Part shown: in pieces, positions 1-64,000 of the stretch
Position numbering within the stretch: the stretch's first letter is position 1
Layout of the letters: every line of letters begins with the position of its first letter
Source: a virus
IMG/VR virus record: IMGVR_UViG_3300047551_002099
Coordinates: 1-64,000 of that record
Length of the DNA stretch: 64,000 bases
Reading direction: 5' to 3' (one strand)
The notes under the pieces: model-generated
Told to the model about the DNA's origin: nothing
What the model saw: only the letters and a program-made list of their open reading frames with translations
Databases searched by the model: none
Translations under genes and position numbers: made by a program

Positions 1-1
1 A

Positions 2-3000
2 GTTGTCTTTCCTTTCTATCTTTGTCGGCAGTGTCTGGGTTAGGTAGTTAAAGGAGTTAGCATACTGCTCTTGCTTGTCTGCTAAGAACTGGGCCTTGGC
101 GGCCACCGCGGCTTCTTTCTCAACTATCTTCTGCTGAGTTTCTTGAATCTTCTGCTGCTTGACGGCGATTTTAGCCTCTTCCCGGGCGATAGCTTCTTCT
201 TTTCTGGCAATACGCTCGTTAAGTTTAGTTAGATAGTGACCGTGTTTTACTTCCTCCGCGGCTATCTGCTGCTGTTTCTTATCAATCTTGCCTTCTAAGA
301 TTTGAATGTAGCCAGTCTTATTCTGTATCCGGGACTCTAGGCTTCCTAATGTCCGCGAAGACACCCCGAAGCTTAGATAAGCATTCTGCCGGGTGACATT
401 CTCTGTATTCTGAACAAAAGCAATACTCCGGTCTAGATTAGCAAGGCGGCGGCGGGCTAACTTAGTGGACTCCATTAACTCAATTTGAGCACTAGACCTA
501 ATTGTGTTAGCAGCTTCTGCTTGCTGCAGTTGGGCTAAACGAAGTTGCGCTGGGAGCTGCTCTTGTTGCTCGATGAACCGTTTCAGGTTAGCTAAGACTC
601 CCGCTACCGCGCTGGGGTCTTCTTGGGAACCTAGATTATCTAACTGGGTTAGAAGTTGTTGTGCCTGTTGAGCTTCTGTGCTGGTAGCCGGTAAGTTTGT
701 TAAGAAGTCCCGCAGTCGCTCCATTTCTGTGCGGACAGTCAACTCGAACATCACCCGACCGCGGAAGCCCCCAGCGGTAAGTAGTTTGAAAGACTCAACT
801 TGGTACTTCATTTCTTTATCTGCTGCTGCACCCAGTCGTTTGATTCCGTCGCCGGAATCAACACCAGCCGCCCGCAGAATTCGACTACCCAAGCCGACTT
901 CTTCCATACCCACTAAGAAGCTGTTGACCGCTATATAAGACGTCCCACTCATCCCCAAGCGGTTAGCGGTGGCCTGACGGATGCTGTTCTTGTTATGAAC
1001 TAAGTCAATCGCTGTTTCCTTACTTTGGTGCATTAACACCTGTAGCTCTTCGATGTCCGCCAGCTGTTCATTAGTTAGGTCGGTAGTCTGGCCCTTCAGC
1101 GCGTTGAACTGAATCCGGTCGATAACTGACTGAGTCTTCTGTAGTTTGGCAATCAGTCTGTACTGAGCTTCCAGCGCCGGATGACTTTCAGAGTTAAACA
1201 GTAGACTCATCTTCTGAAGGATATCCAACCCAAGAATAACCCCGGTTTGAACTGAACGCTCCGCACCGGTGCGGACTGTCGTTTTACCAGTGAATCTTGT
1301 GCCACCGTCCGGGTCTGCTTCCTGCTTATATCGGTCTAGAACAACAATGCTAGGTAAGCTAATAAAGCGGCTGGTTTCTACCGAGCCCATTAATGACTGA
1401 GCCCGTGTTAACTTAGCCTGGAGTTCAAGGCGGATAGTTGGGTCAGTTTCAGTTTCAAGTAACTGTCTGAAGTACTGCTGTTGTTGCTTAGCAGAGGCAT
1501 GCAGTGTTTCCATACCTTCCAGGTACTCAGCGCCCGTGTTATTTCGGAAGGTATTGACTATCCGCTGATGGATAGTATCCCGTTGGGTTTGAGCGTAGTT
1601 ACCAGCTCCAATTTGTCGGGCTTCATTGAAACTAGCTCCACTCTGCATTGCCAGAATAATCTGTTTCTGTAAGCCAGCCTCTTCCCGACTGAGTTGGCTT
1701 AATGTAATAGCCTGTTGACTTCCTAAATCGACTCGGGTTCTGCTTCGGTAGATTGAGTCTAGAAACTCAGTCATATCAAAGTCTTCGCCTAAGGACACTC
1801 GTTGTTGGTAGTCGTCTTGAGCTAACTGACGAACGGCTTCTACAATAGTTTCGGTGTTAGTCCCAGCAGACCGTAGTAAAGCGCCGCGCTCGATTTCCGC
1901 TAAGACTAAGTCAACCCGTTGGTTAATGTTCTGTTCATAGTCAAGATTGTTGCCTAAGTTATGCCGAGTTAAGTCGGCGTACCTAATCATATTTTGTAGA
2001 CTTTCAAAGTGCCTGCCATCATTAATGTATTGACTACCTAAACCAACGTAGTCATGCACCGCTGCTACACCCACCGGTCGAACTTCTACAGCACCTAAGC
2101 GGTCGATGTGACCAGGCACTTCATGTCTACCAAAGCTGGTGTAATTAGTTAGGAAAGTCGTGGCAAAGTCGTAGGCTGATGCTTGATAGATTTGCGGGCC
2201 AGCTGCTAAAGCACTTTTAGCAGCTCTTGTATTGCGTAAAAGCCCCATGGTTGTATACTCTAGTTGCAGAGTTCTCAAGTCATTTCTTAACTCTAAGTCG
2301 TTTACAGTTCTGGTACTATCGGGGTCAATAGCCCGCTCCTGCTCTAAAAGTTCCTTCTGCATTACAAACTGTAAAGCAGCGTTATCCCCTAAGTTCTGCA
2401 TTTGCAAGTTGTATTTAGACGCTACTTTACGCTGGCTCGGCACGGAGTTTTCGTAAATAATGGCTAAACTAACCAAGGCTTGTTGGATTGTTCCAACGTC
2501 CTGAGCGTCTTTGGGGTTGTAAGTGTAAGTAGATAACTGCTTAGCTGTTAACCCCTGGGCGTAGTGGCCCTCCATAGCTGTAATATTCTTCATCCCGGTG
2601 GGAACGGTTAGTTTACCTGGCGTATACTCCCCGGGTAACTCAATCATCCGTTGAGTTTGGATGTAGGCTCGGATGGCGCTGAAGACTGCTTCGACTTCTC
2701 TGAGTTTGCGTTCTTCTTCAGGGGTTACACTTTCGCCCCGCTTCACTCTTTCTAAGATGTGCTTAATTTCTTTATCGTCGGGCAGGCTATAACCGAAACG
2801 TCTGGCGATTTCTTCAATCCCGGTGCCTAACTTCTTACCTAGCTCCCCAAAACGTCCGTACATTTCCAGAGCAGTGTAAGTTGCTAAGTTGTGGTCTTTA
2901 CCATATTTGAGCAGTCGACTTTCGCCGTCTTCTCCGTAGGCGGTTAACAACTGCTGGATTTGGGTGTTGTCTAAGTTAAGGTTATTAAGTTTTTCAATCA

Positions 3001-6000
3001 GACTGTCTGTTTGAAGGTCTTGACCCGTCCGCTGCGCTGCCAAGTTTGTTCTGAGTGCTGGGGCTAAACGGGATTTGAAAAGATTAAATTGGGGGTTAGT
3101 GATAAACTGCCGGAAGTCTTGTTCCGCGCTAGGCCCCCGGAGCTTTAAATCTATATATTGGTTGATTTGCTCTGTGTTCCAGCCGGCGTTCTGTGCAGCC
3201 TGCACCAAGACATCTTTGTAGGCCTTCGTTAACGGATGCGCTTCCACTTGTAGCATCTGGGTTAGGGTATCAACGTTGAAGTTTGATATTCCAAACTGAG
3301 ATTCTAAGTTACGTAATTCTCCTTTCAACCGGTTCTTAACATTGTCATCTTGAGAGGTTAGCGTTTCAGTAAGCTTGTTAACGTAGGCTTCAACTTGGTT
3401 ATCACCAATGGCATTAAGACGGTCAGTGTATCCTGTTAGGTCAGTACCCGCAGTCTGCCCTAGTTGTCTAACTAGTTCTGTAGCTTCATGGCGGCGCAGC
3501 GTGGTTCTTAGTTGGTCAATACTATCTTCCTGTTGTGGCATTAAGCTTGACAGGGTATGCAGGTAGGCATTGTACTCGCTGGTGGTATCACTAGGGTCGT
3601 AGCTACCTGTGAAGATACTTTGGTTAGAAAGACTAACTTCTGCCAAGCCCGCGCTTCTGAGCCGGTCAGTAACATTAACATCTCGATAGACATCTTGGGA
3701 TGCTTTTAGTAAGAAGGCCAGCAAACCTACTGGGCGGCTTCCAAAGTCGTCTAGGTGACTGTAGATATTGACGCTTTCATCTTCGCCGGCTTCGTTTGTA
3801 TAGGCATACTCGTCTGTTTTAAAGGAGTTTTGGAACGCCCCTCGGAATAAACTAACCGCACCGGACTGTAACCTTGACCGGGCTTCTTGAGCGCTAGCGT
3901 CGTCACCTAGAGCTATTCTTACTTGAAGGGCCAAGGCTTCTTGAAGACTTCGTCCGGCTAGCAAACCAGGGTCTACCAGTGCCGCCAGGCTACCAAAGTA
4001 ATCCAGACTAGAGTCTAAGTCAGCGGCAATCCCGGTTAAGGGCTGGCCCTGTTGATTAGGATTAGCTGCGTTTCTAACACGCAAGGCCTCTGCATATTGA
4101 GCCCGGCTGCCGCCGTCGCTGTACTGACTGCCCCGCAAGCTTTGCTCTAACGCTCCACGAAGGCCACTAATATCACTCAAGTCTTTGCGGCTTAATAAGA
4201 GCATAGCCAACGCTTCGGCAACAGCTCGGCCCCCGCTGACAGTTCCTTCTGCTTCTGGTCGGTTAACCAATTGGTAAATACCACTTTGCTCTTTCTCTTC
4301 AAGTAGTCCTAACCCCATCTCAAAGTTAAAGCCCTTAATTTGGCTGCTGGATAGCATAGCAAAAACATCTTGGGCAGCAACCCGGCGGGGCAGCAAACTC
4401 TTAGTTCCTTCTGTAAAGCCATCTATGGCTTTCCAGAACTCTGCTTCTGCAGACCGCATTGGCCCTTTTGCTGTTTGTAAGCCACCCCGTATACCTTCTT
4501 TAAAGTCTTTTAGGGTCTGTAGGTCTAAATCTAAAATGACGGTATTGCCGGTGTTCACCGTTAAATGCGCTTCACTTAGAACGCTGATAGCCGGGCCTAG
4601 TTCTCTGGCGGATACCGCCGGGATACGGAACATCATCGGTTTAACCCGACCGTCACCAGTTGTAGTGCTGTAGTTAAACAGGTCGTTAATTGTGAAGGTT
4701 AACCCTTGACCACCTTCTGAACCAATTAACTCCCCGATCAGAGACATAGACTCGATATAGTTAAGTTTGCCTAGCTGACTGTTACCCAACTCGTCTCTGG
4801 AGCCAGGACTGTAGACACCTTTTTTGTAATAGAAGTTGACGTTGTCTAAACCCCGTCCGTACTCTATTTTGATGTTCCTGAACTCTTCTTTCAGTTCTCT
4901 AAGGGAGTCCATTACCAATCGTTTTGCTGAGACGGCATCTAAGCCAGTATCTTGCTGAACCGATTCGATATAGTTGGTTAGGTTTAGGTCGCCCGCGGGG
5001 ATGTTGCTTAAATTAGGAATGTTTTGGTACTGAGTAAAATAGGTTGTTTGAACTTGCAGGTTCAGTCTTCTTTTGAGTTGGTTTACGACACTGCTTTCTG
5101 TGACTAGTAGGTCTTTGGCTAAGAAAATAGTGCCGGGTTTGAGCTTTTCATTAATAACCTTGTTAAGCGCACTGGGGCTTGCGATAAAGCTATCCAAAGT
5201 GCTGGTGGCTTGAACAACGTGGGGTTGGACATAGCTCAAGGCATACTGGTCTTCCTTATTGTCTCTGAAGTTAGCGTTTAGCATCCCATAGTCACTTAAC
5301 TGGGATGCCCCGGCTGCTATTACTAATCGCCGTGGTGCTACGCCGCCCAAGTAACCTTTAGTAATCTGCTTTTGGTCTACTGTCCATTCTTTAGCGATAG
5401 TTCTAAGTAGACGAGTGTCTATGTTGGCATCACTTAACATCTCCGCAGGGGTAAGGAGAGTATCCGGGTTGTTCTGCTGGTAGCGACTGACGTATTCTTC
5501 CCGCAGGGCTTTGTACTGCTGTGCCGTTAGCGTCGAAAAGATGTTGCCCCCTAAAGAGTCAACCGAGCGGCTGGGGTCGTAGTCAAGGTCTGCCCCGAAG
5601 CTCATGGCATATTTAACAAACTCCGACGAAGCATTAAAGATAGGCCGGGTAGAAGTCAGGTTCTTCATCCGTTGACTAATCTGCTCAGACTTAGCAAAGG
5701 GGAAGAAGTAGATTAGCTCATCATCGGAGTCATAGGCTTCGCCTAACCCGGCGGCCTTCTCGGCTTTAGCTCTATACCGGCTGAAGCTAGCTTCAGCTAG
5801 CTGTTTCGCTGAGGTAAGGGCTTGTCTGTTGGTATACCCAGCTTGCTTTAAAGACTTAAATACCTGTAGAGTATATTCTCTTCGTTTAGTAATTCCTAGA
5901 CCTGGCATACTCTGCATTAAGCCTTCTAGTTCATGCACGACCGGTGCGCCACCCTCTAGTTTTAACAATCCACCGTAACGGGTATAAGAGTCTTGGAACT

Positions 6001-9000
6001 TTAACCGACCGGAAGACGCAACCGCCCGCAGGTACTGACCTGAGTACGCCCCTAGGGATTCCCCGTGCATTAAAGCATACGGACTCATAATAAAACCAGT
6101 ATCGTCCTGGTCTCGGAGGATGCTGTAAGCGTTATTGATGTATTGGTCTTCGCCGTAGCCAGGTAATCGGAAGAATCCCTGCCCATGGGAAAAGCCAGTT
6201 TCGTGGGGTTGGGAGAAGATGTCTATTTGGTTACTGAAGGACTCTTTCTTACCCTTTTCAATCTCTGACTTGTAAATAGAGGCAAGCGTTGGATTCATTT
6301 CAATGGCCTGCATAATCAGGTCATTGTAGAGCCCAGTAAAGTTATTCTGTCCTGTCACCCAGTTACCTAAGTTAAGGCTGGTGTTTACTTGGGTAACCAA
6401 CTGACTGGTAAAGCGGTCAACAATAGCGCCAATGTTCTCAGGGGTTGCAGTGTTTTGTGTAGCAGCGTTTGTGATACCTGTAATTAACTTATTGACGGCT
6501 TCGTTCATTTCGGTCAGCCGTTGGTGTGCCATCCCTGTTGTGTTAGCAATATTAGGGCGATAACCGGCGTAATCCCCGATAGGAGTCGCTAGCAGAGAAG
6601 TTAACTGGGTCTGAAGCTGTTGTCTAATTTTCCCTCTGTTTCTTGCGTTCGCGGTGCTTAATTGGTTAGCTAATAACCCCGCGACTTCGTACAAGTCATT
6701 GGTACCACCTTCTGCAACGGGCGTACCCCCAGCACTCAATATCTGGTTAATGGACGTGCCAACGTACTGTCTTAGTGTGCCGGCAAAAACGTCTTTCTCC
6801 ATCATGCCGTAGGTGGCGTACATACCACGGACTTGATACTCGTAACGCATAGCGTGGTAAGTCGTGTTAATTAACCCACCTAAGACATCAAAGGCATTGG
6901 CTTGATAAGTTTCACCATGCTTCAGGGCAATTTCATTTGTTGCGCCTGTTTCTTCGTCATAGACTTTATAGACCCGATTTTCGCCAGTGGCGTTTTTATA
7001 GACCATCCCAGCTATTAACCGCTGGGACTTATTAAGGTAAACAACAGGTTGCATACCGTCAGGGCCTTTAGCGTTGACTGTCCGCTCCGCGCCAAAGGTA
7101 ACATCAAAAGAATACCCTGCTTCATCGCCTAAGGGATTAGCGATTTGAATCTTAGCGCCAACAACCCTAGCGCCGCCCTGCCCAACTAGATACCGTCGGC
7201 TGAAAATAAATTTCTTACCTTTAGCTGCTTTAGAGTCCCAACTAGTTGCTTCAACCCCTCCCATAGACCTTAAGAAGTCAAAACCGTCCCGTGCGATTTC
7301 TTCTCTGCCCCGCTGCTCGATCAGCAACCCTTGGTAGTCTGACCGTTCTTTAAAGAACCGGCTGTAACCATAAAAGTAAGACTGCTGAATATCCCGTTCT
7401 GTCTCAGCATCTAATATATTTAAAGTGTTGTAAGATGACTCACTTTCAAAGATAGCCATCGTTTCAATATTCTGCCTGTTCGCTCCGGCGGAGATGTTAG
7501 ACGAACCAATACCATAAGCTTTGAGTTGGTTCCTCGAGTCTAAAATAGCAAACGATTTACTATGTAAAAACTGGGACGGCATGATAGAAAAAGCGTTGCT
7601 TTCTAGCAGGGAAGTTACCAAATCATACCGTTCCCGCTGCGCGTGGGTTAAACCTGTGGTATCTTTTATTGCTCCCATCCGGTAGTAGTTGTCAAGTAAC
7701 CTAAATAAGCCTTGACTTTCAACATGACTAGTACTAGTTAACGCGATGCTTAGTTGACCACTGCTGGCTAGGTTTTTCAATGCTTCAAAACCTATTTGAC
7801 CAACACCAAAGGGTGACCCACCCAGTTGGTGGGACTTCTTCCTGGGGTCAAGGGCTGATTCTAAATACTGTATTGAAAGGATAACCTTCTGGTCGCCGCT
7901 GCTAGCCGCGCTTTCTAATTTACTGGCTATCTTAGTGTGAATCTCTTCGTTCACAAATAAGACTCTAGGCCCATTTAGCACTCCCAGTTTCTGTTCGTAG
8001 CGTGTTCTGAACTCGGTTCTAGTAGCTTCTGGATTTTGCCGGCTGCTGGTTTGAAGCTCCAGTAAACTATCTACTGCCGCTTTTGTTTGTTGGGCTAATA
8101 TGTCAAAAGCGTTTCTATCCCTAGCAGTATCCCGGTTTAGCAGGAGCATCTCTTCAATCGTTGTCGAGCGGTCTAGTGTAGAAGTCCAGTTTTGGGTACC
8201 GATAAAGATTTTACTGATTGCTCCTACAGCGTCGTCTTTTTCATTATCTTGTTCATAGAAGTAACCTAACTTCGCGTGAATCTGGCCCCGCTGTTGAAAG
8301 ACAGGCACAACTCTAGCGGGCCCTTGGTTATAAAGTTCAGCCGTTCGAGCGCTTAAGTCATTACCTGCTAAAATCCCGGTGGCGGTAGTTGGCATAGACG
8401 AAGAATCTAAAATGTCGGTGTAGCCCTGGGTACCGACTTGGGTTGGCCCGGTTCGGTTTAAGACTCCAGCTAACGCGGTTTTAGACTGTAGTTGGTAAAC
8501 AAAGCCTTTGAAGCCTAAGCCACTGTTTTCTTGGCTGGTCAACATTGAGTAGACGTCTAACCCAGTAGGCCGCATAATAAACCCACTGGAGCGGGTTACC
8601 CCCTGCTGGGATGTGCCTGTTAACCGAGCCGGTTCGGCATAGTTGTCTGTTTGTCTTACCAAACTTTGGTTAATCTCTGGCATAGCCGCAACTAGCTGCC
8701 TAGCCCCGTACTCTACTGCGCCTCTTAGACCTTGTCTTAAGTACTCTGGTTCATACGAAGGCGGACTGTTTAAACGACTGTTGGTGTCGACCGCCAGTGC
8801 GTCTAGGTTAGCCGGACGGGGGCTATGCAGCCGTTCATAGTCTTTGGTGAACCGACGGGCGTAGTTCTCAATCCCCTTGAAAGGGTCAGTTGCATTAGTA
8901 TGAAAGTCTGTCCAAAACGATCGGGCAGCATCATGCTCAGCACTGCTCCCACCGCTAACTGCTGCGCTGGTTCTAATCCTATGGCTGACCTCTGGATATA

Positions 9001-9217
9001 ATTCAGCATAGGTTTCAAGTTCAATATCTTCTAAAAGGCTTTTAGGGACGGTCTCCCCAGTTGCGTCCTCGATAGCGTCGTAAAGTTCATCGATAAAGCC
9101 GTTGTAGTCAAAAATCCGTAAGGCGCGCTGTGTGATAAGCTGCCTAATATCCGCGCTGTACTCACCTTTTATTAGATATTCGTATAAACTCTCTCTGTTA
9201 GTAACGTTAAGCGGCAT
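2..9217 (-). CDS. Giant virion protein (>3070 aa, runs off left edge): N-terminal tandem PLD/HKD domain plus putative fused beta/beta'-like two-barrel RNA polymerase; in tape-measure gene position
   Basis: Hand translation: ATG at 9217 (MPLNVTNRESLYEYL...), upstream in-frame stop at 9241-9239, frame still open at position 2; absence from the ORF track is consistent with no stop in the window. HKD-type motifs IHAKLGYFYE..IFIGTQNWT (about 8280-8180) and LHSKSFAILD..GIGSSNIS..NIE (about 7565-7460). RNAP-like motifs at about 6100, 5330, 4500 and 1006-875. The ORF is well supported; the function is inferred. Confidence 0.85.
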   Translation of the reverse strand, partial: MPLNVTNRESLYEYLIKGEYSADIRQLITQRALRIFDYNGFIDELYDAIEDATGETVPKSLLEDIELETYAELYPEVSHRIRTSAAVSGGSSAEHDAARSFWTDFHTNATDPFKGIENYARRFTKDYERLHSPRPANLDALAVDTNSRLNSPPSYEPEYLRQGLRGAVEYGARQLVAAMPEINQSLVRQTDNYAEPARLTGTSQQGVTRSSGFIMRPTGLDVYSMLTSQENSGLGFKGFVYQLQSKTALAGVLNRTGPTQVGTQGYTDILDSSSMPTTATGILAGNDLSARTAELYNQGPARVVPVFQQRGQIHAKLGYFYEQDNEKDDAVGAISKIFIGTQNWTSTLDRSTTIEEMLLLNRDTARDRNAFDILAQQTKAAVDSLLELQTSSRQNPEATRTEFRTRYEQKLGVLNGPRVLFVNEEIHTKIASKLESAASSGDQKVILSIQYLESALDPRKKSHQLGGSPFGVGQIGFEALKNLASSGQLSIALTSTSHVESQGLFRLLDNYYRMGAIKDTTGLTHAQRERYDLVTSLLESNAFSIMPSQFLHSKSFAILDSRNQLKAYGIGSSNISAGANRQNIETMAIFESESSYNTLNILDAETERDIQQSYFYGYSRFFKERSDYQGLLIEQRGREEIARDGFDFLRSMGGVEATSWDSKAAKGKKFIFSRRYLVGQGGARVVGAKIQIANPLGDEAGYSFDVTFGAERTVNAKGPDGMQPVVYLNKSQRLIAGMVYKNATGENRVYKVYDEETGATNEIALKHGETYQANAFDVLGGLINTTYHAMRYEYQVRGMYATYGMMEKDVFAGTLRQYVGTSINQILSAGGTPVAEGGTNDLYEVAGLLANQLSTANARNRGKIRQQLQTQLTSLLATPIGDYAGYRPNIANTTGMAHQRLTEMNEAVNKLITGITNAATQNTATPENIGAIVDRFTSQLVTQVNTSLNLGNWVTGQNNFTGLYNDLIMQAIEMNPTLASIYKSEIEKGKKESFSNQIDIFSQPHETGFSHGQGFFRLPGYGEDQYINNAYSILRDQDDTGFIMSPYALMHGESLGAYSGQYLRAVASSGRLKFQDSYTRYGGLLKLEGGAPVVHELEGLMQSMPGLGITKRREYTLQVFKSLKQAGYTNRQALTSAKQLAEASFSRYRAKAEKAAGLGEAYDSDDELIYFFPFAKSEQISQRMKNLTSTRPIFNASSEFVKYAMSFGADLDYDPSRSVDSLGGNIFSTLTAQQYKALREEYVSRYQQNNPDTLLTPAEMLSDANIDTRLLRTIAKEWTVDQKQITKGYLGGVAPRRLVIAAGASQLSDYGMLNANFRDNKEDQYALSYVQPHVVQATSTLDSFIASPSALNKVINEKLKPGTIFLAKDLLVTESSVVNQLKRRLNLQVQTTYFTQYQNIPNLSNIPAGDLNLTNYIESVQQDTGLDAVSAKRLVMDSLRELKEEFRNIKIEYGRGLDNVNFYYKKGVYSPGSRDELGNSQLGKLNYIESMSLIGELIGSEGGQGLTFTINDLFNYSTTTGDGRVKPMMFRIPAVSARELGPAISVLSEAHLTVNTGNTVILDLDLQTLKDFKEGIRGGLQTAKGPMRSAEAEFWKAIDGFTEGTKSLLPRRVAAQDVFAMLSSSQIKGFNFEMGLGLLEEKEQSGIYQLVNRPEAEGTVSGGRAVAEALAMLLLSRKDLSDISGLRGALEQSLRGSQYSDGGSRAQYAEALRVRNAANPNQQGQPLTGIAADLDSSLDYFGSLAALVDPGLLAGRSLQEALALQVRIALGDDASAQEARSRLQSGAVSLFRGAFQNSFKTDEYAYTNEAGEDESVNIYSHLDDFGSRPVGLLAFLLKASQDVYRDVNVTDRLRSAGLAEVSLSNQSIFTGSYDPSDTTSEYNAYLHTLSSLMPQQEDSIDQLRTTLRRHEATELVRQLGQTAGTDLTGYTDRLNAIGDNQVEAYVNKLTETLTSQDDNVKNRLKGELRNLESQFGISNFNVDTLTQMLQVEAHPLTKAYKDVLVQAAQNAGWNTEQINQYIDLKLRGPSAEQDFRQFITNPQFNLFKSRLAPALRTNLAAQRTGQDLQTDSLIEKLNNLNLDNTQIQQLLTAYGEDGESRLLKYGKDHNLATYTALEMYGRFGELGKKLGTGIEEIARRFGYSLPDDKEIKHILERVKRGESVTPEEERKLREVEAVFSAIRAYIQTQRMIELPGEYTPGKLTVPTGMKNITAMEGHYAQGLTAKQLSTYTYNPKDAQDVGTIQQALVSLAIIYENSVPSQRKVASKYNLQMQNLGDNAALQFVMQKELLEQERAIDPDSTRTVNDLELRNDLRTLQLEYTTMGLLRNTRAAKSALAAGPQIYQASAYDFATTFLTNYTSFGRHEVPGHIDRLGAVEVRPVGVAAVHDYVGLGSQYINDGRHFESLQNMIRYADLTRHNLGNNLDYEQNINQRVDLVLAEIERGALLRSAGTNTETIVEAVRQLAQDDYQQRVSLGEDFDMTEFLDSIYRSRTRVDLGSQQAITLSQLSREEAGLQKQIILAMQSGASFNEARQIGAGNYAQTQRDTIHQRIVNTFRNNTGAEYLEGMETLHASAKQQQQYFRQLLETETDPTIRLELQAKLTRAQSLMGSVETSRFISLPSIVVLDRYKQEADPDGGTRFTGKTTVRTGAERSVQTGVILGLDILQKMSLLFNSESHPALEAQYRLIAKLQKTQSVIDRIQFNALKGQTTDLTNEQLADIEELQVLMHQSKETAIDLVHNKNSIRQATANRLGMSGTSYIAVNSFLVGMEEVGLGSRILRAAGVDSGDGIKRLGAAADKEMKYQVESFKLLTAGGFRGRVMFELTVRTEMERLRDFLTNLPATSTEAQQAQQLLTQLDNLGSQEDPSAVAGVLANLKRFIEQQEQLPAQLRLAQLQQAEAANTIRSSAQIELMESTKLARRRLANLDRSIAFVQNTENVTRQNAYLSFGVSSRTLGSLESRIQNKTGYIQILEGKIDKKQQQIAAEEVKHGHYLTKLNERIARKEEAIAREEAKIAVKQQKIQETQQKIVEKEAAVAAKAQFLADKQEQYANSFNYLTQTLPTKIERKDN

Positions 9218-9257
9218 GTTAGTTGCGACAGCTACGGATTACATATACTTTCACCCT

Positions 9258-9283
9258 AAACTAAAGCCGGCGCTGGGCCGGCT
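9258..9283 (-). terminator. Possible intrinsic terminator/attenuator hairpin between chaperone genes and giant gene
   Basis: Minus strand AGCCGGC-CCAGC-GCCGGCT (7-bp GC stem) followed by TTAGTTT, just downstream of the stop at 9287; the U-tract is interrupted. Confidence 0.45.
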
Positions 9284-9286
9284 GGG

Positions 9287-9853
9287 TTACCTAAAGGTTT
9301 TTTCAATAGCGCTGTTCTTAGCGATTCCGTGGAGGGCTTCAAATACCGGTTTAGATTGTTCTTTTATCTGCATGCGCTGTTCGTTGCGCTGCTTTTCAAT
9401 TTCACGGTTTATATCTTCGACTTCTAGTGCAATAGCTTTTTTAATGACCTCAGGCCAGCCATACTTTTTATAGAAGTCGTCGCCGCCCCATCCAATCCAA
9501 TCCTCTAACGGAACTTTAGCATGTTGGTTAACCGCGAACCAGCTACTGATTTGGTACTTCTGACGAAGGATTTTAGCTGCATCTTCAAAAATGATTGACT
9601 TACTGGCAATCAAGTTTTTGAACTGTTCTTCGGTTAGGTCTCCCCAGCGATAGATAGGCCACCAGCTGGGGTAACAAGAAGATTGTCCAGCCAATTCGAC
9701 TAAAGGGTCATAAACAGTCGTAACCGGAATTGGCTTAACAAACTCTAGGAAGCGGGAGATTCCATAGCTTCCGTCGGCTGGGCTGTAGTACGCCGCTGCC
9801 GAGGTTTGGTTTCGGTATCTTGTCGACCAAAGTTTTCCCGATAACGCTTTCCC
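9287..9853 (-). CDS. Frameshifted C-terminal segment of tail assembly chaperone (gpT-like part of a gpGT fusion)
   Basis: Frame is -1 relative to the 10533-9745 gene, open from 9898 to the stop at 9287, has no ATG start (the track uses TTG 9694), and overlaps an in-phase G GGA AAG slippery heptamer at 9853-9847. Confidence 0.75.
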   Translation of the reverse strand, partial: GKALSGKLWSTRYRNQTSAAAYYSPADGSYGISRFLEFVKPIPVTTVYDPLVELAGQSSCYPSWWPIYRWGDLTEEQFKNLIASKSIIFEDAAKILRQKYQISSWFAVNQHAKVPLEDWIGWGGDDFYKKYGWPEVIKKAIALEVEDINREIEKQRNEQRMQIKEQSKPVFEALHGIAKNSAIEKTFR

Positions 9854-10533
9854 ACTTCCTTCGCTTTTTCGGCACCGTTGTTGTCTAACGTAAATTGGTT
9901 AATGAAAACCAAGTTAGCAAACTGAACGTCGCAGATTTCCCATTCGTCTAGCAGGCTGACCACATCGTTCGGGGTTTCAACTGGTTCGCTGTTAATGGTC
10001 TGTAAACACATTGCGAATAGGAACTCTTCCAACGAGCAGCCTTGTTGCTGAACACCTTGGTAACGACGGTCAGCAGCCATTTGAGTTCCGGTGCTAGGTA
10101 CGTTGTAAGTGATGTTCAGGTCACCCGAGGGCATTTGGTCTTTATCCAATCCATAAACCAGGGCTGGCGCCAGCATATATTCGTTAGCCAGGTCTTGACC
10201 TACTTTAGCTTGGTCAACTCCTAACCAAAAGATTTCAATCATAATCATGACCAAAGCCTGACGGTCAGCGATCGGAAAAGGCTTGATTCGGTCAATAATG
10301 TCCTTAGGCATTGTCTTACTCATCAGTGAGTTGCCGTTGACATCAGTTACGTCTACTAGCTGATTAGCCAACACCAACTCTTCTACAGAGTAGCCAGGGC
10401 CCTTGCGGTCGTCAGTCGGATACAGTTTTTTAGCGCGTCGATAATCACCATAACGTGGACATTTGATTGTCACGTTGTACTTCCCTGACGGTAGGTCTTC
10501 ATGGGAGATAGTGATCGTTTCAGGTAAAGACAT
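9745..10533 (-). CDS. Tail assembly chaperone (gpG / Mu gp41 / P2 gpE-like), internally duplicated domain, 262 aa
   Basis: Two similar halves (LPSGKYNVTIKCPRYGD..YSVEELVLA..FPIADRQAL and MPSGDLNITYNVPSTGT..CSLEEFLFA..WEICDVQFA). Slippery site near 3' end; lies upstream of a giant gene. Start moved to ATG 10533 because the track start overlaps the portal gene. Confidence 0.7.
   Translation of the reverse strand: MSLPETITISHEDLPSGKYNVTIKCPRYGDYRRAKKLYPTDDRKGPGYSVEELVLANQLVDVTDVNGNSLMSKTMPKDIIDRIKPFPIADRQALVMIMIEIFWLGVDQAKVGQDLANEYMLAPALVYGLDKDQMPSGDLNITYNVPSTGTQMAADRRYQGVQQQGCSLEEFLFAMCLQTINSEPVETPNDVVSLLDEWEICDVQFANLVFINQFTLDNNGAEKAKEVGKRYRENFGRQDTETKPRQRRTTAQPTEAMESPAS
9847..9853 (-). other. 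Programmed -1 ribosomal frameshift slippery site G GGA AAG
   Basis: GTG GGA AAG in the chaperone frame; same heptamer and phase as the lambda G/T site; the -1 frame stays open for 188 codons. Confidence 0.75.
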
Positions 10534-10630
10534 AGGATGGAAAAACTCTTGTAAGTTACTACTTATCAGGATATACCAAAAATTTGAACTACAGTAGGAA
10601 ATAGATAAACAGTAAGGCCCTATTAATAAG

Positions 10631-12106
10631 ATGGCGACTTCCGGCGACATTAACTACCCAGACAAGCGTTCCGTCAGAAAACAGACTCAACAGCAAGGTC
10701 GCTACAATCTTTACAACGCGCTGCGGCGGCCATTAATGTCAAAGCTGCGGCTTTACGAACGGATGGCCCGCCAGGATTTGACTATCCGGTCTGCTTTAAA
10801 CACCCGGGTGGATTCTATTATTGGTACTATTGGTGATGTGATTCACCCGGACAAAGAAATCCAAGAATTCCACCGGGATAACCTCAAGCGGCTAGAGGAT
10901 GGCACTGGTAAAAACTTTAAGTCTTGCTTGCGAAATATTCAGTTTACTACCGACTGGGCTGGATTTTCGGTGTCTGAAGTCTGCTATTCCTTTGACTTTG
11001 GGTCTTTACATGTCGAAGACATTCTGACGTACCACCCGTCTACCTTGGTAATCTACCCTAATAAAAAGGGCCTGTTGGTGGATAACCAGGAAACTATGGA
11101 CGGCTACCACAAATCAGGTATCTATCAGTACGCAATTAACTTCGCGCCCGCTGAGCAACATCTAGATTTGTGGAAGCACATCTACTTAGGGCGGGATTGC
11201 GACTACGGTAACTACTACGGACACTCGTTAGTGGCCCCGGCTTATAAATGGTTCCGACTAAAAGAAGTGCTAATTGAGATGATGATTAGCGCTATGAATA
11301 AGCTAGGCACCAGGCTACTGTGGGTGCGGTCGCATAACACTCCAACAGAAGAGTTGGTGCTTAACCCAGCTACCGGCGAAGAACGTCCGCTCACAACGCT
11401 TGAGTTAATCCGCAACCAGATAGAAATGAACGAAGGGGCTATTGACACCTTGGTTCTACCTCAAGTATCCCCCGACTACAAACCCGAAATTGGTTCGGTG
11501 CAGATGTCAGATAACTTTGGGGATACGTTTCTTAACACCCTCGCCTACGTTGACCAAGAGTCCGTCCGTCACATCATTCCTTACTTCTTGTTGATGGACA
11601 CGGATTCTAACGAATCAGCCCGTGAGCGCCGGATGGAAATCTACTTTAATGATGTCTACAACCAACGGGAAGCTCTAATTAACGTTGCTGTTCAGAAAAT
11701 TCTAATGCCGTTGCAGACCTGGAACTTTAACCGCGCGGCGGCCAAGATTCCTCCCACCTTTGCTCGTATCTTTTCTGACCGACCGGAAGATCGTGTAGCA
11801 ACGATGCAGATGGTTACAGGTCTTACTGAAACAGGCTACTTGAATCCGACTAACCCGATGGATTGGGGAATGGTTCGGGAGATGGTTCGCTTGGCAGGTC
11901 GGGAAATGACTGAAGCTGACCTGAAGTTTATTAACGAAGTGGTCATTGAACCCCTTCAAAAACCAGAGCCAGCTGCGGGTGCAGCTACAAAAAAGCCAAC
12001 AGCCGGGCGGCCTAAAGGAGTTTCCAAACCTTTAAGCACTCGTTCCCCGGCTAAGCCCGCCAGCAGCGGCTCCACTACTAAGAAGAACCTTAAGCAAGGA
12101 GGTTAA
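10631..12106 (+). CDS. Portal protein (Mu gp29/DUF935-like)
   Basis: 491 aa; motifs LYERM..D..IRSAL..R, WAGFSVSEV.Y, GNYYGHSLV..AYKWF..K typical of this portal family; first gene of the head cluster. Confidence 0.85.
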   Translation: MATSGDINYPDKRSVRKQTQQQGRYNLYNALRRPLMSKLRLYERMARQDLTIRSALNTRVDSIIGTIGDVIHPDKEIQEFHRDNLKRLEDGTGKNFKSCLRNIQFTTDWAGFSVSEVCYSFDFGSLHVEDILTYHPSTLVIYPNKKGLLVDNQETMDGYHKSGIYQYAINFAPAEQHLDLWKHIYLGRDCDYGNYYGHSLVAPAYKWFRLKEVLIEMMISAMNKLGTRLLWVRSHNTPTEELVLNPATGEERPLTTLELIRNQIEMNEGAIDTLVLPQVSPDYKPEIGSVQMSDNFGDTFLNTLAYVDQESVRHIIPYFLLMDTDSNESARERRMEIYFNDVYNQREALINVAVQKILMPLQTWNFNRAAAKIPPTFARIFSDRPEDRVATMQMVTGLTETGYLNPTNPMDWGMVREMVRLAGREMTEADLKFINEVVIEPLQKPEPAAGAATKKPTAGRPKGVSKPLSTRSPAKPASSGSTTKKNLKQGG

Positions 12107-12719
12107 GAACCTTAGCCTCTAAAAATGCTTTGCGGTCTAGGTCGCACTGAGCCACTAAATAGATATGGTTACAGTTCCTAGTTTCTAGGTATTCGTTACA
12201 TCCACAGTGCCCGTGCGTAACTAAATGCTCCAGTCCACCAGGGGTTCTGACAACATGGTGTTTACCCATGTACTCCGCGATGCTATAGCCACCTAGGACG
12301 CATTCTGCTGATAGACAGCGACGCTTCTGCTCCTGAACATCCTTTTTGGGTAGTAGGAGGTGTTCTAGTTGACCACTGTAGGTATAAATGATTCCTTGTT
12401 CTGTAGACTGTACGTTGCTAACTAACCCTTTGACACATTCGTACAGATAAAAGTAAGCCATGCAGTCGGTCAAAGATAAAGGCCCTTTTGAAATTAACCG
12501 CCGGTGCAGGTTAACTCTGTTTTCCAAAGAAGCCCAATCGAACCGCATAATTTCTGCGATTTCTGCCACTGGAACTATCAGCCGCTGCCGAAGATTGTCT
12601 TCTAATTTAACGACAGTAAACTCCAAATGGTCTTCCCCTTTTAGCTTTGAGCCCTCCTCTAATAGTAATTTGCGGTCTAGTATGTCTAGTGTTGCGGACA
12701 AATATTTATAGTTCCACAT
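12090..12719 (-). CDS. SWIM zinc-finger protein
   Basis: 209 aa with C-terminal H-C-G-C-x8-C-N-H (CxC...CxH) preceded by beta strands; 3' end overlaps the portal stop. Confidence 0.7.
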   Translation of the reverse strand: MWNYKYLSATLDILDRKLLLEEGSKLKGEDHLEFTVVKLEDNLRQRLIVPVAEIAEIMRFDWASLENRVNLHRRLISKGPLSLTDCMAYFYLYECVKGLVSNVQSTEQGIIYTYSGQLEHLLLPKKDVQEQKRRCLSAECVLGGYSIAEYMGKHHVVRTPGGLEHLVTHGHCGCNEYLETRNCNHIYLVAQCDLDRKAFLEAKVLNLLA

Positions 12720-12784
12720 ATAATTGGTATAAATGTTGGCTTTCCCTTTACTTTTTTCACTCCCTTTTTCGTTTAATCGTTCAA

Positions 12785-13609
12785 ATGCGTGACCTAGACC
12801 TCCTTAATCTGTTTACAGAGCAGTCTGCGGAAAAGTTCAAACCTGCCAAGCTGGATACTGGTCGATTAGACCCTAATAGCTTTAACGTGGACCTTCCTGC
12901 CCCAAGCCGCCAAGTTTTTTCCAACACTATCGTAGCGGAACCTCCCGCGGAAAGTTTTGAGCAGTTTTCAATTGCTGTTCCTGTGCTAGACGACGAGCCG
13001 GAAACCGAAACAGAAGATGAAGCTGACGAAGAAGCAGTCGCAGCAGAAGACGAAGCTGAGACTGATGAAGCTGACGAAGACGGCGGCGGCGGAAACGGTA
13101 AGCAAAAGCTTTCTTACTACAATCATCAAGGGGATGTTCCTCCAGGTTTTAAAGCCGCGGCGGCCTGCGCCAACTGTGCCTACTTCATTTGTTGGGAGTA
13201 CGAGCATGAGCAATACTGCGGGAAGTATGACTTTCCCTGTACGCCTAACTACACCTGTGATGACTTCAAGTCAAGACGACAAGCTGACGAAGAAGCAATG
13301 GAGCGGGTACGTGCAGAACTTCAAGAAGTCAAACTGAGTGAGCAGCAGGAGTCCGAAGAAGAAGCTATTGTTTCTTCGGAAGAAGACAAGAAGGAAGTCT
13401 ATGCCGATGACGTGCAAGAACTTCTTGAAGAGTATAAAGAGGTCGTCCAGAAGTTTAGCGACGGGGCATTAGTCAATGAGATGTTGACCTTGACCCGGTC
13501 GCGGTTCAACAAACGCTCTGTCTTTGCTGATGCCTTTTTAGACATGCACTACCGTAATGAGTATAAACGCCGTAACGGCACATTAGAGGGGGCTTTTACT
13601 GAGGTATAA
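12785..13609 (+). CDS. Acidic head-associated protein with Cys cluster (CANC..C..C..C)
   Basis: Likely start ATG 12785 (MRDLDLL); Glu/Asp-rich tracts; Cys-rich motif CANCAYFIC..YCGKYDFPC..YTCDDF; lies between portal and protease. Confidence 0.7.
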   Translation: MRDLDLLNLFTEQSAEKFKPAKLDTGRLDPNSFNVDLPAPSRQVFSNTIVAEPPAESFEQFSIAVPVLDDEPETETEDEADEEAVAAEDEAETDEADEDGGGGNGKQKLSYYNHQGDVPPGFKAAAACANCAYFICWEYEHEQYCGKYDFPCTPNYTCDDFKSRRQADEEAMERVRAELQEVKLSEQQESEEEAIVSSEEDKKEVYADDVQELLEEYKEVVQKFSDGALVNEMLTLTRSRFNKRSVFADAFLDMHYRNEYKRRNGTLEGAFTEV

Positions 13610-13614
13610 CAACT

Positions 13615-14670
13615 ATGCCACTATCTATTGAACTTAAAAATGATAAGGAACTACTGGCAACAGACACTGTTGCTGGTAAAGAGTACATCAAAGCACCAAT
13701 TGCCCGTTTAGGTAAATGGAAACATGAAGCTTACGGTCGGGTTGAATTCTCCCAAAAAGACTTTGATGATATTACCACTAACTGGAAAAACAACGCTGCT
13801 GGATTTGAGCCTCCACTCTACCTAGGTCATCCCCGGAATGACAAGGCGTGGAGCGGCGCGCCTGCCGTTGGGTTTCTAGAAAACGTAGTTCAGGAAGGAG
13901 ATACTTTGTTTGGGCTTTACGAGCCGGTAGACAAAGAAGCCTTTGAGGAAGTTAAGAAGGGCCAGTACCGTTATGCTAGCTCCGAAGTTTATCGGAATGC
14001 TAAAGATAAAGAGACGGGTGCTGTGATTGGTACGCTGTTGACAGCCCATGCGTTAACAAACGAACCCTACTTGACTAAACTGCCGCGGGTGGAAGTAACC
14101 GAGAAGCTTGAATTTAGCAATCCTATTAACACTACTCGTTTTGTATTTTCTCAAGAATCAGCTACCTGTACAAAAGAGGTAGTAACTATAAATGCTATGA
14201 CACAAACCACCGAAGTTACGTCAGAAAAAGACACTGCTGCGCACGAACAGTTCGTGCAGCTGCAACACGAAAACGAAACCCTGCGACTTGAGCTTTCCGA
14301 TAAGAACAAGCAACTCGCAGATCTACAGGACGCTGTCGCTGCCATCAAACAAGAACTTTCCATTCATACCGAACGCGCCAAGAAGCAGGAACTTTCTGAC
14401 AAACTGGCCCGGTTGAATAAGCTGAATGTTTCTGCCGCGACCAAAGAGAAGTATTCCCAACTCTTTGCGGAAGGCACCCTTGATGCCACTGGTGAAGAAA
14501 ATATCTTTTCTTTGTTGGAAGAGTTATCTGCTGGTAACGTCCAAAAGTTCACCGATGTTCAAGGTGTTCAAGAAAAGTCTGAAGAGACCGCTGTTGAAAA
14601 CCCTTACTCAGAAACTATCCTTAAGCTCGCTGAGCGCGCCAAGGAGCTAGGTCGTGAATTTGTAATCTAG
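13615..14670 (+). CDS. Prohead protease / scaffold (Mu gpI-like)
   Basis: GKWKH, PPLYLGHP, APAVGF, GQYRYASSE, AHALTNEPY motifs of Mu-like protease; coiled-coil C-terminal scaffold; directly upstream of capsid gene. Confidence 0.85.
   Translation: MPLSIELKNDKELLATDTVAGKEYIKAPIARLGKWKHEAYGRVEFSQKDFDDITTNWKNNAAGFEPPLYLGHPRNDKAWSGAPAVGFLENVVQEGDTLFGLYEPVDKEAFEEVKKGQYRYASSEVYRNAKDKETGAVIGTLLTAHALTNEPYLTKLPRVEVTEKLEFSNPINTTRFVFSQESATCTKEVVTINAMTQTTEVTSEKDTAAHEQFVQLQHENETLRLELSDKNKQLADLQDAVAAIKQELSIHTERAKKQELSDKLARLNKLNVSAATKEKYSQLFAEGTLDATGEENIFSLLEELSAGNVQKFTDVQGVQEKSEETAVENPYSETILKLAERAKELGREFVI
14241..14257. promoter_or_regulatory. Palindrome GCACGAAC-A-GTTCGTGC (copy 1 of 3)
   Basis: Perfect inverted repeat with 1-nt centre; same 15-bp core at 25004 and 45286. 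Confidence 0.6.
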
Positions 14671-14710
14671 ACCCAGTGAATTAACTACTATTTAAGGAAA
14701 TAAGCTAAAC

Positions 14711-16003
14711 ATGCCTCAAGAGTTTCACCCCGAGATTACAGATTACCAATATATTGGCGACTTGCCTGCCCTTGGTAGTCTACAGCTAACTAAGCTAGCC
14801 CGCGGATTTGAAGTGGCGGAGATTGGTCAGTTGGATGACCTGTTCCCCAGCCAAATGATTAACGAACGGACTATCGTCATCGAACAAATCATCGAAGGTC
14901 TGGGTATTATGCCCTTGGCTCGCTTTGGTGTTCCTGGTGGCGGCTTTATTGAGCCCGACCGGATTCGTTCGATGCGCGTCACCCCGGCGGTCGTTCGTGA
15001 AGAAGATTTCATCGAGCAAGCGCTCATCAACCAACTCCGCCAGCCTGGTACCTTCAACCAGCAATGGAGCCCGACTCAGATCATTCAACAACGGGTACAA
15101 AAACTTGTTAACCGTCACCGCCGTACCGTTGACCTCTTCCGTGCCAAAACCCTACTGGGCGGCATCAGCTACACCGACCCTCGGACAGGTGTCAGCATTG
15201 ATGTCAGCACCAACATTCCTGAGCATAACCTGTTCTCTTATAAAGGCTGGAATGCTGCTGTCGCTGCTGGTACCGTCGTTAACGGCTTTACTGCTGACTC
15301 AGCGCTGACCAATGATAAAGGACGACCTGAAGCCTTCTTCTTCCGGTCTACTGACGAGCGCTTCGGTGTACCTTGGACTGACCCCAAAGCTGACCTGGCC
15401 TATACGATTCGTATGATTAAGCAGTATCTGCTCAATACGAACAAAAACCAGTTCACTGAAATCATCATGCACTCTGACTTGATGACTGTTCTGCAAGAGA
15501 ACAACCTAGTCAAGTCTTTCATGGGTCTACCCTACGCCCTTAACACCACTGGCACCCAAGCGGCCTACACCCCCGCCAACAATATGCCTCCCTCCAGTTT
15601 CCTGGTACTCGGCCCCGGCGGTGACTTAGCGTCCTTAGGTGGTCTACGGATTCGTGTGGTTAACGGGCTGTACCGTAACCCCGTCACTAACCAGATTGAA
15701 AACTGGTGGCCTGCCCATAAGGTAGCTATCGTAGCTCCGACTCACATGAATGACTCCAGCGCTCGGTTGGGTCTAACTCAACACTGCGTCGGTGAATCTG
15801 AAGACGGACAACCCGGTGTTTACATGCGCGTCAGCCCCATGAGCGCACCCCCGGCACCTCCCGGACGGGTAATGCAAATGGGTGATGCCTTCTTACCCTT
15901 TGCTATCTATCCCCACTGGATTTGTCTGCTGGATGTTTGTGAGCCTGATGAACTCAAAACCAAGATCATCCTACAAGCTGACCTGAACTATGGAACGTTC
16001 TAG
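14711..16003 (+). CDS. Major capsid protein (HK97 fold, capsid-E-like family)
   Basis: 430 aa after the protease, AAGGA ribosome-binding site; LDDLFP, LLGGISYTD..IDV, W.DP.AD and terminal LP.AIYP..I.LLDV patterns of the major capsid protein E family. Confidence 0.85.
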   Translation: MPQEFHPEITDYQYIGDLPALGSLQLTKLARGFEVAEIGQLDDLFPSQMINERTIVIEQIIEGLGIMPLARFGVPGGGFIEPDRIRSMRVTPAVVREEDFIEQALINQLRQPGTFNQQWSPTQIIQQRVQKLVNRHRRTVDLFRAKTLLGGISYTDPRTGVSIDVSTNIPEHNLFSYKGWNAAVAAGTVVNGFTADSALTNDKGRPEAFFFRSTDERFGVPWTDPKADLAYTIRMIKQYLLNTNKNQFTEIIMHSDLMTVLQENNLVKSFMGLPYALNTTGTQAAYTPANNMPPSSFLVLGPGGDLASLGGLRIRVVNGLYRNPVTNQIENWWPAHKVAIVAPTHMNDSSARLGLTQHCVGESEDGQPGVYMRVSPMSAPPAPPGRVMQMGDAFLPFAIYPHWICLLDVCEPDELKTKIILQADLNYGTF

Positions 16004-16130
16004 ACCACCGGTGTCTATACTTGTTCACTCCTCTGATAAGGTTATTGACTTGAAGAACGAGAAGATTAAGCAGGAACAACCGAATACGCTTCGCTTTCTT
16101 CAGTCAAACCTTTCTTATGGAACTTTTTAA
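15990..16130 (+). CDS. Small ORF (46 aa; alternative GTG start 16011) ending in a copy of the capsid C-terminal motif
   Basis: MERSRPPVSILVHSSDKVIDLKNEKIKQEQPNTLRFLQSNLSYGTF*; the capsid ends LQADLNYGTF*. Below the ORF-track length cut-off; fills the intergenic gap. Confidence 0.55.
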   Translation: MERSRPPVSILVHSSDKVIDLKNEKIKQEQPNTLRFLQSNLSYGTF

Positions 16131-16161
16131 CCATCATCTGATTAAGGACGGCAATAAATAA

Positions 16162-17208
16162 ATGGCTACAGTACCTTTAACTGGAACTCCTGGATTTCGT
16201 TTTTTATGGCACCTCTACCCGAGTGCCCGTAGTGGCGGTCTTAGCTACTACCCCTATTACAGCACCGTAGAGCAAGGTCTGGCTCCTAGCTGGACTCCTC
16301 CGGTTGCTTCTGGTTTGACCACGGCTCCTACTTCCTATACGGTTGCAATTTCGGCTGGTCGTGCCTACCTGGACGGTGAAATCGCTGTCTTGACCGCTGG
16401 TCAAAACGTCGTGGTTAACCCTGGTGATCCTCTGTTTGCTCCCCCGGTTAACGGCGTTAACGACTACCCTATTTACCTGAGCCCCACCCGGATTCTTCAA
16501 CCCGTGGTTAAAGGTGACACTCCTCCGACGACTTATCTGAACGGAGCTGCTATCACCGCTGGTGCCCAGTACGCTGAATGTATTGATTTCGGTGAGTACC
16601 TTGGAGCTACTGATTTCTATCAATATAACGGGACTACCTGGGCTAAATACGACCCCACCTTCGCAGCTCCGATGTTACCTGCTCAGGCTGGTAAGAACCG
16701 GATTTACGGTGGTGGTATGGTTCCTTCTGTTGGAGCTAACAACCTAACGGTTCGGGCTCAAGAGAAACGAATCTACATCGAGAACAAGTACCCCCCGTAC
16801 ACCAACTCTAACTCCAAAGCACTTCTCCGGGATGGCTGTTCCTTGGAGTTGGCTAATGTTTCTCTGTACTACTTCGTTCTTCCCCTCAGCATTAAAGTTG
16901 CCACAACGGCTAGCTCTGCTACCATTACGACTGACGCTGCTACGGCTGCCGTACTGGCTGATATGGTTGCTGCAGCTGGTAGTGTTGGCGCTCTTGCGGT
17001 CAAACTTACTGGACCTTCTGGGTTCTTCACCGGCGGTGGAGCTTCTTCTAACATTACTGCTATTAGTGGTACTAACATCACTACAGCTGCTACAGTAGTA
17101 GCTAACAACGCTGAAGTTACTCTGACCATCGAGCCCCAAACGGCTGGCCGTATCTACCTTCTAGCCCCTGCTAAATCTGCGTTGTTGGTAAACAGCATCC
17201 CCGTCTAG
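16162..17208 (+). CDS. Putative head decoration / virion structural protein
   Basis: 348 aa, Thr/Ala/Gly/Pro-rich beta protein (VAISAGRAYLDG), AAGGA RBS, follows the capsid gene. Confidence 0.6.
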   Translation: MATVPLTGTPGFRFLWHLYPSARSGGLSYYPYYSTVEQGLAPSWTPPVASGLTTAPTSYTVAISAGRAYLDGEIAVLTAGQNVVVNPGDPLFAPPVNGVNDYPIYLSPTRILQPVVKGDTPPTTYLNGAAITAGAQYAECIDFGEYLGATDFYQYNGTTWAKYDPTFAAPMLPAQAGKNRIYGGGMVPSVGANNLTVRAQEKRIYIENKYPPYTNSNSKALLRDGCSLELANVSLYYFVLPLSIKVATTASSATITTDAATAAVLADMVAAAGSVGALAVKLTGPSGFFTGGGASSNITAISGTNITTAATVVANNAEVTLTIEPQTAGRIYLLAPAKSALLVNSIPV

Positions 17209-17220
17209 ATTTAACTTCCA

Positions 17221-17823
17221 ATGCCTAAGCAAATCTTAGCTGTCGCGCCTGTCAATCTTAGAATTGCCGGGCGCGTTTATTCAATTGAAGCTGGCAAAAC
17301 TCTACCTGTGTCTGACGACGAAGCCTCTATGATTTTTGCCAGTCCCAGCTCTAGCAAGTTTAAACTTGTAGGTGACTTTATGTCAGAAACTCCAATTAGC
17401 ATTCATAACGCGGGTCTTCCTGCGTACACCCCACCTAAAACCGTAGCCCCAGACTTGGCCGCCCACAAAGATTGGGCGACGCCGTTTGTCCCTGGAACTG
17501 TTCTTGACCCAATCCTTTCCCCGGTAGCCCAACCGGTTCAAGCTGGTGAGGATTTTTTCGACGCGGTAATGGACACGGCGAGTGTTTCATTACCGCTGCC
17601 GGCCCAACAGGATACGGATTATCCTGAAGCTTCTATCGACGTTGCTCCAGAACGAACTTCAATTACTCCTGACACCCACTGGTCAAAAGTTAAGGTTCAT
17701 CTTTCCTTACTAGAGAAGGAAGAGCCAATCAACTACACGGCTGTCCAGGAAATCAAATTGATGTTCCCTAAATCTGTATCTATCCAAGCTCAGTGCGACC
17801 GTATTTTAGCCACCCAAGGATAA
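17221..17823 (+). CDS. Hypothetical protein (head/neck cluster)
   Basis: 200-aa ORF tightly packed in the operon. Confidence 0.6.
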   Translation: MPKQILAVAPVNLRIAGRVYSIEAGKTLPVSDDEASMIFASPSSSKFKLVGDFMSETPISIHNAGLPAYTPPKTVAPDLAAHKDWATPFVPGTVLDPILSPVAQPVQAGEDFFDAVMDTASVSLPLPAQQDTDYPEASIDVAPERTSITPDTHWSKVKVHLSLLEKEEPINYTAVQEIKLMFPKSVSIQAQCDRILATQG

Positions 17824-17833
17824 AGGACTGACC

Positions 17834-19603
17834 ATGGCGACCACCTTTAACTTTGAAGACCGCTTTTCCTACCCCCAACCCAACGGGATTAGCCCTGGTG
17901 TTGATGCTGAAACTGCCCAAACTTTGGCAGACGATGAAATCGAGCAGGAGTCCCCAGAGTTAAAGAGTATGGCAGCTATGGTTCGTCAATACTCGGTGCT
18001 ACTAAAGCGAAAGCGCACCCTAGATATTTTTAATGTTATTACTCAGCAGACAGACCCACGCTGCGCGTTAATTCTTTCGGCAGCGCGCCGACGCAACACT
18101 AATCTTCCGCTTTTCAAAGGGATTAACGAAGTCCGGCAGGTCATGTTCAATGATGATGCTCGTAATCCTGACCCCAACCGTCCCTTAGACCAGACGTTGA
18201 ACAACCGGTTGTTCAGTGACGGGGTTCGTAGGGCTAGTGCAGCGCTTGCAGCGTCTATTTTAATGGCAGAACTACCTGAAATTCAGCGGGAGTATGCTGC
18301 AAAAGTTGAAGAACAGGCAATTGCTGACTTAGACCGGATTATTGCTACATATGAAATTCAATCCCAGTTGCCCTCTACAGATAAAACATCTGAGCCGGCA
18401 CCAATTGCTTTCTACTTTGAGCCGCTAGACTTTGAAATAGACCCGGCCTTGGAATTAGCCGTTGAGTGGTACTCCCCGTCTATTGTTAATAACTGGACAG
18501 CTGTACAGACCTATACAGGTAAGACATCAACTTGGCATATTGTCAGCGACTTAGCTGACTCAATGAATATGTACACCAGCCAGGATGTCGATAAAGCATT
18601 GCTTGCTTCTGCTGACCTGTCTGGACCTTTACTAGGTTCTTCTTACTATCACACCTTATCTTTCTACCCCCGCAAGCCTATCAACGGGGTGCTGGGTTAC
18701 TCTATTAACGTCAAGATTGAACTTCGACCGACTGGGTCCCCCCAAGAGCCCCCGATTGTGATGGGTGGGGCTACAGCTAACGAAGCAGAAGATATTTACG
18801 GGTTGTCCCCATTTAAGTGGGGCCCTTACCCCAGTTCTATCGACACTTATCCTATCAACGGTAAGATTATCGTCCTGTACTTTGGTAAGTCGGCTGCCTT
18901 GACCCCACAGGAGCTAAACGATGCCTACATACCCACAGTACTTTACTTCCGTAATAAGATTCATTACACCGGGCAACCGACAGCTCTGCTTGACCCAGAT
19001 GACCCGCTAAGCCCCCCAGACCCTGCTAGTATTATAGAACCGCTTCAGCAGGCAACTCTCCGTTTTCGAGTTCAGCCGTGGCATCCTAATATAGCCGCGA
19101 TCGATAACCAACCTGTTGAAGTCAGTGTTCCTTTTGAGCGGCTTTTAAGCGACGGCACAATAAGCCAAGTTGATCTAGATAACAGCCGGTATTCCCAAAT
19201 CGCGGTTCAGCTACTATACGAAATGTCTTATATCGACTTGTCTACTAAAGCAACTGGGTGTATCGTTCGTAATGACCCTGTAGAGCAAGCACAGCCACTA
19301 TCTGGACTAGAGTTAGTAGCGTGGGGGATTAGCAAGTCAGTATCTCACATTGTCTTGGACGTTTTAGAAATACCCCCGGATTTAGAAATGGCAACAGGTG
19401 ATTTAACTGGCCCGAAAACCTCTTTTAGCTCCAATCCCCGCTCCCTGCGGGTGAAGGTTCAGAACGAGGCATTTGCAACAAACCCTCTTCTTGAAGCTGC
19501 CGCTACGCGGGAGCCTATTGGAGTTGTCCCCAAAGCAAATACCAAAGTATGGCGAGCCATCTTAGAGGAATCTAGCTCTGTAGAAGATTCCCGGTACTAC
19601 TAA
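17834..19603 (+). CDS. Putative head-tail adaptor (Mu gp36-like N-terminal part) with long C-terminal extension
   Basis: 589 aa; VRRASAALAASILM..EYAAKVEEQAIADLDRII resembles the adaptor helical motif; position between head and tail genes. Confidence 0.5.
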   Translation: MATTFNFEDRFSYPQPNGISPGVDAETAQTLADDEIEQESPELKSMAAMVRQYSVLLKRKRTLDIFNVITQQTDPRCALILSAARRRNTNLPLFKGINEVRQVMFNDDARNPDPNRPLDQTLNNRLFSDGVRRASAALAASILMAELPEIQREYAAKVEEQAIADLDRIIATYEIQSQLPSTDKTSEPAPIAFYFEPLDFEIDPALELAVEWYSPSIVNNWTAVQTYTGKTSTWHIVSDLADSMNMYTSQDVDKALLASADLSGPLLGSSYYHTLSFYPRKPINGVLGYSINVKIELRPTGSPQEPPIVMGGATANEAEDIYGLSPFKWGPYPSSIDTYPINGKIIVLYFGKSAALTPQELNDAYIPTVLYFRNKIHYTGQPTALLDPDDPLSPPDPASIIEPLQQATLRFRVQPWHPNIAAIDNQPVEVSVPFERLLSDGTISQVDLDNSRYSQIAVQLLYEMSYIDLSTKATGCIVRNDPVEQAQPLSGLELVAWGISKSVSHIVLDVLEIPPDLEMATGDLTGPKTSFSSNPRSLRVKVQNEAFATNPLLEAAATREPIGVVPKANTKVWRAILEESSSVEDSRYY

Positions 19604-20466
19604 TGGATTTTATCTTTCCAACGGAACGACAGGCTGTCAGGGCCTTACTTAACGCTATTGCTAACCACCGTGACGTTAAGAACGCCCCTGTTTACTTTCC
19701 TGTTTTGGTTGGAGAACGTAACGCCCCACAAAAAGTCCCTGTCGTAAGTTTTAGAACCTTTGGTGGCACTGAGTACATTGAAGATGGGGTGACCTTAGCA
19801 GTCTATCCCGTGACTAGCGGTATGGGCCTGGGTAATGCGTTGACCTATCGGGATAACGTTTTAGGGAACGTTGTAGACCCTAACTATAACGTTAAAGCAA
19901 AGCTTAAACTCGTAGTGCAGTTATTTTACCGGGAAACAACCTATAACGCCCCGTTAAAGCTGTACTCTGACGCGTCTTCCTTAACTAAAGACATTGTTAA
20001 ACTGTTGCCCTACGGTCGATTGATTAAGTTTAAAGAAGATGGCTTGGACTCAGCTCCTTTAGCTGACCAGTTACCCTTAGACCGGTTCGTGACTGAAAAT
20101 ACTATTGAAGTTAACGTCCTACCCGGCGAAGAAGTTCTTCGAGATTGGATGGCTATTCTAAGGGGCGTGATCCGGGACTTACCAGTGTTGTATCCCTTCG
20201 CTATGAGAAATCCTAATATTACATTAGTGGAGTACCAAACAAGTAACTGGTTAAAGCCCGAAATTCAAAATCTAGTTTTTCACTCAGCCTACATGGTAGT
20301 CGAATACGACTTGTTTGAACCGGCGCGGACTCCCGACTACCGCCTACCGTCTATTGGAGAGAACTTATTTGTTGAAAACGACCCTGTCGTACCGCCGGAA
20401 ATCCCACCTGTTCCTTTGTACAGCCCGCCTTTAGCTGACCCACCTTCAACCATAGATGTTATATAG
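19603..20466 (+). CDS. Putative neck / tail completion protein
   Basis: 287 aa, TAATG-coupled to the previous gene, immediately upstream of the sheath; function by position. Confidence 0.5.
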   Translation: MDFIFPTERQAVRALLNAIANHRDVKNAPVYFPVLVGERNAPQKVPVVSFRTFGGTEYIEDGVTLAVYPVTSGMGLGNALTYRDNVLGNVVDPNYNVKAKLKLVVQLFYRETTYNAPLKLYSDASSLTKDIVKLLPYGRLIKFKEDGLDSAPLADQLPLDRFVTENTIEVNVLPGEEVLRDWMAILRGVIRDLPVLYPFAMRNPNITLVEYQTSNWLKPEIQNLVFHSAYMVVEYDLFEPARTPDYRLPSIGENLFVENDPVVPPEIPPVPLYSPPLADPPSTIDVI

Positions 20467-20571
20467 TTTCTTTCTTTGTTGGAACTAATAGTCTATTTGT
20501 AAGGTAGTCATTACGAATATTACGGTTGCCGTACAGAACAGGCTTTATGTGTTTGTAGTATAGGTAAAAAG

Positions 20572-23500
20572 ATGGTAGATTACTCATTTCCGAACATTTC
20601 CTTCAACTCTAAGGTTATTGGCCCCGCACCTGTTAACCCCGGCTGGCGCGATAAATATGCCATTATCGGTGAGTTTGACCGTGGCCCTGTTGTACCTGTT
20701 CAGTCTGCAGACCGGTCTGTTTTAGCTTCCCTCTACGGGGAAGATACCAGCTCTGGTTCTATTGCACTGCAGCAGGCGATGCGCCAAGGTGCTACAAACG
20801 CTGTTGTAGCCCGTGTCGTACCCAATAGCCTTCCCTCCCAACTCTATTTTGAGATTGCTGGCGACAGCCTTTTTGTTCAACCCTCGACGGGTTACGAAAG
20901 CGCAATCGCCAACACCAACGTATTAGATACGTTTAATTACACCACCGGTTTCAAGTTCACTCTGGATTACATCGGTGAACCTAACTTTGTTAGAACTGCT
21001 TATGGCGACATCAGCAGCCGTAACCGCCCCATCGACCACCCCACCTTCAACGGTCGGGCTCAGATGAACTACATGGTTACGCGTGTACAGTCTGCCGACG
21101 CTGCCCAACGAGTTGTTTACGAAGATAGCAACGAGGTTCTTGAAGTTACTCTTCACAACAGCAGCCGCGACGACTACCAACTCGTTACTTTCGAAGAAGG
21201 TAACAACGTTTACGTTGAGCAATACCTAAAGCCCGGCTTTACCCTGCGCTCTTCCACTAGCGCTCAACAAGAAGGTCTTGTGATCGCTTGTGAACCCTAC
21301 GAATATAGTGAAGGGGTAAAAGCTGTTCTGGTTAAAGGTCACTACAGCCCGGCTAACGCTTACAGCGGCGCTGTTGTTACAACCAGCGGGCTTTACAACG
21401 TTACGGTTACTGACTTTAAGAAAGGGTCTAACGTAAACAGCCCCACCCTATCTATCCTGGCTCAATCGGTTGCCCTGGTTGGTGGCAGCGCCTATGAAGT
21501 TAGCGCCGCTGTTAACAACGGTGGGAACATTGATGTCACCTTAGCAACTAATGTAACCGGCAGCGCTAAAGAAGACGCTCCTGTTTCCTTTGTTCCTAAG
21601 GTCACCACTGTCACCTACGACTCGGTTGATAAAGTTACCGATATTACCTTGACTGGTGTCTTGGCTAACACGGACATCGCTGTTGGCAGCAAGCTAACCT
21701 TTAGTGCTAAAGATGCTTCTTACACTGTTTCGGCTATCAGCACTGCCTGGTCTTCCGGCACTGTTACTGTCGAAGTAGAAGGTGACGTTCGCGCTGGTGT
21801 CAAAGTCAAAGACTACGCTTTGGTAACGACCGCTGATTCCAACGAACAGTTAGACACCTTTAAAGTTCACTTCCCGTCTGTCACGCAGTATATTCTGGGT
21901 TACAGTCTCCGCTCCTTTGACAACAGCGCGCTGCAGTCCCGGTCTACTAGCCGCTCCTATCTGACGATTGGGTCGTCTGCTACTAAACCAGTTCGCTACT
22001 TCGATGGTTTTGTGAACTACGCTGTTGATGCTTGCCTAGTCTTCCAAGAAGGTGACGGTGGTGTTTATCATAAGATTCCTTACCTGACCGGTCTGAAGAA
22101 CCTACAAGAAGCCCAGCTTCTTGAGCGGGAGTACTTTGGGCTTGAGCTTTACTTTGGTCGTCCCAATGACCGTAAAGTTTACCTAGCTGAAACCACCATC
22201 TTTAACATTCCGCTTGTTAAGAGTGAAGCGGTAATCGGCGGTGAAAGCGGCAGTGAAACGGCTTACCCGAAAGGAACCCTGGCAACAACGATTCTTCGTG
22301 ACCTTGAGTATGCTATCTACGGTGACCCGGCCATGGCGTCCATGGTTAAGGACATCAAAGTAGATATTACGCTGCTGCCCTTTAAGTTCAGCGGGGAAGC
22401 TTCTTTTGTTGGCGTTAAATCCAACCGCCTGCGCTGGAACTTGGAACGTTATGTTGCCGGCCCTAAAGCGGTTTACTCTTCTAAGTCTGGGGCTGTACTG
22501 ACCTTTGACGCGGTGCCTGATATTATCCTGGGCAAAGAAGACGACTACAGCGTCATTATCGACGGTGTTGCCTACCCCCTGACCGCTGCGTCTTCTACTA
22601 CAGTTACTGTAGACGTTGATGATCTAAGCGTCCTGGATATTCTATCCACTGGTGACGAACTGGAGTTCCGCTCCCAAGTTCAGACCAAAGATATCCTAAT
22701 CCGTCGTCAGCCTGAAGTTGACTTCGACACTCTAGACTACGGGCTAGACAAGTTCTATCCCTTCATCAACGGTCGGGATACGGCTTCCCACGCCTACGCT
22801 GATTTCTACGCACTGAATGGTAAATCCCTGATTCGCGTCGTTGCTTTAAACCCTGGTATTTACGGCAACAACATTAAAGTCAGCATCGTCCCCGATGAAG
22901 TTACCGTTAATAGCGCTAAGTTCTACCTACAAGTAGAAGACACCAACCCTGGTGTGATTCTTGGTGGGCCTAAAACTGAACTGTGGTACCTAGACAACCG
23001 GGAAATTGACCCTGAAACTGGCGCTTACCTGTCGGTTAAGCAGTCGAACCTAGTTCGCGCTTACTTCCTACCTGTAATCGAGCCGGTTAACGTTAGCGAC
23101 TTAATCAACACGATTGATGAGTCTCTGTTCCAAGGGCTGCCTCTGCGGATTGCACCACCTTTAGAAGTCCAAGATTCGGCTTATGCCTCTGGTATCACCC
23201 GTGTCACTTCCCAAGGGGGCTCTTTCATCCGTAATGTTACCCTCTCTGGTGGAACTGAGTTTGTTGACCCTGCCCCTGACGCGGCTATCCGCGCTCGCCG
23301 GGATGGTTACCTAGCTGCTCTCCGCTCTCTGGAAAAAGAAGATGTTGCTTGGATTGCTATCGCTGGCATCTACTACGGCGACAACGACTACCAAGAAGTC
23401 TTTGACGAGCTAAAAGCGCAGTGTGAACGCGCCACCACCTTGAACGGCCTCCGTCGCGGTGTTGTGAGCCTGGCTCCTAATGTGTCTCCCCGTCAAGCCT

Positions 23501-24168
23501 CTGTCCTCCGTGACCGGATTAACAGCGACAAGATTGTTCAAATTGCTGGTTCTATCCAAGGGGTTAACCTGAACGGTCAGATTTACCAAACTCAAGGCGC
23601 TACTGGCATCTACGTTGGTCTCCGCTGCGCCCGTCCGCCCCATATCTCTACCGCTTCTACCTACAGTGGTGGTTACGCCGAAAACGTAAGTTTCAGCAAC
23701 ATCAAATCTTCTCCTGATGTGTTAGACGCCTACACCCGCGGCGGTACGGAAGTGCTCTTCTACGATTCCGGTCTGAAGCTCTTTAAGTTCTTGAACGGGA
23801 TTACCACCAGCCGCGACCCCAACAAGAAGTATGTATGTGTGCTTGAAGTTTGGGACCAAATGAAGCACGACCTTTACAACTACTTGCAGTACGTCCGGTC
23901 TGAGCCCAACACTCGCGACCTTCAAAAACGGGTTGCCTCTTCTGTAGATGCTTATCTACAACAGAAGTACCGCGACGACTGGTTCATGCGGATTGCTCCT
24001 ACGATCTGTGGGCCTGCTAATAACACCGAAGCCGATATGATTCGTGGCAAGCTGTTTATCACGGTACGGGCTACGCCTACGTTCCCTGCTGACTTCATTG
24101 TCGTTAACGACATTATGGATCTCAGCGAGACCTTCAGCTTTGAAACGCAGCCTATTAGTTCTTTCTAG
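20572..24168 (+). CDS. Contractile tail sheath protein (1198 aa, large central insertion)
   Basis: N-terminal AIIGEFDRGPV..P; ALNPGIYGNNIKVSI; LSGG; C-terminal SEPNT..L..RV..VDAYL, CGPANNT..GKLFITV..P..PADFIVV. Confidence 0.9.
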   Translation: MVDYSFPNISFNSKVIGPAPVNPGWRDKYAIIGEFDRGPVVPVQSADRSVLASLYGEDTSSGSIALQQAMRQGATNAVVARVVPNSLPSQLYFEIAGDSLFVQPSTGYESAIANTNVLDTFNYTTGFKFTLDYIGEPNFVRTAYGDISSRNRPIDHPTFNGRAQMNYMVTRVQSADAAQRVVYEDSNEVLEVTLHNSSRDDYQLVTFEEGNNVYVEQYLKPGFTLRSSTSAQQEGLVIACEPYEYSEGVKAVLVKGHYSPANAYSGAVVTTSGLYNVTVTDFKKGSNVNSPTLSILAQSVALVGGSAYEVSAAVNNGGNIDVTLATNVTGSAKEDAPVSFVPKVTTVTYDSVDKVTDITLTGVLANTDIAVGSKLTFSAKDASYTVSAISTAWSSGTVTVEVEGDVRAGVKVKDYALVTTADSNEQLDTFKVHFPSVTQYILGYSLRSFDNSALQSRSTSRSYLTIGSSATKPVRYFDGFVNYAVDACLVFQEGDGGVYHKIPYLTGLKNLQEAQLLEREYFGLELYFGRPNDRKVYLAETTIFNIPLVKSEAVIGGESGSETAYPKGTLATTILRDLEYAIYGDPAMASMVKDIKVDITLLPFKFSGEASFVGVKSNRLRWNLERYVAGPKAVYSSKSGAVLTFDAVPDIILGKEDDYSVIIDGVAYPLTAASSTTVTVDVDDLSVLDILSTGDELEFRSQVQTKDILIRRQPEVDFDTLDYGLDKFYPFINGRDTASHAYADFYALNGKSLIRVVALNPGIYGNNIKVSIVPDEVTVNSAKFYLQVEDTNPGVILGGPKTELWYLDNREIDPETGAYLSVKQSNLVRAYFLPVIEPVNVSDLINTIDESLFQGLPLRIAPPLEVQDSAYASGITRVTSQGGSFIRNVTLSGGTEFVDPAPDAAIRARRDGYLAALRSLEKEDVAWIAIAGIYYGDNDYQEVFDELKAQCERATTLNGLRRGVVSLAPNVSPRQASVLRDRINSDKIVQIAGSIQGVNLNGQIYQTQGATGIYVGLRCARPPHISTASTYSGGYAENVSFSNIKSSPDVLDAYTRGGTEVLFYDSGLKLFKFLNGITTSRDPNKKYVCVLEVWDQMKHDLYNYLQYVRSEPNTRDLQKRVASSVDAYLQQKYRDDWFMRIAPTICGPANNTEADMIRGKLFITVRATPTFPADFIVVNDIMDLSETFSFETQPISSF

Positions 24169-24176
24169 ATAGATTG

Positions 24177-24203
24177 AGCCCGGTTAGTTAAGCTAGCCGG
24201 GCT
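24177..24203 (+). other. Stable hairpin between sheath and tube genes (no U-tract)
   Basis: AGCCCGGTTAG-TTAAG-CTAGCCGGGCT, 11-bp stem with one G-U pair. Confidence 0.55.
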
Positions 24204-24237
24204 GGTCTGATAACCACTGCACGTATGGAGTAAGATT

Positions 24238-24999
24238 ATGGAATTTATCACTAGAGCCGCGGTAAACAACGCGATTTTAGACCCTCTTCAAGGTTTTGAC
24301 TGTGATGTCTACGTTCAAGACCAAGCCACTGGTAAACAGCTTATTATCGGGCGCTTCACCAGTTTTCAGTTCACGGTTCGTAATGCCACTGAGCCCTACA
24401 TGGAGTTCAACCAACGAGTAGCCCGTTTACTTGACGGTGAGTTCCAGTTTGGTTGGGTGCTAGAGCGCGGTTTAATTGACACCCGCTTTCTAGAAGATAC
24501 CTTTGGTATAATGTCCTTGTCCCGTGAGCAGCGGATTTCCCGTAGCCCCCGCTTCCAGATTACGGTTGAACTGAACGCCCCTGAACTGGCCAATCCTATT
24601 GATGGTAAAGCAACAGAAGGCGCTCAAGAGTTAATGGGCGGTGAAATTGTTGTTAACAACCGTGTGACCCGCGCTGCCACTGGTAAATATCGTCTGGTTT
24701 ATGCCAAGACTGATTCTTTTACCTTCGGCGCTATGGCTGGTCGGAATGTAATCGCTACCCGCTGGGAAGGTCTCTGTGAAGGGATTTACTACAGCAATCA
24801 AGCCGATATCTGGCCTGGTCAAACCCTTGGTAAAGGCGTTAGTGTTAACAGCAACTCGCCGACGAGTAAGACTATTCTTACTGGCCGGTCGCTGTCTGAT
24901 ACGCCTGGTAGTGCCAAAGGCCCTGAGTGGGATATTTGGGGATCTCAACTGGGCGAAGCAGCCTTACCTGACGGTGGCTCCAACGGTATTCCCGAATAA
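24238..24999 (+). CDS. Tail tube protein
   Basis: 253 aa directly after the sheath, GGAG RBS; DPLQGF, IGRFTSFQF, LERGLID patterns of myovirus tube proteins. Confidence 0.8.
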   Translation: MEFITRAAVNNAILDPLQGFDCDVYVQDQATGKQLIIGRFTSFQFTVRNATEPYMEFNQRVARLLDGEFQFGWVLERGLIDTRFLEDTFGIMSLSREQRISRSPRFQITVELNAPELANPIDGKATEGAQELMGGEIVVNNRVTRAATGKYRLVYAKTDSFTFGAMAGRNVIATRWEGLCEGIYYSNQADIWPGQTLGKGVSVNSNSPTSKTILTGRSLSDTPGSAKGPEWDIWGSQLGEAALPDGGSNGIPE

Positions 25000-25002
25000 G
25001 TA

Positions 25003-25019
25003 GCACGAACCGTTCGTGT
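25003..25019. promoter_or_regulatory. Palindrome CACGAAC-C-GTTCGTG (copy 2 of 3)
   Basis: Intergenic, starts 4 nt after the tube stop; the 17-mer is the exact reverse complement of 45285-45301. Confidence 0.65.
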
Positions 25020-25045
25020 TTAGTTAAGCTGTACAACCCTTTTGG

Positions 25046-25076
25046 AAAGCACTCTATACTAGTTATAGAGTGCTTT
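25046..25076 (+). terminator. Hairpin / probable terminator after tail tube gene
   Basis: AAAGCACTCTATA-CTAGT-TATAGAGTGCTTT perfect 13-bp stem in the intergenic region. Confidence 0.6.
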
Positions 25077-25090
25077 GAACTAATTTACTA

Positions 25091-28000
25091 ATGTCTGACT
25101 CAACTAACACTCCGCCCGCGCCCACGAACAACCAACCCACCGAGCGCCAGCAAATAAAACTACAACCTAGGTTTCCGACAGATCCTTTGGTATTGGGGGC
25201 TGTCTGTCATCAGCAGCAGCAAGCCCAGTACCCTGTTTTTGCGGTTACAGACTTAGACGACAATATTATTTTTGCTAACTTTACGGAGTGGAAGTTAACC
25301 AAGGCCCGCACGAATATCAACCGCTACTGGCAGTCCAGCACTGCGTTCTTTCAATGTACGGTTGAGTTAACCGACTTAGCTAAACTAACGCCGCTATGGC
25401 CAGCTCCAGTGTTTCGCCACCAAACGACTATCCCGGCTACTAGCACTGCTTACACTCAAGGTTTGAGCTCAGAAGTTAAAGATGAACTTAAAAAACTTGT
25501 TGAGCGGTTTAAAAAAGAGTCACAGTCCTTTCAAAACCCTACGCAGGGACAAGAACTAATTGACAAATTAGTAAAAGAAGCAAGCGATGATGCTAAAACT
25601 GCTATCGCAGATATTAATACAACTGACACCTCTGGTGGTTCCATTATCTATAAGCTTGAGCAGGCATTAGATAAAGCTGAAAACAGCGACCCCCAACAAC
25701 AACAGCAACAACTGGCAATTGACGCTGCGATAGCAGCGTTCCCGTTAGGCTCTTACGACGAAATCTGTATCTACGGAGGTTATCTAGACCGGCTTCGTCC
25801 CGTAGTATCTGAAGATATTAAAGCCAACCGACTGCTACGCAAAGGTGTCTGGTCGGTAGATACCATTACCGTCAGTGGCAGTACCCCAACGGGGATTATT
25901 ATCACAGTGCAGTGCCGTGACCGACTGAAGTATTTAATGGATACTTTTGGTAGCTACAACACCGCCGAGTCCAATGAACTACTTGTTGACAAAAATGACA
26001 AGCCTGACAACAACAACGCTATTAAACGCTCACAGGTAATCTTGACCCTAGCCCGTCGAGGGATTGGTGAATACAAACAGCAAGAGTCTATCGGGGGTCG
26101 GTTTATTAATTCAGGGGTTATTTACGATATTTCTGACGCGGGTAATGAAAACACTCAGTCTGGCAATGTCTTGATGGACTTTGACCCTTACTATATGTAC
26201 AACATCGACGGTGGCGCGTTGCTGGTGTCTAACGGAACGGTAACCCAATCTAATGGCCAAACAAGCGCGACTTCGACCAACGCAACTATTTACAACACCA
26301 ATACTCCTGAAGGGAAAGCCCAATTAGAAACAGCTCTCGCAGAACTTAAAGCAAAAGCGCAAGCTCAAGCAGACAGCGAAAAAGACGACGCGGACGTTCA
26401 GGCAAAAAATGCTGAAATCCAGGCTTTGACCCCTGACACTTTTATGGCTTACCTAGACGCAAACGGAGTCAAAAGTGGTACTAATATCGGAGACATAAAC
26501 GTTAGCTCTGCGGGCAGCCTACGTGGCTCTACTGCCAACTCGCCCGTTGCTAAGGAAATGGTCTTTAATATCGTCAGTGGGCGGGTGCCTTATACCACAG
26601 CCGCTGACCAGTATTTTGGTCAGAACTTCATTGTTGCTGACCGTGTACCTCTAGACTACATACGGTTTCTGTCTCAACAGGAACCTTGGCCAACAGAAGT
26701 GTTTCAAGACAGCCGTACCGGTGAGTTCTGGTACGCACCGCGGGGGTTAGACTTGACCGGGTTGTCTGATAAGTCCCGCTTCTTTCGGACTTACTACTTT
26801 AGAAACTGGCCCAATGATTTAGCTCAAACCACTGTAGCCCCCAGCAGTAATACTCAAGCCCAACAGGCCCAACAAAGTGAAAAGTTAAAAGAGCTGACAG
26901 AGGTTAGAGACGCCCTAGCCCAAGCAATAAAGGATAACGCAGTTACCAATGCTTTAGACCAGTTTGAATCAAAATATGGGGCTAGACTTGACAAACTAGT
27001 CGGTTCTAACTCTAATTACAACGAAGCTTTGGCTAAATTAGACCAACTTATTAAAAATGAGCAGCAGTCTAGTAATACTCCGGCTCCTGCAAGTTCCACG
27101 TCAACCCTTTCTGAGCGGGCTGATTTAGACATCAGGTCGGCAACGTTAGTGGATGTTTATAAAGACATAAGCAAGGCTCTACAAGAAAACCTAAATGAGT
27201 TAAGTGGTTTTTCTGGGTACATAAATAACACCGAAGAGGAAAGAGGCCCTTACATTCGTAACTTACGTAGCTTGTCTGTCGAAGCAGCAAATTACATGAA
27301 TGTTTATAAAGAAGAAGATTACCGTATAGATATTGTTAAGTATAGAGAAGAGGTGGAAGGACGGGATGAAAAGGCAGTAATTGAAACAGCCGAGCGCTGG
27401 GCAGAAGAATTAAATGTTGCAATAGCCGATGGGGAAAAAGCTAAACAAGAACTCCAGAAGCAGGAAGGGGTGGATGAGTTGAAAGCGGCTCAAGATAAAG
27501 TCATCCCAGACTTTGGGATTGCGCACCCCCACCCTGCCCAAATGATTCATACCTTCCGGGAAGAAGTCTCTTCAGTGTCCGTCCGCACTAATATCATTGT
27601 TCAGTCCCACTCGCCTAGTACACCGGATACCATTACCCAAATTCTACATCTGTCTGTAGAGCCTTGGTTTATGAAGACCCGTGCGTATCCCTGTTCTTTT
27701 TTCACGGTAACGGACGACAGCGCCGGGACTATGAGCGGTGACAGTACTAAACGGGGCGCTCTCATTGCTTTAGCTTTATCCTACGCCCGGGTTATTGCTA
27801 AAGAACTACGGGTATCCGCTGCAACTGTTCTAGGCGACCCGTCCTTTGTCCCTGGGGAAGTTATTCAAGTGATTGGGTCACCGATGAACCCTTATGCGCT
27901 TGACCCTAAAAGTCCCTATTACTGGACGGAAGACCGAAGACAGATTGTAGATATGAACCGGCAGTACCAAGGATTAGCTAATGATTTAGCAGTGGTAGCC

Positions 28001-28276
28001 CGCTCAAATCCAGATACACCATACAGTCCACCAGAAGGCGTTGACGTTCTTACAAACCCTATCCCAGGTAAAAAGATAGTGATTTCTCCCAGCGGTACTG
28101 GACAGACTACCAACAGTGATTTTGCGCAGGCAAAGGAAAACAGAAACCAAGGGGTTAACTATATTACCTTTAAGCGGGAGCCGCCTTCGATGTGGCGGGT
28201 GGAAGGTGTTGTTGACCGCTTTATGGACGGGGTGCCTGGATACTATACCGAGTTGGCTTTACTAAGTTGCTTTTAA
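25091..28276 (+). CDS. Baseplate hub protein (gp27/gpD-like) with helical insertions
   Basis: 1061 aa; DEICIYGGY, ITVQCRDRLKYL, TGEFWY.PR, TVLGDPSFVPGEVIQV, WRVEGV..F..GYYTEL.L hub patterns. Confidence 0.7.
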   Translation: MSDSTNTPPAPTNNQPTERQQIKLQPRFPTDPLVLGAVCHQQQQAQYPVFAVTDLDDNIIFANFTEWKLTKARTNINRYWQSSTAFFQCTVELTDLAKLTPLWPAPVFRHQTTIPATSTAYTQGLSSEVKDELKKLVERFKKESQSFQNPTQGQELIDKLVKEASDDAKTAIADINTTDTSGGSIIYKLEQALDKAENSDPQQQQQQLAIDAAIAAFPLGSYDEICIYGGYLDRLRPVVSEDIKANRLLRKGVWSVDTITVSGSTPTGIIITVQCRDRLKYLMDTFGSYNTAESNELLVDKNDKPDNNNAIKRSQVILTLARRGIGEYKQQESIGGRFINSGVIYDISDAGNENTQSGNVLMDFDPYYMYNIDGGALLVSNGTVTQSNGQTSATSTNATIYNTNTPEGKAQLETALAELKAKAQAQADSEKDDADVQAKNAEIQALTPDTFMAYLDANGVKSGTNIGDINVSSAGSLRGSTANSPVAKEMVFNIVSGRVPYTTAADQYFGQNFIVADRVPLDYIRFLSQQEPWPTEVFQDSRTGEFWYAPRGLDLTGLSDKSRFFRTYYFRNWPNDLAQTTVAPSSNTQAQQAQQSEKLKELTEVRDALAQAIKDNAVTNALDQFESKYGARLDKLVGSNSNYNEALAKLDQLIKNEQQSSNTPAPASSTSTLSERADLDIRSATLVDVYKDISKALQENLNELSGFSGYINNTEEERGPYIRNLRSLSVEAANYMNVYKEEDYRIDIVKYREEVEGRDEKAVIETAERWAEELNVAIADGEKAKQELQKQEGVDELKAAQDKVIPDFGIAHPHPAQMIHTFREEVSSVSVRTNIIVQSHSPSTPDTITQILHLSVEPWFMKTRAYPCSFFTVTDDSAGTMSGDSTKRGALIALALSYARVIAKELRVSAATVLGDPSFVPGEVIQVIGSPMNPYALDPKSPYYWTEDRRQIVDMNRQYQGLANDLAVVARSNPDTPYSPPEGVDVLTNPIPGKKIVISPSGTGQTTNSDFAQAKENRNQGVNYITFKREPPSMWRVEGVVDRFMDGVPGYYTELALLSCF

Positions 28277-28279
28277 CCC

Positions 28280-30166
28280 ATGCTAAACACAACTGATTCC
28301 TTTTACTTTTCAAATAAGCCAACTGACCAAGAGCGTTGGGTTACTAGTAATGACCAAAAGAACAACACTCAATATGAAGGGGTTGTTCAGGCTATCTCCC
28401 CGCTGGGTTATCTAAACGGCAACTGTGTAGTTTATATTCCTAATCTGCGGATGTACGTTAAATGCCAAACGAACTTTGGCTACAACTCGCACTTTGTCGG
28501 TAACACTGTTGCGTACCGCCCTGGAGACTTCGTGCGGGTTAGTTTTGTTAATGGTAAAACAGAACGTCCGACGATTATAGGTAGCCTTAGCAACCACCGT
28601 TCTGAAGGTTACATGCTTAAGGAAGGAAATCCTATCCCTCAGCATTGGACCGAAGACAACGAACTTAGTTATACCGTTACTCCTAACGCTTATATTCCTG
28701 AAGCTGCCCGCTGGGGTTACCGAGTGACCGGTCAAGTTTATGACTATCCGGGGCTTATCACCAAGAATAAAGACACTAACCTATTTACTGAAATCCCAGG
28801 CACGGCTATCTGGGACATGCATGGGGACTACCATATTTATCCCCTAGGTACCCTAAATATTGCCGCCACCAAACTGAACTTCAAGATTACCGCTCCACGG
28901 GTAGACCCAGCCTTATACCCACTGGAAACACTCCGAGCGCACATGATGTACTACGGGGACTACGAAGGTAAGAACACTCGCAAGTACATCAAGAACAACA
29001 GTAAGTTGTCCTACGACAAAATCCTGGACGTCACAATTGATTATGTCGCAGATAAAACGCTACAACCAGACTCTGAGGTTAAGCAAGCCTTAGCAGACGC
29101 GGCTAAAGAAGAAGTCAAGTCTATTCTTCATTTGGAAGCTTGTGTTGACCGCAACCGGAATATGGCTCAAAGTCTGTTTAGCAAGATTTTTGGGGCACTG
29201 GCTGGTGGTCTCCTGGGTGATATCGGTAATATTATTGATGTCGGCGATGAGCTGTTAAACCAGATTTTAAACGCTGGGCTCAGTTGGGCAATGCAGGAAG
29301 TTAATGGTATCTTACCAGACTGGGCTCAGCTCAGTGTTCAGAATGGAGCCATCGGTATTGGGCCATTATCGATTGATCCAGTCACCGGGAACGTTGGGAT
29401 TAACGGCGGTGTTTTTAACGCAATTGTTGGTAAACAACTAGACTCAGTTAACAAGGCTTTACCGAGCTGGCTACAAATTAGAATCAGCGGTAATATCTTT
29501 TCCTTTGGAGGTAAAAATATTCCTTTAGAAGACCTAATGCAAGACGGACTTTCCATTGGCATTGGGGACTTTGTTATTCGGAATGACAAGGGAAACATTA
29601 CCATGTCTGTAGACGGCCTGGTTGTGGGAGACTTGACTCAAGCTGTTACAGCAATGGCAACTAACATCGGGATAGGTTTTATTAGCGGTGGTTTAGCTGA
29701 GCTTAACCAAAATCTACCTGATGAATTTCAAATAGGCGTTAGTATGGGGGCAGACGGCCTTCCGACGTTCAGCGTTGGCCCGCTTTCTATTACCCCCTTT
29801 GGTAATAACGCGGGCATTTCTCTAGACAAAGCTGCTTTAGGTCAGGCATTGGAAAGTCTACTGGGCGGCTTGTTAGAGCAATTCCTATCCCAGTTACCTC
29901 TACCCTTGCAATGGATTGGACGAGTTCTTTGGAATGAAATTAACTTTGGAGCCTTATTTATGGACGCCCCGAAAGAACCTTACGGAAATGCTAATGAAGT
30001 TGAAGGAATTATCCGTTCGGGTCGTTATACCTGTGTTAGTGGGCCAATTGACTTTATTAACGCTCCGGTCACAATATCCCCATTACCGCCACCGTCACAG
30101 TTTGAAGTGGATACTAGCGGGGAAAATAACCTTCCTGTTCAGCAACCCGCCGCTGGAGGTCAATGA
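28280..30166 (+). CDS. Baseplate spike-associated protein with gp5/gpV-type OB-fold and C-terminal repeats
   Basis: YEGVV..C.VYIP..RPGDFVRVSFVNG..ERPTIIGSL is the gp5/gpV OB-fold signature; follows the hub gene. Confidence 0.7.
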   Translation: MLNTTDSFYFSNKPTDQERWVTSNDQKNNTQYEGVVQAISPLGYLNGNCVVYIPNLRMYVKCQTNFGYNSHFVGNTVAYRPGDFVRVSFVNGKTERPTIIGSLSNHRSEGYMLKEGNPIPQHWTEDNELSYTVTPNAYIPEAARWGYRVTGQVYDYPGLITKNKDTNLFTEIPGTAIWDMHGDYHIYPLGTLNIAATKLNFKITAPRVDPALYPLETLRAHMMYYGDYEGKNTRKYIKNNSKLSYDKILDVTIDYVADKTLQPDSEVKQALADAAKEEVKSILHLEACVDRNRNMAQSLFSKIFGALAGGLLGDIGNIIDVGDELLNQILNAGLSWAMQEVNGILPDWAQLSVQNGAIGIGPLSIDPVTGNVGINGGVFNAIVGKQLDSVNKALPSWLQIRISGNIFSFGGKNIPLEDLMQDGLSIGIGDFVIRNDKGNITMSVDGLVVGDLTQAVTAMATNIGIGFISGGLAELNQNLPDEFQIGVSMGADGLPTFSVGPLSITPFGNNAGISLDKAALGQALESLLGGLLEQFLSQLPLPLQWIGRVLWNEINFGALFMDAPKEPYGNANEVEGIIRSGRYTCVSGPIDFINAPVTISPLPPPSQFEVDTSGENNLPVQQPAAGGQ

Positions 30167-30780
30167 TGCTAGACAAGAAACCGACCAGTAACCAGATACT
30201 AAAGCCAACCGGAACAATTCTAGAAGCTGCCGCTTCACCAGATGATCTGGAGTTCTACATTGGTAACCTGTTGACAATTTATGGGGTGCCTAACGCTATG
30301 AAGATTAGCTACGTAGCTGGAGACTTTATTAAGACTTCGAGTTTCTATAGCTATCTAGACTTGGTAAAACTAACAACGAACTACGGGTTAGCCTTTTCCT
30401 TAACAGCGTTGCAGATTGGTTTGGGCGCCGCGGTTAGTCAAGAACTCAACAAGTTAGAACTTCTTTACCCCGCCGTTAACCGGGCTTTTGGTTTAGATGA
30501 ACCTGACTTAAGCCTAATAAAGACTATTAACCCTTTTGGTATAGTAGAGGGCCTTGAGGAAGTCTTAAGTTGGTTTGGTTACGATAGTCTTGATGTTGGT
30601 ACTGCTTTAGCAGACTTTGACTATTTTAACCAATGGTTGAAAGAGCAGGAGCCACGCTACAGCACTTTGTTGATAATACCTTTTGACGCCGCTAAGTATT
30701 TTAATGAACTTATAAAACTTAAAGCTGGTTTTGTTATTACTCCCGAACTTGTTTCTTATCTTAAAAAGGCTTATTACTAA
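30163..30780 (+). CDS. Hypothetical protein (baseplate cluster)
   Basis: 205-aa ORF, ATGA overlap with the upstream gene. Confidence 0.6.
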   Translation: MMLDKKPTSNQILKPTGTILEAAASPDDLEFYIGNLLTIYGVPNAMKISYVAGDFIKTSSFYSYLDLVKLTTNYGLAFSLTALQIGLGAAVSQELNKLELLYPAVNRAFGLDEPDLSLIKTINPFGIVEGLEEVLSWFGYDSLDVGTALADFDYFNQWLKEQEPRYSTLLIIPFDAAKYFNELIKLKAGFVITPELVSYLKKAYY

Positions 30781-31877
30781 TGGACTTCACAACAATCCAA
30801 GAGCGCCCGCTTTACAGCATGGCTGGATTACCAGTGTCTCCCTTCGCGCAGCGGGTAGGTTATCGTAATCAGACCCGTTACAAGACCGACCGGAACCGAG
30901 TCGTGGCTATCACGTTAGGGCAGCTTGAATTAAGCCGGCTGCAAGACCAATACCAACAAGGTTATAACAACGGTTTTAATGCAACTGTCGGGCAGTACCG
31001 AGATTTGATGATAGCCAAAGCAATTGAGGCGTCTTTAGTTAACGTTCAGTTTACTGATATAGACTCTAACAAGTTAACCACTCACGCAGATAAGGTTTGG
31101 GGTTACTACACTTATGACGAAATCTGGGACTATATCCAACCCGGAGAAGACATAGATTACCCTGCGCTGTGGGCTAGTCTAGGAACCCCTGCTTATTACT
31201 TTTACTATGCAAAGCCTGACCTGGCTGACGGTATTCTTAGCTGCTACGAGCGGTTAATCACTTTCTTCTGGGCTACGTTGGGTATGAGTGCCAAGCGAAC
31301 ACCCAAAGACCGGCTCAACCGGCTTATCAATGCAACGGGGCTTAATGACGTCTTTCTAGAACGGCTGTCCTTACTCAACAAGAAAATTGATAAGATAAGC
31401 TTCCTGCGCCGTAATAACATCAGCAAATCAACAGGTCTTAAGGAAGACTTACTGCTCGGGCACTACAGTTCTGATTACTTTGCCGCTTTGCTAGAAGACG
31501 CCGACCCCGATCTTAAAGACGAGTTTAGTTCTATAACCAAGGCTATTTACTCTATTGCTAAACCTTGTGGTCTTTACTACGTCGCTCAGTTCTTTACTGT
31601 AGAAGCCTACATTAGAATTGCCCGTCTACTGGAGTTGGATTCTTATACTGCCCAACTACCACTAAGCCAGTTTGTAGCGTCGCAAGAGTATAGTGCCAAG
31701 TCAATCCGGCTATCTATTGCGGATTGGTTGAGCACTGCTAACGACGCGCATCTAATACTTAATTGGTATACTAATAATGAAGATAAGTTCTTACGCTCTA
31801 ACCTAATCTTTTGGCTGGCAGCGCTAGAAGATCAAAAGTTGTCTTACGCTTCAGAGTACCGGTTGACTGATTTTTAG
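30780..31877 (+). CDS. Hypothetical protein (baseplate cluster)
   Basis: 365-aa ORF, TAATG-coupled. Confidence 0.6.
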   Translation: MDFTTIQERPLYSMAGLPVSPFAQRVGYRNQTRYKTDRNRVVAITLGQLELSRLQDQYQQGYNNGFNATVGQYRDLMIAKAIEASLVNVQFTDIDSNKLTTHADKVWGYYTYDEIWDYIQPGEDIDYPALWASLGTPAYYFYYAKPDLADGILSCYERLITFFWATLGMSAKRTPKDRLNRLINATGLNDVFLERLSLLNKKIDKISFLRRNNISKSTGLKEDLLLGHYSSDYFAALLEDADPDLKDEFSSITKAIYSIAKPCGLYYVAQFFTVEAYIRIARLLELDSYTAQLPLSQFVASQEYSAKSIRLSIADWLSTANDAHLILNWYTNNEDKFLRSNLIFWLAALEDQKLSYASEYRLTDF

Positions 31878-31887
31878 AGTTTTTGGA

Positions 31888-34248
31888 ATGTCTAAGTTTA
31901 TTAACTATGATTTGAGCACGCTAGCACAGTCGTCTCCGACAACGCTAGGAAGCACCGTTGATACTACTCTTGTTTTAGAAACAAGCGCAGCGGCTATCCC
32001 AGGCAATCCGATTACAGCAACACTCAAAGCTTACCCACCGCTGGCTACTGCAGAGGACATCAAGTTAGAAAGTATCACTGACCAAAGTACTTTTATAGCT
32101 AGTTCATTTACAGAAATCACTCCCGGTGTTTACCAAGCGTCTATTACAGTAGAGAGCGGTAGCGGGGACCTAGAGTTTATCGCTAAAGACAATAAAGGAA
32201 ATAGCAGCAATGGCTCTGTTGTGAATACTATTAGCCCACCGTTATCTGCTAACAGCTCCAACCTGGACAAACAAACTCTCAGCGCTTTGAACCAAACTTC
32301 TGCTATGGCAGATACCGCAGAGCCTACTAGGGCTAAGTCTGGTACATATCAACAGGCTCTTAAGAAGCGGGGTAAGAGCGAGCCTACCAGCCGAAGCACT
32401 GAAACTCAGAAAGGGCGGGTGCCTGGGGCAGTGGAAACTGCGGTCGCAGGCTACCGCTCTCTATCCGAAACCTTAGCTGCCAACCACAAGTATGACGAGT
32501 TTAGTAAGTTAAGGTTATGGGCTAACTTAACCAAACCAAAGTCTTACCGTATTAAGCGACTCAACGACTATCGTAAGGCATTGGACGAATGTATGGAAAG
32601 GCTGGCAATTGTAATGCAGAACTACGACATTGTTGAAGTAGGAAGCGCCGCTAAAGACCATACCAACGCGGAAAACTCAAACGCCTTATCTTTCCGGTTC
32701 AATGCTGGTACGTTCTTTGACGTTTACGCTCCAGCGTCAGTCTTTAACACGGAGTACTTAATTCAATACAGCTCCAGAGCAACTTTTCGGCAGACCGCAT
32801 TAGACCAGCTCAGTAGTTTCTATACTTGGCACCGGGCGCAGAACAACATGGTTCACCAAGCGCGGGATTACTTCAACTACTCAACTCAACACTCCTTCCT
32901 GGGTGGCAACATTAATACCACTGTTTACCGTGACAAGAAAGAGCGCTACGAGTATTTGGTAACTCAGATCGGACAGGTACAGGGTGGGGCTAAAACAGAA
33001 GGAAAGCTTAGAACAGCATCTAAAAAGACAGCAGAGTTCAATGGACAAACCGCCCAACTACCTGATATGGGTGGAAGTGGAGCATCTGGAGGTGGGGGCT
33101 TTTCAGTAGACGGGGTAAGTGGTACTGCTAGTGACACAACTTTACCAACCGGGTCTAGTGCTGCAGACGCTGCTGGTGCTCAAAAAGGGAGCGCTGCAGG
33201 CCCTGCTGAAGACGTTGAAAAAGAAAAGATTTCTAATTGGGATATTAGTGTCAAGAACGACTATAATTTGAAATCCGTTGTTGGGGGGATTATTCAAAAA
33301 GCCAAGGATTTATTCTACCAGCAAGCTAAAGCAATTGTGCTCCGCGCCGCCGAAAGCTTTTATGTAGATTCCGAAAAGCATGTCTGTATCGAGTCTGGGG
33401 GAGACCTTTACTTAAAGGCGAAGGGTACTTTGTATATCAACGCGGGCGATATGGTTATTCGCACAGTAAATGGTAACATCCGTCGGCTGGTGGGCTACGC
33501 AGGCATTCAAGATTATATCGACCGCAACGGGATTAATATAGCCAAGAAGGATAACGGTGACCCCATTTTTGATACGGACGGTAACTTTGTTACTCAGCAA
33601 GGCAGTGAGTTTATCCCAGTTAGAATGCCGGCTCCTAAGATAGGCACAATAACAGAGTTTATCCGCCCAACTTCTTCTATCCACGTCCCCAGTCCGAAAC
33701 TAATTGAAGGAGATAATAGTCTGTTCACCGATTTTCTAAAGGATGTTGGTCTTGAGCAGATTACTAGTTTAGGTGGCTTACTCGACACCAGCGGACTTAC
33801 TGGTGCTTTAGGTGATGGCATTCTTAACACGTTTGGCTCTGGGGATATTGGTAACTTTATTAAGGACGTAGCCACCAGCGGCTTGGAGCAGATGCTAGAC
33901 CAGGGTTTAGATTTAATTCCTGGGGCTGGAGATGCTGTTGATGTCGCTAACGATGTAGCTGACCAACTTAACGCTTTTGTCGACGAACTTATAGAAGTCA
34001 AAACTAGCTCTGTAGAGGTTACAGGGTCAGACTTAAGCTATACCGTTACTTACAAACTCCCTGATGAGCCTGGCACCGCTTTGATTACCTACCCTACTGA
34101 GTTACTGGACTACCCTAAAACGGCAGTTCCTAAACCAGCTAAAACCGGTAGTAACGACTTACGCAATATGCCTATCTTACCTAGTGCCCGTTTAGAACCC
34201 CTGTGGCAAAACGGTGTTCCTTTTGAAGAACAAACTCCCACTGAATAA
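31888..34248 (+). CDS. Putative spike beta-helix-containing baseplate protein with Ig-like N-terminus
   Basis: 786 aa; about 8-residue periodic strands (WDISVKNDYNLKS..VCIESGGDLYLKAKGTLYINAGDMVIRT) like gp5/VgrG beta-helix; FTEITPGVYQASIT Ig-like strand at the N-terminus. Confidence 0.55.
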   Translation: MSKFINYDLSTLAQSSPTTLGSTVDTTLVLETSAAAIPGNPITATLKAYPPLATAEDIKLESITDQSTFIASSFTEITPGVYQASITVESGSGDLEFIAKDNKGNSSNGSVVNTISPPLSANSSNLDKQTLSALNQTSAMADTAEPTRAKSGTYQQALKKRGKSEPTSRSTETQKGRVPGAVETAVAGYRSLSETLAANHKYDEFSKLRLWANLTKPKSYRIKRLNDYRKALDECMERLAIVMQNYDIVEVGSAAKDHTNAENSNALSFRFNAGTFFDVYAPASVFNTEYLIQYSSRATFRQTALDQLSSFYTWHRAQNNMVHQARDYFNYSTQHSFLGGNINTTVYRDKKERYEYLVTQIGQVQGGAKTEGKLRTASKKTAEFNGQTAQLPDMGGSGASGGGGFSVDGVSGTASDTTLPTGSSAADAAGAQKGSAAGPAEDVEKEKISNWDISVKNDYNLKSVVGGIIQKAKDLFYQQAKAIVLRAAESFYVDSEKHVCIESGGDLYLKAKGTLYINAGDMVIRTVNGNIRRLVGYAGIQDYIDRNGINIAKKDNGDPIFDTDGNFVTQQGSEFIPVRMPAPKIGTITEFIRPTSSIHVPSPKLIEGDNSLFTDFLKDVGLEQITSLGGLLDTSGLTGALGDGILNTFGSGDIGNFIKDVATSGLEQMLDQGLDLIPGAGDAVDVANDVADQLNAFVDELIEVKTSSVEVTGSDLSYTVTYKLPDEPGTALITYPTELLDYPKTAVPKPAKTGSNDLRNMPILPSARLEPLWQNGVPFEEQTPTE

Positions 34249-34250
34249 TT

Positions 34251-34517
34251 ATGAAGCTTAACGACCAGCCGATTGCTAACCAACTTAAGGCTAATCAGAT
34301 AAGTAAAGCGTTTACTGTGCTCAGACAAGACCGGAACAAGGTAACGCTGGTGCCAAAGGAAACCAACTCAGTACGTCTTTCCTTAGGAAATATTATCAGC
34401 TTTAACCAAGGTGTTGTTGGTATTGTTGTTGAAGTCAACAAGGACAACACAGTTTACACCGCGCTGCTTAGTTTAGACCACCCAGTCAAAGAAGGCACCA
34501 AAGTACAGTTAGCCTAG
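34251..34517 (+). CDS. Small beta-barrel protein resembling ATP synthase alpha/beta N-terminal (HAS) barrel
   Basis: 88 aa; LGNIISFNQGVVGIVVEVNKDNTVYTALL..PVKEGTKV. Confidence 0.55.
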   Translation: MKLNDQPIANQLKANQISKAFTVLRQDRNKVTLVPKETNSVRLSLGNIISFNQGVVGIVVEVNKDNTVYTALLSLDHPVKEGTKVQLA

Positions 34518-34547
34518 GCTGAAAGTAGGTTAGTTTCTGTTTATATC

Positions 34548-35063
34548 ATGGCAGCTCTTAAACACCGGTTAGACGTCTACGACAACGTTATTGGCTCTGA
34601 TGTGAAGATAGCACCTCTAGGGGATTTAGCTTTAGACCCTTTAGACTCTGATTTAAGTGTCTTAAGTGGCTCTGAAGCGCTGGGAGCGGCGGTACGCCGA
34701 CGGCTGTCTACACCGCTTACTGGCTATGGTCGTATTGTTAAAACCGCTCGGGGCTACGAGTATGTAGACGCGGACTATGGTAGTACTCTATCTAACTTTT
34801 TATCTGCCCCGATTACAGACCTGGCGTTAGATGACGTTGTTGAAGTCGTCCAACAAGACGCAAGCAAAGACCCACGCTTAGCCCAAACAGCTGCAGCCAT
34901 TACAGAGGTCAACCAAAACGGCTACGCCATCCAACTTTACTACCTACCTAAAACGGTAGACGAGTTAATCGCGCAAGGACTTACTGTTGGTAATTACGCT
35001 GAAAACACAGTCTTTAGTGCGCAAGTTGCCACTAACTATTCTTTACTGTTACCGCTTTATTAA
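34548..35063 (+). CDS. Baseplate wedge / sheath initiator (gp25/gpW-like)
   Basis: GDL..LSG.EAL..AVRRRLSTP.G..DYGS.L..FL, DPR motifs. Confidence 0.85.
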   Translation: MAALKHRLDVYDNVIGSDVKIAPLGDLALDPLDSDLSVLSGSEALGAAVRRRLSTPLTGYGRIVKTARGYEYVDADYGSTLSNFLSAPITDLALDDVVEVVQQDASKDPRLAQTAAAITEVNQNGYAIQLYYLPKTVDELIAQGLTVGNYAENTVFSAQVATNYSLLLPLY

Positions 35064-35068
35064 GACCT

Positions 35069-36145
35069 ATGGCCTACGTACCTAAGACGATTGAAGAAGC
35101 GCAACAGCAGTATCTCCAGGCGCTAGCGGACGCTAATAGCGAAATTAAGATTGACAAGATTCAAGGGTCAGTTGCTTATACCTTTGCTCGGGGTTCCGCT
35201 GCAGTAGCAGTGCTCCAAGACCTAGAACTCAAAAGCCTAGCAGATTCAATCAACCTTTCGACAGCGGTAGGTAGCCAGCTTGACAGTTTCAGTTCTTTTG
35301 GTATCACTCGCTTACCCGCAGCCCGGGCGACTGGCACTGTTCTTTGTTTATCTAAGGAAGAACCAGCAGAACTCCAACCTAACACTTTGGTTACAGAGAT
35401 TAAAAGCGGGCTTCAGTTCACTACGTTAAACACGACCCCTTTAACAATTAGTTATTTAGAAACTCCCGTTCGGGTTCAGGCTCTGTCAACTGGTGCTGCC
35501 TACAATCTCGGCGCTGGGAATATTCTTTACGCTGCCGGACTTCCTTACTTCCGCGCCGTTGTTGGTAATATCCACACGGAGAACAATGAATACCTTGGTA
35601 GTCTTAGCGGCGGTGTTTCTATAGAAGACGACAACGCCTTCAGAAATCGGATAGCTAGCTGGCTGCTGAGCCATACTACAGCTAGCCGCGCGGTGGTGAT
35701 TAACCGGCTCTTATCTTTCCCTGGTGTCACCCGGGCTTATACCTACACTAAAGCCGGGGGTGTTTTAGAAGTCTGGGTGGACTCGCTTCAATCGCTTAAC
35801 CAATCCCAGAAGACCGAGCTGATTAACTACCTCCGGCCTTATACCTCTGACGGTATTGTGATCGCGCTGTCCCAATTGGTTACTGTCCCAGCTAACTTGA
35901 CTCTTGAGATTATTCCTTTTACTGGCAGCAATATGGATGCCACCACCAGCCGCATCCGCCAGATTATCAGTTCCTACATTGCGACTTTAGAAGTTGGGCA
36001 GAGTTTATCCCTTACCACCATTGCTGAGCTGCTCCGACCACTTGCCGTTAGGGTTCGGGTTATTGAACCTAGGGTGGACATTAGAGCAGGTCTAGGAAAG
36101 ATTCTAATCCCAGGCGAAATCATTGTTAAATACCCAATTGAGTAA
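35069..36145 (+). CDS. Baseplate J-like wedge protein
   Basis: STAVGSQLD..GITR.PA..ATG.V, GAAYN, GG..EDD.AFRNRI, PGV.RA motifs. Confidence 0.9.
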   Translation: MAYVPKTIEEAQQQYLQALADANSEIKIDKIQGSVAYTFARGSAAVAVLQDLELKSLADSINLSTAVGSQLDSFSSFGITRLPAARATGTVLCLSKEEPAELQPNTLVTEIKSGLQFTTLNTTPLTISYLETPVRVQALSTGAAYNLGAGNILYAAGLPYFRAVVGNIHTENNEYLGSLSGGVSIEDDNAFRNRIASWLLSHTTASRAVVINRLLSFPGVTRAYTYTKAGGVLEVWVDSLQSLNQSQKTELINYLRPYTSDGIVIALSQLVTVPANLTLEIIPFTGSNMDATTSRIRQIISSYIATLEVGQSLSLTTIAELLRPLAVRVRVIEPRVDIRAGLGKILIPGEIIVKYPIE

Positions 36146-38721
36146 TGATAGACAACCGACAGATATTACAGCTTTCCCGTCTTGGCTACTACGAAGTGCT
36201 GCTGACCCATGCTGGGCAGATGTCTGTACCGACAGAAGACTGTCTATTTTTGGACTGGGATTTAACTACCTTTGACCCTGACTTGCCCGCCCGTTCAGTT
36301 AGCTATTCGTTTGCCCGGCGGGAGAATCGCTGCATTAAGGTTGATTACAAACCTTTCCAAACTAACGTCCGGTTGTCCCACCCTGTTAAGTTATCGAGCA
36401 AAGCGCGTTTAAGTTCTACTGTAACCGTTAGTAACTACAACGTAATTACGAACACAGACCTCACTGAAGCAGAGCTCCGCATTGCTAACTATGAGCAGCC
36501 TGACGGGTTCAATTACTTCACACTTAATCGTGAAGTCTTTGTAGGTGACGGCGTCGCTGAGTACGTTTATAACGCTACGCAAACGGCAGACGACCTTCTA
36601 ACGATTAAAACGATTAATAAACTTCCTGTCAGTCAAGCCTACACCTATCTTTTAGACGGCCCTACCATTGATAACTACAACCAGAGGCAGACTTACCAGG
36701 CTTTATCCAAACTTTATCAATCAGATACCCGTGACGGGCTAGTTCCAGGCAGTAGTATTGCCACTGACATGGGACATAAAAACCCAGCTAACGTTGCTTG
36801 GGCTTTGCTGTATGCCTGCTCAACCAGAGCCGACCTTTATGTTTTACTGATTCTGCGGGGATTAGTAGAAGAAGCATTCCGCCGGGGTTACTTAACTCGA
36901 ATAGCCGAAGGGGACATCCAAATCAATCCGAACGCGTATTGGGGATTCGAGGATTCTTTTTTGCCTGGGGCATTACAGGATGACTCAATTCGGGACATTG
37001 GGGATAACGCGCTGTTGGGCTGGGCAGTCTGCTCAGCTATCCGGTATCTCCAAGACCGCCGGCCTTTAGATAGTAACTTGATAACTGGGAAGTACCGGGA
37101 CTTTGATAAGGCTTTAACCCAATTTGCGTTGTCTTTAGGTTACCTCTGCGCTTACGCTATTTCCCCTATCGTTTGGTGGAGTTGTGCCCGCTTTGAGTCT
37201 GGGTCCTTTAACTACGAAGCGGTCTCTTTAAAAGCTTCCTATTTAAGCGATATATTTCTAAACGAGCTGTTGCAGATTAAGTACGACACATTTATCCATA
37301 CTCAAGCAGCGCGGCTCCACGAAGCGATTAGCTACGCCCCAGAAGAGACTAAAGACCCTTACTACAACTCTTTTATTGACTATTCACATAACAGCAGCCA
37401 AGTTTACCGGCTGTACTGGAGTTGGAAGTTTGATGATATTATCCTAGACATTGAATTATCTAAGTACATCCCTGACGCCACCTACCTAGACAGTTACGTC
37501 GGTTATCTCTATATGGTAGAGGATTTGCCTTTACCTACTTGGTTAAATGACCTTGCTGACCAAAGAGCAGAAGTTTTGAATGCTACTGATATCACCGCTG
37601 CCAGAAGTTTAAATACTAAGAGCTTCTTACCACTCCTGCTGGGTATGTCGCTTTATAACGCTAAAAGCCCCACGAACTTTTATTACTACTGTCACGAAGC
37701 TACGGCCAAAGTCACCTATGTTCTTAACGAATTGAGACGGATGTGGCCGGTGGGGTATCAGTGGACTAACACAGAAGTTCTTAATACCGTGACCAGCGTT
37801 CTAGGGTCAATGCTCTATGCTGAAGCCAGTCTTTATTATGATTACTACTTACTTTACTTCCTAATTAGAGACGGGCTGGCGTTGGATAAGGCGCAAGGCG
37901 ACCAAGCCCGAAATTGGGTTAGTCTATTTATTCAATCTAAGTCTTTAACCTCAGACCAATTTATAACGACTTGGACCTATGAGTATCTAAACCGGGACAT
38001 CAATCAACATGATGACTTGCAGGCTTTCCTGCGCCAGCAGTTTGCTTATGAAAGCCTAACCATTACCCATCCAACGCCGGCGGATTACAGCACCTTAGAC
38101 AACTTTGACTTAATTGAAGATGATTTCTTTAACTACACCTCCGAAAGTAATAACTACGAAGACGAAGTTTTCAGTGAAGCAGAGAACCGCAGCATTGTTT
38201 ATAAACCGGGTTCTGCAGTTGACCTTTCCGCTGATTACGGTATTGACACCAATGAGCGTGTTAACGCCTACGGCGACTTCGTCCAACGGCGTGTGCCCGG
38301 CTTTCCCTACCGTAACTGCTTAATTAGCTTTAATATCTTTAATTGCTCAGACTCGCTCCTGTTGAATACCGAGTACTACGACATGCCGGTAACGGAGCGA
38401 TTAATGTACCGGCCCTATTTATCAATTTCTGACCCGGATGCGCCTGACTGTAGTCATGACTATTGGTATAATCCAGACCTTTATATCTTAGATGGGCCTG
38501 TCATGTTGAAAAGATTACATGATTACATCCCGAAGACAACGATTATCTTAAACGACCAACTAGTGCCACATCTAGATACAGTCCTCTATAACACAATGCC
38601 GGCGGGGGTGGGCTACAGGGTAGTAGCTAATAACTACTATATTGAAGTTAAGGACAAGATTGTCACTGATACTTGGTTCTTTGACGACTACGACCGCTTA
38701 GAGAATACCGTTTACACTTAG
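36145..38721 (+). CDS. Baseplate wedge protein (gpI / Mu gp48-like C-terminal part) with large N-terminal extension
   Basis: 858 aa after baseplate J; LRRMWPVG.QW, LDKAQGD..W and terminal MPAGV motifs of gpI/gp48-like proteins. Confidence 0.55.
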   Translation: MIDNRQILQLSRLGYYEVLLTHAGQMSVPTEDCLFLDWDLTTFDPDLPARSVSYSFARRENRCIKVDYKPFQTNVRLSHPVKLSSKARLSSTVTVSNYNVITNTDLTEAELRIANYEQPDGFNYFTLNREVFVGDGVAEYVYNATQTADDLLTIKTINKLPVSQAYTYLLDGPTIDNYNQRQTYQALSKLYQSDTRDGLVPGSSIATDMGHKNPANVAWALLYACSTRADLYVLLILRGLVEEAFRRGYLTRIAEGDIQINPNAYWGFEDSFLPGALQDDSIRDIGDNALLGWAVCSAIRYLQDRRPLDSNLITGKYRDFDKALTQFALSLGYLCAYAISPIVWWSCARFESGSFNYEAVSLKASYLSDIFLNELLQIKYDTFIHTQAARLHEAISYAPEETKDPYYNSFIDYSHNSSQVYRLYWSWKFDDIILDIELSKYIPDATYLDSYVGYLYMVEDLPLPTWLNDLADQRAEVLNATDITAARSLNTKSFLPLLLGMSLYNAKSPTNFYYYCHEATAKVTYVLNELRRMWPVGYQWTNTEVLNTVTSVLGSMLYAEASLYYDYYLLYFLIRDGLALDKAQGDQARNWVSLFIQSKSLTSDQFITTWTYEYLNRDINQHDDLQAFLRQQFAYESLTITHPTPADYSTLDNFDLIEDDFFNYTSESNNYEDEVFSEAENRSIVYKPGSAVDLSADYGIDTNERVNAYGDFVQRRVPGFPYRNCLISFNIFNCSDSLLLNTEYYDMPVTERLMYRPYLSISDPDAPDCSHDYWYNPDLYILDGPVMLKRLHDYIPKTTIILNDQLVPHLDTVLYNTMPAGVGYRVVANNYYIEVKDKIVTDTWFFDDYDRLENTVYT

Positions 38722-38727
38722 AACATC

Positions 38728-41700
38728 ATGGCTGTAGCAGACGATTATGAATCGCTGAGAATACCAGTATTAGAAGGTATTAATGATGACCCTCAAGAGC
38801 CTAACTATTTAGACAACGGTCGGGGGTGTAATGGTTCTTTCTTTGTGGACCGCTACAATGCACTAATCGATATTCTTAAAGGCATTCCTGAAGGTCCTCC
38901 GGGTCCTCAAGGAGTTCAAGGTAACCCAGGGCCTCAAGGTATTCAGGGAGTTCAAGGGCTTGTTGGGCCAGAAGGGCCCCAAGGAGAGCCGGGCCTAGCA
39001 GGTATTACTTGGCGCACAGGTGATGGAGTTCCCAGTGACTCCTTAGGAGTAAATAACGACTTATACCTAGACCTACTGACGGGAGACGTCTATAAGCGTA
39101 TCAATGGAGTCTACTATACCGTCCTTAATCTTATTGGGCCGGCTGGCCCAGAAGGGCCCCAAGGCGACCCTGGCTTAGACGGTTTGGACGGGATTAACGG
39201 TGCTACTATCCGGGTAGGCGGCACCACCCCAGATAATACTTTAGGTAACAACGGGGATTACTATATTGTCTCTACGTCAGGCGACTTACACCTCAAAAGT
39301 GGTGGCGCGTACTCTGTTGTAGCTAACTTAAAAGGCCCCCAAGGTATTCAAGGTATCCAAGGTATTCAAGGTATCCAAGGAGAGCCTGGAACTTCTATTA
39401 CGGTCGTCGGAACGCTTGCTAACGTGGGAGACCTCCCAGTAAGCTCTACAGTAGGGAGTACCTACTTAGTAGGTGGTTCGGGAGGAGACCTCTACGTTTG
39501 GAGTGAAAATAATACCTGGGTAAATCTAGGACCCTTCCAAGGCCCGGTTGGCCCCCAAGGTTTGAAAGGGGATACTGGCGACACTGGCCCTCAAGGTATA
39601 CAAGGTATACAAGGTATACAGGGTATACAAGGGCCTTCTGGGAACGTTTGGCGGAGCGGGCCTGTTAATCCCTCAAACGGAACTGGGGTAGATGACGATT
39701 ACTACGTCAATACTACCAGTGGGGATGTCTTTAAACGGGCTGCGGGTGCCTACGTTTTGCAGGGTAATATTAAAGGGCCGATCGGCGACCCTGGGCCTCA
39801 AGGTAACCCAGGCGATCAAGGGCCCCAAGGCCCCATCGGGGTAGCAGGGACTGTTTGGCGGAGTGCTGGGGCAGTTCCTAGTAATAGCCTTGGGGTAGAC
39901 GGAGATTATTACCTAAACACCGCCACCGGAGACGTACTCAGACGGACGTCTGGAGTTTATGTTCTACAAGGTAATATCAAAGGGCCGATTGGTGACCAAG
40001 GTATTCAAGGGCCTCAAGGTGACCCTGGCCCTCAAGGTAATACGGGTATTCAAGGGCCGACCGGGCCGGCTGGGGATAAAGCTGGTGTTAAATACTACTA
40101 CTCATCTACCACAACGGAAGGCGACCCTGGCAACGGGACGTTCCGCTTTAGCTCCACTATTCTAGGAGCGATTACCTACCTTTATATTGACAACGCGGAT
40201 TTTAATAACACTAACCAGACAGCTTGGTACAATGCCTGGGATGATTCTACCTCTACCATTAAGGGCCAGCTCTACGTTACAGGTAACACCGGCGGCAGCG
40301 CGGCGATGGCAGTGTTTAACATCACTGGGGATGTCATTATCGCCTCTGGCTACTACAAGGTGCCAGTTTTAAACGTTACTGGCACGCTACCCGCTAACGG
40401 GGAGGTATGCACGATTACCTTTGTGCCGGCAGGCTATAAAGGTGACCAAGGCATCCAAGGTATTCAGGGAATCCAAGGAGAGACAGGCACTCAAGGGCCC
40501 CAAGGTAACCCAGGAGTTAACGGAGCTACCGGGCCAGCCGGCGCGACAGGAGATAAAGGTGGTATTAAATATGTCTACTCCACGACAACCACAGACGCTG
40601 ACCCTGGCAGTGGAATATTCCGGCTGAACAACGCGACGGTGGGCAGTGTCACTTTTATCTATATAGATAACGTGGACTCCGGCGGGGTCTCCCGAACGAA
40701 CTGGTATGACACCTGGGATGACTCAACTTCTACAACCAAAGGGCATCTCTACATCGCAGCTAACTCATCTAGTAACGCAACTCAACTGGTTTATAACGTT
40801 ACTGCGGTTACAGTAGCTACTGGGTACTACAAGATAGCGGTCAGTTACGTCAGCGGGGTTAACACCTTAGCAAATAATGATGCTTGTACCTTGACCTTTG
40901 TGCCTACTGGAACAAAAGGAGATACAGGCCCTCAAGGGACTCAAGGGATTGAAGGTCCAGCTGGCGCTGGTGGCCTCCGAGTTGGTCTACGTTATAACTT
41001 CTCAACCATCACTAATGCCACCGGTATTGCGGCAGGAACGATTCGGTACAACAGCTCAACAGTAAGCTCTGTAACAGTATTGTTCATTGCTAATACCGAC
41101 GTTATGGGGCTTACCCAGAACACTTGGTTAGCCGGGCTAGATGATTCGTCGAATACTAATAACCGGGGGCTCATCACCATCATGGGAGCTGACCCAACTA
41201 GCAACACTGCAACAGTCTTTAAAGTAACCGGGGTTGCTACTGTTTTCTCAACTTATACTTCTGTAGCGGTTACCTACGTTTCTGGCACCCGGCCTGCGGA
41301 TGCACAAGCATTAGCAGTTGAATTTAGTCCAGCAGGAGACCTTGGTCCTACTGGCCCCGATGGAGCTACCGGGCCAGCCGGGCCGGCAGGCCCCGCGGGG
41401 ACTACTGGCGCCACTGGGGCTGATGGCGGCTGGCAGAGTGCCCAAACAGTAACGACCTTTACCGCAAGTGGTAACCTGACGGCTACCCACGTTGGGCACC
41501 TAGTCAGAAGCAACTCGGCTTCAAACATTACGTTAACCATTACTCAGTTCACTCCAACTACTGGGGTTCATATTGACTTAATGCGTTACGGCACCGGTGG
41601 GTTAACGATTGCTGCCGCGGCTGGAGTAACGATTCGGAGTGTAGCCAGCTATCGGGGTCTAAACTTCCAATACTCCTGTGCGTCTCTAGTCCACCTGGGA

Positions 41701-41739
41701 AGTAACGAATGGCTATTGGCTGGAGACCTTAAAGCATAG
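38728..41739 (+). CDS. Collagen-like tail fibre
   Basis: 1003 aa; multiple Gly-X-Y runs separated by repeated globular modules; C-terminal [16 protein letters not shown] fibre tip motif. Confidence 0.85.
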
Positions 41740-41742
41740 ACT

Positions 41743-42666
41743 ATGCCTTACACCATCGGGTTCCACAAGTTTAATCCTCCTTACTGGACGGCACAAGAAG
41801 TCTTCAATGAAGGCGGGTCTATCAGCCTGTGGTTATCTGGAAACACTGCTGATAATTATCAAGGAACGCTACCAACGACTATTACTAAAGACGGGGCGGG
41901 TTATGTTTCTGCTTGGTCTAGTAGTTGGGGCGCAGCAGTAACAAACGCTGGTGGGTCGTCTGTAAAACCATATGTTGTTGGGGGTAACCCTTATATAACT
42001 TTCCCTAACAACACATTCCTAAACGTGGGGCAAGAGGTAGTCATTAACCCCTTGACGACGTCTAGCCCAGCGAACAACATCGCTGCCTTCTTTTTAGTAG
42101 TTAGCATAAACGCGGCGTACTTTGGATATAACAAAAGCTGGTCGTTGCTTGCTTCTTATAATGGTTCTAACCCTAACTACTTCCATTCATTTGCGTATCT
42201 ACAATCCGACTCGACCGACCGGTTTTGGTTTGGTCAGCGAGCTCAAACAGCAACAGGCTCTGGGCAAAATATTCAGAGTCAGATGTACAGCTCTAATTTA
42301 ATTTTTAATGATAAATACACTCTTATTACTGGCTTCATTAATAATAACAGCTCAACCTTCCAAGCGTCGTCCTATTTCTATAACGCTGACGGTTACGGAA
42401 ATCTAGTAAGTCAGACTACTAACATTACAGGAATACCCTCAGCTAACTACGGTAATCTGACCGCTACCACCTTAAATACCATTCCTGGTGGGGATGCGAC
42501 TACTTTAGGGCTAACCAGCTACTTTAACTGTCACGAACTTTTACTAGCTGACCTAACCTACTCCTCTAATCTATTCACAAAGGTGGAGGGGTCTATGGCT
42601 TGGAAGTATGGGATTCCTCTACCTAACACTCACCCCTACTATAGCTCTGCTCCTTTACTTGTTTAA
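41743..42666 (+). CDS. Tail-fibre-associated lectin-like (LamG/ConA-like) protein
   Basis: SLWL..VSAW start, AFFLV, and C-terminal VEGSMAWKYG..LP..HPY..AP motif seen in phage fibre-associated proteins; Asn/Ser/Thr/Tyr-rich. Confidence 0.6.
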   Translation: MPYTIGFHKFNPPYWTAQEVFNEGGSISLWLSGNTADNYQGTLPTTITKDGAGYVSAWSSSWGAAVTNAGGSSVKPYVVGGNPYITFPNNTFLNVGQEVVINPLTTSSPANNIAAFFLVVSINAAYFGYNKSWSLLASYNGSNPNYFHSFAYLQSDSTDRFWFGQRAQTATGSGQNIQSQMYSSNLIFNDKYTLITGFINNNSSTFQASSYFYNADGYGNLVSQTTNITGIPSANYGNLTATTLNTIPGGDATTLGLTSYFNCHELLLADLTYSSNLFTKVEGSMAWKYGIPLPNTHPYYSSAPLLV

Positions 42667-42671
42667 TTATT

Positions 42672-43478
42672 ATGGCTGTATCTCCAATCGTTATACTAGG
42701 TGACCAATTTACAGGTAGCGGCTCTGATGACACTACCCAAGGTTTTCGTAAGTACAACACACACGTTCATAGTGAAGCCCGGGTCACTGACTTTCTAGCC
42801 TACGACGTGGCAATGGCAGACCCAGTTTATCTATATAACGTTGACGACCAGCTTGTTTACAACACCATCACCCCGCCAGAGATTACCTATCTTTCTGCTA
42901 CCCAACTTAGGTTAAGCACTACGGTTAATCAAACCTTAACAGACACGGTTCTTTATGTAAAAGCGCCGAAGGAAGAACCGGAAACCGCGGTTGTCATTCG
43001 GGGAGTCACGATTGAAGCAGGGTCCAATATTATTGAATTCACTGGTGATTTATCCAGTGGGTTTATCGCGGACAGTCAACTCCAAGCGCTATCCGCCGAC
43101 CAACTTAACCATACATTTACGATACCGTCAGGGGTGGCTAACTATACCTACCCGTTGGTTTTCCCCTCTGCTAATAAAACTTGGGTACGCTCCCTAGCTA
43201 TTGCGTCTCACCACGGTAAAGGGATTTACCAACTTATAGCCAAGCGGGAAAACCAAGAACGGCTGTTGGTGGACATTGACATCCAAAACCCTGGTGTTAT
43301 CCACAACGTAGACCTTACCGATGCTAGTGTTGACGGCTCAGTCTTTAGTTATCCTAATAACTTACTGCCCAGCCCGCTAGATGAATATAGCTACTTAAAC
43401 TTTAAGGTTCTCCAAACAGAGCCGACTATAAACCATGTTGTAGTTAGTCTCTCTTTGGAAATTCAGAAGGTACTATAA
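42672..43478 (+). CDS. Hypothetical virion protein
   Basis: 268-aa beta-rich ORF in the operon. Confidence 0.6.
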   Translation: MAVSPIVILGDQFTGSGSDDTTQGFRKYNTHVHSEARVTDFLAYDVAMADPVYLYNVDDQLVYNTITPPEITYLSATQLRLSTTVNQTLTDTVLYVKAPKEEPETAVVIRGVTIEAGSNIIEFTGDLSSGFIADSQLQALSADQLNHTFTIPSGVANYTYPLVFPSANKTWVRSLAIASHHGKGIYQLIAKRENQERLLVDIDIQNPGVIHNVDLTDASVDGSVFSYPNNLLPSPLDEYSYLNFKVLQTEPTINHVVVSLSLEIQKVL

Positions 43479-43480
43479 CA

Positions 43481-45262
43481 ATGGCAGGGTTAGATAACTC
43501 CTTGGACTTCAGCAACTTTTTTGAAGAGTTAGCTGCTGAAGTCCGACAAGAATACTCAACTGACTGCGCTGCTACCAATATCATGGAGTTCCTTGAGAAC
43601 GAAGTGGATATTACCAGCTGGTTAGGGGAAGGGGGAAGTTTAACACCACAACAAAGAACCATTTTAAAGATTTACGATGGGCTTGAGTTAGACGATGACG
43701 AGCTGGCACTGGTAGAAGCTTGGAAAGCACTAGATAGGACAACCTACGACTTTGAGTTAGGGCCTAAGTCACGGCAAGCTTTTGTGATGGAGGCAGGGCG
43801 CAGCTCAGGAAAAAGTTTTTTAGGTAGTATTATCTTGGGTTACGAGTGGTATAAGCTTTGCATGATGCCTAACCCCCAAGCGTTTTTTGGAGTAGCTGCA
43901 TCTACCCTTATTTCTATCTATTGCTTAGCCCCGTCATCTACCCAAACCAAGAAAACCATCTTTGGGATTTCTAAGGCATTTCTAAACTATATCCCTAAGA
44001 TTAAACGTCTAATTGATAACAAAAGTATCGTCGTTGGGGAAGAAGAAATTAAGTACCCTGAAAAGCTACTGTACATCTACGCCGGGAACAGCAAAGGGAG
44101 CACCCAGGTCGGTAGCCGTGTCATTCTAATGGTTATGGATGAGGTAGCTCGTTTTGAGTCTAAAGATGGGGACTCTAACGCCTTGGAACTATGGTCTAAC
44201 GTAGGGGTGTCAGGTATCACCTTTGGGGAGTTTGCTCGACGGGTAGCTATCTCTTCAGCGTGGGAAGAAGGTGACGCTATTCAAAAGCTGTGGAATGCCT
44301 CTAAGTTAGAAGACTCTTGGATTGGTTTTCGTTTTCGTACTTGGGACGTTAACCCCAAAATGGATAGGGACAACCCTATCATCGCTTCGGAGTATAACTT
44401 AGACGCATCTAATGCAAAGCTTGAGTTTGAAGGTGACCGTTCAGCCAATGCCTATTCTTTCTTTGCTGAGCAAGAGGTTCACCGAGCCTTCAGAGGTCGA
44501 GTACGTTGTGATATTCAAGTGATGCCATCGTTAGGTGACGGGCTGATCCGCTTGGAAGCAAAGTCCGTTGAGCAGTTCAGCGGGTTGACCTATATGCACT
44601 TAGACCCGGCGGTAGTGCGGGATGCTTATGCTATGTGTTTTGGCCACGGGGAAACCAACAGCGGTGGTCAAAAGATTGTAGTCATAGATGGACTCGCGGC
44701 TTGGGAGCCTAAACCAGGAGAAGTTGTTAGTTTATTAAACGTTTATGACATTATTTATAGTATTCATGGTCAGCGTCCAATACATAAAGTAACCACTGAC
44801 CACGCGCAACAAGCAGAGACAATTCAACGACTACGGATGAATGGGCTGAACGCCAGCAGTCTATTCTTTTCCAACCGGCTGCAAGTTGAGATTTACGATG
44901 CCACTCGTAAGCTGTTACATGAAGACCGACTGATTCTGCCTAAGGACTCCCCCTGGTCAAACTTGCTGCGCCACGAAATGATGACCATTCAGTACGACCG
45001 GCAGAAAAATAAGATTTACCATAATCCCGATTCCAGTAAAGACGTTCTTGACTGCCTATGTTCTGTGGTTTGGCATATCGCTGGCAACCAAATAGGTAGC
45101 GCTAATTCTGTTGTTATTTCCAAACGGCAGACTCTATTTAACCAAGCAATGGATAAGTTCGGTCGGACAGTAGACGATGATGATTTTGTCACTAGCCGCC
45201 GGGAGGTCGTTAGAAGCGCCCGTACCGTAAAAAGCGGGCTGTTTGACGAGTACGATTTTTAG
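43481..45262 (+). CDS. terL: Terminase large subunit
   Basis: LTPQQ adenine-binding motif, Walker A AGRSSGKS, Walker B MVMDE, coupling motif ISS, nuclease acidic residues HLDP..DAYA and SKDVLD. Confidence 0.9.
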   Translation: MAGLDNSLDFSNFFEELAAEVRQEYSTDCAATNIMEFLENEVDITSWLGEGGSLTPQQRTILKIYDGLELDDDELALVEAWKALDRTTYDFELGPKSRQAFVMEAGRSSGKSFLGSIILGYEWYKLCMMPNPQAFFGVAASTLISIYCLAPSSTQTKKTIFGISKAFLNYIPKIKRLIDNKSIVVGEEEIKYPEKLLYIYAGNSKGSTQVGSRVILMVMDEVARFESKDGDSNALELWSNVGVSGITFGEFARRVAISSAWEEGDAIQKLWNASKLEDSWIGFRFRTWDVNPKMDRDNPIIASEYNLDASNAKLEFEGDRSANAYSFFAEQEVHRAFRGRVRCDIQVMPSLGDGLIRLEAKSVEQFSGLTYMHLDPAVVRDAYAMCFGHGETNSGGQKIVVIDGLAAWEPKPGEVVSLLNVYDIIYSIHGQRPIHKVTTDHAQQAETIQRLRMNGLNASSLFFSNRLQVEIYDATRKLLHEDRLILPKDSPWSNLLRHEMMTIQYDRQKNKIYHNPDSSKDVLDCLCSVVWHIAGNQIGSANSVVISKRQTLFNQAMDKFGRTVDDDDFVTSRREVVRSARTVKSGLFDEYDF

Positions 45263-45284
45263 TTTAGGTTGAGAGTAGTAAGCC

Positions 45285-45301
45285 ACACGAACGGTTCGTG
45301 C
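45285..45301. promoter_or_regulatory. Palindrome CACGAAC-G-GTTCGTG (copy 3 of 3)
   Basis: Intergenic after terL, ending immediately before ATG 45303. Confidence 0.65.
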
Positions 45302-45302
45302 A

Positions 45303-45962
45303 ATGCCTGAGTCTAACCCCTACAGTCCGATTCTGCCACCACCCCAACCTAGTATCTGGCCCGCTACGTCCGAGGCTCAAATTCTGCAGACGGTAGAAAC
45401 CCGGCTGACCTACACGCCTATTGTGGTTCAGTTCTTATCCCCAATTCTGAACGAAGACAGCTCCCCTTACACAGATAAACAAGGTAAGAAACGTTACGCT
45501 CTTCGGATTAGCTGTCCACCCAGCAACCGTCCCGGTGAGTGGCAGTACATCCCTGATAGTTATTACTATGAAATCCCTGACGATGGATTGCTACGGCTGC
45601 AGCTAGTCCCTTCTGACCGTTACTTGCCGATTGGACGTTATGTTGTAGAGTACTTCCGCATTGGTAAGAAGTTACCTGTCTTAACGCAGCGTTGGGTTGT
45701 TCCTAAACCCCCACCAATGGGAACCTATTCTTTCACTTATGAACTCCAACCTCCAATTCTTCCCGTAGATGTTTGGAAGGTTACCAGTGTTTCAGCAGGT
45801 TATGAATGGGTAAGTAACTACAACTCACTGACTTGGGGCACCCCGCCGGCGCTAGGTGATGTAGTTAACGTTCGCTACCAACGCGCGGTCACCCTTGATA
45901 AGTTAATTGACTATAGTTTGAATAACACTAATATTAAAGAAACTGACCGAGTTCGATATTAA
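45303..45962 (+). CDS. Hypothetical protein (Pro-rich, beta-strand)
   Basis: 219-aa ORF between terL and the giant gene. Confidence 0.65.
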   Translation: MPESNPYSPILPPPQPSIWPATSEAQILQTVETRLTYTPIVVQFLSPILNEDSSPYTDKQGKKRYALRISCPPSNRPGEWQYIPDSYYYEIPDDGLLRLQLVPSDRYLPIGRYVVEYFRIGKKLPVLTQRWVVPKPPPMGTYSFTYELQPPILPVDVWKVTSVSAGYEWVSNYNSLTWGTPPALGDVVNVRYQRAVTLDKLIDYSLNNTNIKETDRVRY

Positions 45963-45967
45963 ATAGA

Positions 45968-48900
45968 ATGATTCAGTACGAAACCAGCGTTGACGGTCGT
46001 CTTAAGTTTACACTCAACGACCAATATAGGGAGATAGCCCGTCAAGAGTCTGGTGGGAATATGTCGCTGCGGGGCACAACCAATAGGGAACAGAGTCCCT
46101 ATGGTGTGGTCGCTTATAAGCACGACACCCGTAAGTATAGTGATTTCGTACAGGGATTAGAAAATCTGGATGTAATTCAGTTTGCTGCACCGTTTAACAA
46201 CGTCCAGAAAAGTTTGTCTTCCCAGCCGAATATAGCTACCAACATACTTGAAAGTGCTTACGAAAACATTGGGTTAGTTCAGCGGATGTTCCCATCGGAA
46301 GTTGGGATGTTAATGCGTACAGGGAAGCTCAAGTCGTTGTTGCACGACCAAACCTACTTTAAAAGTACGGTGCAGCAACCCATTGGTTTTTACGACCAGC
46401 AGGAAACCGTTATAAAGAACCAATACCAAGCGTCCCGACACCAGAATAAAGATGGGTCTAACCCGTTGATTATTGGACATGACCCTTTAGAGCTGCAGCA
46501 CGCCAAAAGTACGGAAGGGTTATATTCTAAAGAGCGTTATCAGCAGATTAAAGAAGAGTTTGCGGCTAAAGGTTTAAAAGAGCCTGTTCCTACTGGTAAA
46601 GCGCAATTCACTGGCGCGATGTTTACAGACTTAGCTGTTGGTGGGCTGTCTTTGAGTGGTTCCGGTGGGGTTCTTGGTCAGTATGAAGACTACTCCATTG
46701 GGTTTGAAAACCCAACAATTGTTGATTGGATTAGCGAATTTAGAAAGACTGGTCTTGAGAAGGAATATTTTGTACGTGAATCAGAAGCCGCCCGCGGGGT
46801 TAAGGTCACTGGTAACTTGTCTATTTATGAAGAGCGCAACAAGCAACTTCGAGACGTTGCCGAAATTCTTAAAATCGTAGACCCCAAAGGTGAAAAGGGT
46901 CTAGCCCAAATAACCGTTGGTAGTCCTTCAATGGACTGGAACGAGTTTGCCAGAGACTCTAGTTCTAAGGATGCCCGTCAGAAACAAAGCGTAGGCACAT
47001 TTATTAAGTTGCTGCAAGAAACCGCTAAGTACGGCTCCAAGAACGTTTTGATTATGGACCCCAGCCGGATTAACATCCCGGAGAATGAACAGCGCCGGCT
47101 AAAACGAAGTACATACATCGGAAAGTCCATTCGGGGTAAAGCGCAGCATAGCAACACGATGGGTATTACAATGCGGCCCATCACAGGTTTAACCCCAGAG
47201 CAAACAAAACTACTTGAAGCCAAAGGGCTGTTGGAGAAAGCGAAGACCGGCGTCCATACGTTGAACGTAGGTAACGCCCGACCAACAGGTAACTACTCCA
47301 TTAACCAGGAGATAATTATTGACATGAACAAAGCGGACGCTGCTACCCGCGCGGGCGCAGCTTTCATTGAAGCAAACATAGCCGCTAGTCATGTCGCGTT
47401 CTTACCCCGCCGGGATATCGCTAAAGAAGGAATTGCAGGCTCGATGCTGCAGCAGTTCTATATGCCCACTTTTAAAGACTCTCAAAAGAGTGGTTTTACC
47501 CAAGAGGGCCTGTTACCGAACATGCCCTTATCTATGCCCCAGTCGTTCTTCCGATACTTCAAACCAGGGACTAGAACTCATATCTATAGCGACCGGTATC
47601 GAGCGCTAACTGGAAAGTATGCTACAGGGCTCCAAGGGGATGTGCTACGGGAGTTAGACGCTAAGTTAAGCGACCCTGGGCCTGGAAATCAGATTAACTA
47701 CTTCCTGCGGCAGCGTGACTTATACGAGCCAGGCAAAGGCATAATCGGGACAGCTGCTGCCACGGTTGGTCGGTTTATTGATACAGCTACTGGTTTTTAT
47801 ACCATGCAGGCCATCAAGGCGCGGGAGTCTGGTCAGTTAGGGGGTTCGTTAAGAGAGCTATACGAAAAACGCCAGTACGACCCTTACGACCAAACAGAAA
47901 ACCGTGGGTTCTTTGAAAACTTATTGACTAAGACAGCTGGGACGTTATCTGCCACGACGACGGCTATGGCGGCTTACTTTGGGGTAACCCATGCTTACAC
48001 CATGGCGCGGGCTCAGATCGAGCAGGTCGGTGTGGATTATGTACTGGAGTCTATTGCTAGAGGGCACACAGAAGGAGTCAAGAGTTTATTTATTACCCAA
48101 TTACTAGACCCATCGCACCAGGAATTAATCCTAGGCGCTAGCACTATTTATAACGCCGATATTCCCCACCTGACGGTGCGTAATACCGGTACAGCTATGG
48201 AAGCTTACTTCAATTTAACTGTTAACCGAAGCTTACAAGCATTACAACATACACAATATGCAGGAATAATCACTGACGAGATGATTGAAGCTGTAGCTTC
48301 TAGTGACACCTTCGGTGACTTTGTCATAACTGATAGTAATGTCACTCGGCTCAACAGCCAAATTATGGGGGATTCTTTTGAAGCGGTTATGGACCCCACC
48401 AGCAATAAGCGGACGATGGCAGCAGTGGTGACTCGTAAGTTGAGTCAGAAACTGGCTGCTTTACCGGAGGGTGCGGTTATTAGCGAAAGTACTATCACGC
48501 CTTTGATTGATGACATCTATAAAGAGATGGGTATCGACCGGCAGTCTGGTTTGATTGATTTGGGGCGGGGTACAGATAGCCTTGACATTAAACGGGGAAC
48601 TCAACCCGCTGGCTTTAGTAATCTAGCTGGTGTGCGCCGAATGGACTCTAGCAACCTGCAGCACATGTTTCTGCCCTTGCTAGATGACATGGTCTTTGAC
48701 AAGGGTGCTAAGAAATATCAATCAGCCAAACAGAACTTACTACGGCTGGCTCAGTCAACCCCTGCGTTGACTTATAAGAATACTGCCAATAACATCGCCG
48801 CGGCGTCCGACCTTCGTATTTATAACTATGGTTATGAGCGGATGCGTCAGCTGGCGGAAGTCTTTGACGAGTTAGCAACCCACCTACCTGCTAATCCGCT

Positions 48901-51900
48901 GATGTGGATTAAACCCATCCGGGAAGTGTTTGCTGGGTCTCCAACCACTGGTGCAACGACTGAGCAGACAATCGAGCACGGAGCTATTACAACGACTCGA
49001 GCTTCTTTTAAAGATTTGATTGGCCCTGGCTTTACCGGCTTAATTAATATCCAAGGTGAAATCGTCCGGGAAGTTGGTCGTTCAATGAAGGTTGGATTGA
49101 CGCAACAGCTGAAAGATAAGTTTGAGCTTCTTCAGACCAGCCGTGCGGTTGAGCGAAGTGAGGCCGATTTAGTTAAGCAGGTCGCCCGGCACGGAGACGT
49201 TGAAAGCTTTATTAATACTATTTGGGGTAATGACGTTGGGGATTCTATGTTCCTAGGTCATGTTAACCGTCAAAGACGTTATAACCAACTGCTGCGAAAC
49301 CAACGTAAGGACTACGACGAACTACTTAACGCTGATACAGCTAACCCAGCCTTTAGCGGTCTCCGCAAAGCGCTTCTAGGAGTCGGTACGGTCATGATTG
49401 TTGACCGGCTGTTTGACGCGTATGTTCTCCGCCCGCAGGGTGTTGATTACTTTGATTCAGTCATGTCTGATGTTATTGGTAGTCGCAGTCCTAAAGCTGG
49501 AAGCGAAGAAGATGCTAAGTGGCAGTCGTTATATGACACAGAATACAGTAATGCGATACCGAGTATTATTAAGTATCCCGCGGCGGCGGCTGGTTTTTTT
49601 GTTGGTGGTCATTTATTACCCAGCTACGAAGCCACCGATAGCTTGGTCTATGAAGCAGTTAGTAAAAAGTATGGAGTTGCCGCGGTTAACACGCTTATGT
49701 CAGAAGCTGCTGGCGCTGCGTCGGATGATGTAGCAGATGCGCTCAGACTTTCTCCGAAGGTTATTAGAAGTAAGTTCGGTACAGCAGGGGCTTTGCTGGG
49801 TGCATCGGCGGCGTTGATTGGCTCCCAGTTAGCAGTTAACTACCTATCCGCTATCAGTAAGCCAGTCATCCGGGGATTAGATAATCTTTTCGGCGGGCGG
49901 TGGCGTGAAGAAGAATCCGGTCTAGATGTTGACCCAGTTAAAGGAACTGCAGCGTCTGCCTTAGCAAATATCGTGCAGTATAGCGTCCAACGTCAGAGCG
50001 TTAACTATCAGAAAGGTTGGGGTGCCACAGCCGAAGATAAGACTGATGTTTATCTGTTAAACCTAGCGGCGCAAGGCTTGATGCAGTCGCGGTCAAAGCC
50101 AACGCAGATGTTCTACCCATTTGCAACGCAGATTGCATCACCATTCTTCCAGTTTGCGACGGTCGCAAAGGTTGACCCTGGAAAGAACATTATTCAACTT
50201 AACACGGGTTTCCAACTGTTCCCTTTGTTGGGAGCCGGCTTAATGCTACCGTCTCCAATTACGCCGAAGGTTCAATACACCGCTCCTTTAAGTAACCGAG
50301 CGATTGCTAACTATCTGAAGAACTACCCAGAGGGTATTATTATGCCGGGCCAGCCCAGTACCATGGCCCAACATCAAGAGACCGAAGCTTTTGTCAATAT
50401 GCAAGAGCTTAGTAAAACAGGCTCGATGCTTTTGGGTGGGGGTGTTAACCTATCCTTTGACGGCAAGCCTTTGGTATATATGGCGATGCTCGGCGCTGCT
50501 AGTGAGTTTGCTAAGAGCGGGGTAGACCGATTCTTAGCTTATAAAGCAGAAGAGCAGAAATGGTTATACGAAAAACGACAGCCCCTATACCGGGAATTAC
50601 AGAATTACGAGACGTTATTTCACGCGGGCAGAGTTGGTCTGGATACCTTAGATAGAGTGTCCCGGGCTGCCTACTCTCTGTCAGTGATTATGCCTAACTA
50701 CCTAGCTAAAGCGGGCTCAGCATTCTTAGGGGCGTCCGGTGGTACGATGCACCAGCTCGGCCCGTTTGCCCGGAAAGCCGCGCCCTTTGCTTTAGCATTT
50801 GGTCTGCTAGGTGCTTCTTTCCGTCTTAATGATAAGGCTATGGAGTCAGAGCTACCTAATTACAGTCGTCTGCAAACTATGTTTAAGCAGAAGCAGTACG
50901 AAGGGCTGACCCATGAAATGATTAAAGCAGACGCTATTAATATCGGTCAGGTCTTCGTCGGAACTGGTTTATTAGGAACGACTATTCTATCGACGGGGGC
51001 CTTTGAGTCAGCGCGTAGTTTTGGTAACGCTTACAACATTGTTGAAGCAGGCGGGCCATCGACTTACATTCAGCGGCAGAAACACAAACTCTACAGCATG
51101 TGGTTGGAGCACCTTCAAAATCAAGGCGAAGTGTTAATGCCTAGCTTAGAAGGACAAACAGTAACGTCGTTAAGTAAACGCTCTGTCGCAACAGCAGAAC
51201 AAGCATTAGGGGTTTACGGAGAGATTAATCAAGCAGTGGGTAGAGCTGGGCAGATGCAGCGCCGGCACTTAATGAAAGCTGCTAGTCAAATAGACTTACC
51301 TTTAATCAGAACTGCTCCGACCCGTTTGGCTATGGCTGCTCGCCGGGTAGCGCCGGTAATGGTAGGGGCATTAGCCGTCGCTCAGGTACTAGCGACAACA
51401 GAAGGTTTTAAAGATTCACCTTGGTTATCCTTACTGAAGAACTTTACCAGTACCGGTTCTAGCGAGTATTCCAGTGAGCAGCGGGCGATGCTGACTAAAC
51501 TTGGCATCAACCAACCCCGTTACCAGCCGAAAAACCTGGGAGACGCGTTTAACAACGTTAGGGATTATGTTGTTAGCTCAGCTTTGTTACCTTTTGGCGG
51601 GAATACTTTTGGGGTTTACCAAGACAATCCTAACCCCTTTAGTCCCATTATCGGGCCGTTGGGATTGTCCTTAGGTTCAGAAGATGAAGCGCGGGTTTAT
51701 AGTCAATCTCAATCTGTAGCAGCTGATATTAGCGGCTCTTTATATTTAATGCCGGCGATGACTAATGAGTTGGCTAACGCCATGAACCTTGGCCCGCTGC
51801 TTAGCTACGCGAAGAAATTAGAGAAGCGACCCGGCGCGGCTAGCTTAGCTAAAGCTTTAATCCGGGGTGCTGGTTTACGAACAAAGGCTGCTAAGTTTAA

Positions 51901-54900
51901 AGGCGGACCCAGCCAAAGTGACATGCAAGCGGTGTCCAGCCCAGAGCTGCAAATGGCATTAACCAGACGTTATGACCGTCTGCGGAACTTGTCTTGGCAG
52001 ACTTCCGGTGAGTTAATGATGGATGTAATCGGTGAGTTCCAGCGGTCAGGACGGATTATTAGTGATTACCGAGATGGACGAATTGACGGAACGCCTCTGA
52101 ACAAAACGACGGCAGCCGACACTATGATCTACGATACGTTAGGAAAAATGCGTATCGTTCCGATTGGGTCTGACGGGTCGTTCCGTCTACCGAAGAAGAC
52201 AACAGAGCGGGACTTGCTGAAGTTTATCAGGACAATGACCGCGCAAGGAGCTGGCTTTGGTGAAGGTGTTCGTCTAGAAGCATCGGAAGACCCAGCGGAT
52301 ATCATGTACGGACGTAGTCAAGACCGGGGCGGTATTCCTGTTCTAAGTTACTTTGGTGGATTGTTCAACTACGCTTTCAATAGTTTTTACGATAAAGACA
52401 CTGACCTTTTAACTCCTGATTCTAGTAATATTGTCGGCGCTACGTTAATGGCTGGTTCCGCGCTAGTGTTGGGCGCATCGTTTATTGGAACTTCAGTTTC
52501 AACCGTGATTCAATTGGCTGGGTCTTTAGCCGCGTTGTCAGAGTACGGCACTATTAGCGATGCTAAGACTAGCGTTAGAGACTTACGGATGTCCGTGGTC
52601 AAGAAGCTTAAACAAAGCTCCTTTGCGTTGAGCAGTGGGGGAGGGCCAGCTATCATTCGCCCGCGGGCACATGGGTATAGCCGGGTGTTAACTCCAGCCC
52701 ATGATATTGCTGAAGAAACGCTTGAGCAAATTAACCTTAAGTTTACGGGTAATACAGCGTTCAATAGATACACCAGTGGTAACGCGCTGGAAACAATCGT
52801 CACTGAAGAGTTTGGTAATGTCTCCCGTAAGTTAGCCAACCAGTACTCTACTGTAGAGTCCCTAAGCGACTTTATTGTTCAAGAAGTAGACGTTCTGAAC
52901 GCCCAACTGGGCGACCAACTTAACGTCGTTGTGGGTGGTGAATCGAAGAGCATCGCTAGCATCTTCACTCCAGGCAGTGAAGCAATCCAAGGAATTGACT
53001 CAAAAGCCTTGACAGAAATAAACCAGATTTTGGTTAGCGGTAAACATAAACAAACTCAGGCCCTGGAAATCGAACGTGTGTTATTAAACTCGTTCCACCG
53101 TAACTTGGGTTTAATTACCGCTGAAGGACAGTTTGTTAACGATGGTAAGCTTCCTGCGCACCAGCAGAGTGCTAAGACTCAGTACGCAAAAGAAGCAGCT
53201 AAACAAGCGGTTGAGCAACAAGCTGCTGCTTTGACTGGCGAAGTAACCCCGACTTATGACCCGTCGATAGGCTTCCTACGCTCGAAGATTCAAGAAAAAG
53301 GTTATAGCGGTTTGATAGCGGAAGGAACCGGCGGGGCTTTACGGGCAGCCGGTGAGTTAATCAACCTTAAAGCGTATTACGAAGTTCTATCCTATACAGC
53401 AGCAATGGGAACGACTGACCAGTTTGAGCGGCGCCGGGCGAGTCAAGCGGCGGCACAAAACACCGTTCAAGCCTTTGGTTTGATTATCCCCATGCAGTAT
53501 GCGTTAGGTGCTGTCCGAAGACATCCGGCTATTGCAATGACTGTTGCCTTAGGCGCAGCGGTTGCCGGTGGGGTTGCGTTACAGAACAAAGGGTTCCGCC
53601 GCTTCTTGGAAAAAACTACTCGCCCGGTTTTCTCTTTCTTAGATACTTACGCTTATAAACCAGCGGTACAAGGTTTAGCTGGTATGTACGAAGGGCTTGC
53701 TAAGTTTACTCCGCTACCCCAACTACTTCGTCCAGTTACGGCTATATTTGACCCTATCTTCAGCGGTATGCGGCGGGCTGTGCAAGACGACCCGGCGCTA
53801 AGTATGCTGGCTAACTTCTTTGTACCAGAAGGGGTAGAAGACTTTTACCGCCGTAACGCGCTTTTAAAGACTCGGATGACGCCTTGGGGTGACTCCTACG
53901 AGATGTACTCTAAGGCAGAGGTAGGCCAGTACCGAGCAGCGCGGTTAACAGCTAAGCGTAGACGGGCTCGTACCGCTCAAGCTGGAATTGATGAAGACTT
54001 ACTCCATCCGTTTTTAATGGGGCGGTCGGCGGATGTCCAATCCATTTCGTTGTTTGAAGAGCGGTACCTAGGCGGCGACGGGCGGATTATGGAGCAATTC
54101 CAAACGGAGCGCTTAACCAGCAATTTAATGATGATGGCTATCCGCCGCCGTCAGGGCCTGGTTGACCAACATGTTGGAGGTAGTTACATGCGTCAGCCTT
54201 ACTATAAAGAGAATGTTCACCATCACTTCGCTACGGTTGCTGCTTTAGGAACATACAGCTACGCCCAGACGGGTGACGTCTTCTCCGCACCGGTTAACCA
54301 GGCAACGCGTGGACTAGAAAAATTGTATAACCTACATGCTGAAATAATGAATCGGTTAGGCCCAGAGGCCGGGCCTATTATTAAACGCACGCTAGCCGGG
54401 GCTGCCCTTGGTTACTTAGCCGGGGCCCAGTTTAGTCATTTTGGTGAGACGGAAGATGAACGCCGGCGTAACGCTGCCATCGGTGGACTTGCTGGTAGCG
54501 CTATTGGTGGCAGTACCACGTTATTCCTAGGCCCCCACTTTGCCGCGCGAACGGAGTATATACTAAGCCGACTAGGGCGTAATCCTTTCTTTAGAGGTAT
54601 TGCTGGAAAAGCTGTGGCTTTTGGTAGTGCGGTCGGTAACGTAGCTAAAGCAACCTTCAAAGGTTTAGGGGCTTTTGCTAACAAATCTTTCCCTTACGCT
54701 AGTTTCTGGGGGTTATCTACAGCTGCGACTTACAGCAATTATGACGCTGCTGTAAATTGGGTGGATGGCGAAGACCCCGCGAAGAAACATCCTTTATATA
54801 ATCCTTGGGTTAAGTTAGGTATCTCGACTGGGGTTGGAGCGGTGGTAACTTTAGCTGGTTACGGCGCTGCTGGAAGTCAGTTTACTTCAGGGGCCTTAGC

Positions 54901-57900
54901 GGCTGGTATTGGTAAATCAGCAGCCGCTTTGGGCACAGCCGGAGGGTACGGAGCTAACTGGTTGTTGTCTTCGTTCTTAATCAACTTTATGTTGAGCAAC
55001 CCTTATACTGGGGCGGCCCCCAGAGCGTTGGCTAAAACGATTTATGACCGTTTTGGTTTAGGTAGAGATGAAGACTTTGGGAACTTCTATAACACCGGTG
55101 TTCTAACTTCAGCCGCGGTAGTTGGTAGTGTAACTCCTTGGCTATCCCAGAAAACCCACGAAGATTATATAACTAGACTGCAAAGACAGCTGGGTTATAC
55201 AGACGTTGACGCTGACGGTCGGGCTCAAAGAGCAGTTGCTGAATTGGATGAACTAAAACGAGTACTTGCTGCGGTAGAAGGAACCAGCGGTGCTGTGGTT
55301 GCAGCCAGCCCAGAAAGTAAACTACAGCAGTTAGGTATAGCTCCACTGGTTGGCCCTTATAACCACGAATACGTTGATGAGGTAATTCAACAAGGTATTG
55401 CTGAGAAGCGTGGTCGGATGTCTTTAGTGGAATCGCTTATCGATGCTCAAGTCCAGCGGGGCTTCTTACATAACACTTTGCGTAGCACTAAAGGTATTCT
55501 TAAAGCAACAGGGCATATCGGAACGTTGGGTTTTGGTTACGTTCTGAAAGGTTTAGCAAAGACTCGTAGGAACTTGGGTCTTGGATTTACAATAATGGGC
55601 GCCGGTACAGCTGGTGGCTATCTATTCAGCCAGCTTACTGCTAATGATACTGATAGCGGGGCTCAATTAGAAACAACAGTTAGTACTTTAGGTGGGACTT
55701 ATATTGCAGCAGGATTATACGGAGCCTTTGGTCGCCACCCAGACCAAGTAGACGTGGCAGGAACTCAAGTTATTCAGAGGTTAACCAACTGGTATACTCA
55801 GAAGTTCGGCGCAGGGCCTGATGCACCAAGATACCAACCGTTTAGAGCGGCATGGCGAAGCTTACCTAGAAAGTTCCGTCGCAATACGAGGTATAACTTT
55901 AATCGTGGGTGGACTTGGCTCAAAGAGCGATTCAGAGACCCCCGGAGCAGCGAAGCTTTCCCTGATGGGTTTACCTTTGGTCGGTCTAACTTTGGACAGC
56001 AGTTTATGCAACTCAAGGATAAGGCCCTGCCCGTTGCTGCGTTTTCGATTGACGTGCTTAACCTCTACACCAGCACAAGCCAGATTAATAACCTAAAATA
56101 TGCTCGCTCCCAAGCCGATTTTATGAAGGCCTATAGCAGCTACAGCTCGGTGGTTGCTACGACAACGTTTACATCGTTAATGTCACTCTTTGCACGGAAC
56201 GCGTCGTTTAGTTCGTTTGCGATGTCAACTTTACAGATGTCCCAAATAAGCTACGCCGCTGGTATGCGTCGTTCGGATTACGAGTACGCTAATGCGGTGG
56301 ACGACCCCACAGCATTCCAAGCAGATAAGCAGAAAGACTTTCTTATGGCCGGGGGAGTCGCCGGATTGTCTTTAGTATCCGCTGCAACTAGTTACGCTAG
56401 AGCCGGTAATCAACTACCTTTCCAGAGTAGAATTGCGGCGACGTTGGGTAGACGGGTACCGTTTGTTTTACAAGGGGGAAGCAAGTTTGCTGCAATTGCT
56501 GACTTTGCCGCGCTACCAGTGGCTCAGACAGCTGTGACCGGTTACGAAATCCAGCGGATTGCTAGCGACCGCAATCAGAAGTTTGGTTATAGTACGAACG
56601 TCGCAACAGACGCCGCACGAAATCAAGTTGACCTTTGGGCAGCGTTTCTGTTTTCTGTGAGCGCAATGGCTTTGTCTCGTCGACCAACTACTAACTCGGG
56701 GTTATGGTTTGGTAAGGTCATTCCTGGTCTTACCACTGGGGGTGTCGCCTTAGCTAAAGACGCCTTTGTACCCAGGCTTCAATACAAACTTACGGAACGA
56801 TTCAGAGAAGCGGGGATTACCAATACCTATGCTCAAAACGTAATTACGCGTAAAGCAGCCAAGAGCGCCAGTGATAACTACTGGCTGACGCTAGGGTTAA
56901 GCACTGCTGCCGCAGGTGCAATCTTTGTTCTAAGCAGAGGCCGGGCTAGCAAGCCAATGCTACTTTCGTTGCCGGCTGTAACAACAAGCGGTGTTGCATT
57001 GTATAACTACGAAAGCACCTTAAGTTCAGAAATAGAAAAGCGTAAAGCTGCTGGTTTGGGTGGGCTTACTAAAGACGATATGGTTGCCTATCGGGAATGG
57101 CAACAATCCGGTGCTATTATCCCTGAAGCGTGGAAAGACAGTAATCAGTATCGTAACTGGATGATCCACCGTAAAGACCAACAGCGCCGTTGGGATAACT
57201 TTTCAGCAAACTTCTTCAAATCGAACCGGTCGTTCGAGGGTCTGGGTACACAGCGGATTCAGAATGATTGGATGATTTCAAAAGATGTGTTGCGGGCTAA
57301 CGCTGAAAAAATGCACTCCAAAGCCTTAGGTAAGTATGAGTCTAACCCTTGGGCTACTGGTAGCGCTGTTGCCGGTGGTGGGGTGTTACTTGGGATGATG
57401 CTCCGCGCCCAACCCCATAGAATGGATGGTTTGGCTGTTGGGGAGAGCTTCTTAGATAAGAAGCATATTGGAAAGTTAGCTAAGTTCGGTATAGGGGAGT
57501 TAATACTACCAGCGGTAGCAGTAGCACGTAAACTTTCTACGGATGCTGAAATTAGAAAATTAGCGACTCGGTCGCTGTCACCAGATGTCGATGGGGAGAT
57601 TCAATTCGCCCGGGCGTCAGCGGATATTTCTAGAATGCGGGACGTTGTTTGGCAGGAAACCTTACTGGCACAGATGCCCCTTGGCGGCCAGAGCTTGTTA
57701 GGGCGGGTAACCCGACACGCTGTTGCACATGGTATTGGCAAGGTTATCTTTGACTTTAATCTCAACCCAATGCTCTTGGACTTAGAGCAGAAGGAAATGT
57801 TGAAGTACGTTAGAGAGTCAAGAGATAAAAATCTACTAACAACAGAAAGAATGCAGCGGGCATTGAAGGCTCAAGCAAACACTAATGCTGGCACTATCCC

Positions 57901-60900
57901 GGCGTTGGGCCTAACAGCACTACAAATGATCGCTACAGGACGAACCAACCCGATGCTACTGATAACTGGGTTTAAAGATTCTGTGCTCACCTACGTTGGT
58001 GTTAAAACAGCTTTACAGTCTGCCATTGGTAAGAAGCGCGCGGTGAATGTTTTACTCAACAAAGGCAATACTGTTACAGGTGCTGTACCTGATCCGACAG
58101 GAGCGTCTAACATTCGCGCTGCTGGTGTTAGTAAAGAAGACGAAGAAAGTAATATCGTCAGTGACTACTTTACTAACCAGTTTATGCTGACTACAGCCCT
58201 GCCCAGACTGGTGCCGACGTTGGTTGGAGCAGGGTTGTCGATGTGGCTTAACCGGCGGGCTTGGAAACATATGAAGGGTGCTACAGCAAAAGAGGCTCCT
58301 AAAGTTGAAGTTGTAGAACCTACTCAGTTACCCGTAGAGCCTGAAATTGTAACGCCTAAACCCCCGGGTGGAACAGCTAGCAAAACGATAACTACGACTG
58401 TACATGGTGAGCCTGGTGTCACTGTTGGGCCTAGTGAACCATTAAAACCCGTTAGTACTGAAGCAGTAGTCGAGCCTGTGAAACCGGTTCAACCTACGCC
58501 TCCAGCGCCCACCGCCAGTCCTAAACCACCGCAAATAACACCTACGGTTGAGCCAGTCGTTTCTGCTGAGCCGCCGCCGGTCGCTAGCAGACAGGTTATT
58601 AGTAAAGTAAATCCTGACGTAATTACGTCTTCGGGTGAATCTGGTTCGGTTGGCTTGGAAGAGCAAACACAAAATCTTTTGAACCAATTGAGGCAACAAG
58701 ACTCTAACCCTACTGGAATTAATAAATCTAAAGCTGCTCTTAACACAATTAATAACACACCGGTAGAGACAAGACAAACTGTGGCTCAAGTGACTATACA
58801 ACGAAGCGTCCACAGCACCGAAATGGATTCTTTCATATTAGACACGCCTGACCAAACTAAAATAGAAAAGCTTGTCAATCAAATGCGGCAAGTGCAGACG
58901 GCGTTTAATTCCCTTTCTGGACAGCTAGAACCAGTTATAAGACAAAAGACTGGAAAAGATGCTGCTCAAGGAGTCATAGATGTTTGGCAAAAACGAATTG
59001 ACCAGCTCGTTGAAAAAATTAGCGCTAGCACTACCAATTATGACGCGCTTACTACATATTCCCGCTTCTTAATTGAACTAGAAGGGTCGTTCTTTATGGA
59101 AGGCAACGACCATTTTTCACCTTTACATCAAGGTAAAATTGGTGGGCCTGTCAGTGGTTTTGGTCAGGCGAATCTAGCTTTACTTCAATCCGCCTTAAAG
59201 GCTCCGTTTGTTCAATCTCAACAACTTGCTTTTGACTTATACGGCTTATCCCCAACGCAAGACTTTACCCCCGGCATGCCTATGCCAAATGATACTATGG
59301 GGCTATGGGTATTTGGTTATGTGGAAGGTTCTGGAGTTGATGGGTCAGGCAAACGTGATGGGGGCGTTCGTTGGAATAGCGAAGCTGGAACGAGCAGTAA
59401 TTTTGTTACCTTATTAAATAGAGGGTATCATATCAACTTGTATCCAATTATTCCCGCCGAAGTTGTGACGACTAAGCCAATATCAGCACCTGATATTAAG
59501 CCCGCTCGGCCAGGGCAAAGTCGTAGGCTAAAGCGTAATTATATCTCTCCGCGAGGAGTCAAGATTAATAAATATAGAGACCCTGACTCTTTTAGACAGC
59601 AACAAGCTTCAGAGGCACAATCTTTAAGCTCGGAGAAATTACAGGCCAATCGTTTAAACAGCGCATCGAGTGGTAGTGTTAATGCTAACTCTATTAATAA
59701 GACCTATTTAGAAACATATAAAGAGTCAAAACGGCAGGCCCTTTCAACTGCTAAAACATTTGTTTCTACTTTAAGCAACAACGAGCTTACTGATTTCATT
59801 GAAGATATGAAGTCTTCAGTTGAAGAACTTCGGTCTAAGGGACTTAGCAACCTCAGCTCTGACGAAGTAAACACCTATGGTCTATATAGCGGTAATCTTC
59901 AGGCTGCTCAACTAGACCAGCGACGACGTCAACAATTGAAGCCAAAGTCTCAAGCTGTTGAAATATTTAAGCATATTAGAAATAGTGTTACACAGGATGC
60001 TTTTAATTATGTAATCACTCTAAACGACAGTGATTTGGATTCTTTTATTGACGAGACTCAAGCTAAAGTGTCTCAGCTGCAGCAAAAAGGCTTTAATGCC
60101 TTTACGTTAGAAGAAGCAGCAGACTACGGTATGGAGGTTGGTAGGTTGCGTGTGGCTAAAGCTGCAAAAACTCATAGGTCTTTGGAAGACAATACTAGTT
60201 CTACTAAGTCAAGCAGTAAGCAAGTTATTAACAAAGTAACTAATCCTGAACCAACGCCTGCCCCTACTGTAACCACGCCGCCAGCCCCTGAGCCTATAGG
60301 GCCTGGTAAAATTGAAACTGTTGCTTCAGCACCGGAGATTACACCTAAGCCTTTAGAACAACCTACTCCGCCAATGTTGATGGATATGGTCTACGGCAAG
60401 GCTAAAGAAAGCGTCACGGGCGTCATCAGCAAAGCTAAGGAGATTGGGCAACCCTTCGTGTCTAAAGTGGGTCAAGTCGCCCGGGGTACCGCCAACCAGG
60501 CTTGGGACGGCTGGACTATTTTCGACCGCTTAGAAGGTGTAGACGCCCGCTTTGGTAACCAAGGTATCGGCGGTGGTGCCGGTTTTTGGACTCGCTTTGG
60601 TCAAAGCGCTAAGTATGAACTCAGCGGTAGAGGGATTGTTGAAGGTGGTTTCGGGATTGGTCGGAACGCTCAAACTGGCAAGGTTGGTATCCAAGGCAAA
60701 GGCGGCGCGATGGCAGTGGCTGGGATGGGGCTACAACTAGCCGACGACATCTTAACCTTAGACTGGAGCCGCAAGAACTTTGCGAAGTCGTTAGGTACGG
60801 TAGCGAAGAACCAAGCGACGTCCTTGGCGGCTGGGGTGGCCTTCGGGTTGGCTACTGCTGGTCTGGGGGCCTTAGCGCTGTCTTCTGTCCCGGCGTTAGC

Positions 60901-63900
60901 GGCTTTAGGAGTTGTCGGTAGCGCTGCATTAATGGGTTACGGAATCTACTCGCTAGCTGACCAAGGCTTCAAGGTTGGGGGTAAAGCCTGGGAGAAATTC
61001 GTCCTGAAGCGGAAGCGGACGGTAGAAGAACAGAAAGCCTATGAGCAACAAAGCCAAGTGTTATCAATGGGCTTTGGCGTTGGGACTTTTGTCTATGCTG
61101 GCTACAACCAAATTAAGAGTCTTCAGGGGGCTCGTCAAGCGGCTAGCGTAGTCAACCAAGCACCGGTCGTTCCGACTGTTCCCGTTCGCCAGGCAGTAGA
61201 TGTAATAGATGATGTCGCTCCGAGAGCCCCCGTCAGCCCGGCTAGAAGTGGGGCAGTGCTAAAGACCGCTGTACCGGCTGCGGTAGCCACCCCTAAACCG
61301 AATATGCTTGGAGCCACTGGCAAGAGCTTTGCGCGTAATCTAAACCCTCGAAGCTTAGTTAAGAACCCTCTAGCTTGGCTGACTGTCGCAGAAGCCGGTA
61401 TAGGGGCGGTAGATGATATGTACGTTAAGAAGAAGTCTTGGCAAAAGACGTTAGTCAACCGGGGCGGACAGCTAGCCTTCGGTTTGTTAGCTTCTGCGGC
61501 AGTAGGGACAGCAATGGGGGCTCTGGTCGCCCTCGGTGTAATTACAATGCCGGCATGGTTAACTACCGCGTTAGTTATCGGTGGGTTAGCCGCAACAGCT
61601 TGGGCAGTCGCTCCTCAGGTGGCTAGTATCTACGGCAAGGTTAAAGAAGACTTCTCGAGTCAGCTAGAGGATAGTAAGACTATCGCTAGCAGAATGGACC
61701 TTAATTCTAGAGAGCAAGCTTCGGCTCGTATCTCTAGTAGCGTAGCGCTCCGGTCGGATGCGACGACCTCTATTAAAGTAAACGCCCGCGCTAGCAGAGA
61801 TTTTGTTGGGTACGGCGATCGCCGAGGTGCTAATAAAGAGTTAGACTTACTTGGCTCGCCAGTAGCTGAATTTTCCCCTATTCCACACGTTCCGCTGCCC
61901 TCCTCACAGCAAGTTATTAATCAGGTTAATAAACCTAATAGAACTACACCTGCTGTAGTCCCAATTAAACCACGCAGCCAGCAAAATATAACTTTTATAC
62001 ATAAAGAGTCTATCTCTGACTCTGACGTACAAGGTTATCTTGTCGGCAAAACGGTAACTAGGGATTTCGATAATATTACTTATGACAACTCCGGATTTAA
62101 TACTGCTTTGTACGAGGGCGCTCGCTACAGAAAAGGTTCTATTTCTGGTGCCGTTTATTTAGGTCCATTAGGAGTCAACAGTAGTAATGCTAAAGGAGAG
62201 GGTTTTGCTAGGTATTACGATAAAGATTCTAAGTATCAGTTTGAGGTTGATACTAAAACCAATAAGATATTTAAGATATTCCCTTCTGGCTCGAAGAAAA
62301 CATTATCTTTACCTACTGGGGTGGAGTTTATACAGACTACGGAACCTGGTGTTACTAATACAAGAAGAATTATAGAAGAGATAAATAATAGCAACCGGCG
62401 TGTTGTCGGCATTATCGGACATGGATTTTTAACGACAGGCTATTCAACCTACCGGCAGAAGGATGGTTCTTATAAAGAGGCTCGTATTGGTAAAGAGGAA
62501 GCTTTACGTATGAGTGGTGTTTACGTTGACGCTAAAGGTGTGACAAATATAGTTCACGGGTTAACAGAAGAGAAGCTGGCTCAGCTTAAAAGAGATAAAG
62601 TCAAGTCGGTAAGTTTATTCGGTATAAAGCCTGTAGAGAGCGGTAAACATAGGTATAACCGAGCGTTCCTGGTAACTAGTAAAAAAGGTGAAGTCCAATA
62701 CGTTTACTTACCGCAAGAAGTTAGACACGAAGATACCCGGAAATACATTAAAAAACAAGTTCCTAACTACAAGGATATTGTTCAGTTTGATGGTGATACC
62801 TTTGCTGGCTATAGTTTAACTGATCCTAAGACAGGTAAGGCAGTACCAGAATCTAGGGGTAAAGTTCCTTATATGTGGGCTCAACCTATATTTCTTACAG
62901 TTCCAGATTCTTCTGTCCGTAAGAAAGATAGTTCTTCTAAGGACAACTCTTTAATAAGAGAAGCCGCTGCTAATAGAATAGGAGAGCTTAAGTCAGAGAT
63001 GACGGAAGAAAAGCTAATACAAAAAGGTTACACAGGCACTAAATTAGAGGCGGTTAAAGTGCTTCAGGGGTTGGATTCAGACCTCGCCGCGGGTATTGCT
63101 TATCTTTACGGTGACGTGGCTAGAGTCAATAAAGCTGATTTACTTAACCCAGATATTCTAAATGAGGCTTTAGGTAAGCCGTTAGCCTCTATGTTTTCTA
63201 GGGGGGCACAAAAAGTCTGGACGAGTGGAAAAGAATGGCTTTCCGGTGTAGGTCAATCTCTAACTAACTCTTTAACAAGGGCACCTATTATCGGAGACCT
63301 ATTCTTTACACCCGCTGCTAAAGCTGGAGAAATCCCTTACGACTTAATGAGCCAGCGCCAACGTCAAGAGGCAGTTGACAAGGAAGTCAAGCGGCGTTCT
63401 GCTGGCAGTCAATATAACCTGAAAGCTATCCAAGGTAAAGAACAGAAAGTTGCTAAGCAGATAGAACGCCCGCGGGCTTGGTGGCGGTCGGAGGACGAAG
63501 AAGTACCGTGGTGGCAGAAACTCTTTAATTTAGCCGCCGGGGCTGTCAGTGTGACTATCAGTGGTATCGGTAGTCTTTTAAAAAGAACTTGGAACTTCCT
63601 TTACAAAACTGGGGCTTCTATCAGTCAAGGTCTTTCCCAAGCTTTGGGAGGGGTTGCCGGTGAGGTAATGGGCCCTGCTGGGATGATAATGCCAGTTATG
63701 AGTGCTTACCAACCTAACCTTACGCCTGAGTTTAGAGAAGCCATTAACAAGACAGCGGCAAATATCGGCATACCGGCTGAGTGGTTAATTGGTATTATGG
63801 CTTTTGAAACTGATGGTACGTTTAATCCAGCTGAGCCCAACAAGATGGGTAGTGGCGCGACCGGACTAATTCAGTTTACGCCTGCAACGGCACGTAATAT

Positions 63901-64000
63901 GTTCGGTAAATCGACAGCGGAGATGGCTAAGATGAGCCAAATTGAGCAGTTAAAGTATGTAGAAAAGTACTTTAAAGCTCAAGTCGGTAAGAAAAAGTTA
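45968..64000 (+). CDS. Giant (>6010 aa, runs off right edge) tape-measure/ejection-like virion protein: degenerate PLD domains, hydrophobic helices, glycosidase-like and lytic transglycosylase domains
   Basis: ATG 45968 (MIQYETSVDGRL...) just after the previous stop; same frame reads open at 64000 (..EKYFKAQVGKKKL) and no stop-terminated ORF is listed in the track. SLT motif WLIGIMAFETDGTF..GSGATGLIQFTP.TA..MSQIEQL.YVEKYF at 63780-63975. Confidence 0.88.
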   Translation, partial: MIQYETSVDGRLKFTLNDQYREIARQESGGNMSLRGTTNREQSPYGVVAYKHDTRKYSDFVQGLENLDVIQFAAPFNNVQKSLSSQPNIATNILESAYENIGLVQRMFPSEVGMLMRTGKLKSLLHDQTYFKSTVQQPIGFYDQQETVIKNQYQASRHQNKDGSNPLIIGHDPLELQHAKSTEGLYSKERYQQIKEEFAAKGLKEPVPTGKAQFTGAMFTDLAVGGLSLSGSGGVLGQYEDYSIGFENPTIVDWISEFRKTGLEKEYFVRESEAARGVKVTGNLSIYEERNKQLRDVAEILKIVDPKGEKGLAQITVGSPSMDWNEFARDSSSKDARQKQSVGTFIKLLQETAKYGSKNVLIMDPSRINIPENEQRRLKRSTYIGKSIRGKAQHSNTMGITMRPITGLTPEQTKLLEAKGLLEKAKTGVHTLNVGNARPTGNYSINQEIIIDMNKADAATRAGAAFIEANIAASHVAFLPRRDIAKEGIAGSMLQQFYMPTFKDSQKSGFTQEGLLPNMPLSMPQSFFRYFKPGTRTHIYSDRYRALTGKYATGLQGDVLRELDAKLSDPGPGNQINYFLRQRDLYEPGKGIIGTAAATVGRFIDTATGFYTMQAIKARESGQLGGSLRELYEKRQYDPYDQTENRGFFENLLTKTAGTLSATTTAMAAYFGVTHAYTMARAQIEQVGVDYVLESIARGHTEGVKSLFITQLLDPSHQELILGASTIYNADIPHLTVRNTGTAMEAYFNLTVNRSLQALQHTQYAGIITDEMIEAVASSDTFGDFVITDSNVTRLNSQIMGDSFEAVMDPTSNKRTMAAVVTRKLSQKLAALPEGAVISESTITPLIDDIYKEMGIDRQSGLIDLGRGTDSLDIKRGTQPAGFSNLAGVRRMDSSNLQHMFLPLLDDMVFDKGAKKYQSAKQNLLRLAQSTPALTYKNTANNIAAASDLRIYNYGYERMRQLAEVFDELATHLPANPLMWIKPIREVFAGSPTTGATTEQTIEHGAITTTRASFKDLIGPGFTGLINIQGEIVREVGRSMKVGLTQQLKDKFELLQTSRAVERSEADLVKQVARHGDVESFINTIWGNDVGDSMFLGHVNRQRRYNQLLRNQRKDYDELLNADTANPAFSGLRKALLGVGTVMIVDRLFDAYVLRPQGVDYFDSVMSDVIGSRSPKAGSEEDAKWQSLYDTEYSNAIPSIIKYPAAAAGFFVGGHLLPSYEATDSLVYEAVSKKYGVAAVNTLMSEAAGAASDDVADALRLSPKVIRSKFGTAGALLGASAALIGSQLAVNYLSAISKPVIRGLDNLFGGRWREEESGLDVDPVKGTAASALANIVQYSVQRQSVNYQKGWGATAEDKTDVYLLNLAAQGLMQSRSKPTQMFYPFATQIASPFFQFATVAKVDPGKNIIQLNTGFQLFPLLGAGLMLPSPITPKVQYTAPLSNRAIANYLKNYPEGIIMPGQPSTMAQHQETEAFVNMQELSKTGSMLLGGGVNLSFDGKPLVYMAMLGAASEFAKSGVDRFLAYKAEEQKWLYEKRQPLYRELQNYETLFHAGRVGLDTLDRVSRAAYSLSVIMPNYLAKAGSAFLGASGGTMHQLGPFARKAAPFALAFGLLGASFRLNDKAMESELPNYSRLQTMFKQKQYEGLTHEMIKADAINIGQVFVGTGLLGTTILSTGAFESARSFGNAYNIVEAGGPSTYIQRQKHKLYSMWLEHLQNQGEVLMPSLEGQTVTSLSKRSVATAEQALGVYGEINQAVGRAGQMQRRHLMKAASQIDLPLIRTAPTRLAMAARRVAPVMVGALAVAQVLATTEGFKDSPWLSLLKNFTSTGSSEYSSEQRAMLTKLGINQPRYQPKNLGDAFNNVRDYVVSSALLPFGGNTFGVYQDNPNPFSPIIGPLGLSLGSEDEARVYSQSQSVAADISGSLYLMPAMTNELANAMNLGPLLSYAKKLEKRPGAASLAKALIRGAGLRTKAAKFKGGPSQSDMQAVSSPELQMALTRRYDRLRNLSWQTSGELMMDVIGEFQRSGRIISDYRDGRIDGTPLNKTTAADTMIYDTLGKMRIVPIGSDGSFRLPKKTTERDLLKFIRTMTAQGAGFGEGVRLEASEDPADIMYGRSQDRGGIPVLSYFGGLFNYAFNSFYDKDTDLLTPDSSNIVGATLMAGSALVLGASFIGTSVSTVIQLAGSLAALSEYGTISDAKTSVRDLRMSVVKKLKQSSFALSSGGGPAIIRPRAHGYSRVLTPAHDIAEETLEQINLKFTGNTAFNRYTSGNALETIVTEEFGNVSRKLANQYSTVESLSDFIVQEVDVLNAQLGDQLNVVVGGESKSIASIFTPGSEAIQGIDSKALTEINQILVSGKHKQTQALEIERVLLNSFHRNLGLITAEGQFVNDGKLPAHQQSAKTQYAKEAAKQAVEQQAAALTGEVTPTYDPSIGFLRSKIQEKGYSGLIAEGTGGALRAAGELINLKAYYEVLSYTAAMGTTDQFERRRASQAAAQNTVQAFGLIIPMQYALGAVRRHPAIAMTVALGAAVAGGVALQNKGFRRFLEKTTRPVFSFLDTYAYKPAVQGLAGMYEGLAKFTPLPQLLRPVTAIFDPIFSGMRRAVQDDPALSMLANFFVPEGVEDFYRRNALLKTRMTPWGDSYEMYSKAEVGQYRAARLTAKRRRARTAQAGIDEDLLHPFLMGRSADVQSISLFEERYLGGDGRIMEQFQTERLTSNLMMMAIRRRQGLVDQHVGGSYMRQPYYKENVHHHFATVAALGTYSYAQTGDVFSAPVNQATRGLEKLYNLHAEIMNRLGPEAGPIIKRTLAGAALGYLAGAQFSHFGETEDERRRNAAIGGLAGSAIGGSTTLFLGPHFAARTEYILSRLGRNPFFRGIAGKAVAFGSAVGNVAKATFKGLGAFANKSFPYASFWGLSTAATYSNYDAAVNWVDGEDPAKKHPLYNPWVKLGISTGVGAVVTLAGYGAAGSQFTSGALAAGIGKSAAALGTAGGYGANWLLSSFLINFMLSNPYTGAAPRALAKTIYDRFGLGRDEDFGNFYNTGVLTSAAVVGSVTPWLSQKTHEDYITRLQRQLGYTDVDADGRAQRAVAELDELKRVLAAVEGTSGAVVAASPESKLQQLGIAPLVGPYNHEYVDEVIQQGIAEKRGRMSLVESLIDAQVQRGFLHNTLRSTKGILKATGHIGTLGFGYVLKGLAKTRRNLGLGFTIMGAGTAGGYLFSQLTANDTDSGAQLETTVSTLGGTYIAAGLYGAFGRHPDQVDVAGTQVIQRLTNWYTQKFGAGPDAPRYQPFRAAWRSLPRKFRRNTRYNFNRGWTWLKERFRDPRSSEAFPDGFTFGRSNFGQQFMQLKDKALPVAAFSIDVLNLYTSTSQINNLKYARSQADFMKAYSSYSSVVATTTFTSLMSLFARNASFSSFAMSTLQMSQISYAAGMRRSDYEYANAVDDPTAFQADKQKDFLMAGGVAGLSLVSAATSYARAGNQLPFQSRIAATLGRRVPFVLQGGSKFAAIADFAALPVAQTAVTGYEIQRIASDRNQKFGYSTNVATDAARNQVDLWAAFLFSVSAMALSRRPTTNSGLWFGKVIPGLTTGGVALAKDAFVPRLQYKLTERFREAGITNTYAQNVITRKAAKSASDNYWLTLGLSTAAAGAIFVLSRGRASKPMLLSLPAVTTSGVALYNYESTLSSEIEKRKAAGLGGLTKDDMVAYREWQQSGAIIPEAWKDSNQYRNWMIHRKDQQRRWDNFSANFFKSNRSFEGLGTQRIQNDWMISKDVLRANAEKMHSKALGKYESNPWATGSAVAGGGVLLGMMLRAQPHRMDGLAVGESFLDKKHIGKLAKFGIGELILPAVAVARKLSTDAEIRKLATRSLSPDVDGEIQFARASADISRMRDVVWQETLLAQMPLGGQSLLGRVTRHAVAHGIGKVIFDFNLNPMLLDLEQKEMLKYVRESRDKNLLTTERMQRALKAQANTNAGTIPALGLTALQMIATGRTNPMLLITGFKDSVLTYVGVKTALQSAIGKKRAVNVLLNKGNTVTGAVPDPTGASNIRAAGVSKEDEESNIVSDYFTNQFMLTTALPRLVPTLVGAGLSMWLNRRAWKHMKGATAKEAPKVEVVEPTQLPVEPEIVTPKPPGGTASKTITTTVHGEPGVTVGPSEPLKPVSTEAVVEPVKPVQPTPPAPTASPKPPQITPTVEPVVSAEPPPVASRQVISKVNPDVITSSGESGSVGLEEQTQNLLNQLRQQDSNPTGINKSKAALNTINNTPVETRQTVAQVTIQRSVHSTEMDSFILDTPDQTKIEKLVNQMRQVQTAFNSLSGQLEPVIRQKTGKDAAQGVIDVWQKRIDQLVEKISASTTNYDALTTYSRFLIELEGSFFMEGNDHFSPLHQGKIGGPVSGFGQANLALLQSALKAPFVQSQQLAFDLYGLSPTQDFTPGMPMPNDTMGLWVFGYVEGSGVDGSGKRDGGVRWNSEAGTSSNFVTLLNRGYHINLYPIIPAEVVTTKPISAPDIKPARPGQSRRLKRNYISPRGVKINKYRDPDSFRQQQASEAQSLSSEKLQANRLNSASSGSVNANSINKTYLETYKESKRQALSTAKTFVSTLSNNELTDFIEDMKSSVEELRSKGLSNLSSDEVNTYGLYSGNLQAAQLDQRRRQQLKPKSQAVEIFKHIRNSVTQDAFNYVITLNDSDLDSFIDETQAKVSQLQQKGFNAFTLEEAADYGMEVGRLRVAKAAKTHRSLEDNTSSTKSSSKQVINKVTNPEPTPAPTVTTPPAPEPIGPGKIETVASAPEITPKPLEQPTPPMLMDMVYGKAKESVTGVISKAKEIGQPFVSKVGQVARGTANQAWDGWTIFDRLEGVDARFGNQGIGGGAGFWTRFGQSAKYELSGRGIVEGGFGIGRNAQTGKVGIQGKGGAMAVAGMGLQLADDILTLDWSRKNFAKSLGTVAKNQATSLAAGVAFGLATAGLGALALSSVPALAALGVVGSAALMGYGIYSLADQGFKVGGKAWEKFVLKRKRTVEEQKAYEQQSQVLSMGFGVGTFVYAGYNQIKSLQGARQAASVVNQAPVVPTVPVRQAVDVIDDVAPRAPVSPARSGAVLKTAVPAAVATPKPNMLGATGKSFARNLNPRSLVKNPLAWLTVAEAGIGAVDDMYVKKKSWQKTLVNRGGQLAFGLLASAAVGTAMGALVALGVITMPAWLTTALVIGGLAATAWAVAPQVASIYGKVKEDFSSQLEDSKTIASRMDLNSREQASARISSSVALRSDATTSIKVNARASRDFVGYGDRRGANKELDLLGSPVAEFSPIPHVPLPSSQQVINQVNKPNRTTPAVVPIKPRSQQNITFIHKESISDSDVQGYLVGKTVTRDFDNITYDNSGFNTALYEGARYRKGSISGAVYLGPLGVNSSNAKGEGFARYYDKDSKYQFEVDTKTNKIFKIFPSGSKKTLSLPTGVEFIQTTEPGVTNTRRIIEEINNSNRRVVGIIGHGFLTTGYSTYRQKDGSYKEARIGKEEALRMSGVYVDAKGVTNIVHGLTEEKLAQLKRDKVKSVSLFGIKPVESGKHRYNRAFLVTSKKGEVQYVYLPQEVRHEDTRKYIKKQVPNYKDIVQFDGDTFAGYSLTDPKTGKAVPESRGKVPYMWAQPIFLTVPDSSVRKKDSSSKDNSLIREAAANRIGELKSEMTEEKLIQKGYTGTKLEAVKVLQGLDSDLAAGIAYLYGDVARVNKADLLNPDILNEALGKPLASMFSRGAQKVWTSGKEWLSGVGQSLTNSLTRAPIIGDLFFTPAAKAGEIPYDLMSQRQRQEAVDKEVKRRSAGSQYNLKAIQGKEQKVAKQIERPRAWWRSEDEEVPWWQKLFNLAAGAVSVTISGIGSLLKRTWNFLYKTGASISQGLSQALGGVAGEVMGPAGMIMPVMSAYQPNLTPEFREAINKTAANIGIPAEWLIGIMAFETDGTFNPAEPNKMGSGATGLIQFTPATARNMFGKSTAEMAKMSQIEQLKYVEKYFKAQVGKKKL

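Follow-up and report, generated by a model that had tools for sequence, protein, structure and literature searches.

The stretch of DNA analysed here (the window) comprises 64,000 nucleotides and starts at base 1 of a linear IMG/VR virus record of 79,810 bp (IMGVR_UViG_3300047551_002099). Its left end is occupied by a giant ORF on the minus strand (2-9217), which the ORF translation gives as a single open frame of 3,072 codons with an ATG at 9217-9215. This is a real gene. Its 3' end is cut by the contig end, so that only the N-terminal 3,072 residues lie in the window; by comparison with homologues, the complete protein would have roughly 5,000 residues, of which the window would hold the first three fifths. 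The neighbours of the giant gene are portal, protease and capsid genes, and the portal gene (10631-12106) is divergent from it. The sheath (20572-24168) and baseplate (34548-36145) genes are both far away, and the tube genes are likewise distant, so that the tape-measure position assigned to the giant gene in a preliminary description of this DNA does not agree with the map. A tail tape measure protein would explain the giant size and the long helical stretches, and none is recognisable between the tube and baseplate genes. However, the gene stands on the upstream side of the portal, reads in the opposite direction and is not part of the tail module, a placement that is the same in the relatives examined, and a second, larger giant ORF (45968-69568), also free of cysteine, is a better candidate. 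We consider it very improbable that the giant ORF is the tape measure gene.

The giant protein belongs to a rare, portal-adjacent family of Ma-LMM01-like freshwater myoviruses, of which a set of 1.84 billion proteins contains 22 representatives. Almost all of these are giants, the full-length relatives having 3,200-5,300 residues and the close full-length homologues 4,505-5,310, and the closest homologue (P0002) displays 54% identity over 3,028 columns. Ma-LMM01 itself has a homologue, as do Microcystis Fukuivirus phages including MaMV-DC, whose ORF82L (3,560 residues, annotated as hypothetical) is a distant member with about 24% identity over only part of the C-terminal region. ORF82L has a GDFDGDTF loop, an HKD motif and a gene placed next to head and tail genes, and its linker is shorter. 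No cysteine was present in 24 of 24 family proteins, as compared with 0.25-1.2% in ten other proteins of the window, and ORF82L has one in the whole protein. The lack of cysteine and the place of the gene in the structural module fit an ejected or injected protein. To this extent they support the earlier suggestion that this myovirus injects a giant protein, the catalytic half of which is missing from the window. Phages of the Ma-LMM01 type have been stated to have no RNA polymerase (PMC9927357, PMC5780444), and mass spectrometry is still needed according to the first of these works. Five related records, of which three are 90% complete or more, gave no match to two canonical RNA polymerase families of Pfam, PF00623 and PF00940; the PF00940 search was silent in all its control genomes too and is uninformative.

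Towards the N-terminus the protein carries tandem HKD (PLD-like) motifs (7538-8278, minus strand): H-A-K at residue 314 followed by G-T-Q-N, and H-S-K(x)5D at residue 552 followed by G-S-S-N. The His and Lys residues are invariant in alignment A1 (H295/K297 and H545/K547). PLDc_2 was the sole Pfam signal in the giant protein, with E = 3.7e-4 and 20.8 bits, under the curated cut-off of 27 bits, and P0005 gave the same match. In BFVD, the Ma-LMM01 relative bears the name "PLD phosphodiesterase domain-containing protein".

The preliminary description had quoted a series of peptides from the giant ORF as likenesses of the cellular RNA polymerase subunits, beta and then beta'. All of them came out within a few bases of where they had been placed (6050-6097, 5642-5716, 5276-5332, 4457-4540, 4346-4369, 1142-1183 and 887-1006), with one misreading (LIYFPF for LIYFFPF), and they are among the most conserved blocks of the family, with invariant residues. 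On the beta side, and all on the minus strand, block I (residues 1041-1056, 6050-6097, SPYALMHGE-type) is conserved in part across the family and had been likened to GRVCPIETPEG. Block II (residues 1168-1192, 5642-5716) reads FPF-x-K-S-E-Q-I-S-Q-R...R-P, with P174, Q180, R184 and R192 invariant in alignment A5; the motif is also present in distant family members, and its proposed beta counterpart was IPF..NMQRQ. Block IV (residues 1296-1314, 5276-5332) consists of a hydrophobic strand and then G-x-S-x-x-S-D-x-x-x-x-N, in which G304, D310 and N315 do not vary across A5, and is a candidate counterpart of GYNxED....N/S, the start of the beta-type barrel. Similarly, block VI (residues 1574-1587, 4457-4498), G-x-R-x(6)-K-G-P with R578, K585, G586 and P587 invariant in A5, is a candidate counterpart of GDK....GNKG, i.e. 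of K979 and K987 of Rpb2. In block VII (residues 1617-1641, 4295-4369), SQIKGFNFE.GL.LLE, the A5 invariants are K629, F631 and G636, and the likeness proposed was to DIVLNP/PSRMN of beta. For blocks I, II and VII, neither blockwise hhalign nor our own profile scan gave profile support for the likeness to beta.

An inserted beta-rich domain (residues 1330-1569, 4511-5230, minus strand) yielded a confident model, which showed a weak alignment to the wall/flap domain found in second-largest subunits of RNA polymerases (Rpb2, RPC2 and archaeal B). This domain falls exactly between the ED-like motif of block IV and the K..K-like motif of block VI, and in Rpb2 the wall domain likewise sits between the residues that are the counterparts of those two motifs. 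Block IV lies 21 residues ahead of the wall-like domain; in Rpb2 the distance to the wall is 17 residues from D837, the acidic one of three catalytic-site residues of the beta-type barrel, K979 and K987 being the basic ones. When the offset of the wall alignment was carried forward, R578 fell on Rpb2 K979 and K585 one residue off K987. This match, weak and positionally exact, is the sole structural hint of a polymerase. In a BFVD search, the best match after the Ma-LMM01 homologue was a Pithovirus DNA-directed RNA polymerase (E = 7.8e-3).

On the beta' side, conserved segment 1 (residues 2658-2795, 833-1246, minus strand) matched segment 1 of P0014 with a phmmer E = 8.9e-23, and alignment A3 shows R, G, E, G and R as invariant positions. 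At 881-988 it holds I-R-Q-x(4)-R-x(4)-G-x-S-x-I...E-V-x-L-G, formerly regarded as the best single match to beta', where the counterpart is FRQ..GKR..SGRSVI..QCGLP. In blockwise hhalign, the best beta' matches of both the IRQ and the DYDGD blocks fell at the predicted places, that of IRQ being at 344-358 but weak (E = 0.34). Residues 2796-3072 (2-832, minus strand), rich in E, K, Q, R, A and L, open a helical or coiled-coil insertion that is specific to the lineage, as deduced from composition and from the gap lengths in homologues: segment 1 and segment 2 (RQGAP/DYDGD) are 35-130 residues apart in many relatives, and about 450-1,200 in the long-linker subgroup of the window protein (853 in the closest homologue). 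The catalytic loop is absent from the window and lies about 700 residues past its edge, after the insertion, and not just beyond the left edge as had been supposed. The prediction of an in-frame DxDxD downstream was nevertheless correct, since an invariant D[YF]DGD follows the coiled coil in all full-length relatives and has an Arg/Pro loop before it. GDYDGD was invariant in all four full-length close homologues, and GD[YF]DGD[ST][FY] is the strongest block of the family. D-b-D-G-D is the metal-binding loop and signature of two-barrel RNA polymerases (PMC10770324, PMC9508822). The upstream loop is similar in its residues but different in its spacing: the invariant R-x-G-x-P lies 59-65 residues before DYDGD and the canonical R-x-P "Pro-gate" loop 35-45 residues ahead of the Asp triad (PMC9508822). 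After DYDGD, the candidate bridge-helix/trigger-loop blocks are LVKQ-x-RDTL and, about 375 residues downstream of DYDGD, QQFLRDAALKPK, neither of which scored at the beta' bridge helix in hhalign or in our own scan. As a whole, the order of beta-like and then beta'-like blocks is kept, and the distances between them are much as in beta and beta' of E. coli.

The same region could be read as a compact two-barrel core, similar to those of YonO and QDE-1, built around segment 1 and DYDGD with the coiled coil as a clamp-like connector, in which case the beta-like region (1040-1640) would be an unrelated domain. Known single-chain enzymes do separate their barrels only by a clamp-forming connector, and have a helix/loop after the catalytic barrel (PMC10770324); in the present family, segment 1 and DYDGD have a variable linker between them, a helical hairpin follows DYDGD, and no beta-like motif match passes a profile test. 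We nonetheless find this arrangement improbable. Only about 45 conserved residues come after IRQ in segment 1, too few for a whole barrel, and the IRQ block finds its best beta' match in the strand that opens the beta' barrel and not in any element of beta. Moreover, a wall-like domain flanked by the invariant D..N and R..KGP fits a beta topology.

No RNA polymerase match was obtained in Pfam, PHROGs, PDB sequence or PDB profile searches, and hhalign against E. coli beta and beta', and against alignments of them with 65 and 79 sequences, gave nothing significant. In our own profile scan, only the DYDGD block rose above background at its predicted place. The likenesses of the quoted peptides to bacterial beta and beta' did not exceed background in profile-profile tests, DxDGD excepted. 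The double-psi barrel anticipated in structure predictions did not appear in either of two AlphaFold models (mean pLDDT 56 and 63), since the motif segments had pLDDT values below 50, and Foldseek and VIA-align found no barrel match. Mostly helices, modelled with low confidence, surround DYDGD.

These results could also describe a giant ejected protein that serves as a multi-enzyme or scaffold and combines a PLD-type nuclease or phosphodiesterase with further domains, none of them a polymerase, DYDGD being another metal site and the RNA polymerase-like motifs chance likenesses picked by eye. Such an interpretation agrees with profile tests that were all negative against RNA polymerases except for a five-residue loop, with the helices dominating around DYDGD and with PLDc_2 as the only Pfam signal. 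We hold it to be unlikely, since the most conserved element of the family is an exact D-[FY]-D-G-D, the wall-domain match lies exactly between two predicted barrel motifs, and the proven phage two-barrel polymerases, P23-45 gp96 and crAss-like gp66, are equally invisible to sequence searches beyond the Asp loop (PMC10770324).

We believe that the giant protein probably represents a new family of two-barrel RNA polymerases that are single chains and travel in the virion, a reading to which we assign a probability of about 0.6. The hidden beta plus beta' polymerase of the preliminary description is supported in part, by the downstream loop and the wall-domain match; no profile method finds an RNA polymerase. 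On this reading, the protein would be produced together with the virion proteins of a Ma-LMM01-like myovirus, carried in the virion and ejected into the host. The chain would begin with the tandem HKD/PLD-like domain (residues ~300-600) and continue with a beta-like module (~1040-1640), in which the putative barrel residues D..N and R..K-G-P flank the wall/flap-like insert. About 1,000 residues of conserved domains would separate this module from the first half of a beta'-like one (2658-2795), and the lineage-specific coiled coil would come next. Past the contig end would follow R-x-G-x-P, the Mg-binding GDYDGD, the helical hairpin and LRDAALKPK, a block similar to a bridge helix. The ORF, its family, the conserved motifs in their order, the catalytic loop of the homologues, the absence of cysteine and the genomic position are established; from them we infer the barrel folds, the synthesis of RNA, packaging and ejection, and a part in early transcription. 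We would give even odds to the wider statement that cyanophages of the Ma-LMM01 type, like their uncultured relatives from freshwater, possess a fused beta-beta' RNA polymerase that is an orphan in sequence, within a cysteine-free protein of 3,200-5,300 residues which also bears a PLD-type nuclease and is ejected with the DNA to start transcription independently of the host enzyme.

If the proposal is true, the virion two-barrel polymerases would gain a third independent lineage, and contractile-tailed phages would have their first such enzyme; these polymerases would be far more widespread and varied than the two proven cases (gp66 and gp96) indicate. The transcription programme of a bloom-relevant cyanophage group would need re-examination; host sigma-70 has been assumed for all its classes, and how timing is achieved was left as puzzling (PMC5780444). 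An enzyme that joins beta to beta' and carries huge insertions would also inform polymerase evolution. Since cultured relatives exist (Ma-LMM01, MaMV-DC and MaMV-DH01), the proposal is directly testable.

Among known systems, gp96 of Thermus phage P23-45 is a virion two-barrel RNA polymerase fused to a 5,002-residue tape measure (PMC10770324). It is similar to the giant protein and its full-length homologues in its size of about 5,000 residues, its D-F/Y-D-G-D loop and the lack of other detectable RNA polymerase similarity, and in each case entry into the cell along with the DNA has been proposed, but no sequence relation was found. The polymerase of gp96, of proven activity, takes up the first 1,200-1,540 residues of a genuine siphovirus tape measure, whereas in the window family, a predicted polymerase, the motifs are spread over about 3,000 residues and the gene adjoins a myovirus portal. 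The window protein also differs in its PLD-like start and in the huge coiled coil inside its beta'-like module. The gp66 protein of phi14:2, a crAss-like phage, is likewise a virion RNA polymerase (bioRxiv 10.1101/2020.03.07.982082; PDB 6VR4 via PMC10770324), large, encoded in a structural-gene locus and first recognised by its DFDxD loop. Its packaging in the virion has been shown, that of the window protein being predicted; it has about 2,200 residues and a QDE-1-like compact core, and its phage is podovirus-like. Neither in sequence nor in fold did a match to gp66 emerge.

With cellular beta/Rpb2 and beta'/Rpb1, the window family shares the order and roughly the spacing of the blocks, a wall/flap-like insert between an acidic D..N and a basic R..K-G block, and a strand similar to FRQ..R..SG.S.I ahead of the DxDGD loop. 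It differs from them in being a single chain without significant profile similarity, in having R-x-G-x-P instead of R-x-P and more than 1,300 residues between the candidate barrels, and in the extra PLD and coiled-coil parts. The virion RNA polymerase of coliphage N4 is a T7-like single-subunit enzyme and not a two-barrel one. It is used here as a functional model, that of a giant polymerase (about 3,500 residues) which travels in the capsid and is ejected so that transcription can begin (PMC13434306).

The suspected fused beta plus beta' RNA polymerase is encoded on the minus strand by a single open frame of 3,072 codons, running from an ATG at 9217 to base 2. Base 1 of the window is also base 1 of the contig (a linear IMG/VR record of 79,810 bp with an estimated completeness of 64%), so that the contig end cuts the gene and no leftward extension is possible. 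Full-length relatives found by word-indexed search have 4,505-5,310 residues, so that about 2,000 are missing from this copy, and the portion present in the window is the non-catalytic N-terminal 60% of the protein. The preliminary description had put the gene at the tape-measure position. Instead, it is divergent from the portal gene (10631-12106), with structural genes of the opposite strand as neighbours. The plus strand carries, besides the portal gene, those for the prohead protease (13615-14670), major capsid protein (14711-16003), a tail sheath of 1,198 residues (20572-24168), a baseplate wedge protein (34548-36145), a collagen-like tail fibre of 1,003 residues (38728-41739) and the large terminase (43481-45262). 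From a tube-like gene to the baseplate genes there are five consecutive plus-strand ORFs (25091-34248; 1,061, 628, 205, 365 and 786 residues), none with a Pfam match and none recognisable as a tape measure. That the giant protein is itself the tape measure, divergent as its gene is from the portal gene, we consider very remote.

All the peptides that had been matched by eye to beta and beta' motifs were found at their assigned places, in family-conserved blocks that have invariant positions (in brackets): FPF-K-S-E-Q-I-S-Q-R (P, Q, R and R), G-x-S-x-x-S-D-x-x-x-x-N (G, D and N), R-x(6)-K-G-P (R, K, G and P), K-G-F-N-F (K, F and G) and I-R-Q...G-x-S-x-I...E-V-x-L-G (R, G, E, G and R). Their spacing resembles that of E. 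coli beta (landmarks at 556, 667, 809, 1063 and 1095 versus 1041, 1168, 1297, 1575 and 1617 in the window protein) and beta' (267, 333 and 365 versus 2679, 2738 and 2773). An hhalign match equating the KGFNFE block with GYNFE of beta was rejected, since family members do not conserve the Glu. It had also been predicted that an in-frame R..P and a DxDxD would follow past the left edge; both are present in homologues, although farther off than expected. The GLGDYDGDSFQAAL block is invariant in all four full-length close homologues, as is R-Q-G-x-P about 60 residues upstream of it, and distant family members retain GDYDGD or GDFDGD. The segment (window protein residues 2658-2795) with the IRQ block, the best of the beta' matches made by eye, lies 35-130 residues from the RQGAP/DYDGD segment (Arg/Pro loop and Asp triad) in many relatives. 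In the long-linker subgroup to which the window protein belongs, this gap comprises roughly 450-1,200 poorly conserved, helix-rich residues (853 in the closest homologue, with 54% identity across 3,028 columns), and the contig stops inside the linker insertion, some 700 residues short of the Asp triad. We take the original observation to be real and its key prediction, a candidate catalytic motif downstream, to have held.

Tests of homology to RNA polymerase were mostly negative. Searches of the window protein against Pfam, PHROGs and PDB sequences returned no polymerase, the sole match being PLDc_2; all members of the A4 family alignment were equally devoid of polymerase matches in Pfam and PHROGs, and PDB profile searches with the family alignments A1, A4 and A5 yielded coiled-coil noise only. 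By hhalign, A4 and A5 matched neither E. coli beta and beta' nor alignments of 65 beta and 79 beta' sequences from 80 genomes. When the family alignment was cut into motif blocks for hhalign, two of nine predicted places came out on top; the best beta' matches of the DYDGD block (460-464, E = 0.015) and of the IRQ block (344-358, E = 0.34) fell at the predicted place. In a profile-profile scan with reversed decoys, DYDGD alone rose above background, and 5 of 210 windows score as high. On sequence statistics, the hand-picked colinear matches are indistinguishable from chance. According to the P23-45 paper (PMC10770324), proven phage two-barrel polymerases are not significantly similar outside the DxDxD region either, so that a negative profile result is expected for a polymerase and for an ejected protein of another kind alike. 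The latter reading, a non-polymerase ejected protein, seems to us unlikely, if the least so of the alternatives.

AlphaFold2 models of window residues 1000-1900 (17 sequences) and of the shorter-linker relative P0014 (residues 2330-3330, linker of about 150 residues, 20 sequences) had mean pLDDT values of 63 and 56. As pLDDT was below 50 at every conserved motif segment of both models, a barrel is neither visible in them nor excludable. Foldseek against the PDB and wide VIA-align searches gave no meaningful match, a second look at the beta'-like model against the PDB (VIA-align) gave helical hairpins only, and the predicted complex of the P0014 beta-like and beta'-like segments with Mg (ipSAE 0.01) was uninformative either way. 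A polymerase with its compact core elsewhere is, in our opinion, improbable. The window-protein model contains one confident beta-rich domain (model residues 331-570, protein residues 1330-1569). A second VIA-align comparison aligned it to the wall domain in second-largest polymerase subunits of different lineages: yeast Rpb2 (854-971), human RPB2 (809-926), Pol III RPC2 (770-888) and archaeal B (751-867). In BFVD, the Ma-LMM01 homologue ranked first, followed by a Pithovirus DNA-directed RNA polymerase (E = 7.8e-3). Of the structural results, the wall-domain match carries weight, and we count it as moderate support for the beta-like assignment. Three things speak for a polymerase fold: the exact catalytic signature, the correct order of the conserved residues, and this one weak, positionally precise fold match. 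We put at roughly 0.6 the probability that the giant protein is an RNA polymerase carried in the virion, with beta-like and beta'-like parts in a single chain.

When 1.84 billion representatives were scanned exhaustively with HMMER, using the C-terminal region of a relative as query, only 22 proteins were found, nearly all of 3,200-5,300 residues; a scan of viral contigs with the window protein as sole query gave no match. The loci of 20 members were taken from viral and metagenome contigs, and the giant gene adjoins portal and head genes in the relatives examined (locus L003 and Microcystis phage MaMV-DC). Among cultured phages, relatives were found in the Microcystis Fukuivirus group only. 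ORF82L of MaMV-DC (NC_029002.1, 66652-77334), a distant member of 3,560 residues annotated as a hypothetical protein, adjoins head and tail genes and has GDFDGDTF, one HKD motif and only one cysteine. The window protein carries at its N-terminal end a tandem pair of HKD (PLD-like) motifs (7538-8278, minus strand), with His and Lys invariant in relatives; the PLDc_2 match of this region is weak and under the curated cut-off. Cysteine is absent from 24 of 24 family proteins, whereas ten other window proteins contain 0.25-1.2%, which predicts about 18 for the giant fragment. The lack of cysteine and the head-module position would fit a protein that travels unfolded through the tail.

Microcystis phage MaMV-DH01 has been described as lacking an RNA polymerase and depending on host transcription (PMC9927357), and in the Ma-LMM01 transcriptome all three temporal classes were ascribed to host sigma-70, the origin of the timing being called unclear (PMC5780444). 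PF00623 had no match in five related records, of which three are at least 90% complete; PF00940 had none either, but gave no match in any of its control genomes and is uninformative. A repeat search of the 80-kb fragment, from which the early region is probably absent, found no phage-specific promoter motif.

A second giant ORF follows the terminase gene, from 45968 to contig base 69568 (7,866 codons); its first 4,000 residues had no PHROGs match and its first 6,010 are likewise free of cysteine. The sheath is unusually long, its match to sheath families being limited to the C-terminal 450 residues. The tail fibre has many PHROG tail-fibre matches and long collagen-like G-x-y repeats, visible in the DNA as repeat families with a 9-nt period.

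What the first reader, a model, noticed from the sequence alone, without database searches (positions are those of the whole stretch)
7440..8520. Intact tandem PLD (HKD) domain fused in front of the putative virion RNA polymerase
Seen: two HxK motifs, each followed by the GSxN-type and N/E-x-E elements (IHAKLGYFYE..FIGTQNWT..IEE; LHSKSFAILD..IGSSNIS..QNIE). Established: two HKD halves form one active site in PLD-superfamily nucleases (Nuc, BfiI), phospholipases and nicking-joining enzymes. Inference: an injected enzyme that either nicks or processes DNA/RNA for the linked polymerase or attacks membrane lipid during entry. I know of no described PLD-RNAP-tape-measure fusion.
Basis: partly seen in the sequence, partly recalled or inferred. 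Interest (0 to 1): 0.85.

Follow-up and report, generated by a model that had tools for sequence, protein, structure and literature searches.

The report
PLD enzyme domain on phage megaprotein
A giant gene of an uncultured jumbo phage (a distant relative of the Microcystis phage Ma-LMM01) starts with a real, apparently active phospholipase-D-type enzyme domain that all its giant relatives keep, but what the enzyme cuts, and whether the rest of the giant is an RNA polymerase, is still open.

Summary
The two HxK...G(S/T)xN...E motifs lie on the minus strand at 8153-8278 and 7463-7564, inside a giant ORF (2-9217, 3072 aa, cut off by the contig start). They are the best-conserved positions in 28 divergent relatives, nearly all megaproteins of 3000-5400 aa. 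An AlphaFold model built on that family alignment (pLDDT 85.7, pTM 0.85) has a two-lobed PLD fold: Z 22-24 to E. coli PssA, vaccinia F13, human PLD3/PLD4 and PPK1, and Z 14 to Nuc for one lobe.

The domain always sits at about residues 200-650. Every full-length member also carries an invariant LGD(Y/F/N)DGD motif 2000-3900 residues in, which is beyond the window's truncated copy.

Ma-LMM01 gp080 (3562 aa, annotated "hypothetical") is a distant member in the same genomic position, divergent from the portal gene.

No profile or HMM test supported the RNA polymerase reading; it rests on motifs only. The tape-measure reading is not supported by gene position. Virion packaging is an inference. The substrate is unresolved: nucleic acid is slightly favoured over phospholipid.

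Verdict: a real, probably catalytic PLD module in an undescribed phage megaprotein family. It is a new variant of a known kind, of moderate to high interest.

The parts
2..9217 (-). Giant ORF (P0001), 3072 codons in the window. Its C-terminal part (about 2000 aa, judged from relatives of 5025-5112 aa) is lost at the contig start.
8594..9217 (-). Conserved N-terminal leader (residues 1-208) ahead of the PLD domain. No family match.
7328..8593 (-). Two-lobed PLD-superfamily domain (residues about 209-630, model residues 10-431).
   Evidence: AlphaFold on alignment A1: pLDDT 85.7, pTM 0.85. Z 22-24 to PssA, F13, PLD3, PLD4 and PPK1. Foldseek E about 1e-8. Pfam PLDc_2 at 26.7 bits, E 5.6e-6.
8153..8278 (-). 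HKD motif 1: H314-x-K316 ... G340-T-Q-N343 ... E355.
   Evidence: H, K, Q, N, T, E invariant in 29 of 29 sequences
7898..8116 (-). Helical insert between the two lobes (residues about 368-440). It matches only generic helical hairpins.
7463..7564 (-). HKD motif 2: H552-x-K554 ... D560 ... G571-S-S-N574 ... N583-x-E585.
   Evidence: This is the stretch that Pfam PLDc_2 and RE_NgoFVII hit.
5660..7162 (-). Conserved post-PLD region, ending in the family signature FP(F/Y)xKxEQISQRxKN. It corresponds roughly to the stretch of the family profile that is homologous to Ma-LMM01 gp080 residues 723-1204.
   Evidence: hhalign probability 99.8%, E 1.5e-27; motif coordinates
4460..4492 (-). Invariant R...G...KGP motif (residues 1576-1586). 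It loosely resembles the beta-subunit barrel motif of cellular RNA polymerases. This is a motif-level resemblance only and was not tested by fold.
   Evidence: the resemblance is from my own knowledge

Best explanation
Shown: residues about 209-630 of the giant protein form a genuine two-lobed PLD-superfamily (HKD) phosphodiesterase domain. Each lobe keeps the full catalytic set (His, Lys, Ser/Thr, Asn and the Glu that orients the His). It is the constant N-terminal module of an undescribed family of phage megaproteins of 3000-5400 aa. That family includes gp080 of the cultured Microcystis myovirus Ma-LMM01, and its gene sits next to, and divergent from, the portal-capsid-tail module. Inferred from established PLD chemistry: one His (314 or 552) attacks a phosphodiester to form a covalent phospho-histidine intermediate, the other His protonates the leaving group, and Lys316/554 and Asn343/574 hold the phosphate. 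Inferred, and less sure: the megaprotein is made together with the structural genes and delivered with the virion, and the PLD head acts on a nucleic-acid phosphodiester (nuclease or end-processing, like PLD3/PLD4/Nuc) at or soon after genome delivery, alongside the conserved DxDGD metal-binding module further down the chain.
For: The motifs are present and conserved. The model is confident only when given the family alignment (pLDDT 32 alone, 85.7 with the alignment). Fold matches cover both lobes: Z 23.7 to PssA, 23.4 to F13, 23.2 to PLD3, 22.4 to PLD4, over about 300-330 aligned residues. Lobe 1 alone matches Nuc at Z 14.1 with rmsd 2.3 A. Pfam PLDc_2 scores 26.7 bits and the nuclease-type RE_NgoFVII PLD domain scores E 1.4e-4 on lobe 2. 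The two lobes align motif-to-motif by hhalign at E 6e-5. The family consists almost entirely of megaproteins with the domain at residues about 200-650. The gp080 N-terminus aligns HAK to HPK and GTQN to GTMN at E 3e-5, and the next region aligns at 99.8% probability. Synteny with the portal gene holds in the window, in the 216-kb relative G001 and in Ma-LMM01. gp080 is silent at 1 h and is expressed in class B5, the class of the portal-position gene gp083 (PMC5780444 supplementary file 4).
Against: Pfam PLDc_2 falls just under its curated cut-off (26.7 against 27 bits), and lobe 1 gets no Pfam hit in this protein. The canonical Asp of HxK(x)4D is missing in lobe 1 and shifted by one position in lobe 2. 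No model coordinates were available, so the convergence of the two His/Lys pairs was not measured. Fold scores do not separate nucleases (PLD3/4) from lipid enzymes (PssA, F13, PLD 7e0m); all are tied at Z 22-24. Host transcript levels barely change during Ma-LMM01 infection (PMC5780444), which argues against bulk destruction of host DNA or RNA. There is no proteomic evidence that any family member is in virions.
Confidence: 0.6

Rival explanations
1. Same domain, but directed at lipid. An ejected PLD-type phospholipase or phosphatidyltransferase locally hydrolyses or remodels host membrane phospholipid, so that the megaprotein and the DNA can cross the cytoplasmic membrane. The closest analogy is the capsid-tethered phospholipase A2 of parvoviruses.
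For: The top structural neighbours include lipid enzymes and membrane proteins: E. coli phosphatidylserine synthase Z 23.7, vaccinia envelope protein F13 Z 23.4, phospholipase D 7e0m Z 22.5. Full-length relatives end in Gly-rich hydrophobic segments that look membrane-active. The lack of host transcript change in Ma-LMM01 infection fits a non-nuclease role.
Against: Classical phospholipases D score lower (Streptomyces about 17, human PLD1/2 16-20). The only subfamily-specific Pfam hit is to a nuclease PLD domain. To my knowledge no tailed phage is known to use a virion phospholipase.
Confidence: 0.25
2. The megaprotein is not packaged. It works inside the infected cell (replication, transcription, anti-defence, or degradation of a signalling nucleotide), and the PLD head is an intracellular phosphodiesterase.
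For: gp080 is classed as a middle gene, not late, in Ma-LMM01. There is no virion proteomics for the family. Sigma-70-like promoters sit in front of all Ma-LMM01 gene classes, so no injected polymerase is needed there.
Against: The gene is always adjacent to the head and portal module. It is not expressed at 1 h, so it cannot carry out early takeover unless it is pre-made. A size of 3000-5400 aa and hydrophobic C-terminal segments recall ejection proteins such as N4 vRNAP; this is analogy only.
Confidence: 0.3
3. The PLD fold is kept as a binding or scaffold module without catalysis, as in vaccinia F13 or FAM83.
For: F13 is among the best fold matches. The canonical Asp of the HKD motif is absent in lobe 1.
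Against: Both His, both Lys, both Asn and both Glu are (near-)invariant across relatives that share only 23-60% identity with the window's domain, and they are the best-conserved columns of the domain. Inactive PLD-fold proteins typically lose these residues.
Confidence: 0.08
4. Chance motifs: there is no PLD domain.
For: No PDB sequence hit, and the Pfam score is under the cut-off for the whole protein.
Against: Fold Z is 22-24 over both lobes, with family-wide invariance of the motif residues.
Confidence: 0.01

Closest known systems
Microcystis phage Ma-LMM01 gp080 (YP_851094.1, 3562 aa; most likely the UniProt entry A0A7J4, identity not verified; PHROG 31006, unknown function)
   Same: Giant gene on the strand opposite to, and next to, the portal-capsid-sheath module. 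It has N-terminal tandem HxK motifs (H287, H566) with weak PLDc_2 and PLDc hits, and a DFDGD motif at 2537. It is homologous to the family profile (99.8% over residues 723-1204; first HKD lobe E 3e-5). The best viral fold match of the model is a Ma-LMM01 protein fragment named 'PLD phosphodiesterase domain-containing protein', most likely this protein.
   Different: It is too distant for BLAST or tblastn, about 1500 aa shorter than the close relatives, and its second HKD lobe is more degenerate. It is annotated only as hypothetical, and I found no paper that discusses it.
Compact two-HKD PLD enzymes: human PLD3/PLD4 (5' exonucleases), E. coli PssA, vaccinia F13, bacterial PLD 7e0m
   Same: Same two-lobed fold (Z 22-24, about 300-330 residues aligned, rmsd 3.4-4.1 A), with HxK and G(S/T)xN in both lobes.
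   Different: Sequence identity is only 7-14%. Those are free-standing proteins of 350-450 aa, whereas this is an internal module of a chain of about 5000 aa. It has a helical insert of about 70 residues between the lobes, Gln before the motif Asn in lobe 1, and the canonical Asp is lost or shifted.
Single-HKD nucleases Nuc, NucT, Zucchini and BfiI, and the NgoFVII/NgoAVII PLD domains
   Same: Each lobe superposes on these (Nuc Z 14.1, rmsd 2.3 A over 138 residues). Pfam RE_NgoFVII hits at E 1.4e-4.
   Different: Those enzymes work as homodimers of one HKD unit. Here two diverged units are fused in one chain.
Giant virion-delivered RNA polymerases: N4 vRNAP (about 3500 aa) and crAss-like phi14:2 gp66 (2180 aa)
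   Same: Analogy only: very large phage proteins. Full-length relatives of this protein carry an invariant Asp-rich DxDGD motif like the catalytic loop of two-barrel polymerases (the comparison is from my own knowledge).
   Different: No detectable sequence or profile similarity. Those phages are podoviruses, and to my knowledge neither polymerase carries a PLD domain. Virion location is unproven here.

Membership tests
PLD (HKD) superfamily | Two HxK...G(S/T)xN motifs per active unit | tested here: met
   H314-A-K316...G-T-Q-N343 and H552-S-K554...G-S-S-N574. Both are conserved in 26-29 of up to 29 relatives. The canonical Asp four residues after the Lys is absent in lobe 1 and one position later in lobe 2.
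PLD (HKD) superfamily | Two-lobed alpha/beta PLD fold with pseudo-twofold symmetry | tested here: met
   Model pLDDT 85.7, pTM 0.85. Z 22-24 to PssA, F13, PLD3, PLD4 and PPK1 across both lobes, and Z 14 to Nuc for one lobe. The lobes align to each other at E 6e-5.
PLD (HKD) superfamily | Pfam PLDc_2 or PLDc above the curated cut-off | tested here: inconclusive
   PLDc_2 scores 26.7 bits against a cut-off of 27 on the isolated domain, and 20.8 bits on the whole protein. 3 of 8 family members scanned hit PLDc_2.
PLD (HKD) superfamily | The two His/Lys pairs converge on one active site | not testable with these tools
   No model coordinates are given out. The only indirect support is that both HxK sit at the start of equivalent strands (model H115 before E118-123, H353 before E355-360) and that the whole model superposes on enzymes in which the pairs do converge.
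PLD (HKD) superfamily | Phosphodiesterase or phosphotransferase activity via a phospho-histidine intermediate | not testable with these tools
   Needs a biochemical assay.
Two-barrel (double-psi beta-barrel) RNA polymerases (beta/beta', QDE-1, YonO, crAss gp66) | DxDGD metal-binding loop | tested here: inconclusive
   It is invariant as LGD(Y/F/N)DGD in all 19 members of 3000 aa or more and in gp080. It is absent from the window, because the ORF is cut off before it.
Two-barrel (double-psi beta-barrel) RNA polymerases (beta/beta', QDE-1, YonO, crAss gp66) | Sequence or profile similarity to a known polymerase family | tested here: inconclusive
   No hit in Pfam on 500-aa segments, in PF00623, PF05183 and PF00940 against G000 and G001 (the PF00940 control rang in no genome, so that search says nothing), in a family-profile search of the PDB, or in hhalign against phi14:2 gp66.
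Two-barrel (double-psi beta-barrel) RNA polymerases (beta/beta', QDE-1, YonO, crAss gp66) | Two double-psi beta-barrel folds | not tested
Tail tape measure protein | Gene lies between the tail tube/chaperone genes and the baseplate hub | tested here: not met
   The gene lies upstream of and divergent from the portal gene (10631-12106). The sheath (20572-24168), tube-like gene (24238-24999) and baseplate J (35069-36145) are far downstream on the other strand.

The most novel reading that the evidence does not exclude
The megaprotein is a virion-packaged, ejected multi-enzyme pilot protein of contractile-tailed jumbo phages. Its PLD head nicks, processes or covalently captures a nucleic-acid end (or breaches the membrane), and its DxDGD module is a third, independent lineage of injected two-barrel RNA polymerase. 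That would be the first such polymerase in a myovirus and the first with a built-in PLD enzyme.
Probability: 0.2. Interest if true: 0.85.

Novelty: new variant of a known kind. Interest (0 to 1): 0.58.

Why it matters
The PLD domain is the only part of a roughly 5000-aa protein that matches anything known. It is therefore the one experimental handle on a conserved megaprotein family that takes up about 7% of these jumbo phage genomes and is present in the cultured, bloom-relevant Microcystis phage Ma-LMM01. If the protein is delivered with the virion, it would be a new kind of injected enzyme for tailed phages. If the downstream DxDGD module proves to be a polymerase, it would revise the view that Ma-LMM01-like phages depend wholly on host transcription. 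If not, this remains a clear case of a PLD phosphodiesterase recruited into a giant phage protein of unknown role.

Tried and rejected
- Single-sequence AlphaFold of the domain failed (pLDDT 32).
- phmmer and profile searches against PDB sequences gave nothing.
- PHROGs gave nothing for the giant, and NCBIfam gave nothing relevant.
- tblastn of the domain and of residues 1001-3072 against 50,697 phage records found no match.
- The viral-contig scan with the single domain found none.
- A search among shorter proteins found no stand-alone homologue, so there is no sign of a free-living version of this PLD.
- BLASTP of lobe 1 against lobe 2 was insignificant. Only the profile comparison showed the duplication.
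- Polymerase tests all gave no match: Pfam segments, the PF00623, PF05183 and PF00940 HMMs, and hhalign against phi14:2 gp66, both whole and on sub-alignments around the two candidate barrel motifs. The ESM Atlas gave no usable hit on residues 2200-3072.
- The idea that the second giant (45968 onward) also starts with a PLD domain got no support from two profile comparisons.
- Literature searches for a PLD domain on a phage virion, ejection or polymerase protein, and for gp080, found nothing.

Full report
**Where it is.** The window is bases 1-64000 of a 79,810-bp linear IMG/VR viral contig. A single minus-strand ORF runs from the ATG at 9217 to base 2 and off the contig start, 3072 codons in all (P0001). 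The finding (7440-8520) covers residues 233-593 of it. The neighbours on the plus strand are:
- a Mu-like portal (10631-12106)
- a head maturation protease (13615-14670)
- a major capsid protein (14711-16003)
- a 1198-aa tail sheath (20572-24168)
- baseplate J (35069-36145)
- a large terminase (43481-45262)
- a second giant ORF that starts at 45968 and ends at contig base 69568, 7866 aa

So this is a contractile-tailed phage.

Translating 8153-8278(-) and 7463-7564(-) returns the quoted strings. The first runs from H314-A-K316 through G-T-Q-N343 to E355. The second runs from H552-S-K554 through D560 and G-S-S-N574 to N583-I-E585.

**Relatives.**
- A word-indexed search found three relatives of 4363-5112 aa.
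- A full HMMER pass over 1.84 billion representatives found 28. Nineteen are 3000-5400 aa, four are 1700-2700 aa, and five are under 500 aa and look like N-terminal pieces. The domain always lies near the N-terminus, with the first HxK at residue 207-409 in the full-length members.
- No ordinary PLD protein was hit, and no stand-alone short homologue exists in the shorter-length search.
- Across the alignment, H314, K316, Q342, N343, T345, L348 and E355 are invariant. H552, K554, S572, N574, N583 and E585 are 89-100% conserved. These are the best-conserved columns of the domain, although the members share only 23-60% identity with the window's copy.
- The sources call the proteins "hypothetical protein" where they carry a name at all (one has an evidently spurious Lpp name), and they sit on contigs of up to 205 kb.

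**Fold.**
- Alone, the 481-residue piece (residues 200-680) did not fold (pLDDT 32). With the family alignment it gave pLDDT 85.7 and pTM 0.85.
- Foldseek against the PDB returned only PLD-superfamily proteins at E about 1e-8.
- The Foldseek-independent scan of 48,161 chains gave Z 22.6 to vaccinia F13, 22.5 to PLD 7e0m, 22.4 to human PLD4, 22.2 to the C-terminal domains of PPK1 and 22.0 to PssA. All span both lobes. Lobe 1 alone matched Nuc at Z 14.1 (rmsd 2.3 A, 138 residues). Unrelated helical matches begin at Z 6.
- The second look put PssA at 23.7, F13 at 23.4 and PLD3 at 23.2. Classical Streptomyces and human PLD1/2 scored 16-20 and Tdp1 scored 14.
- In the model the two HxK motifs sit at equivalent places, each just before the central strand of its lobe, and each G(S/T)xN follows the next strand. 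A profile of lobe 1 aligns motif-for-motif with a profile of lobe 2 (E 6e-5).
- On the isolated domain, Pfam gives PLDc_2 at 26.7 bits (cut-off 27) and the NgoFVII nuclease PLD domain at E 1.4e-4, both on lobe 2.

**A cultured relative.**
- The best viral fold match was a fragment of a Microcystis phage LMM01 protein that UniProt names "PLD phosphodiesterase domain-containing protein" (E 4.7e-12).
- The sheath's only phage relatives are the Ma-LMM01 group and one Microcoleus phage, at about 27% identity over the C-terminal 450 residues.
- In Ma-LMM01 the 3562-aa gp080, annotated hypothetical, lies exactly where our giant lies: on the opposite strand and next to the portal-capsid-sheath block.
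- gp080 has HxK motifs at residues 287 and 566, weak PLDc_2 and PLDc hits on the first, and NLGDFDGDTF at 2537.
- The family profile matches gp080 at 99.8% probability (E 1.5e-27) over residues 723-1204. The PLD profile aligns HAK with HPK and GTQN with GTMN at E 3e-5.
- gp080 is a PHROG of its own with unknown function. I found no paper that mentions it.
- In the Ma-LMM01 infection transcriptome, gp080 has no reads at 1 h, rises at 3-6 h and falls in class B5 with a "middle" promoter; the portal-position gene gp083 is in the same class (PMC5780444, supplementary file 4).

**A closer uncultured relative.** G001 (216,563 bp, 96% complete) has the same layout. Its portal is 88% identical and lies 1.4 kb from a 5112-aa giant. 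It also has a 6952-aa counterpart of the second giant. The window's phage is therefore probably about 200 kb as well, and the contig's 64% completeness estimate is likely too high.

**Polymerase and tape-measure claims.**
- Every full-length member carries LGD(Y/F/N)DGD(S/T/A)(F/Y/H)(Q/A/R) at residue 2060-3960. In the window's protein this lies beyond the contig start.
- From my own knowledge, the motif resembles the catalytic loop of two-barrel RNA polymerases, and an invariant R...G...KGP (window 4460-4492) loosely resembles the partner barrel.
- No test gave support. Pfam on overlapping 500-aa segments, including the DxDGD region of G001, found nothing. The RNA_pol_Rpb1_2, RdRP and T7-type HMMs against both phage records found nothing (the T7-type control rang nowhere, so that search says nothing). 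A family profile against PDB sequences found nothing. hhalign against phi14:2 gp66, whole or around the motifs, found nothing.
[quoted passage not shown] This lessens the need for an injected polymerase.
- The polymerase reading therefore stays a motif-level hypothesis, at roughly even odds.
- The tape-measure reading fails on gene position. Only the Gly-rich hydrophobic C-terminal segments of the relatives recall ejection proteins.

**Mechanism.** The shown facts are a PLD fold and both catalytic sets under strong constraint, in a module kept at the head of every family member. From established PLD chemistry this predicts a two-step reaction through a phospho-histidine intermediate. The substrate is not resolved, because nucleases (PLD3/4) and lipid enzymes (PssA, F13, 7e0m) tie in Z. 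I favour nucleic acid slightly. The only subfamily-specific sequence hit is to a nuclease, and, to my knowledge, phage PLD-family proteins are mostly Nuc-like. On the other hand, the near-unchanged host transcriptome in Ma-LMM01 infection argues against bulk host degradation and leaves a lipid or signalling-nucleotide target open. Virion delivery is inferred from gene position, the timing of expression and the protein's size. It was not tested.

**Novelty.** The fold and its chemistry are known. The family, its architecture (leader, tandem PLD, thousands of unassigned residues, DxDGD, hydrophobic tail) and its place in a myovirus are undescribed in the papers I could search. An automatic database label on the Ma-LMM01 protein already points to the PLD domain.

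Noticed in passing
window 45968-64000, continuing to contig base 69568 (L002:1-9568): A second giant ORF of 7866 aa follows the terminase gene.
   Followed up: partly
G001 (IMGVR_UViG_3300035670_000008), L011:233-15571(-) and G001:C1:178379 onward: A 216.5-kb, 96%-complete relative has both giants (5112 and 6952 aa), about 36 kb or 17% of the genome in two genes. By comparison the window's contig is probably well under half a genome, not the 64% that was estimated.
   Followed up: partly
window 20572-24168 (+): The tail sheath is 1198 aa. Only its last 450 or so residues match the Ma-LMM01-group sheath (774 aa) and Pfam Phage_sheath_1C, so the N-terminal 700 or so residues are an unexplained extension.
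   Followed up: no
window 9265-9283 (-) and 9287-10650 (-): Two small minus-strand ORFs (135 and 301 aa) lie between the portal and the giant, with counterparts in G001. A GC-rich hairpin without a clean T tract sits between them and the giant's start. The 301-aa ORF overlaps the divergent portal start by 20 nt, so its real start may be further in.
   Followed up: partly
relatives P0002, P0003, P0004: last 400 or so residues: Full-length family members end in conserved Gly/Ala-rich hydrophobic segments and an acidic tail. These look membrane-active. The window's copy lacks this part because of the contig end.
   Followed up: no
L010 (Cellulophaga phage phi14:2 gp66): The crAss-like virion polymerase sequence contains no literal D-x-D-G-D string, so a DxDGD motif search alone would not link it to this family.
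   Followed up: no

Follow-up and report, generated by a model that had tools for sequence, protein, structure and literature searches.

The palindrome and its gene context

The window considered here is a stretch of 64,000 nucleotides that forms part of a 79.8-kb viral contig. It contains three exact matches to a 15-bp palindrome, CACGAACNGTTCGTG, at 14242-14256, 25004-25018 and 45286-45300, with A, C and G, respectively, as the centre base. The relevant features are the following (copies of the palindrome have no strand):

13615..14670, + strand: Mu I/Z-like protease-scaffold ORF, host of copy 1
14241..14257: copy 1, GCACGAAC-A-GTTCGTGC, within ORF 13615-14670, in the linker that joins its protease part to its scaffold part
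24238..24999, + strand: tail tube gene, upstream of copy 2 and next after the sheath ORF 20572-24168
25004..25018: copy 2, CACGAAC-C-GTTCGTG, 4 nt after the tube stop codon and followed by TTTAGTT
25046..25076, + strand: second hairpin, unrelated to the motif, AAAGCACTCTATA-ctagt-TATAGAGTGCTTT, in the same spacer as copy 2
43481..45262, + strand: large terminase gene (PHROG terminase large subunit, E 1.5e-19), upstream of copy 3
45286..45300: copy 3, CACGAAC-G-GTTCGTG, 23 nt after the terL stop codon and 2 nt before the ATG of ORF 45303-45962

The first-pass annotation had reported three copies with invariant arms, differing only in the centre base, and exact matching bears this out. It held a chance origin to be very unlikely; indeed, no match to CACGAACNGTTCGTG occurs in 100 dinucleotide-preserving shuffles. 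The gene contexts that it gave are also correct: copy 1 lies in the scaffold region, 454 nt ahead of the capsid ATG at 14711, copy 2 lies just beyond the tube gene, and copy 3 lies between terL and ORF 45303-45962, the one ahead of the giant gene on the right (7866 aa). Variants of the 15-bp palindrome with one or two mismatches are absent from the window. The Rfam search of the window gives no family match, and scans for promoter and terminator consensus sequences give counts at shuffle level.

A fourth copy is found at position 77921 of the same contig, beyond the window. The core that does not vary spans 13 bp, ACGAAC-N-GTTCGT, and the conserved unit is often 17 bp. This core is the sole repeated palindrome in the source genome (G000) and in its closest relative.

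The surroundings of the copies differ. The end of copy 2 is 72 nt from the next ORF, a putative hub gene, and the local RNA fold has an energy of -8.3 kcal/mol (z -2.0). Copy 2 is absent from the orthologous place in the related genome G001. The second hairpin of that spacer is a positionally conserved hairpin downstream of the tube gene, of which G001 has a covarying version (AACGCTCTAT...ATAGAGCGTT) without the motif. The ORF that precedes the tube gene is identified as the sheath by its Pfam sheath C-terminal domain. At the place of copy 3, G001 has a different palindrome, GAGGTAGCTACCTC; copy 3, taken as a bare hairpin, has little stability (-5.2 kcal/mol, z +0.9). The fold of copy 4 reaches -23 kcal/mol (z -5.6), and this copy lies within an indel of about 45 nt relative to G001. 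A homologue of the small protein that adjoins copy 4 and copy f of G001 seemed to lie beside a copy in G007, and this turned out to be a chance likeness.

Distribution among related viruses

Relatives were found with the tail tube gene (24238..24999) as query. A scan of the full genome and of its relatives, which the first-pass annotation had proposed, detects 4, 6, 11 and 3 exact copies of the core in the source virus and three related jumbo myoviruses, respectively, for an expected number of 0.004-0.013, and copies of the core with one mismatch number 11 for about one expected. The core is absent from other relatives, from Ma-LMM01 and from a Microcoleus phage. A megablast search against isolated phages gives no match, and a protein search against them returns only remote relatives, phages of Microcystis and Microcoleus, all of which lack the motif. 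In other IMG/VR contigs the motif matches are single and at about chance level, both among the matches listed for the 15-mer scan and in the 17-mer scans. The search for hosts and prophages in GTDB genomes finds neither and yields only remote Mu-like matches. The carriers form a group of uncultured large cyanophage-like viruses, which preserve the word without change at numerous positions.

All twelve core positions are identical across 25 sites, and the centre base takes all four values without sense-strand bias. The capsid proteins of the carrier genomes are only 50-59% identical and these genomes have almost no site position in common, so the word is held in trans; turnover between relatives is rapid. 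The flank depends on the genome: it is GCAC in G000 and in L160, TGAC in G006 and G007, and of both types in G001. Such genome-specific flanks are expected if the sites co-evolve with a factor. Half-site types are mixed in 6 of the 11 sites of G006. The coding copies are read in two different frames (HEQFV or DERFV in one, ARTVRA in the other), which indicates that the signal resides in the nucleotides.

Placement relative to genes

For the first-pass annotation, a random scatter of the motif with respect to genes would have counted against its reading. The sites are instead strongly enriched at gene boundaries: 16 of 24 are intergenic, when non-coding DNA represents 7.9% of the total (P about 1e-12), and half of the intergenic copies lie 8 nt or less from the upstream stop codon. 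No site has a fixed distance to a promoter-like element or to a start codon. The sites are dispersed over 80-217 kb, and some fall within late structural genes or between them (scaffold, tube, terminase). The comparison of the 25 sites reveals neither an orientation nor any conservation beyond positions +-8 of the core. The site family itself, its conservation, its placement and its turnover are established by these comparisons.

A copy that evolved inside a gene

Copy 1 lies 45 nt 3' of an in-frame internal ATG at 14197 and reads in frame CAC GAA CAG TTC GTG, that is HEQFV. It is the only copy of the motif that is orthologous between genomes: the scaffold gene has GTTGACGAACGGTTCGTCAAC in G001 and CACGAACAGTTCGTG in L160. 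Between relatives the protein changes from HEQFV to DERFV while the symmetry is retained. Both arms are altered together, from GC..GC to TG..CA, in such a way that the stem is preserved and lengthened. More distant relatives have only GAACAGTTC at this site (codons E-Q-F), with no indel. The scaffold copy arose in place, through substitutions from an ancestral GAACAGTTC and without an indel. The run X4 at copy 1 merely repeats the G001-type sequence.

Stems, terminators and the hairpin alternative

The motif is the tip of a longer perfect palindrome, with 4-11 additional pairs, in 8 of 24 copies, two of them inside genes, compared to 4 of 180 control palindromes (Fisher 4e-6). Long perfect palindromes of this kind are not needed by a plain duplex site, which counts against a reading as duplex DNA. 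Three copies form canonical terminators with a stem and a U-tract (G001 23576, G006 57961 and G006 62008, the last with a U-G pair on the sense strand). The same architecture is partly present at copies 2 and 4 of the source virus, and is lacking at copy 3, at the coding copies and at most short-stem copies.

These observations give substance to the main rival of the reading that we prefer below, a quite possible one, in which the working form would be a hairpin of RNA, or of DNA that is extruded or single-stranded. The conserved tip of six pairs would be recognised by a factor specific for both structure and sequence, or the hairpin would act alone as a terminator, an attenuator, a 3'-end protector or a processing site between cistrons. 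The proximity of stop codons fits such a role, as do the very stable fold of copy 4 and the paired change of the two arms at the orthologous scaffold site in spite of the change in protein. Symmetric changes can, however, also be produced by mutation, through template switching within palindromes. The covariation score is 0.230, compared to 0.113 in shuffles, and none of 500 shuffles reaches it. Pairing is seen at positions +-7 and +-8 in 23/25 and 22/25 sites, respectively, but the YR rule of the half-site alone gives most of this pairing, and the mixed half-site types in G006 also count against a hairpin.

Other results fit a hairpin less well. Two additional pairs or fewer are present in 16 of the 24 copies, and the bare core is a marginal RNA hairpin (-5.2 kcal/mol, no better than shuffles). 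No sense-strand bias towards wobble pairs over A-C mismatches is seen, and a generic terminator does not require an invariant sequence. The transcript data, which consist of contigs only and are weak evidence in either direction, include an RNA-library contig (13928-15123) that reads through copy 1 and a drop of the coverage 3' of the tube gene, the former against a hairpin and the latter in its favour. The phage is present in a freshwater metatranscriptome (run X3).

The sister genome G002 bears on the same question. In this genome, which lacks the ACGAAC-N-GTTCGT core, an AT-rich dyad, TTGTAY-N-RTACAA, occurs 15 times and is likewise placed just 3' of stop codons. This dyad has no stem extension and cannot form a stable hairpin. 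Such a placement without a stem fits a duplex site better than a hairpin.

Repeats, promoters and other candidates

The motif could also be a recombination or cassette-boundary repeat, like the promoter-stem-loop repeats of T4-type phages. Alternatively, it may be a small selfish palindrome that was multiplied by copy-paste or by gene conversion. In either case, any effect on expression would be secondary. This reading is unlikely, even though copies within a genome have asymmetric flanks in common beyond the dyad: TGACGAACGGTTCGTCAAC occurs three times in G001, ...GTTCGTCAAGAGAG twice in G006, and the copies of G007 share ATTTG...CAAAT. Besides the indel around copy 4, copy f of G001 differs from its counterpart in G000 by a 9-nt central indel (TGACGTCA vs TGAC-GAACGGTTC-GTCA) at the junction with a non-homologous downstream gene, and a Bro-N gene of G006 has a terminator-type copy on both sides. 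Comparable repeat-mediated indels are reported for Cluster O phages (PMC4351075) and T4-type phages (PMC2839356). Against such an origin, the scaffold copy formed by substitution rather than by insertion, a repeat without function would not hold twelve invariant bases across genomes whose capsids are 50% identical, and the carriers have no mobilising enzyme in common. A REP/RAYT-like element was rejected on this last ground: PF01797 (Y1/HUH transposase) is encoded by two genes in G006 and is absent from G000, G001 and G007. The two PF01797 regions of G006 share almost no DNA, and only the gene 4388-4729 has a motif copy nearby, at 3512. Centromere sites of the parS/ParB type were also discarded, the ParB N-terminal domain PF02195 being absent from G000-G004.

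A more elaborate proposal, which we consider improbable, is a "punctuation code", in which lineage-specific dyads of 13-17 bp behind stop codons (TTGTAY-N-RTACAA in G002, the present core in its own lineage) would be read as hairpin tips by one fast-evolving factor, on nascent RNA or extruded DNA, and would set where the phage transcription machinery (perhaps a phage sigma factor or a possible injected polymerase) stops or restarts. If true, transcription would be terminated by a system that depends on a factor, is sequence-specific and co-evolves with its own sites.

The first-pass annotation had also suggested DNA hairpin promoters like those which the injected virion RNA polymerase of phage N4 reads. 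The motif could, as they do, form a small DNA stem with a three-base loop, but N4 promoters are few, are clustered upstream of early genes at the first-entering end of the genome, and are read by a T7-like single-subunit virion RNA polymerase. Their sequence is conserved in one orientation between -17 and +1, and their loop has a purine at its centre and a sheared G:A pair (PMC4496689). The suggestion is very improbable, as every feature tested departs from this description: the sites are dispersed, some of them within late structural genes, and lack both an orientation and a conserved sequence downstream, the loop would consist of C-N-G, whichever the centre base, and no Pfam or PHROG match to a polymerase is found in the left giant (3,072 residues in the window) or in any part of the right giant, a weak negative since N4-type enzymes are very divergent.

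A possible duplex site for a dimeric factor

The motif is probably the landing site of a putative paired protein or a hairpin signal, rather than an N4-type promoter. Between these two, we tentatively prefer a duplex site for a putative dimeric protein that acts at gene boundaries. The other proposal of the first-pass annotation, an operator for a dimeric regulator, stands as the leading reading, in view of the perfect dyad, the free centre, the lack of orientation, the one-mismatch copies and the conservation in trans. It is supported only in part, as profiling identifies no regulator and no fixed distance to promoters or start codons is seen.

We read the motif as belonging to a lineage-specific family of recognition sites, whose core is ACGAAC-N-GTTCGT and whose half-site is YRACGAAC or GCACGAAC. 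A sequence-specific putative factor, encoded by the phage or by the host, would read these sites, most likely as a homodimer on duplex DNA. The sites lie in the short non-coding stretches between genes, frequently at the tips of existing terminator hairpins, and occasionally in tolerant coding linkers. The bound factor may act on the polymerase that crosses these boundaries, as a roadblock or as an aid to termination, in a way that recalls the repressor sites of Cluster A mycobacteriophages. We infer the binding of a protein, the duplex as the bound form and the effect from the arrangement of the sites.

Phyletic profiling over only five genomes shows that about 18 genes co-occur with the motif; besides a sigma-70 factor and Bro-N proteins, there are about 15 more. 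The candidate readers common to G001 and G006 are three Bro-N proteins, the sigma-70 factor and four putative proteins of 485, 255, 251 and 87 residues. No partner is singled out among them, as these genes are too many and are confounded with tail fibres, and they may simply track a shared host.

Comparison with known systems

The Fur-family operators of the 7-1-7 type resemble the motif in being 15-bp dyads with two 7-bp arms around one free base, but they are AT-rich and have another sequence. Invariant palindromes dispersed through a phage genome have been described before, and we know of none that has a known reader or function.

The closest published counterpart is the 17-bp repeat of Cluster O mycobacteriophages, TGTTCGG-NNN-CCGAACA, for which a dimeric protein is suspected (PMC4351075); the likeness is in kind only, as the sequences are unrelated. 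The two have in common invariant inverted arms (7 bp in Cluster O), a free centre, dispersed copies in short intergenic regions and in coding sequences, no meaningful orientation, a few one-mismatch copies, a restriction to one lineage and a link to indels. They differ in the spacer (3 nt there, 1 nt here), in density (34 copies in 70 kb, compared to 4-11 in 80-217 kb), in host phylum and in phage type, and the Cluster O repeat is not reported to sit within long hairpins or terminators.

The stoperators of Cluster A are short, nearly identical sites that occur by the dozen in the narrow gaps between the genes of long operons, all read by one phage protein that halts the elongating polymerase and co-evolves with its sites between lineages (PMC9283540, PMC6550527). 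Unlike the motif, a perfect dyad without orientation, a stoperator is asymmetric, points in the direction of transcription and binds a monomeric repressor. A multi-site repressor system of this type was rejected on account of the symmetry of the motif and its lack of orientation, and no repressor is identified. The PeSL cassettes of T4-type phages are, like the motif, repeated intergenic stem-loops at gene boundaries, and mark places of gene gain, loss and swap; they are longer composites of promoter and terminator confined to variable regions, whereas the motif has no promoter part and some copies are intragenic (PMC2839356, PMC4122927).

To such systems the present family adds conservation across deeply diverged uncultured jumbo phages, a rapid turnover of sites, one site that evolved in place inside a gene, many sites at terminator tips, and a sister lineage with a different dyad in the same placement. 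Together, these features should put the partner protein within reach of phyletic profiling and binding assays. Its identification would show how very large phages with co-directional gene arrays of 60 kb divide their transcription.

The palindrome and its genomic context

The contig is part of the genome of an uncultured jumbo myovirus; among isolated phages, those of Microcoleus and Microcystis come closest to it (capsid identity 27–30%). The genes referred to below are the following:

10631-12106, Mu-type portal
13615-14670, protease-scaffold ORF, Mu I/Z-like, with an internal ATG in frame at 14197
14711-16003, major capsid protein
20572-24168, sheath
24238-24999, tube
43481-45262, large terminase
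45968-69568 of the contig (window part 45968-64000), right one of two giant ORFs, 7,866 residues

The window contains three exact copies of CACGAACNGTTCGTG, at 14242 (central base A), 25004 (C) and 45286 (G), as located by the first-pass annotation. Its view that they are unlikely to be chance occurrences is borne out by the lack of any match in 100 dinucleotide-preserving shuffles; variants with one or two mismatches are absent from the 64-kb window. The contexts it described are also correct. In the linker of the scaffold ORF, copy 1 is read in frame as HEQFV, copy 2 begins 4 nt past the tube stop codon, and copy 3 occupies the gap that separates the terminase stop codon from an ATG at 45303. 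A fourth exact copy, with 14-bp arms, is found at 77921 of the 79,810-bp IMG/VR contig, beyond its first 64 kb and downstream of a minus-strand tRNA/tmRNA cluster. In a census of palindromes with arms of 6–7 bp over the whole contig, this motif is the only repeated one. The motif is real, non-random and more widespread than first reported.

Other features of the region can be mentioned. The protease-scaffold ORF resembles the nested Mu I/Z arrangement, and AAGAGG precedes its internal ATG. A contig from an RNA library begins at 13928, and contig depth is raised from this position through the capsid gene. A hairpin with 13-bp arms (AAAGCACTCTATA/TATAGAGTGCTTT) lies at 25046-25076, between tube and next gene, and is retained in the closest relative with compensatory changes; its arms GCACTC...GAGTGC resemble CIRCE half-sites, although the spacing is unlike that of CIRCE. 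The 1,003-residue protein encoded at 38728-41739, a probable fibre, carries collagen triple-helix repeats; within its gene, GTATAC-N3 units form a short tandem array (39596-39622). In the right giant, PHROG matches are a baseplate-hub/peptidase-like domain near residues 5913-6076 and a lipoprotein-like one near 6766-6878, while a glycine-zipper motif is the only match in residues 1-4,000.

Distribution among related phages

G001 (216.6 kb, tube identity 75%), the closest relative, is colinear with the contig. The 13-bp core ACGAAC-N-GTTCGT occurs in it six times, twice as GCAC...GTGC and four times as TGAC...GTCA. Scanning IMG/VR with the 17-mers retrieved two more carriers: G006 (196.9 kb, capsid identity 59%), with 11 exact and seven one-mismatch copies, and G007 (72.8 kb, capsid identity 50%), with three exact and one one-mismatch copy. 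Chance would give 0.004–0.013 exact copies per genome. The core is absent from four relatives (G002-G005), whose tube proteins are nearer to that of the window than those of G006 and G007, and from Ma-LMM01 and the Microcoleus phage. Among the matches listed, other viral contigs have single ones, roughly at chance level.

G001 also has a third giant ORF (103066-115785, minus strand, 4,239 residues), which holds a motif copy about 230 codons in. G002 contains another dyad, TTGTAY-N-RTACAA, which occurs 15 times (L301-L311; e.g., 18578, 84126, 147761), mostly 1–11 nt past stop codons, with one copy adjoining the ATG of the protease-scaffold gene. GGGCCC-N5-GGGCCC occurs eight times within about 20 kb (176390-196750), with repeated flanks that contain GGGCCC; this cluster is a separate repeat array.

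Placement and turnover of the sites

Sixteen of the 24 exact copies fall between genes, compared to a non-coding share of 7.9% of the DNA (P ~1e-12, with crude ORF calls). Every intergenic copy lies between co-directional genes, half of them at most 8 nt from the upstream stop codon; the next start codon follows after 3 to 183 nt. The coding copies are read in two frames (HEQFV/DERFV and ARTVRA), and therefore the signal resides in the nucleotides.

Copy 1, which is retained in the metagenome contig L160 (scaffold protein identity 88%), is the only site orthologous among the contig, L160 and G001. Sequence comparison indicates that it arose in place: distant relatives have just GAACAGTTC there (codons E-Q-F), with no indel. 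Between the contig and G001, both of its arms are altered jointly (GC..GC to TG..CA), and the protein differs by H to D and Q to R. At the place of copy 2, G001 retains just the adjoining covarying hairpin; at that of copy 3 it carries a different palindrome, and copy 4 lies within an indel of about 45 nt. Copy f of G001 (206634-206650), which adjoins a non-homologous gene, matches TGACGTCA of the contig with a 9-nt central indel; a deletion or an insertion of the palindrome centre may have occurred. Two small genes of the contig overlap as ATGA inside TGACGTCA (77489-77492); at the same junction G001 has the full 17-bp motif, the first three bases of which are a stop codon. No site position is common to the contig or G001 and G006 or G007.

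Duplex site, hairpin or repeat

The first-pass annotation proposed an operator for a dimeric regulator. A duplex site for a putative dimeric factor is indeed the leading, tentative reading of the motif, and it is ranked above a hairpin signal on the evidence taken together. The hairpin is a possible but rather doubtful second. In its favour, the stem is extended by 4–11 perfect pairs in eight of the 24 copies, but in just four control palindromes out of 180 (Fisher 4e-6). Three copies have the form of a textbook terminator, U-tract included. Of 25 sites, 23 are paired at ±7 and 22 at ±8, and none of 500 shuffles reaches the observed covariation score. However, the bare core folds at only -5.2 kcal/mol, not better than shuffles, and neither the centre base nor the wobble pairs show a sense-strand bias. 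The YRACGAAC half-site rule by itself yields most of the outer pairing, half-site types are mixed in 6 of 11 G006 sites, and the one-mismatch copies count for a duplex site. The TTGTAY-N-RTACAA dyad of G002, which lacks the core, points the same way, as it shows neither stem extension nor hairpin stability.

A recombination site or selfish repeat ranks third and is improbable, even if copies have asymmetric flanks in common, indels occur at sites and two copies flank a Bro-N gene of G006. The N4-type hairpin promoter, also suggested at first, is very improbable: the conserved -17 to +1 sequence and the G:A-sheared three-base loop of N4 (PMC4496689) are missing here, and Pfam and PHROG scans of the right giant and the part of the left giant in the window detected no T7-like enzyme such as reads the N4 promoters.

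The search for a partner did not single out a gene for the proposed regulator. A sigma-70 factor, Bro-N proteins, the ribonucleotide reductase small subunit, a ferritin-like protein, several unknowns and tail fibres are found in G001 and G006 and not in G002-G004, but the reader protein cannot be named from co-occurrence because just five genomes were compared. The sigma-70 family gene is full-length (regions 1.2, 2, 3 and 4; 84900-85907 in G001, ~117822-118034 in G006). ParB was not found in the contig or G001-G004. Among motif carriers, only G006 has Y1 (IS200/IS605-type) transposase genes, at 4388-4729 (minus strand) and 167514-167870 (plus strand), which are dissimilar in DNA. The factor may be encoded by the host instead of the phage.

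Comparison with known systems

In Cluster O mycobacteriophages, a 17-bp dyad of unexplained function keeps its arms invariant around a free centre; it lacks orientation, and its copies lie both between and within genes (PMC4351075). It is the closest published analogue of the core motif; in function, stoperators and PeSLs are analogous in part. The motif of these jumbo phages is of an already known kind.

Follow-up and report, generated by a model that had tools for sequence, protein, structure and literature searches.

Ejection proteins, tape measures and other large phage proteins

The pre-ejectosome of cyanopodophage A4, formed by gp26-gp29 (PDB 9k2v; PMC12002296), includes a capsid-stored protein, gp28, that carries both a lytic transglycosylase (LT) and an M23 domain. 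The N4 virion RNA polymerase (vRNAP) has been described as a 'beads-on-a-string' protein (PMC13434306), and the 5,002-aa gp96 of Thermus phage P23-45, which has an 800-nm tail, combines an N-terminal RNA polymerase (RNAP) with transmembrane (TM) and metallopeptidase regions (PMC10770324). In the Anabaena myophage A-1(L), enzymes are found on an 899-aa hub, and a 689-aa tape measure protein (TMP) sets the 104.5-nm tail (PMC10966104).

The locus described here lies in a window of 64,000 nucleotides (positions 1 to 64,000 of IMG/VR record IMGVR_UViG_3300047551_002099) from a freshwater, contractile-tailed, cyanophage-like jumbo phage. It encodes a single chain of 7,866 aa, hereafter the giant. 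Its LT is a homologue of the one in A4 gp28, and M23 is added in its relatives, as in gp28. Like podophage ejection proteins, the giant is alpha-helical with membrane-type segments, and it shares the absence of cysteine with T7 gp15, T7 gp16, and N4 vRNAP. However, the podophage ejectosomes comprise three proteins of 150-1,700 aa rather than one chain; moreover, the virus encoding the giant is contractile-tailed, and a place for the giant in the capsid is putative. With P23-45 gp96 and T5 Pb2, which are expelled through the tail (an exit we propose for the giant as well), it has in common the lack of cysteine, a largely helical composition, hydrophobic segments, and peptidase or muralytic domains. 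Unlike these proteins, to which it has no sequence similarity, the giant is encoded outside the tail module of a myovirus rather than a siphovirus, there is a length mismatch with the measured tail of the cultured relative MaMV-DH01, and the RNAP-like function present in gp96 resides here in a separate giant.

The polyvalent proteins of phages and conjugative elements (Iyer et al., 2017) offer a further parallel: they too combine many unrelated enzymes in one chain, including a zincin-type metallopeptidase, with variable effector modules and predicted capsid packaging and delivery with the DNA. In contrast, the enzymes of the giant are envelope-directed, and a huge conserved helical core dominates the chain. 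The hallmark cytoplasmic domains of polyvalent proteins, reportedly MuF, ArdC-N, SNF2, N6A-methylase, and ART among others, were not found in the giant by Pfam. Several wall hydrolases occur in A-1(L) as in the giant, and a DPBB 'endoglucanase'-like domain of the giant is homologous to the A-1(L) hub gp15 (PDB 8kea; 1.8e-5); in that cyanomyophage such enzymes are carried on tail-tip proteins, whereas here they belong to a separate giant outside the tail module.

Extent and genomic setting of the giant gene

The frame of the giant opens on the plus strand at position 45968 (the nearest in-frame stop on its 5' side is at 45944) and continues without a stop to the window end (45968-64000, +; aa 1-6011), where an open-ended listing of reading frames leaves it 3'-open. 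Its real stop lies at 69566-69568 of the 79,810-bp record, and the complete protein has a mass of ~850 kDa. A reading of the window made from sequence alone had claimed an uninterrupted frame of more than 18 kb that was invisible to the ORF track; translation and recovery of the 3' end bore this out, with no internal stop and a frame larger than first stated. The gene is missing from the ORF track because it runs off the window end. To our knowledge, the product is among the largest single phage proteins; by comparison, the P23-45 TMP has 5,002 aa and N4 vRNAP 3,500 aa. The gene occupies about 11% of a ~216-kb genome.

The unusual size of the giant, and nothing else, would speak for an artefact of assembly or gene calling, with chimeric contigs or several genes read through as one. 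The earlier reading had itself named an assembly artefact as a concern, and the data dispel it. Logan contigs from two runs of one freshwater sample each span the region 45500-64000 in one piece (23x and 53x), with 0-2 substitutions, no indels, and no joints. An identical protein is found on two JGI contigs, colinear orthologues of 6,860 and 6,943 aa occur in other assemblies, and the 2,898-2,899-aa homologues in cultured phages are each annotated as a single CDS. An artefact is, on these data, almost inconceivable. Chance does not account for an open frame of this kind: stops are numerous in the two alternative frames of the same DNA, and the protein is conserved at 47-56% identity across 4,200 aa. 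A self-blast of all 7,866 residues found no internal repeats.

The giant closes a structural operon with the order large terminase subunit (TerL), small ORF (~180-330 aa), giant. TerL (43481-45262, +) was identified by matches to phrog_17415 and phrog_2. It is followed by a partner gene of 219 aa (45303-45962, +), separated from the giant by a 5-nt gap. The AF2 model of the partner is all-beta (pLDDT 68), with two predicted beta-sandwich domains, and Foldseek recovered no significant fold match for it. A partner homologue (~210 aa; 35-87% identity) lies directly 5' of the giant in 11 of the 11 IMG/VR loci that were fetched and examined, a count outside which stand the contexts of family members P0002, P0004, and P0007-P0031. 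TerL is upstream wherever it is annotated, lying 5' of the pair also in three of these loci (L032, L033, L036) and in phages Ma-LMM01 and MaMV-DH01; the same TerL-partner-giant arrangement recurs in G001, a 96%-complete, 216-kb relative. The tail tube gene is directly followed by a hub-like gene of 1,061 aa, whose product had no match to PDB by phmmer; the giant lies 20 kb downstream, past TerL.

Domain architecture and the family of giants

Searches with HMMER delimit a conserved core at aa ~500-2800 (47465-54367, +), marked by the motif columns RGFFE, YFGVTHA, IPANPxxW, LIGPGF, YQDNPN, and DISGS. A folded piece of the core, aa 481-1200 (47408-49567, +), was modeled by AF2 as a single 720-aa piece (alignment A3; pLDDT 64, pTM 0.49) and is predicted to be almost all alpha-helical, with helices of up to ~50 residues. 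Foldseek and VIA-align comparisons of this model returned generic helical hairpins only, with no significant PDB match. Similarly, a phmmer search of PDB with aa 1-4678 gave nothing beyond one chance match (0.043), the ESM Atlas yielded no usable match for aa 1-2046 (best score 0.83), and with a limit of E <= 0.01 Pfam detected no PLD domain across aa 1-2500. Neither the core sequence nor the aa 481-1200 model could be related to T7 gp15/gp16, N4 gp51/52, or A4 gp26-29, and the model gave no significant match to channel-forming folds such as the gp15 'leg'. Only the closer subfamily keeps the remainder of the colinear N-terminal block, its second part at aa 2800-4180 (54365-58507, +).

Gly/Ala-rich hydrophobic helices had been noted from the sequence, and segments were found at the positions in question by Pfam and by a hydropathy scan; the TM-like assignments that follow derive from this simple scan rather than a dedicated predictor. 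A family-conserved, Gly/Ala-rich TM-like segment at aa 2155-2184 (52430-52519, +; KD19 >= 1.6) has the invariant columns G2157...G2185, and another TM-like segment lies at aa 2520-2539 (53525-53584, +). These are followed by a glycine-zipper 2TM domain at aa 2808-2849 (54389-54514, +; Pfam PF05433 at E 1.6e-5, which passes the curated cut-off). Further downstream, a TM-like hairpin (aa 4952-4989; 60821-60934) lies within an exchanged module at aa 4803-5101 (60374-61270, +), whose identity to the G001 orthologue is 93% versus 47% for the core, and a double hydrophobic segment occupies aa 5169-5215 (61472-61612, +). The giant contains five to seven hydrophobic segments in addition to the glycine zipper, and similar segments are present in every family member.

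As read from the sequence, a Pro-rich linker at aa ~4180-4210 (58505-58597, +) opens a 'beads-on-a-string' C-terminal half, in which modules are separated by Pro/Gln-rich linkers (further Pro-rich linkers at aa 4758-4800, 6728-6750, and 6900-6922). The cell-wall enzymes suspected near the window end are real. The LT (aa 5916-6071) straddles position 64000, with its in-window part at 63713-64000 (+) and its end at 64180. It keeps the E-T-D-G motif, matches phrog_196/4928/21656, and has PDB matches to 9udh_A (3e-28) and to the A4 ejection protein gp28 (9k2v_E, 7.8e-16); it shares 40-50% identity with LTs from unrelated phages, and the other members of the family lack it. Beyond the window end lie a DPBB/RlpA-like domain, a lysozyme-like module, and two SprT-like zincins with the motifs HEYLH (aa 7057) and HEYTH (aa 7339). 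The M23-like modules of the giant look degenerate, and Pfam reported only the glycine zipper, DPBB_1, and the SprT-like domains.

The giant belongs to a family whose members span about 2,900-7,900 aa. A HMMER search of 1.84e9 representatives recovered 29 representative clusters; to these are added Ma-LMM01 gp120 (YP_851134; 2,898 aa) and MaMV-DH01 ORF143 (2,899 aa), both from the genus Fukuivirus and both annotated 'hypothetical protein'. Common to the family is a core of ~2,300 aa, all-alpha and bearing hydrophobic segments, and individual core modules match 20-27 of the 32 members by blastp. In the C-terminal half, wall-degrading and zincin modules follow one another in shuffled order, joined by Pro-rich linkers; modules are swapped between relatives, and length varies through globular enzyme cassettes. 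Close relatives bear M23, VanY, and beta-lactamase-fold domains, and one member (P0015) has an N-terminal SNase, so that effector modules vary between relatives. These shuffled wall-hydrolase cassettes provide a natural catalogue of envelope-breaching enzymes. The 'moraphage' (PMC12619734) was also considered and was set aside as belonging to another lineage.

The link to Ma-LMM01 was detected by the family HMM only: the core-derived model matches gp120 at 57 bits and ORF143 at 54 bits, in two colinear segments each, and neither a tblastn search of 50,697 GenBank phages with aa 1-3000 nor a search for related loci with single-protein queries gave a match. Both cultured phages share with the present locus the order of terminase, ~211-aa ORF, giant, and reverse-strand genes; both proteins lack cysteine, and gp120 has seven hydrophobic segments. 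However, they are 2.7 times shorter, and their similarity to the giant is confined to the core module (~25-30% identity, with one motif block at 50%). Additionally, no HExxH motif was seen in gp120, and the partner HMM did not match gp119, the small ORF upstream of gp120, which has no detectable homology to the partner gene here. We found no function assigned to gp120 or ORF143 in the literature. Judged by similarity, the giant and gp120 define a widespread, uncharacterized freshwater family, which is open to experiment through the Microcystis cultures of Ma-LMM01 and MaMV-DH01.

The modular C-terminal half bears on whether the giant is a polyprotein precursor, cut at assembly into many virion or ejection proteins by the prohead protease (encoded at 13615-14670) or by its own zincins, in which case it would never work as a single chain. 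Linkers rich in Pro/Gln between modules, the two HExxH SprT-like zincins, and the prohead protease gene would all fit such processing. Comparable enzymes occur as separate tail-module genes (beta-lactamase-fold, amidase, LytH, M23) in Microcoleus phage My-WqHQDG, and polyvalent proteins are said to have been proposed to undergo autoproteolytic release. However, no cleavage sites are definable, and the 4,200-aa N-terminal block is colinear without obvious linkers. The zincins are also missing from the closest relatives, P0002 and P0003, and self-processing is therefore not a family trait. We regard the polyprotein reading as rather doubtful, although it is compatible with, and not exclusive of, the ejection reading below.

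Cysteine absence, tail length and proposed delivery

The giant contains no cysteine in 7,866 residues. The other proteins of the phage average ~1% cysteine, from which ~76 would be expected in the giant, and codon-position composition predicts ~130; the other two frames of the ORF contain 188 and 362 TGY codons. Across the 29 clusters of the family there are 8 cysteines in 136,507 aa, and there are none in gp120 or ORF143. Large tail-translocated proteins follow the same pattern, with 9 of the 9 checked being Cys-free; the named GenBank controls, listed separately, are lambda gpH (0/853), T4 gp29 (0/590), T5 Pb2 (0/1219), P23-45 gp96 (0/5002), T7 gp15 (0/747), T7 gp16 (0/1302), and N4 vRNAP (0/3500). 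Adjacent virion proteins that are not translocated all contain cysteine (T4 gp27/48/54; T5 Pb3/pb4/Pb6; T7 gp13). Exceptions to the rule exist: T7 gp14 has one cysteine, and A4 gp26/gp27 form a disulfide. TMPs and capsid-stored ejection proteins could not be told apart by Pro/Gly content or by the lengths of Pro-free runs. We found no statement of the Cys-free rule in the literature; it may serve as a sequence-only predictor of ejected proteins.

These data suggest that the giant is virion-borne, is ejected through the tail, breaches the envelope, and forms a conduit there, rather than acting as a tail ruler; we place the probability of this reading at roughly 55%. A head-packed cargo or processed polyprotein that builds a trans-envelope channel had been put forward from the sequence alone; the idea of a virion protein that passes through the tail and builds or opens such a path gains indirect support from the absence of cysteine, the TM-like segments, the A4-type LT, and the co-expression of gp120, which is transcribed in class B5 of Ma-LMM01 together with terminase and tail genes (silent at 0-1 h, high at 3-6 h). 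The giant would be made with the packaging and tail genes and built into the particle, most likely at the portal-tail axis or in the head, where it could be held in a loose, 'beads on a string' fold. The absence of cysteine may keep such a long-stored extracellular protein free of disulfide cross-links and hence threadable in an unfolded state. After sheath contraction, the giant would leave through the ~4-nm tail channel with its C-terminus in front; its C-terminal enzymes (LT, lysozyme-like, degenerate M23-like, DPBB/RlpA-like) would cut peptidoglycan, and its Gly/Ala-rich hydrophobic helices and glycine zipper would insert into membranes. The ~2,300-aa all-alpha core could then build a conduit for passage of the DNA and of a second Cys-free, RNAP-like giant. 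Once delivered, the chain may be processed into functional pieces by its two SprT-like zincins. If the giant is ejected, it would show how a contractile-tailed jumbo phage crosses the cyanobacterial envelope and admits a polymerase-like giant.

The same domains and expression pattern would also fit a protein that never enters the virion and acts on the envelope from within the host during infection, for example by lysing the cell, excluding superinfection, or remodeling the envelope: lysis proteins likewise combine muralytic domains with membrane segments, and the expression class is middle/late. However, the N-terminus of the giant has no signal-like hydrophobic start, its LT has a homologue in an ejection protein, and at the close of the structural operon its gene is strictly linked to TerL and the conserved partner. 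The complete absence of cysteine fits tail-translocated proteins, whereas a cytoplasmic giant of the same lineage, the 4,239-aa helicase of a sister genome, has 57 cysteines. We know of no lysis protein in the size range of the family (2,900 aa and up). A non-virion role thus appears highly improbable.

A closer competitor to the ejection reading is that the giant is a true tape measure, residing in the tube lumen and setting tail length before being expelled as a channel. Its all-alpha, Cys-free sequence with hydrophobic segments and C-terminal muralytic and metallopeptidase domains fits the TMP pattern of T5 Pb2 and P23-45 gp96 exactly; all TMPs tested are Cys-free, and the sizeable tail-module proteins of this phage contain cysteine. 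No other TMP candidate was recognised in this genome (G000) or in the 96%-complete G001; the ruler role is therefore vacant, and either Cys-free giant could fill it. Directly after the tube gene comes that of the hub-like 1,061-aa protein. However, in every relative whose locus was examined the gene follows TerL and stands apart from the tail module. TMP families (PF10145, PF20155, and others) have no match in the giant or anywhere in G000 or G001, though many true TMPs match none of them; there is no chaperone with a frameshift, and the partner gene before it encodes a protein modeled as all-beta. With a ratio of ~0.15 nm per residue, a prediction checked on the cultured homologue of MaMV-DH01 only, its 2,899 aa would correspond to 435 nm, as compared with a measured tail of 230-260 nm. 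The earlier reading had used the same ratio to predict a tail near 0.9 micrometre and had judged this implausible for a typical myovirus. Its inference that the giant is no ordinary tape measure is supported by the position after TerL, the lack of a match to TMP families, and the MaMV-DH01 mismatch. The figure itself came from a truncated length, and the full protein predicts a contractile tail of about 1.18 micrometre, whose contraction would push the tube several hundred nm, approximately the width of a small cell. Length in the family also changes by the swapping of globular enzyme cassettes, and by volume arithmetic three to six copies would be too bulky for a ~250-nm lumen. A ruler function therefore seems unlikely.

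The second Cys-free giant is encoded on the minus strand at the opposite end of the window (2-9217, −), where at least 3,072 aa are present; its G001 counterpart has 5,112 aa. It carries a GDYDGD motif and no hydrophobic segments, and its RNAP-like features complement the envelope-directed features of the first giant. A blastp comparison finds no similarity between the two, and the idea that they are paralogues is therefore not supported. The second giant is probably an injected partner cargo. One may extend the ejection reading, quite tentatively, to a single-chain 'mega-ejectosome', in which one 850-kDa chain would replace a multi-protein ejectosome, and perhaps the tape measure, would thread through the tail, and would build the conduit for the ~5,000-aa Cys-free RNAP-like giant; if so, total avoidance of cysteine could be a general sequence-only marker of tail-channel passage. 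The pairing of the envelope-directed giant with an RNAP-like one parallels that of N4 gp51/gp52 with vRNAP (PMC13434306).

Extent of the reading frame and its genomic setting

The frame opening at ATG 45968 runs to the window end (45968..64000 (+), 6,011 aa, 3′-open in an ORF list that allows open ends). The sequence-only reading had described this as an uninterrupted ORF of more than 18 kb, and the ORF is real. The window holds bases 1–64000 of a 79,810-bp linear IMG/VR record; the full record supplies the 3′ end that had been asked for, a true stop at 69568, giving a protein of 7,866 aa (hereafter the giant). The nearest upstream in-frame stop lies at 45944, and the ATG is 5 nt past the preceding gene. 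In two Logan runs of one freshwater metagenome (depths 23 and 53), positions 45500–64000 are covered by one contig per run, with 0–2 substitutions, zero indels, and zero joints. This sample is probably the source sample of the record, so the comparison offers an independent assembler, not independent DNA; orthologues from other assemblies (6,860 and 6,943 aa) are colinear. Neither an assembly artefact nor an in-frame stop, either of which might have undone the reading, was seen. Single-base differences at 61627 (T>C) and 61670 (G>A), present in the contig of one run (X1) and absent from the other (X2), suggest strain variants in the second hydrophobic module or just past it.

The giant closes a plus-strand operon in which genes for portal, prohead protease, and major capsid protein precede those for sheath (1,198 aa), tube, a hub-like protein (1,061 aa), a 628-aa protein with an N-terminal gpV/gp5-type OB-fold (28280–30166 (+)), gp25-like and gp6/J-like wedge proteins, and a collagen-like tail fibre (1,003 aa; 38728–41739 (+)) that matches 48 PHROG families via its repeats. 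The large terminase, TerL (43481–45262 (+)), and a 219-aa partner protein (45303..45962 (+)) follow; genes past the giant are on the reverse strand. The near-complete relative G001 (IMG/VR 3300035670_000008; 216,563 bp, 96% complete) has the same gene order and a giant orthologue of 6,943 aa. The capsid protein is 27%–30% identical to those of Microcoleus phage My-WqHQDG and of Microcystis phages of the Ma-LMM01 group.

The tail-fibre block ends with TerL, which is not located beside the portal. In two distant relatives (L033:4862-7807 and L038:120-3065) TerL is 982 aa long and carries an HNH-endonuclease-like insert (phrog_7545 and others), which may be an intein or homing element. The partner has an extra beta-rich insertion of ~150 aa near its N-terminus in two other loci (L029:6610-7587 and L032:8283-9278; 326–332 vs. 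~210 aa). For most of the distant family members, gene context is known from 13 IMG/VR loci alone. The My-WqHQDG record (OR578706) starts with a partial, Cys-free 2,622-aa CDS (L004:1-7869), for which blastp returned no similarity to either giant of the window; in this phage the tail module has a gene of its own for each of the beta-lactamase-fold, amidase, LytH, and M23 enzymes.

Cultured homologues and the conserved core

In Ma-LMM01, terminase gp118 is followed by gp119 (211 aa), gp120 (2,898 aa), and then reverse genes. gp120 contains no cysteine and seven hydrophobic segments, and two colinear segments of it match an HMM of the core-module alignment (57 bits); MaMV-DH01 ORF143 (2,899 aa, 0 Cys) scores 54 bits. 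Gene order, the core module, and the lack of cysteine all place the giant in this gp120-like family, which is annotated as hypothetical only and on which we found no paper.

Over its first ~4,200 aa, the giant aligns colinearly to its three closest relatives (56%, 47%, and 34% identity). A HMMER search with aa 1–1200 against 1.84 billion representatives returned 29 clusters, nearly all of them giants of 3,200–7,900 aa, and blastp with separate modules places the superfamily-wide part at aa ~500–2800, where the motifs RGFFE, YFGVTHA, IPANPxxW, LIGPGF, YQDNPN, and DISGS are sharply conserved. An AlphaFold2 model of aa 481–1200 (18 sequences; 720 of 7,866 residues) is predicted to be almost purely alpha-helical, its longest helices reaching ~50 residues (pLDDT 64, pTM 0.49); comparison with the PDB gave no significant match, and no relation of the core to known ejectosome proteins was detectable. 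The giant has no internal repeats. Nor does it show similarity to the second giant of the window (2–9217 (−)), and the two are therefore not detectable paralogues.

Cytoplasmic conflict domains are hallmarks of "polyvalent proteins"; Pfam found none in the giant. In function the giant resembles ejection proteins and multifunctional tape measures. One family member of 3,529 aa (P0015) carries a staphylococcal-nuclease domain (aa 41–148) ahead of the conserved core, suggesting that effectors directed at the cytoplasm are exchanged at the N-terminal end in this family.

Hydrophobic segments and C-terminal modules

The Gly/Ala-rich hydrophobic helices reported from sequence alone are present where they had been placed: a hydropathy window predicts transmembrane segments at aa 2155–2184, 2520–2539, 4952–4989, 5169–5215, and 7725–7745, and Pfam identifies a glycine-zipper 2TM domain at aa 2808–2849. 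Past aa ~4180, the giant consists of modules strung on Pro/Gln-rich linkers (nucleotide positions below are record coordinates, numbered as in the window). The cell-wall enzymes noted near the window end begin with a lytic transglycosylase (LT; aa 5916–6071, nt 63713–64180 (+)) matching PDB 9udh_A (3e-28) and 9k2v_E (7.8e-16). There follow an M23-like module (aa 6115–6207) that scores below threshold and is probably degenerate; a lysozyme-like module (aa 6290–6510) common to five relatives, in one of which (P0004) it falls within a region for which PF18013 is recorded; another M23-like stretch; a DPBB/RlpA-like domain (aa 6775–6870, nt 66290–66577; Pfam 3e-12, PA4485 9e-11, hub of Anabaena myophage A-1(L) 1.8e-5); two SprT-like zincins (HEYLH at aa 7057, HEYTH at aa 7339); and, at the C-terminal end, three PG[HS]RP..TGNY repeats, the final hydrophobic segment, and a helical tail that is conserved. 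Over its C-terminal 300 aa, the giant shares 74% and 52% identity with its two closest relatives.

Cassettes are swapped among relatives. The LT is absent from all other family members and is 40%–50% identical to LTs of unrelated phages; relatives carry M23 (P0009 among them), VanY, and beta-lactamase-fold domains. Compared with the G001 protein, aa 4803–5101 (60374–61270) are 93% and aa 6544–6951 (65597–66820) 82% identical, as against 47% for the core, which points to recent cassette recombination between diverged phages.

Cysteine avoidance and a proposed route through the tail

The giant has no cysteine in 7,866 aa. The other proteins of the record, leaving out the second giant, contain 139 Cys in 14,404 aa, from which ~76 would be expected; position-specific base composition predicts ~130 Cys codons; TGY codons number 188 and 362 in the two other frames of the same DNA. 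The 29 family representatives together contain 8 Cys in 136,507 residues. Counts from GenBank records show the same for tail-translocated proteins: lambda gpH (0/853), T4 gp29 (0/590), T5 Pb2 (0/1219), P23-45 gp96 (0/5002), T7 gp15 (0/747), the first 1,302 aa of T7 gp16 (0/1302), and N4 vRNAP (0/3500). Neighbouring proteins that are not translocated do contain Cys (T4 gp27, gp48, and gp54: 2, 1, and 2; T5 Pb3, pb4, and Pb6: 4, 3, and 1; T7 gp13: 3). Exceptions are T7 gp14, with one Cys, and the disulfide of gp26/gp27 in cyanopodophage A4. In a protein of this size, zero Cys nevertheless points very strongly to passage through the tail channel. Probably, disulfide bonds arising while the virion is outside the cell would keep the chain from being unfolded and threaded; N4 vRNAP is believed to pass, unfolded or with only a loose fold, through a 30–45 Å channel (PMC13434306). 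A third giant of G001 (103066–115785 (−), 4,239 aa), with Dda-like helicase, polynucleotide kinase, and GTPase-like matches, has 57 Cys, so that the relative itself offers a useful contrast to both Cys-free giants.

A tape measure protein (TMP) would share these features, as do T5 Pb2 and P23-45 gp96, the latter with transmembrane and metallopeptidase domains (PMC10770324). No other TMP candidate was found: TMP Pfam families match nowhere in this phage or G001, the remaining large proteins of G001 were recognised as fibres, Ig-repeat proteins, or a helicase, and the tail-module proteins of 1,061, 628, 786, and 365 aa are un-TMP-like, each with Cys. However, the gene always follows TerL and never lies inside the tail module in the relatives' loci, Ma-LMM01, or MaMV-DH01, and the upstream partner is predicted to be all-beta, not a frameshifted chaperone. 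At 0.15 nm per residue, a rule that A-1(L) fits exactly (689 aa, 104.5 nm), MaMV-DH01 ORF143 would specify 435 nm, whereas the measured contractile tail is 230–260 nm (PMC9927357). The giant departs from TMPs in gene position and, in its cultured homologue, in length. A tail near 0.9 μm had been projected from the window; the full length raises this to 1.18 μm, and contraction of such a tail would drive the tube several hundred nm. By simple arithmetic, each chain would take up ~1,030 nm3 and each nm of lumen would offer ~12.6 nm3, which makes 3–6 copies too big for an ordinary-length tail. Given gene position, partner fold, the MaMV-DH01 tail, and these length and volume estimates, we consider it unlikely that the giant is the ruler, in agreement with the earlier doubt about an ordinary tape measure.

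The spike-like 628-aa protein and the 786-aa protein (31888–34248 (+)) end in Gly/Asp/Ile/Leu-rich, GDIGN(I/F)I-type stretches, and Ma-LMM01 gp098 (1,177 aa) has a similar stretch at the equivalent position. Such stretches might face the lumen or a membrane, or might belong to the real ruler.

As a translocated protein, the giant would be made together with packaging and tail genes: Ma-LMM01 gp120 belongs to expression class B5 with terminase gp118, gp119, and tail genes, its transcript silent at 0–1 h and high at 3–6 h (supplement of PMC5780444). It would enter the virion with, or by way of, the conserved ~210-aa partner, might be kept inside the capsid or along the portal axis, and may exit C-terminus first and form a conduit, its putative zincins cutting the chain. 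The division of labour between the two giants would recall N4, where gp52 and gp51 build an outer-membrane complex and periplasmic tunnel and vRNAP follows (PMC13434306), as well as A4, whose capsid-stored gp28 has LT and M23 domains. All envelope-directed features lie in the giant at 45968, as against the second giant, which is also Cys-free (0/3,072 aa in the window, 0/5,112 aa in G001), lacks hydrophobic segments, and carries a GDYDGD motif (aa 3816 in the G001 orthologue).
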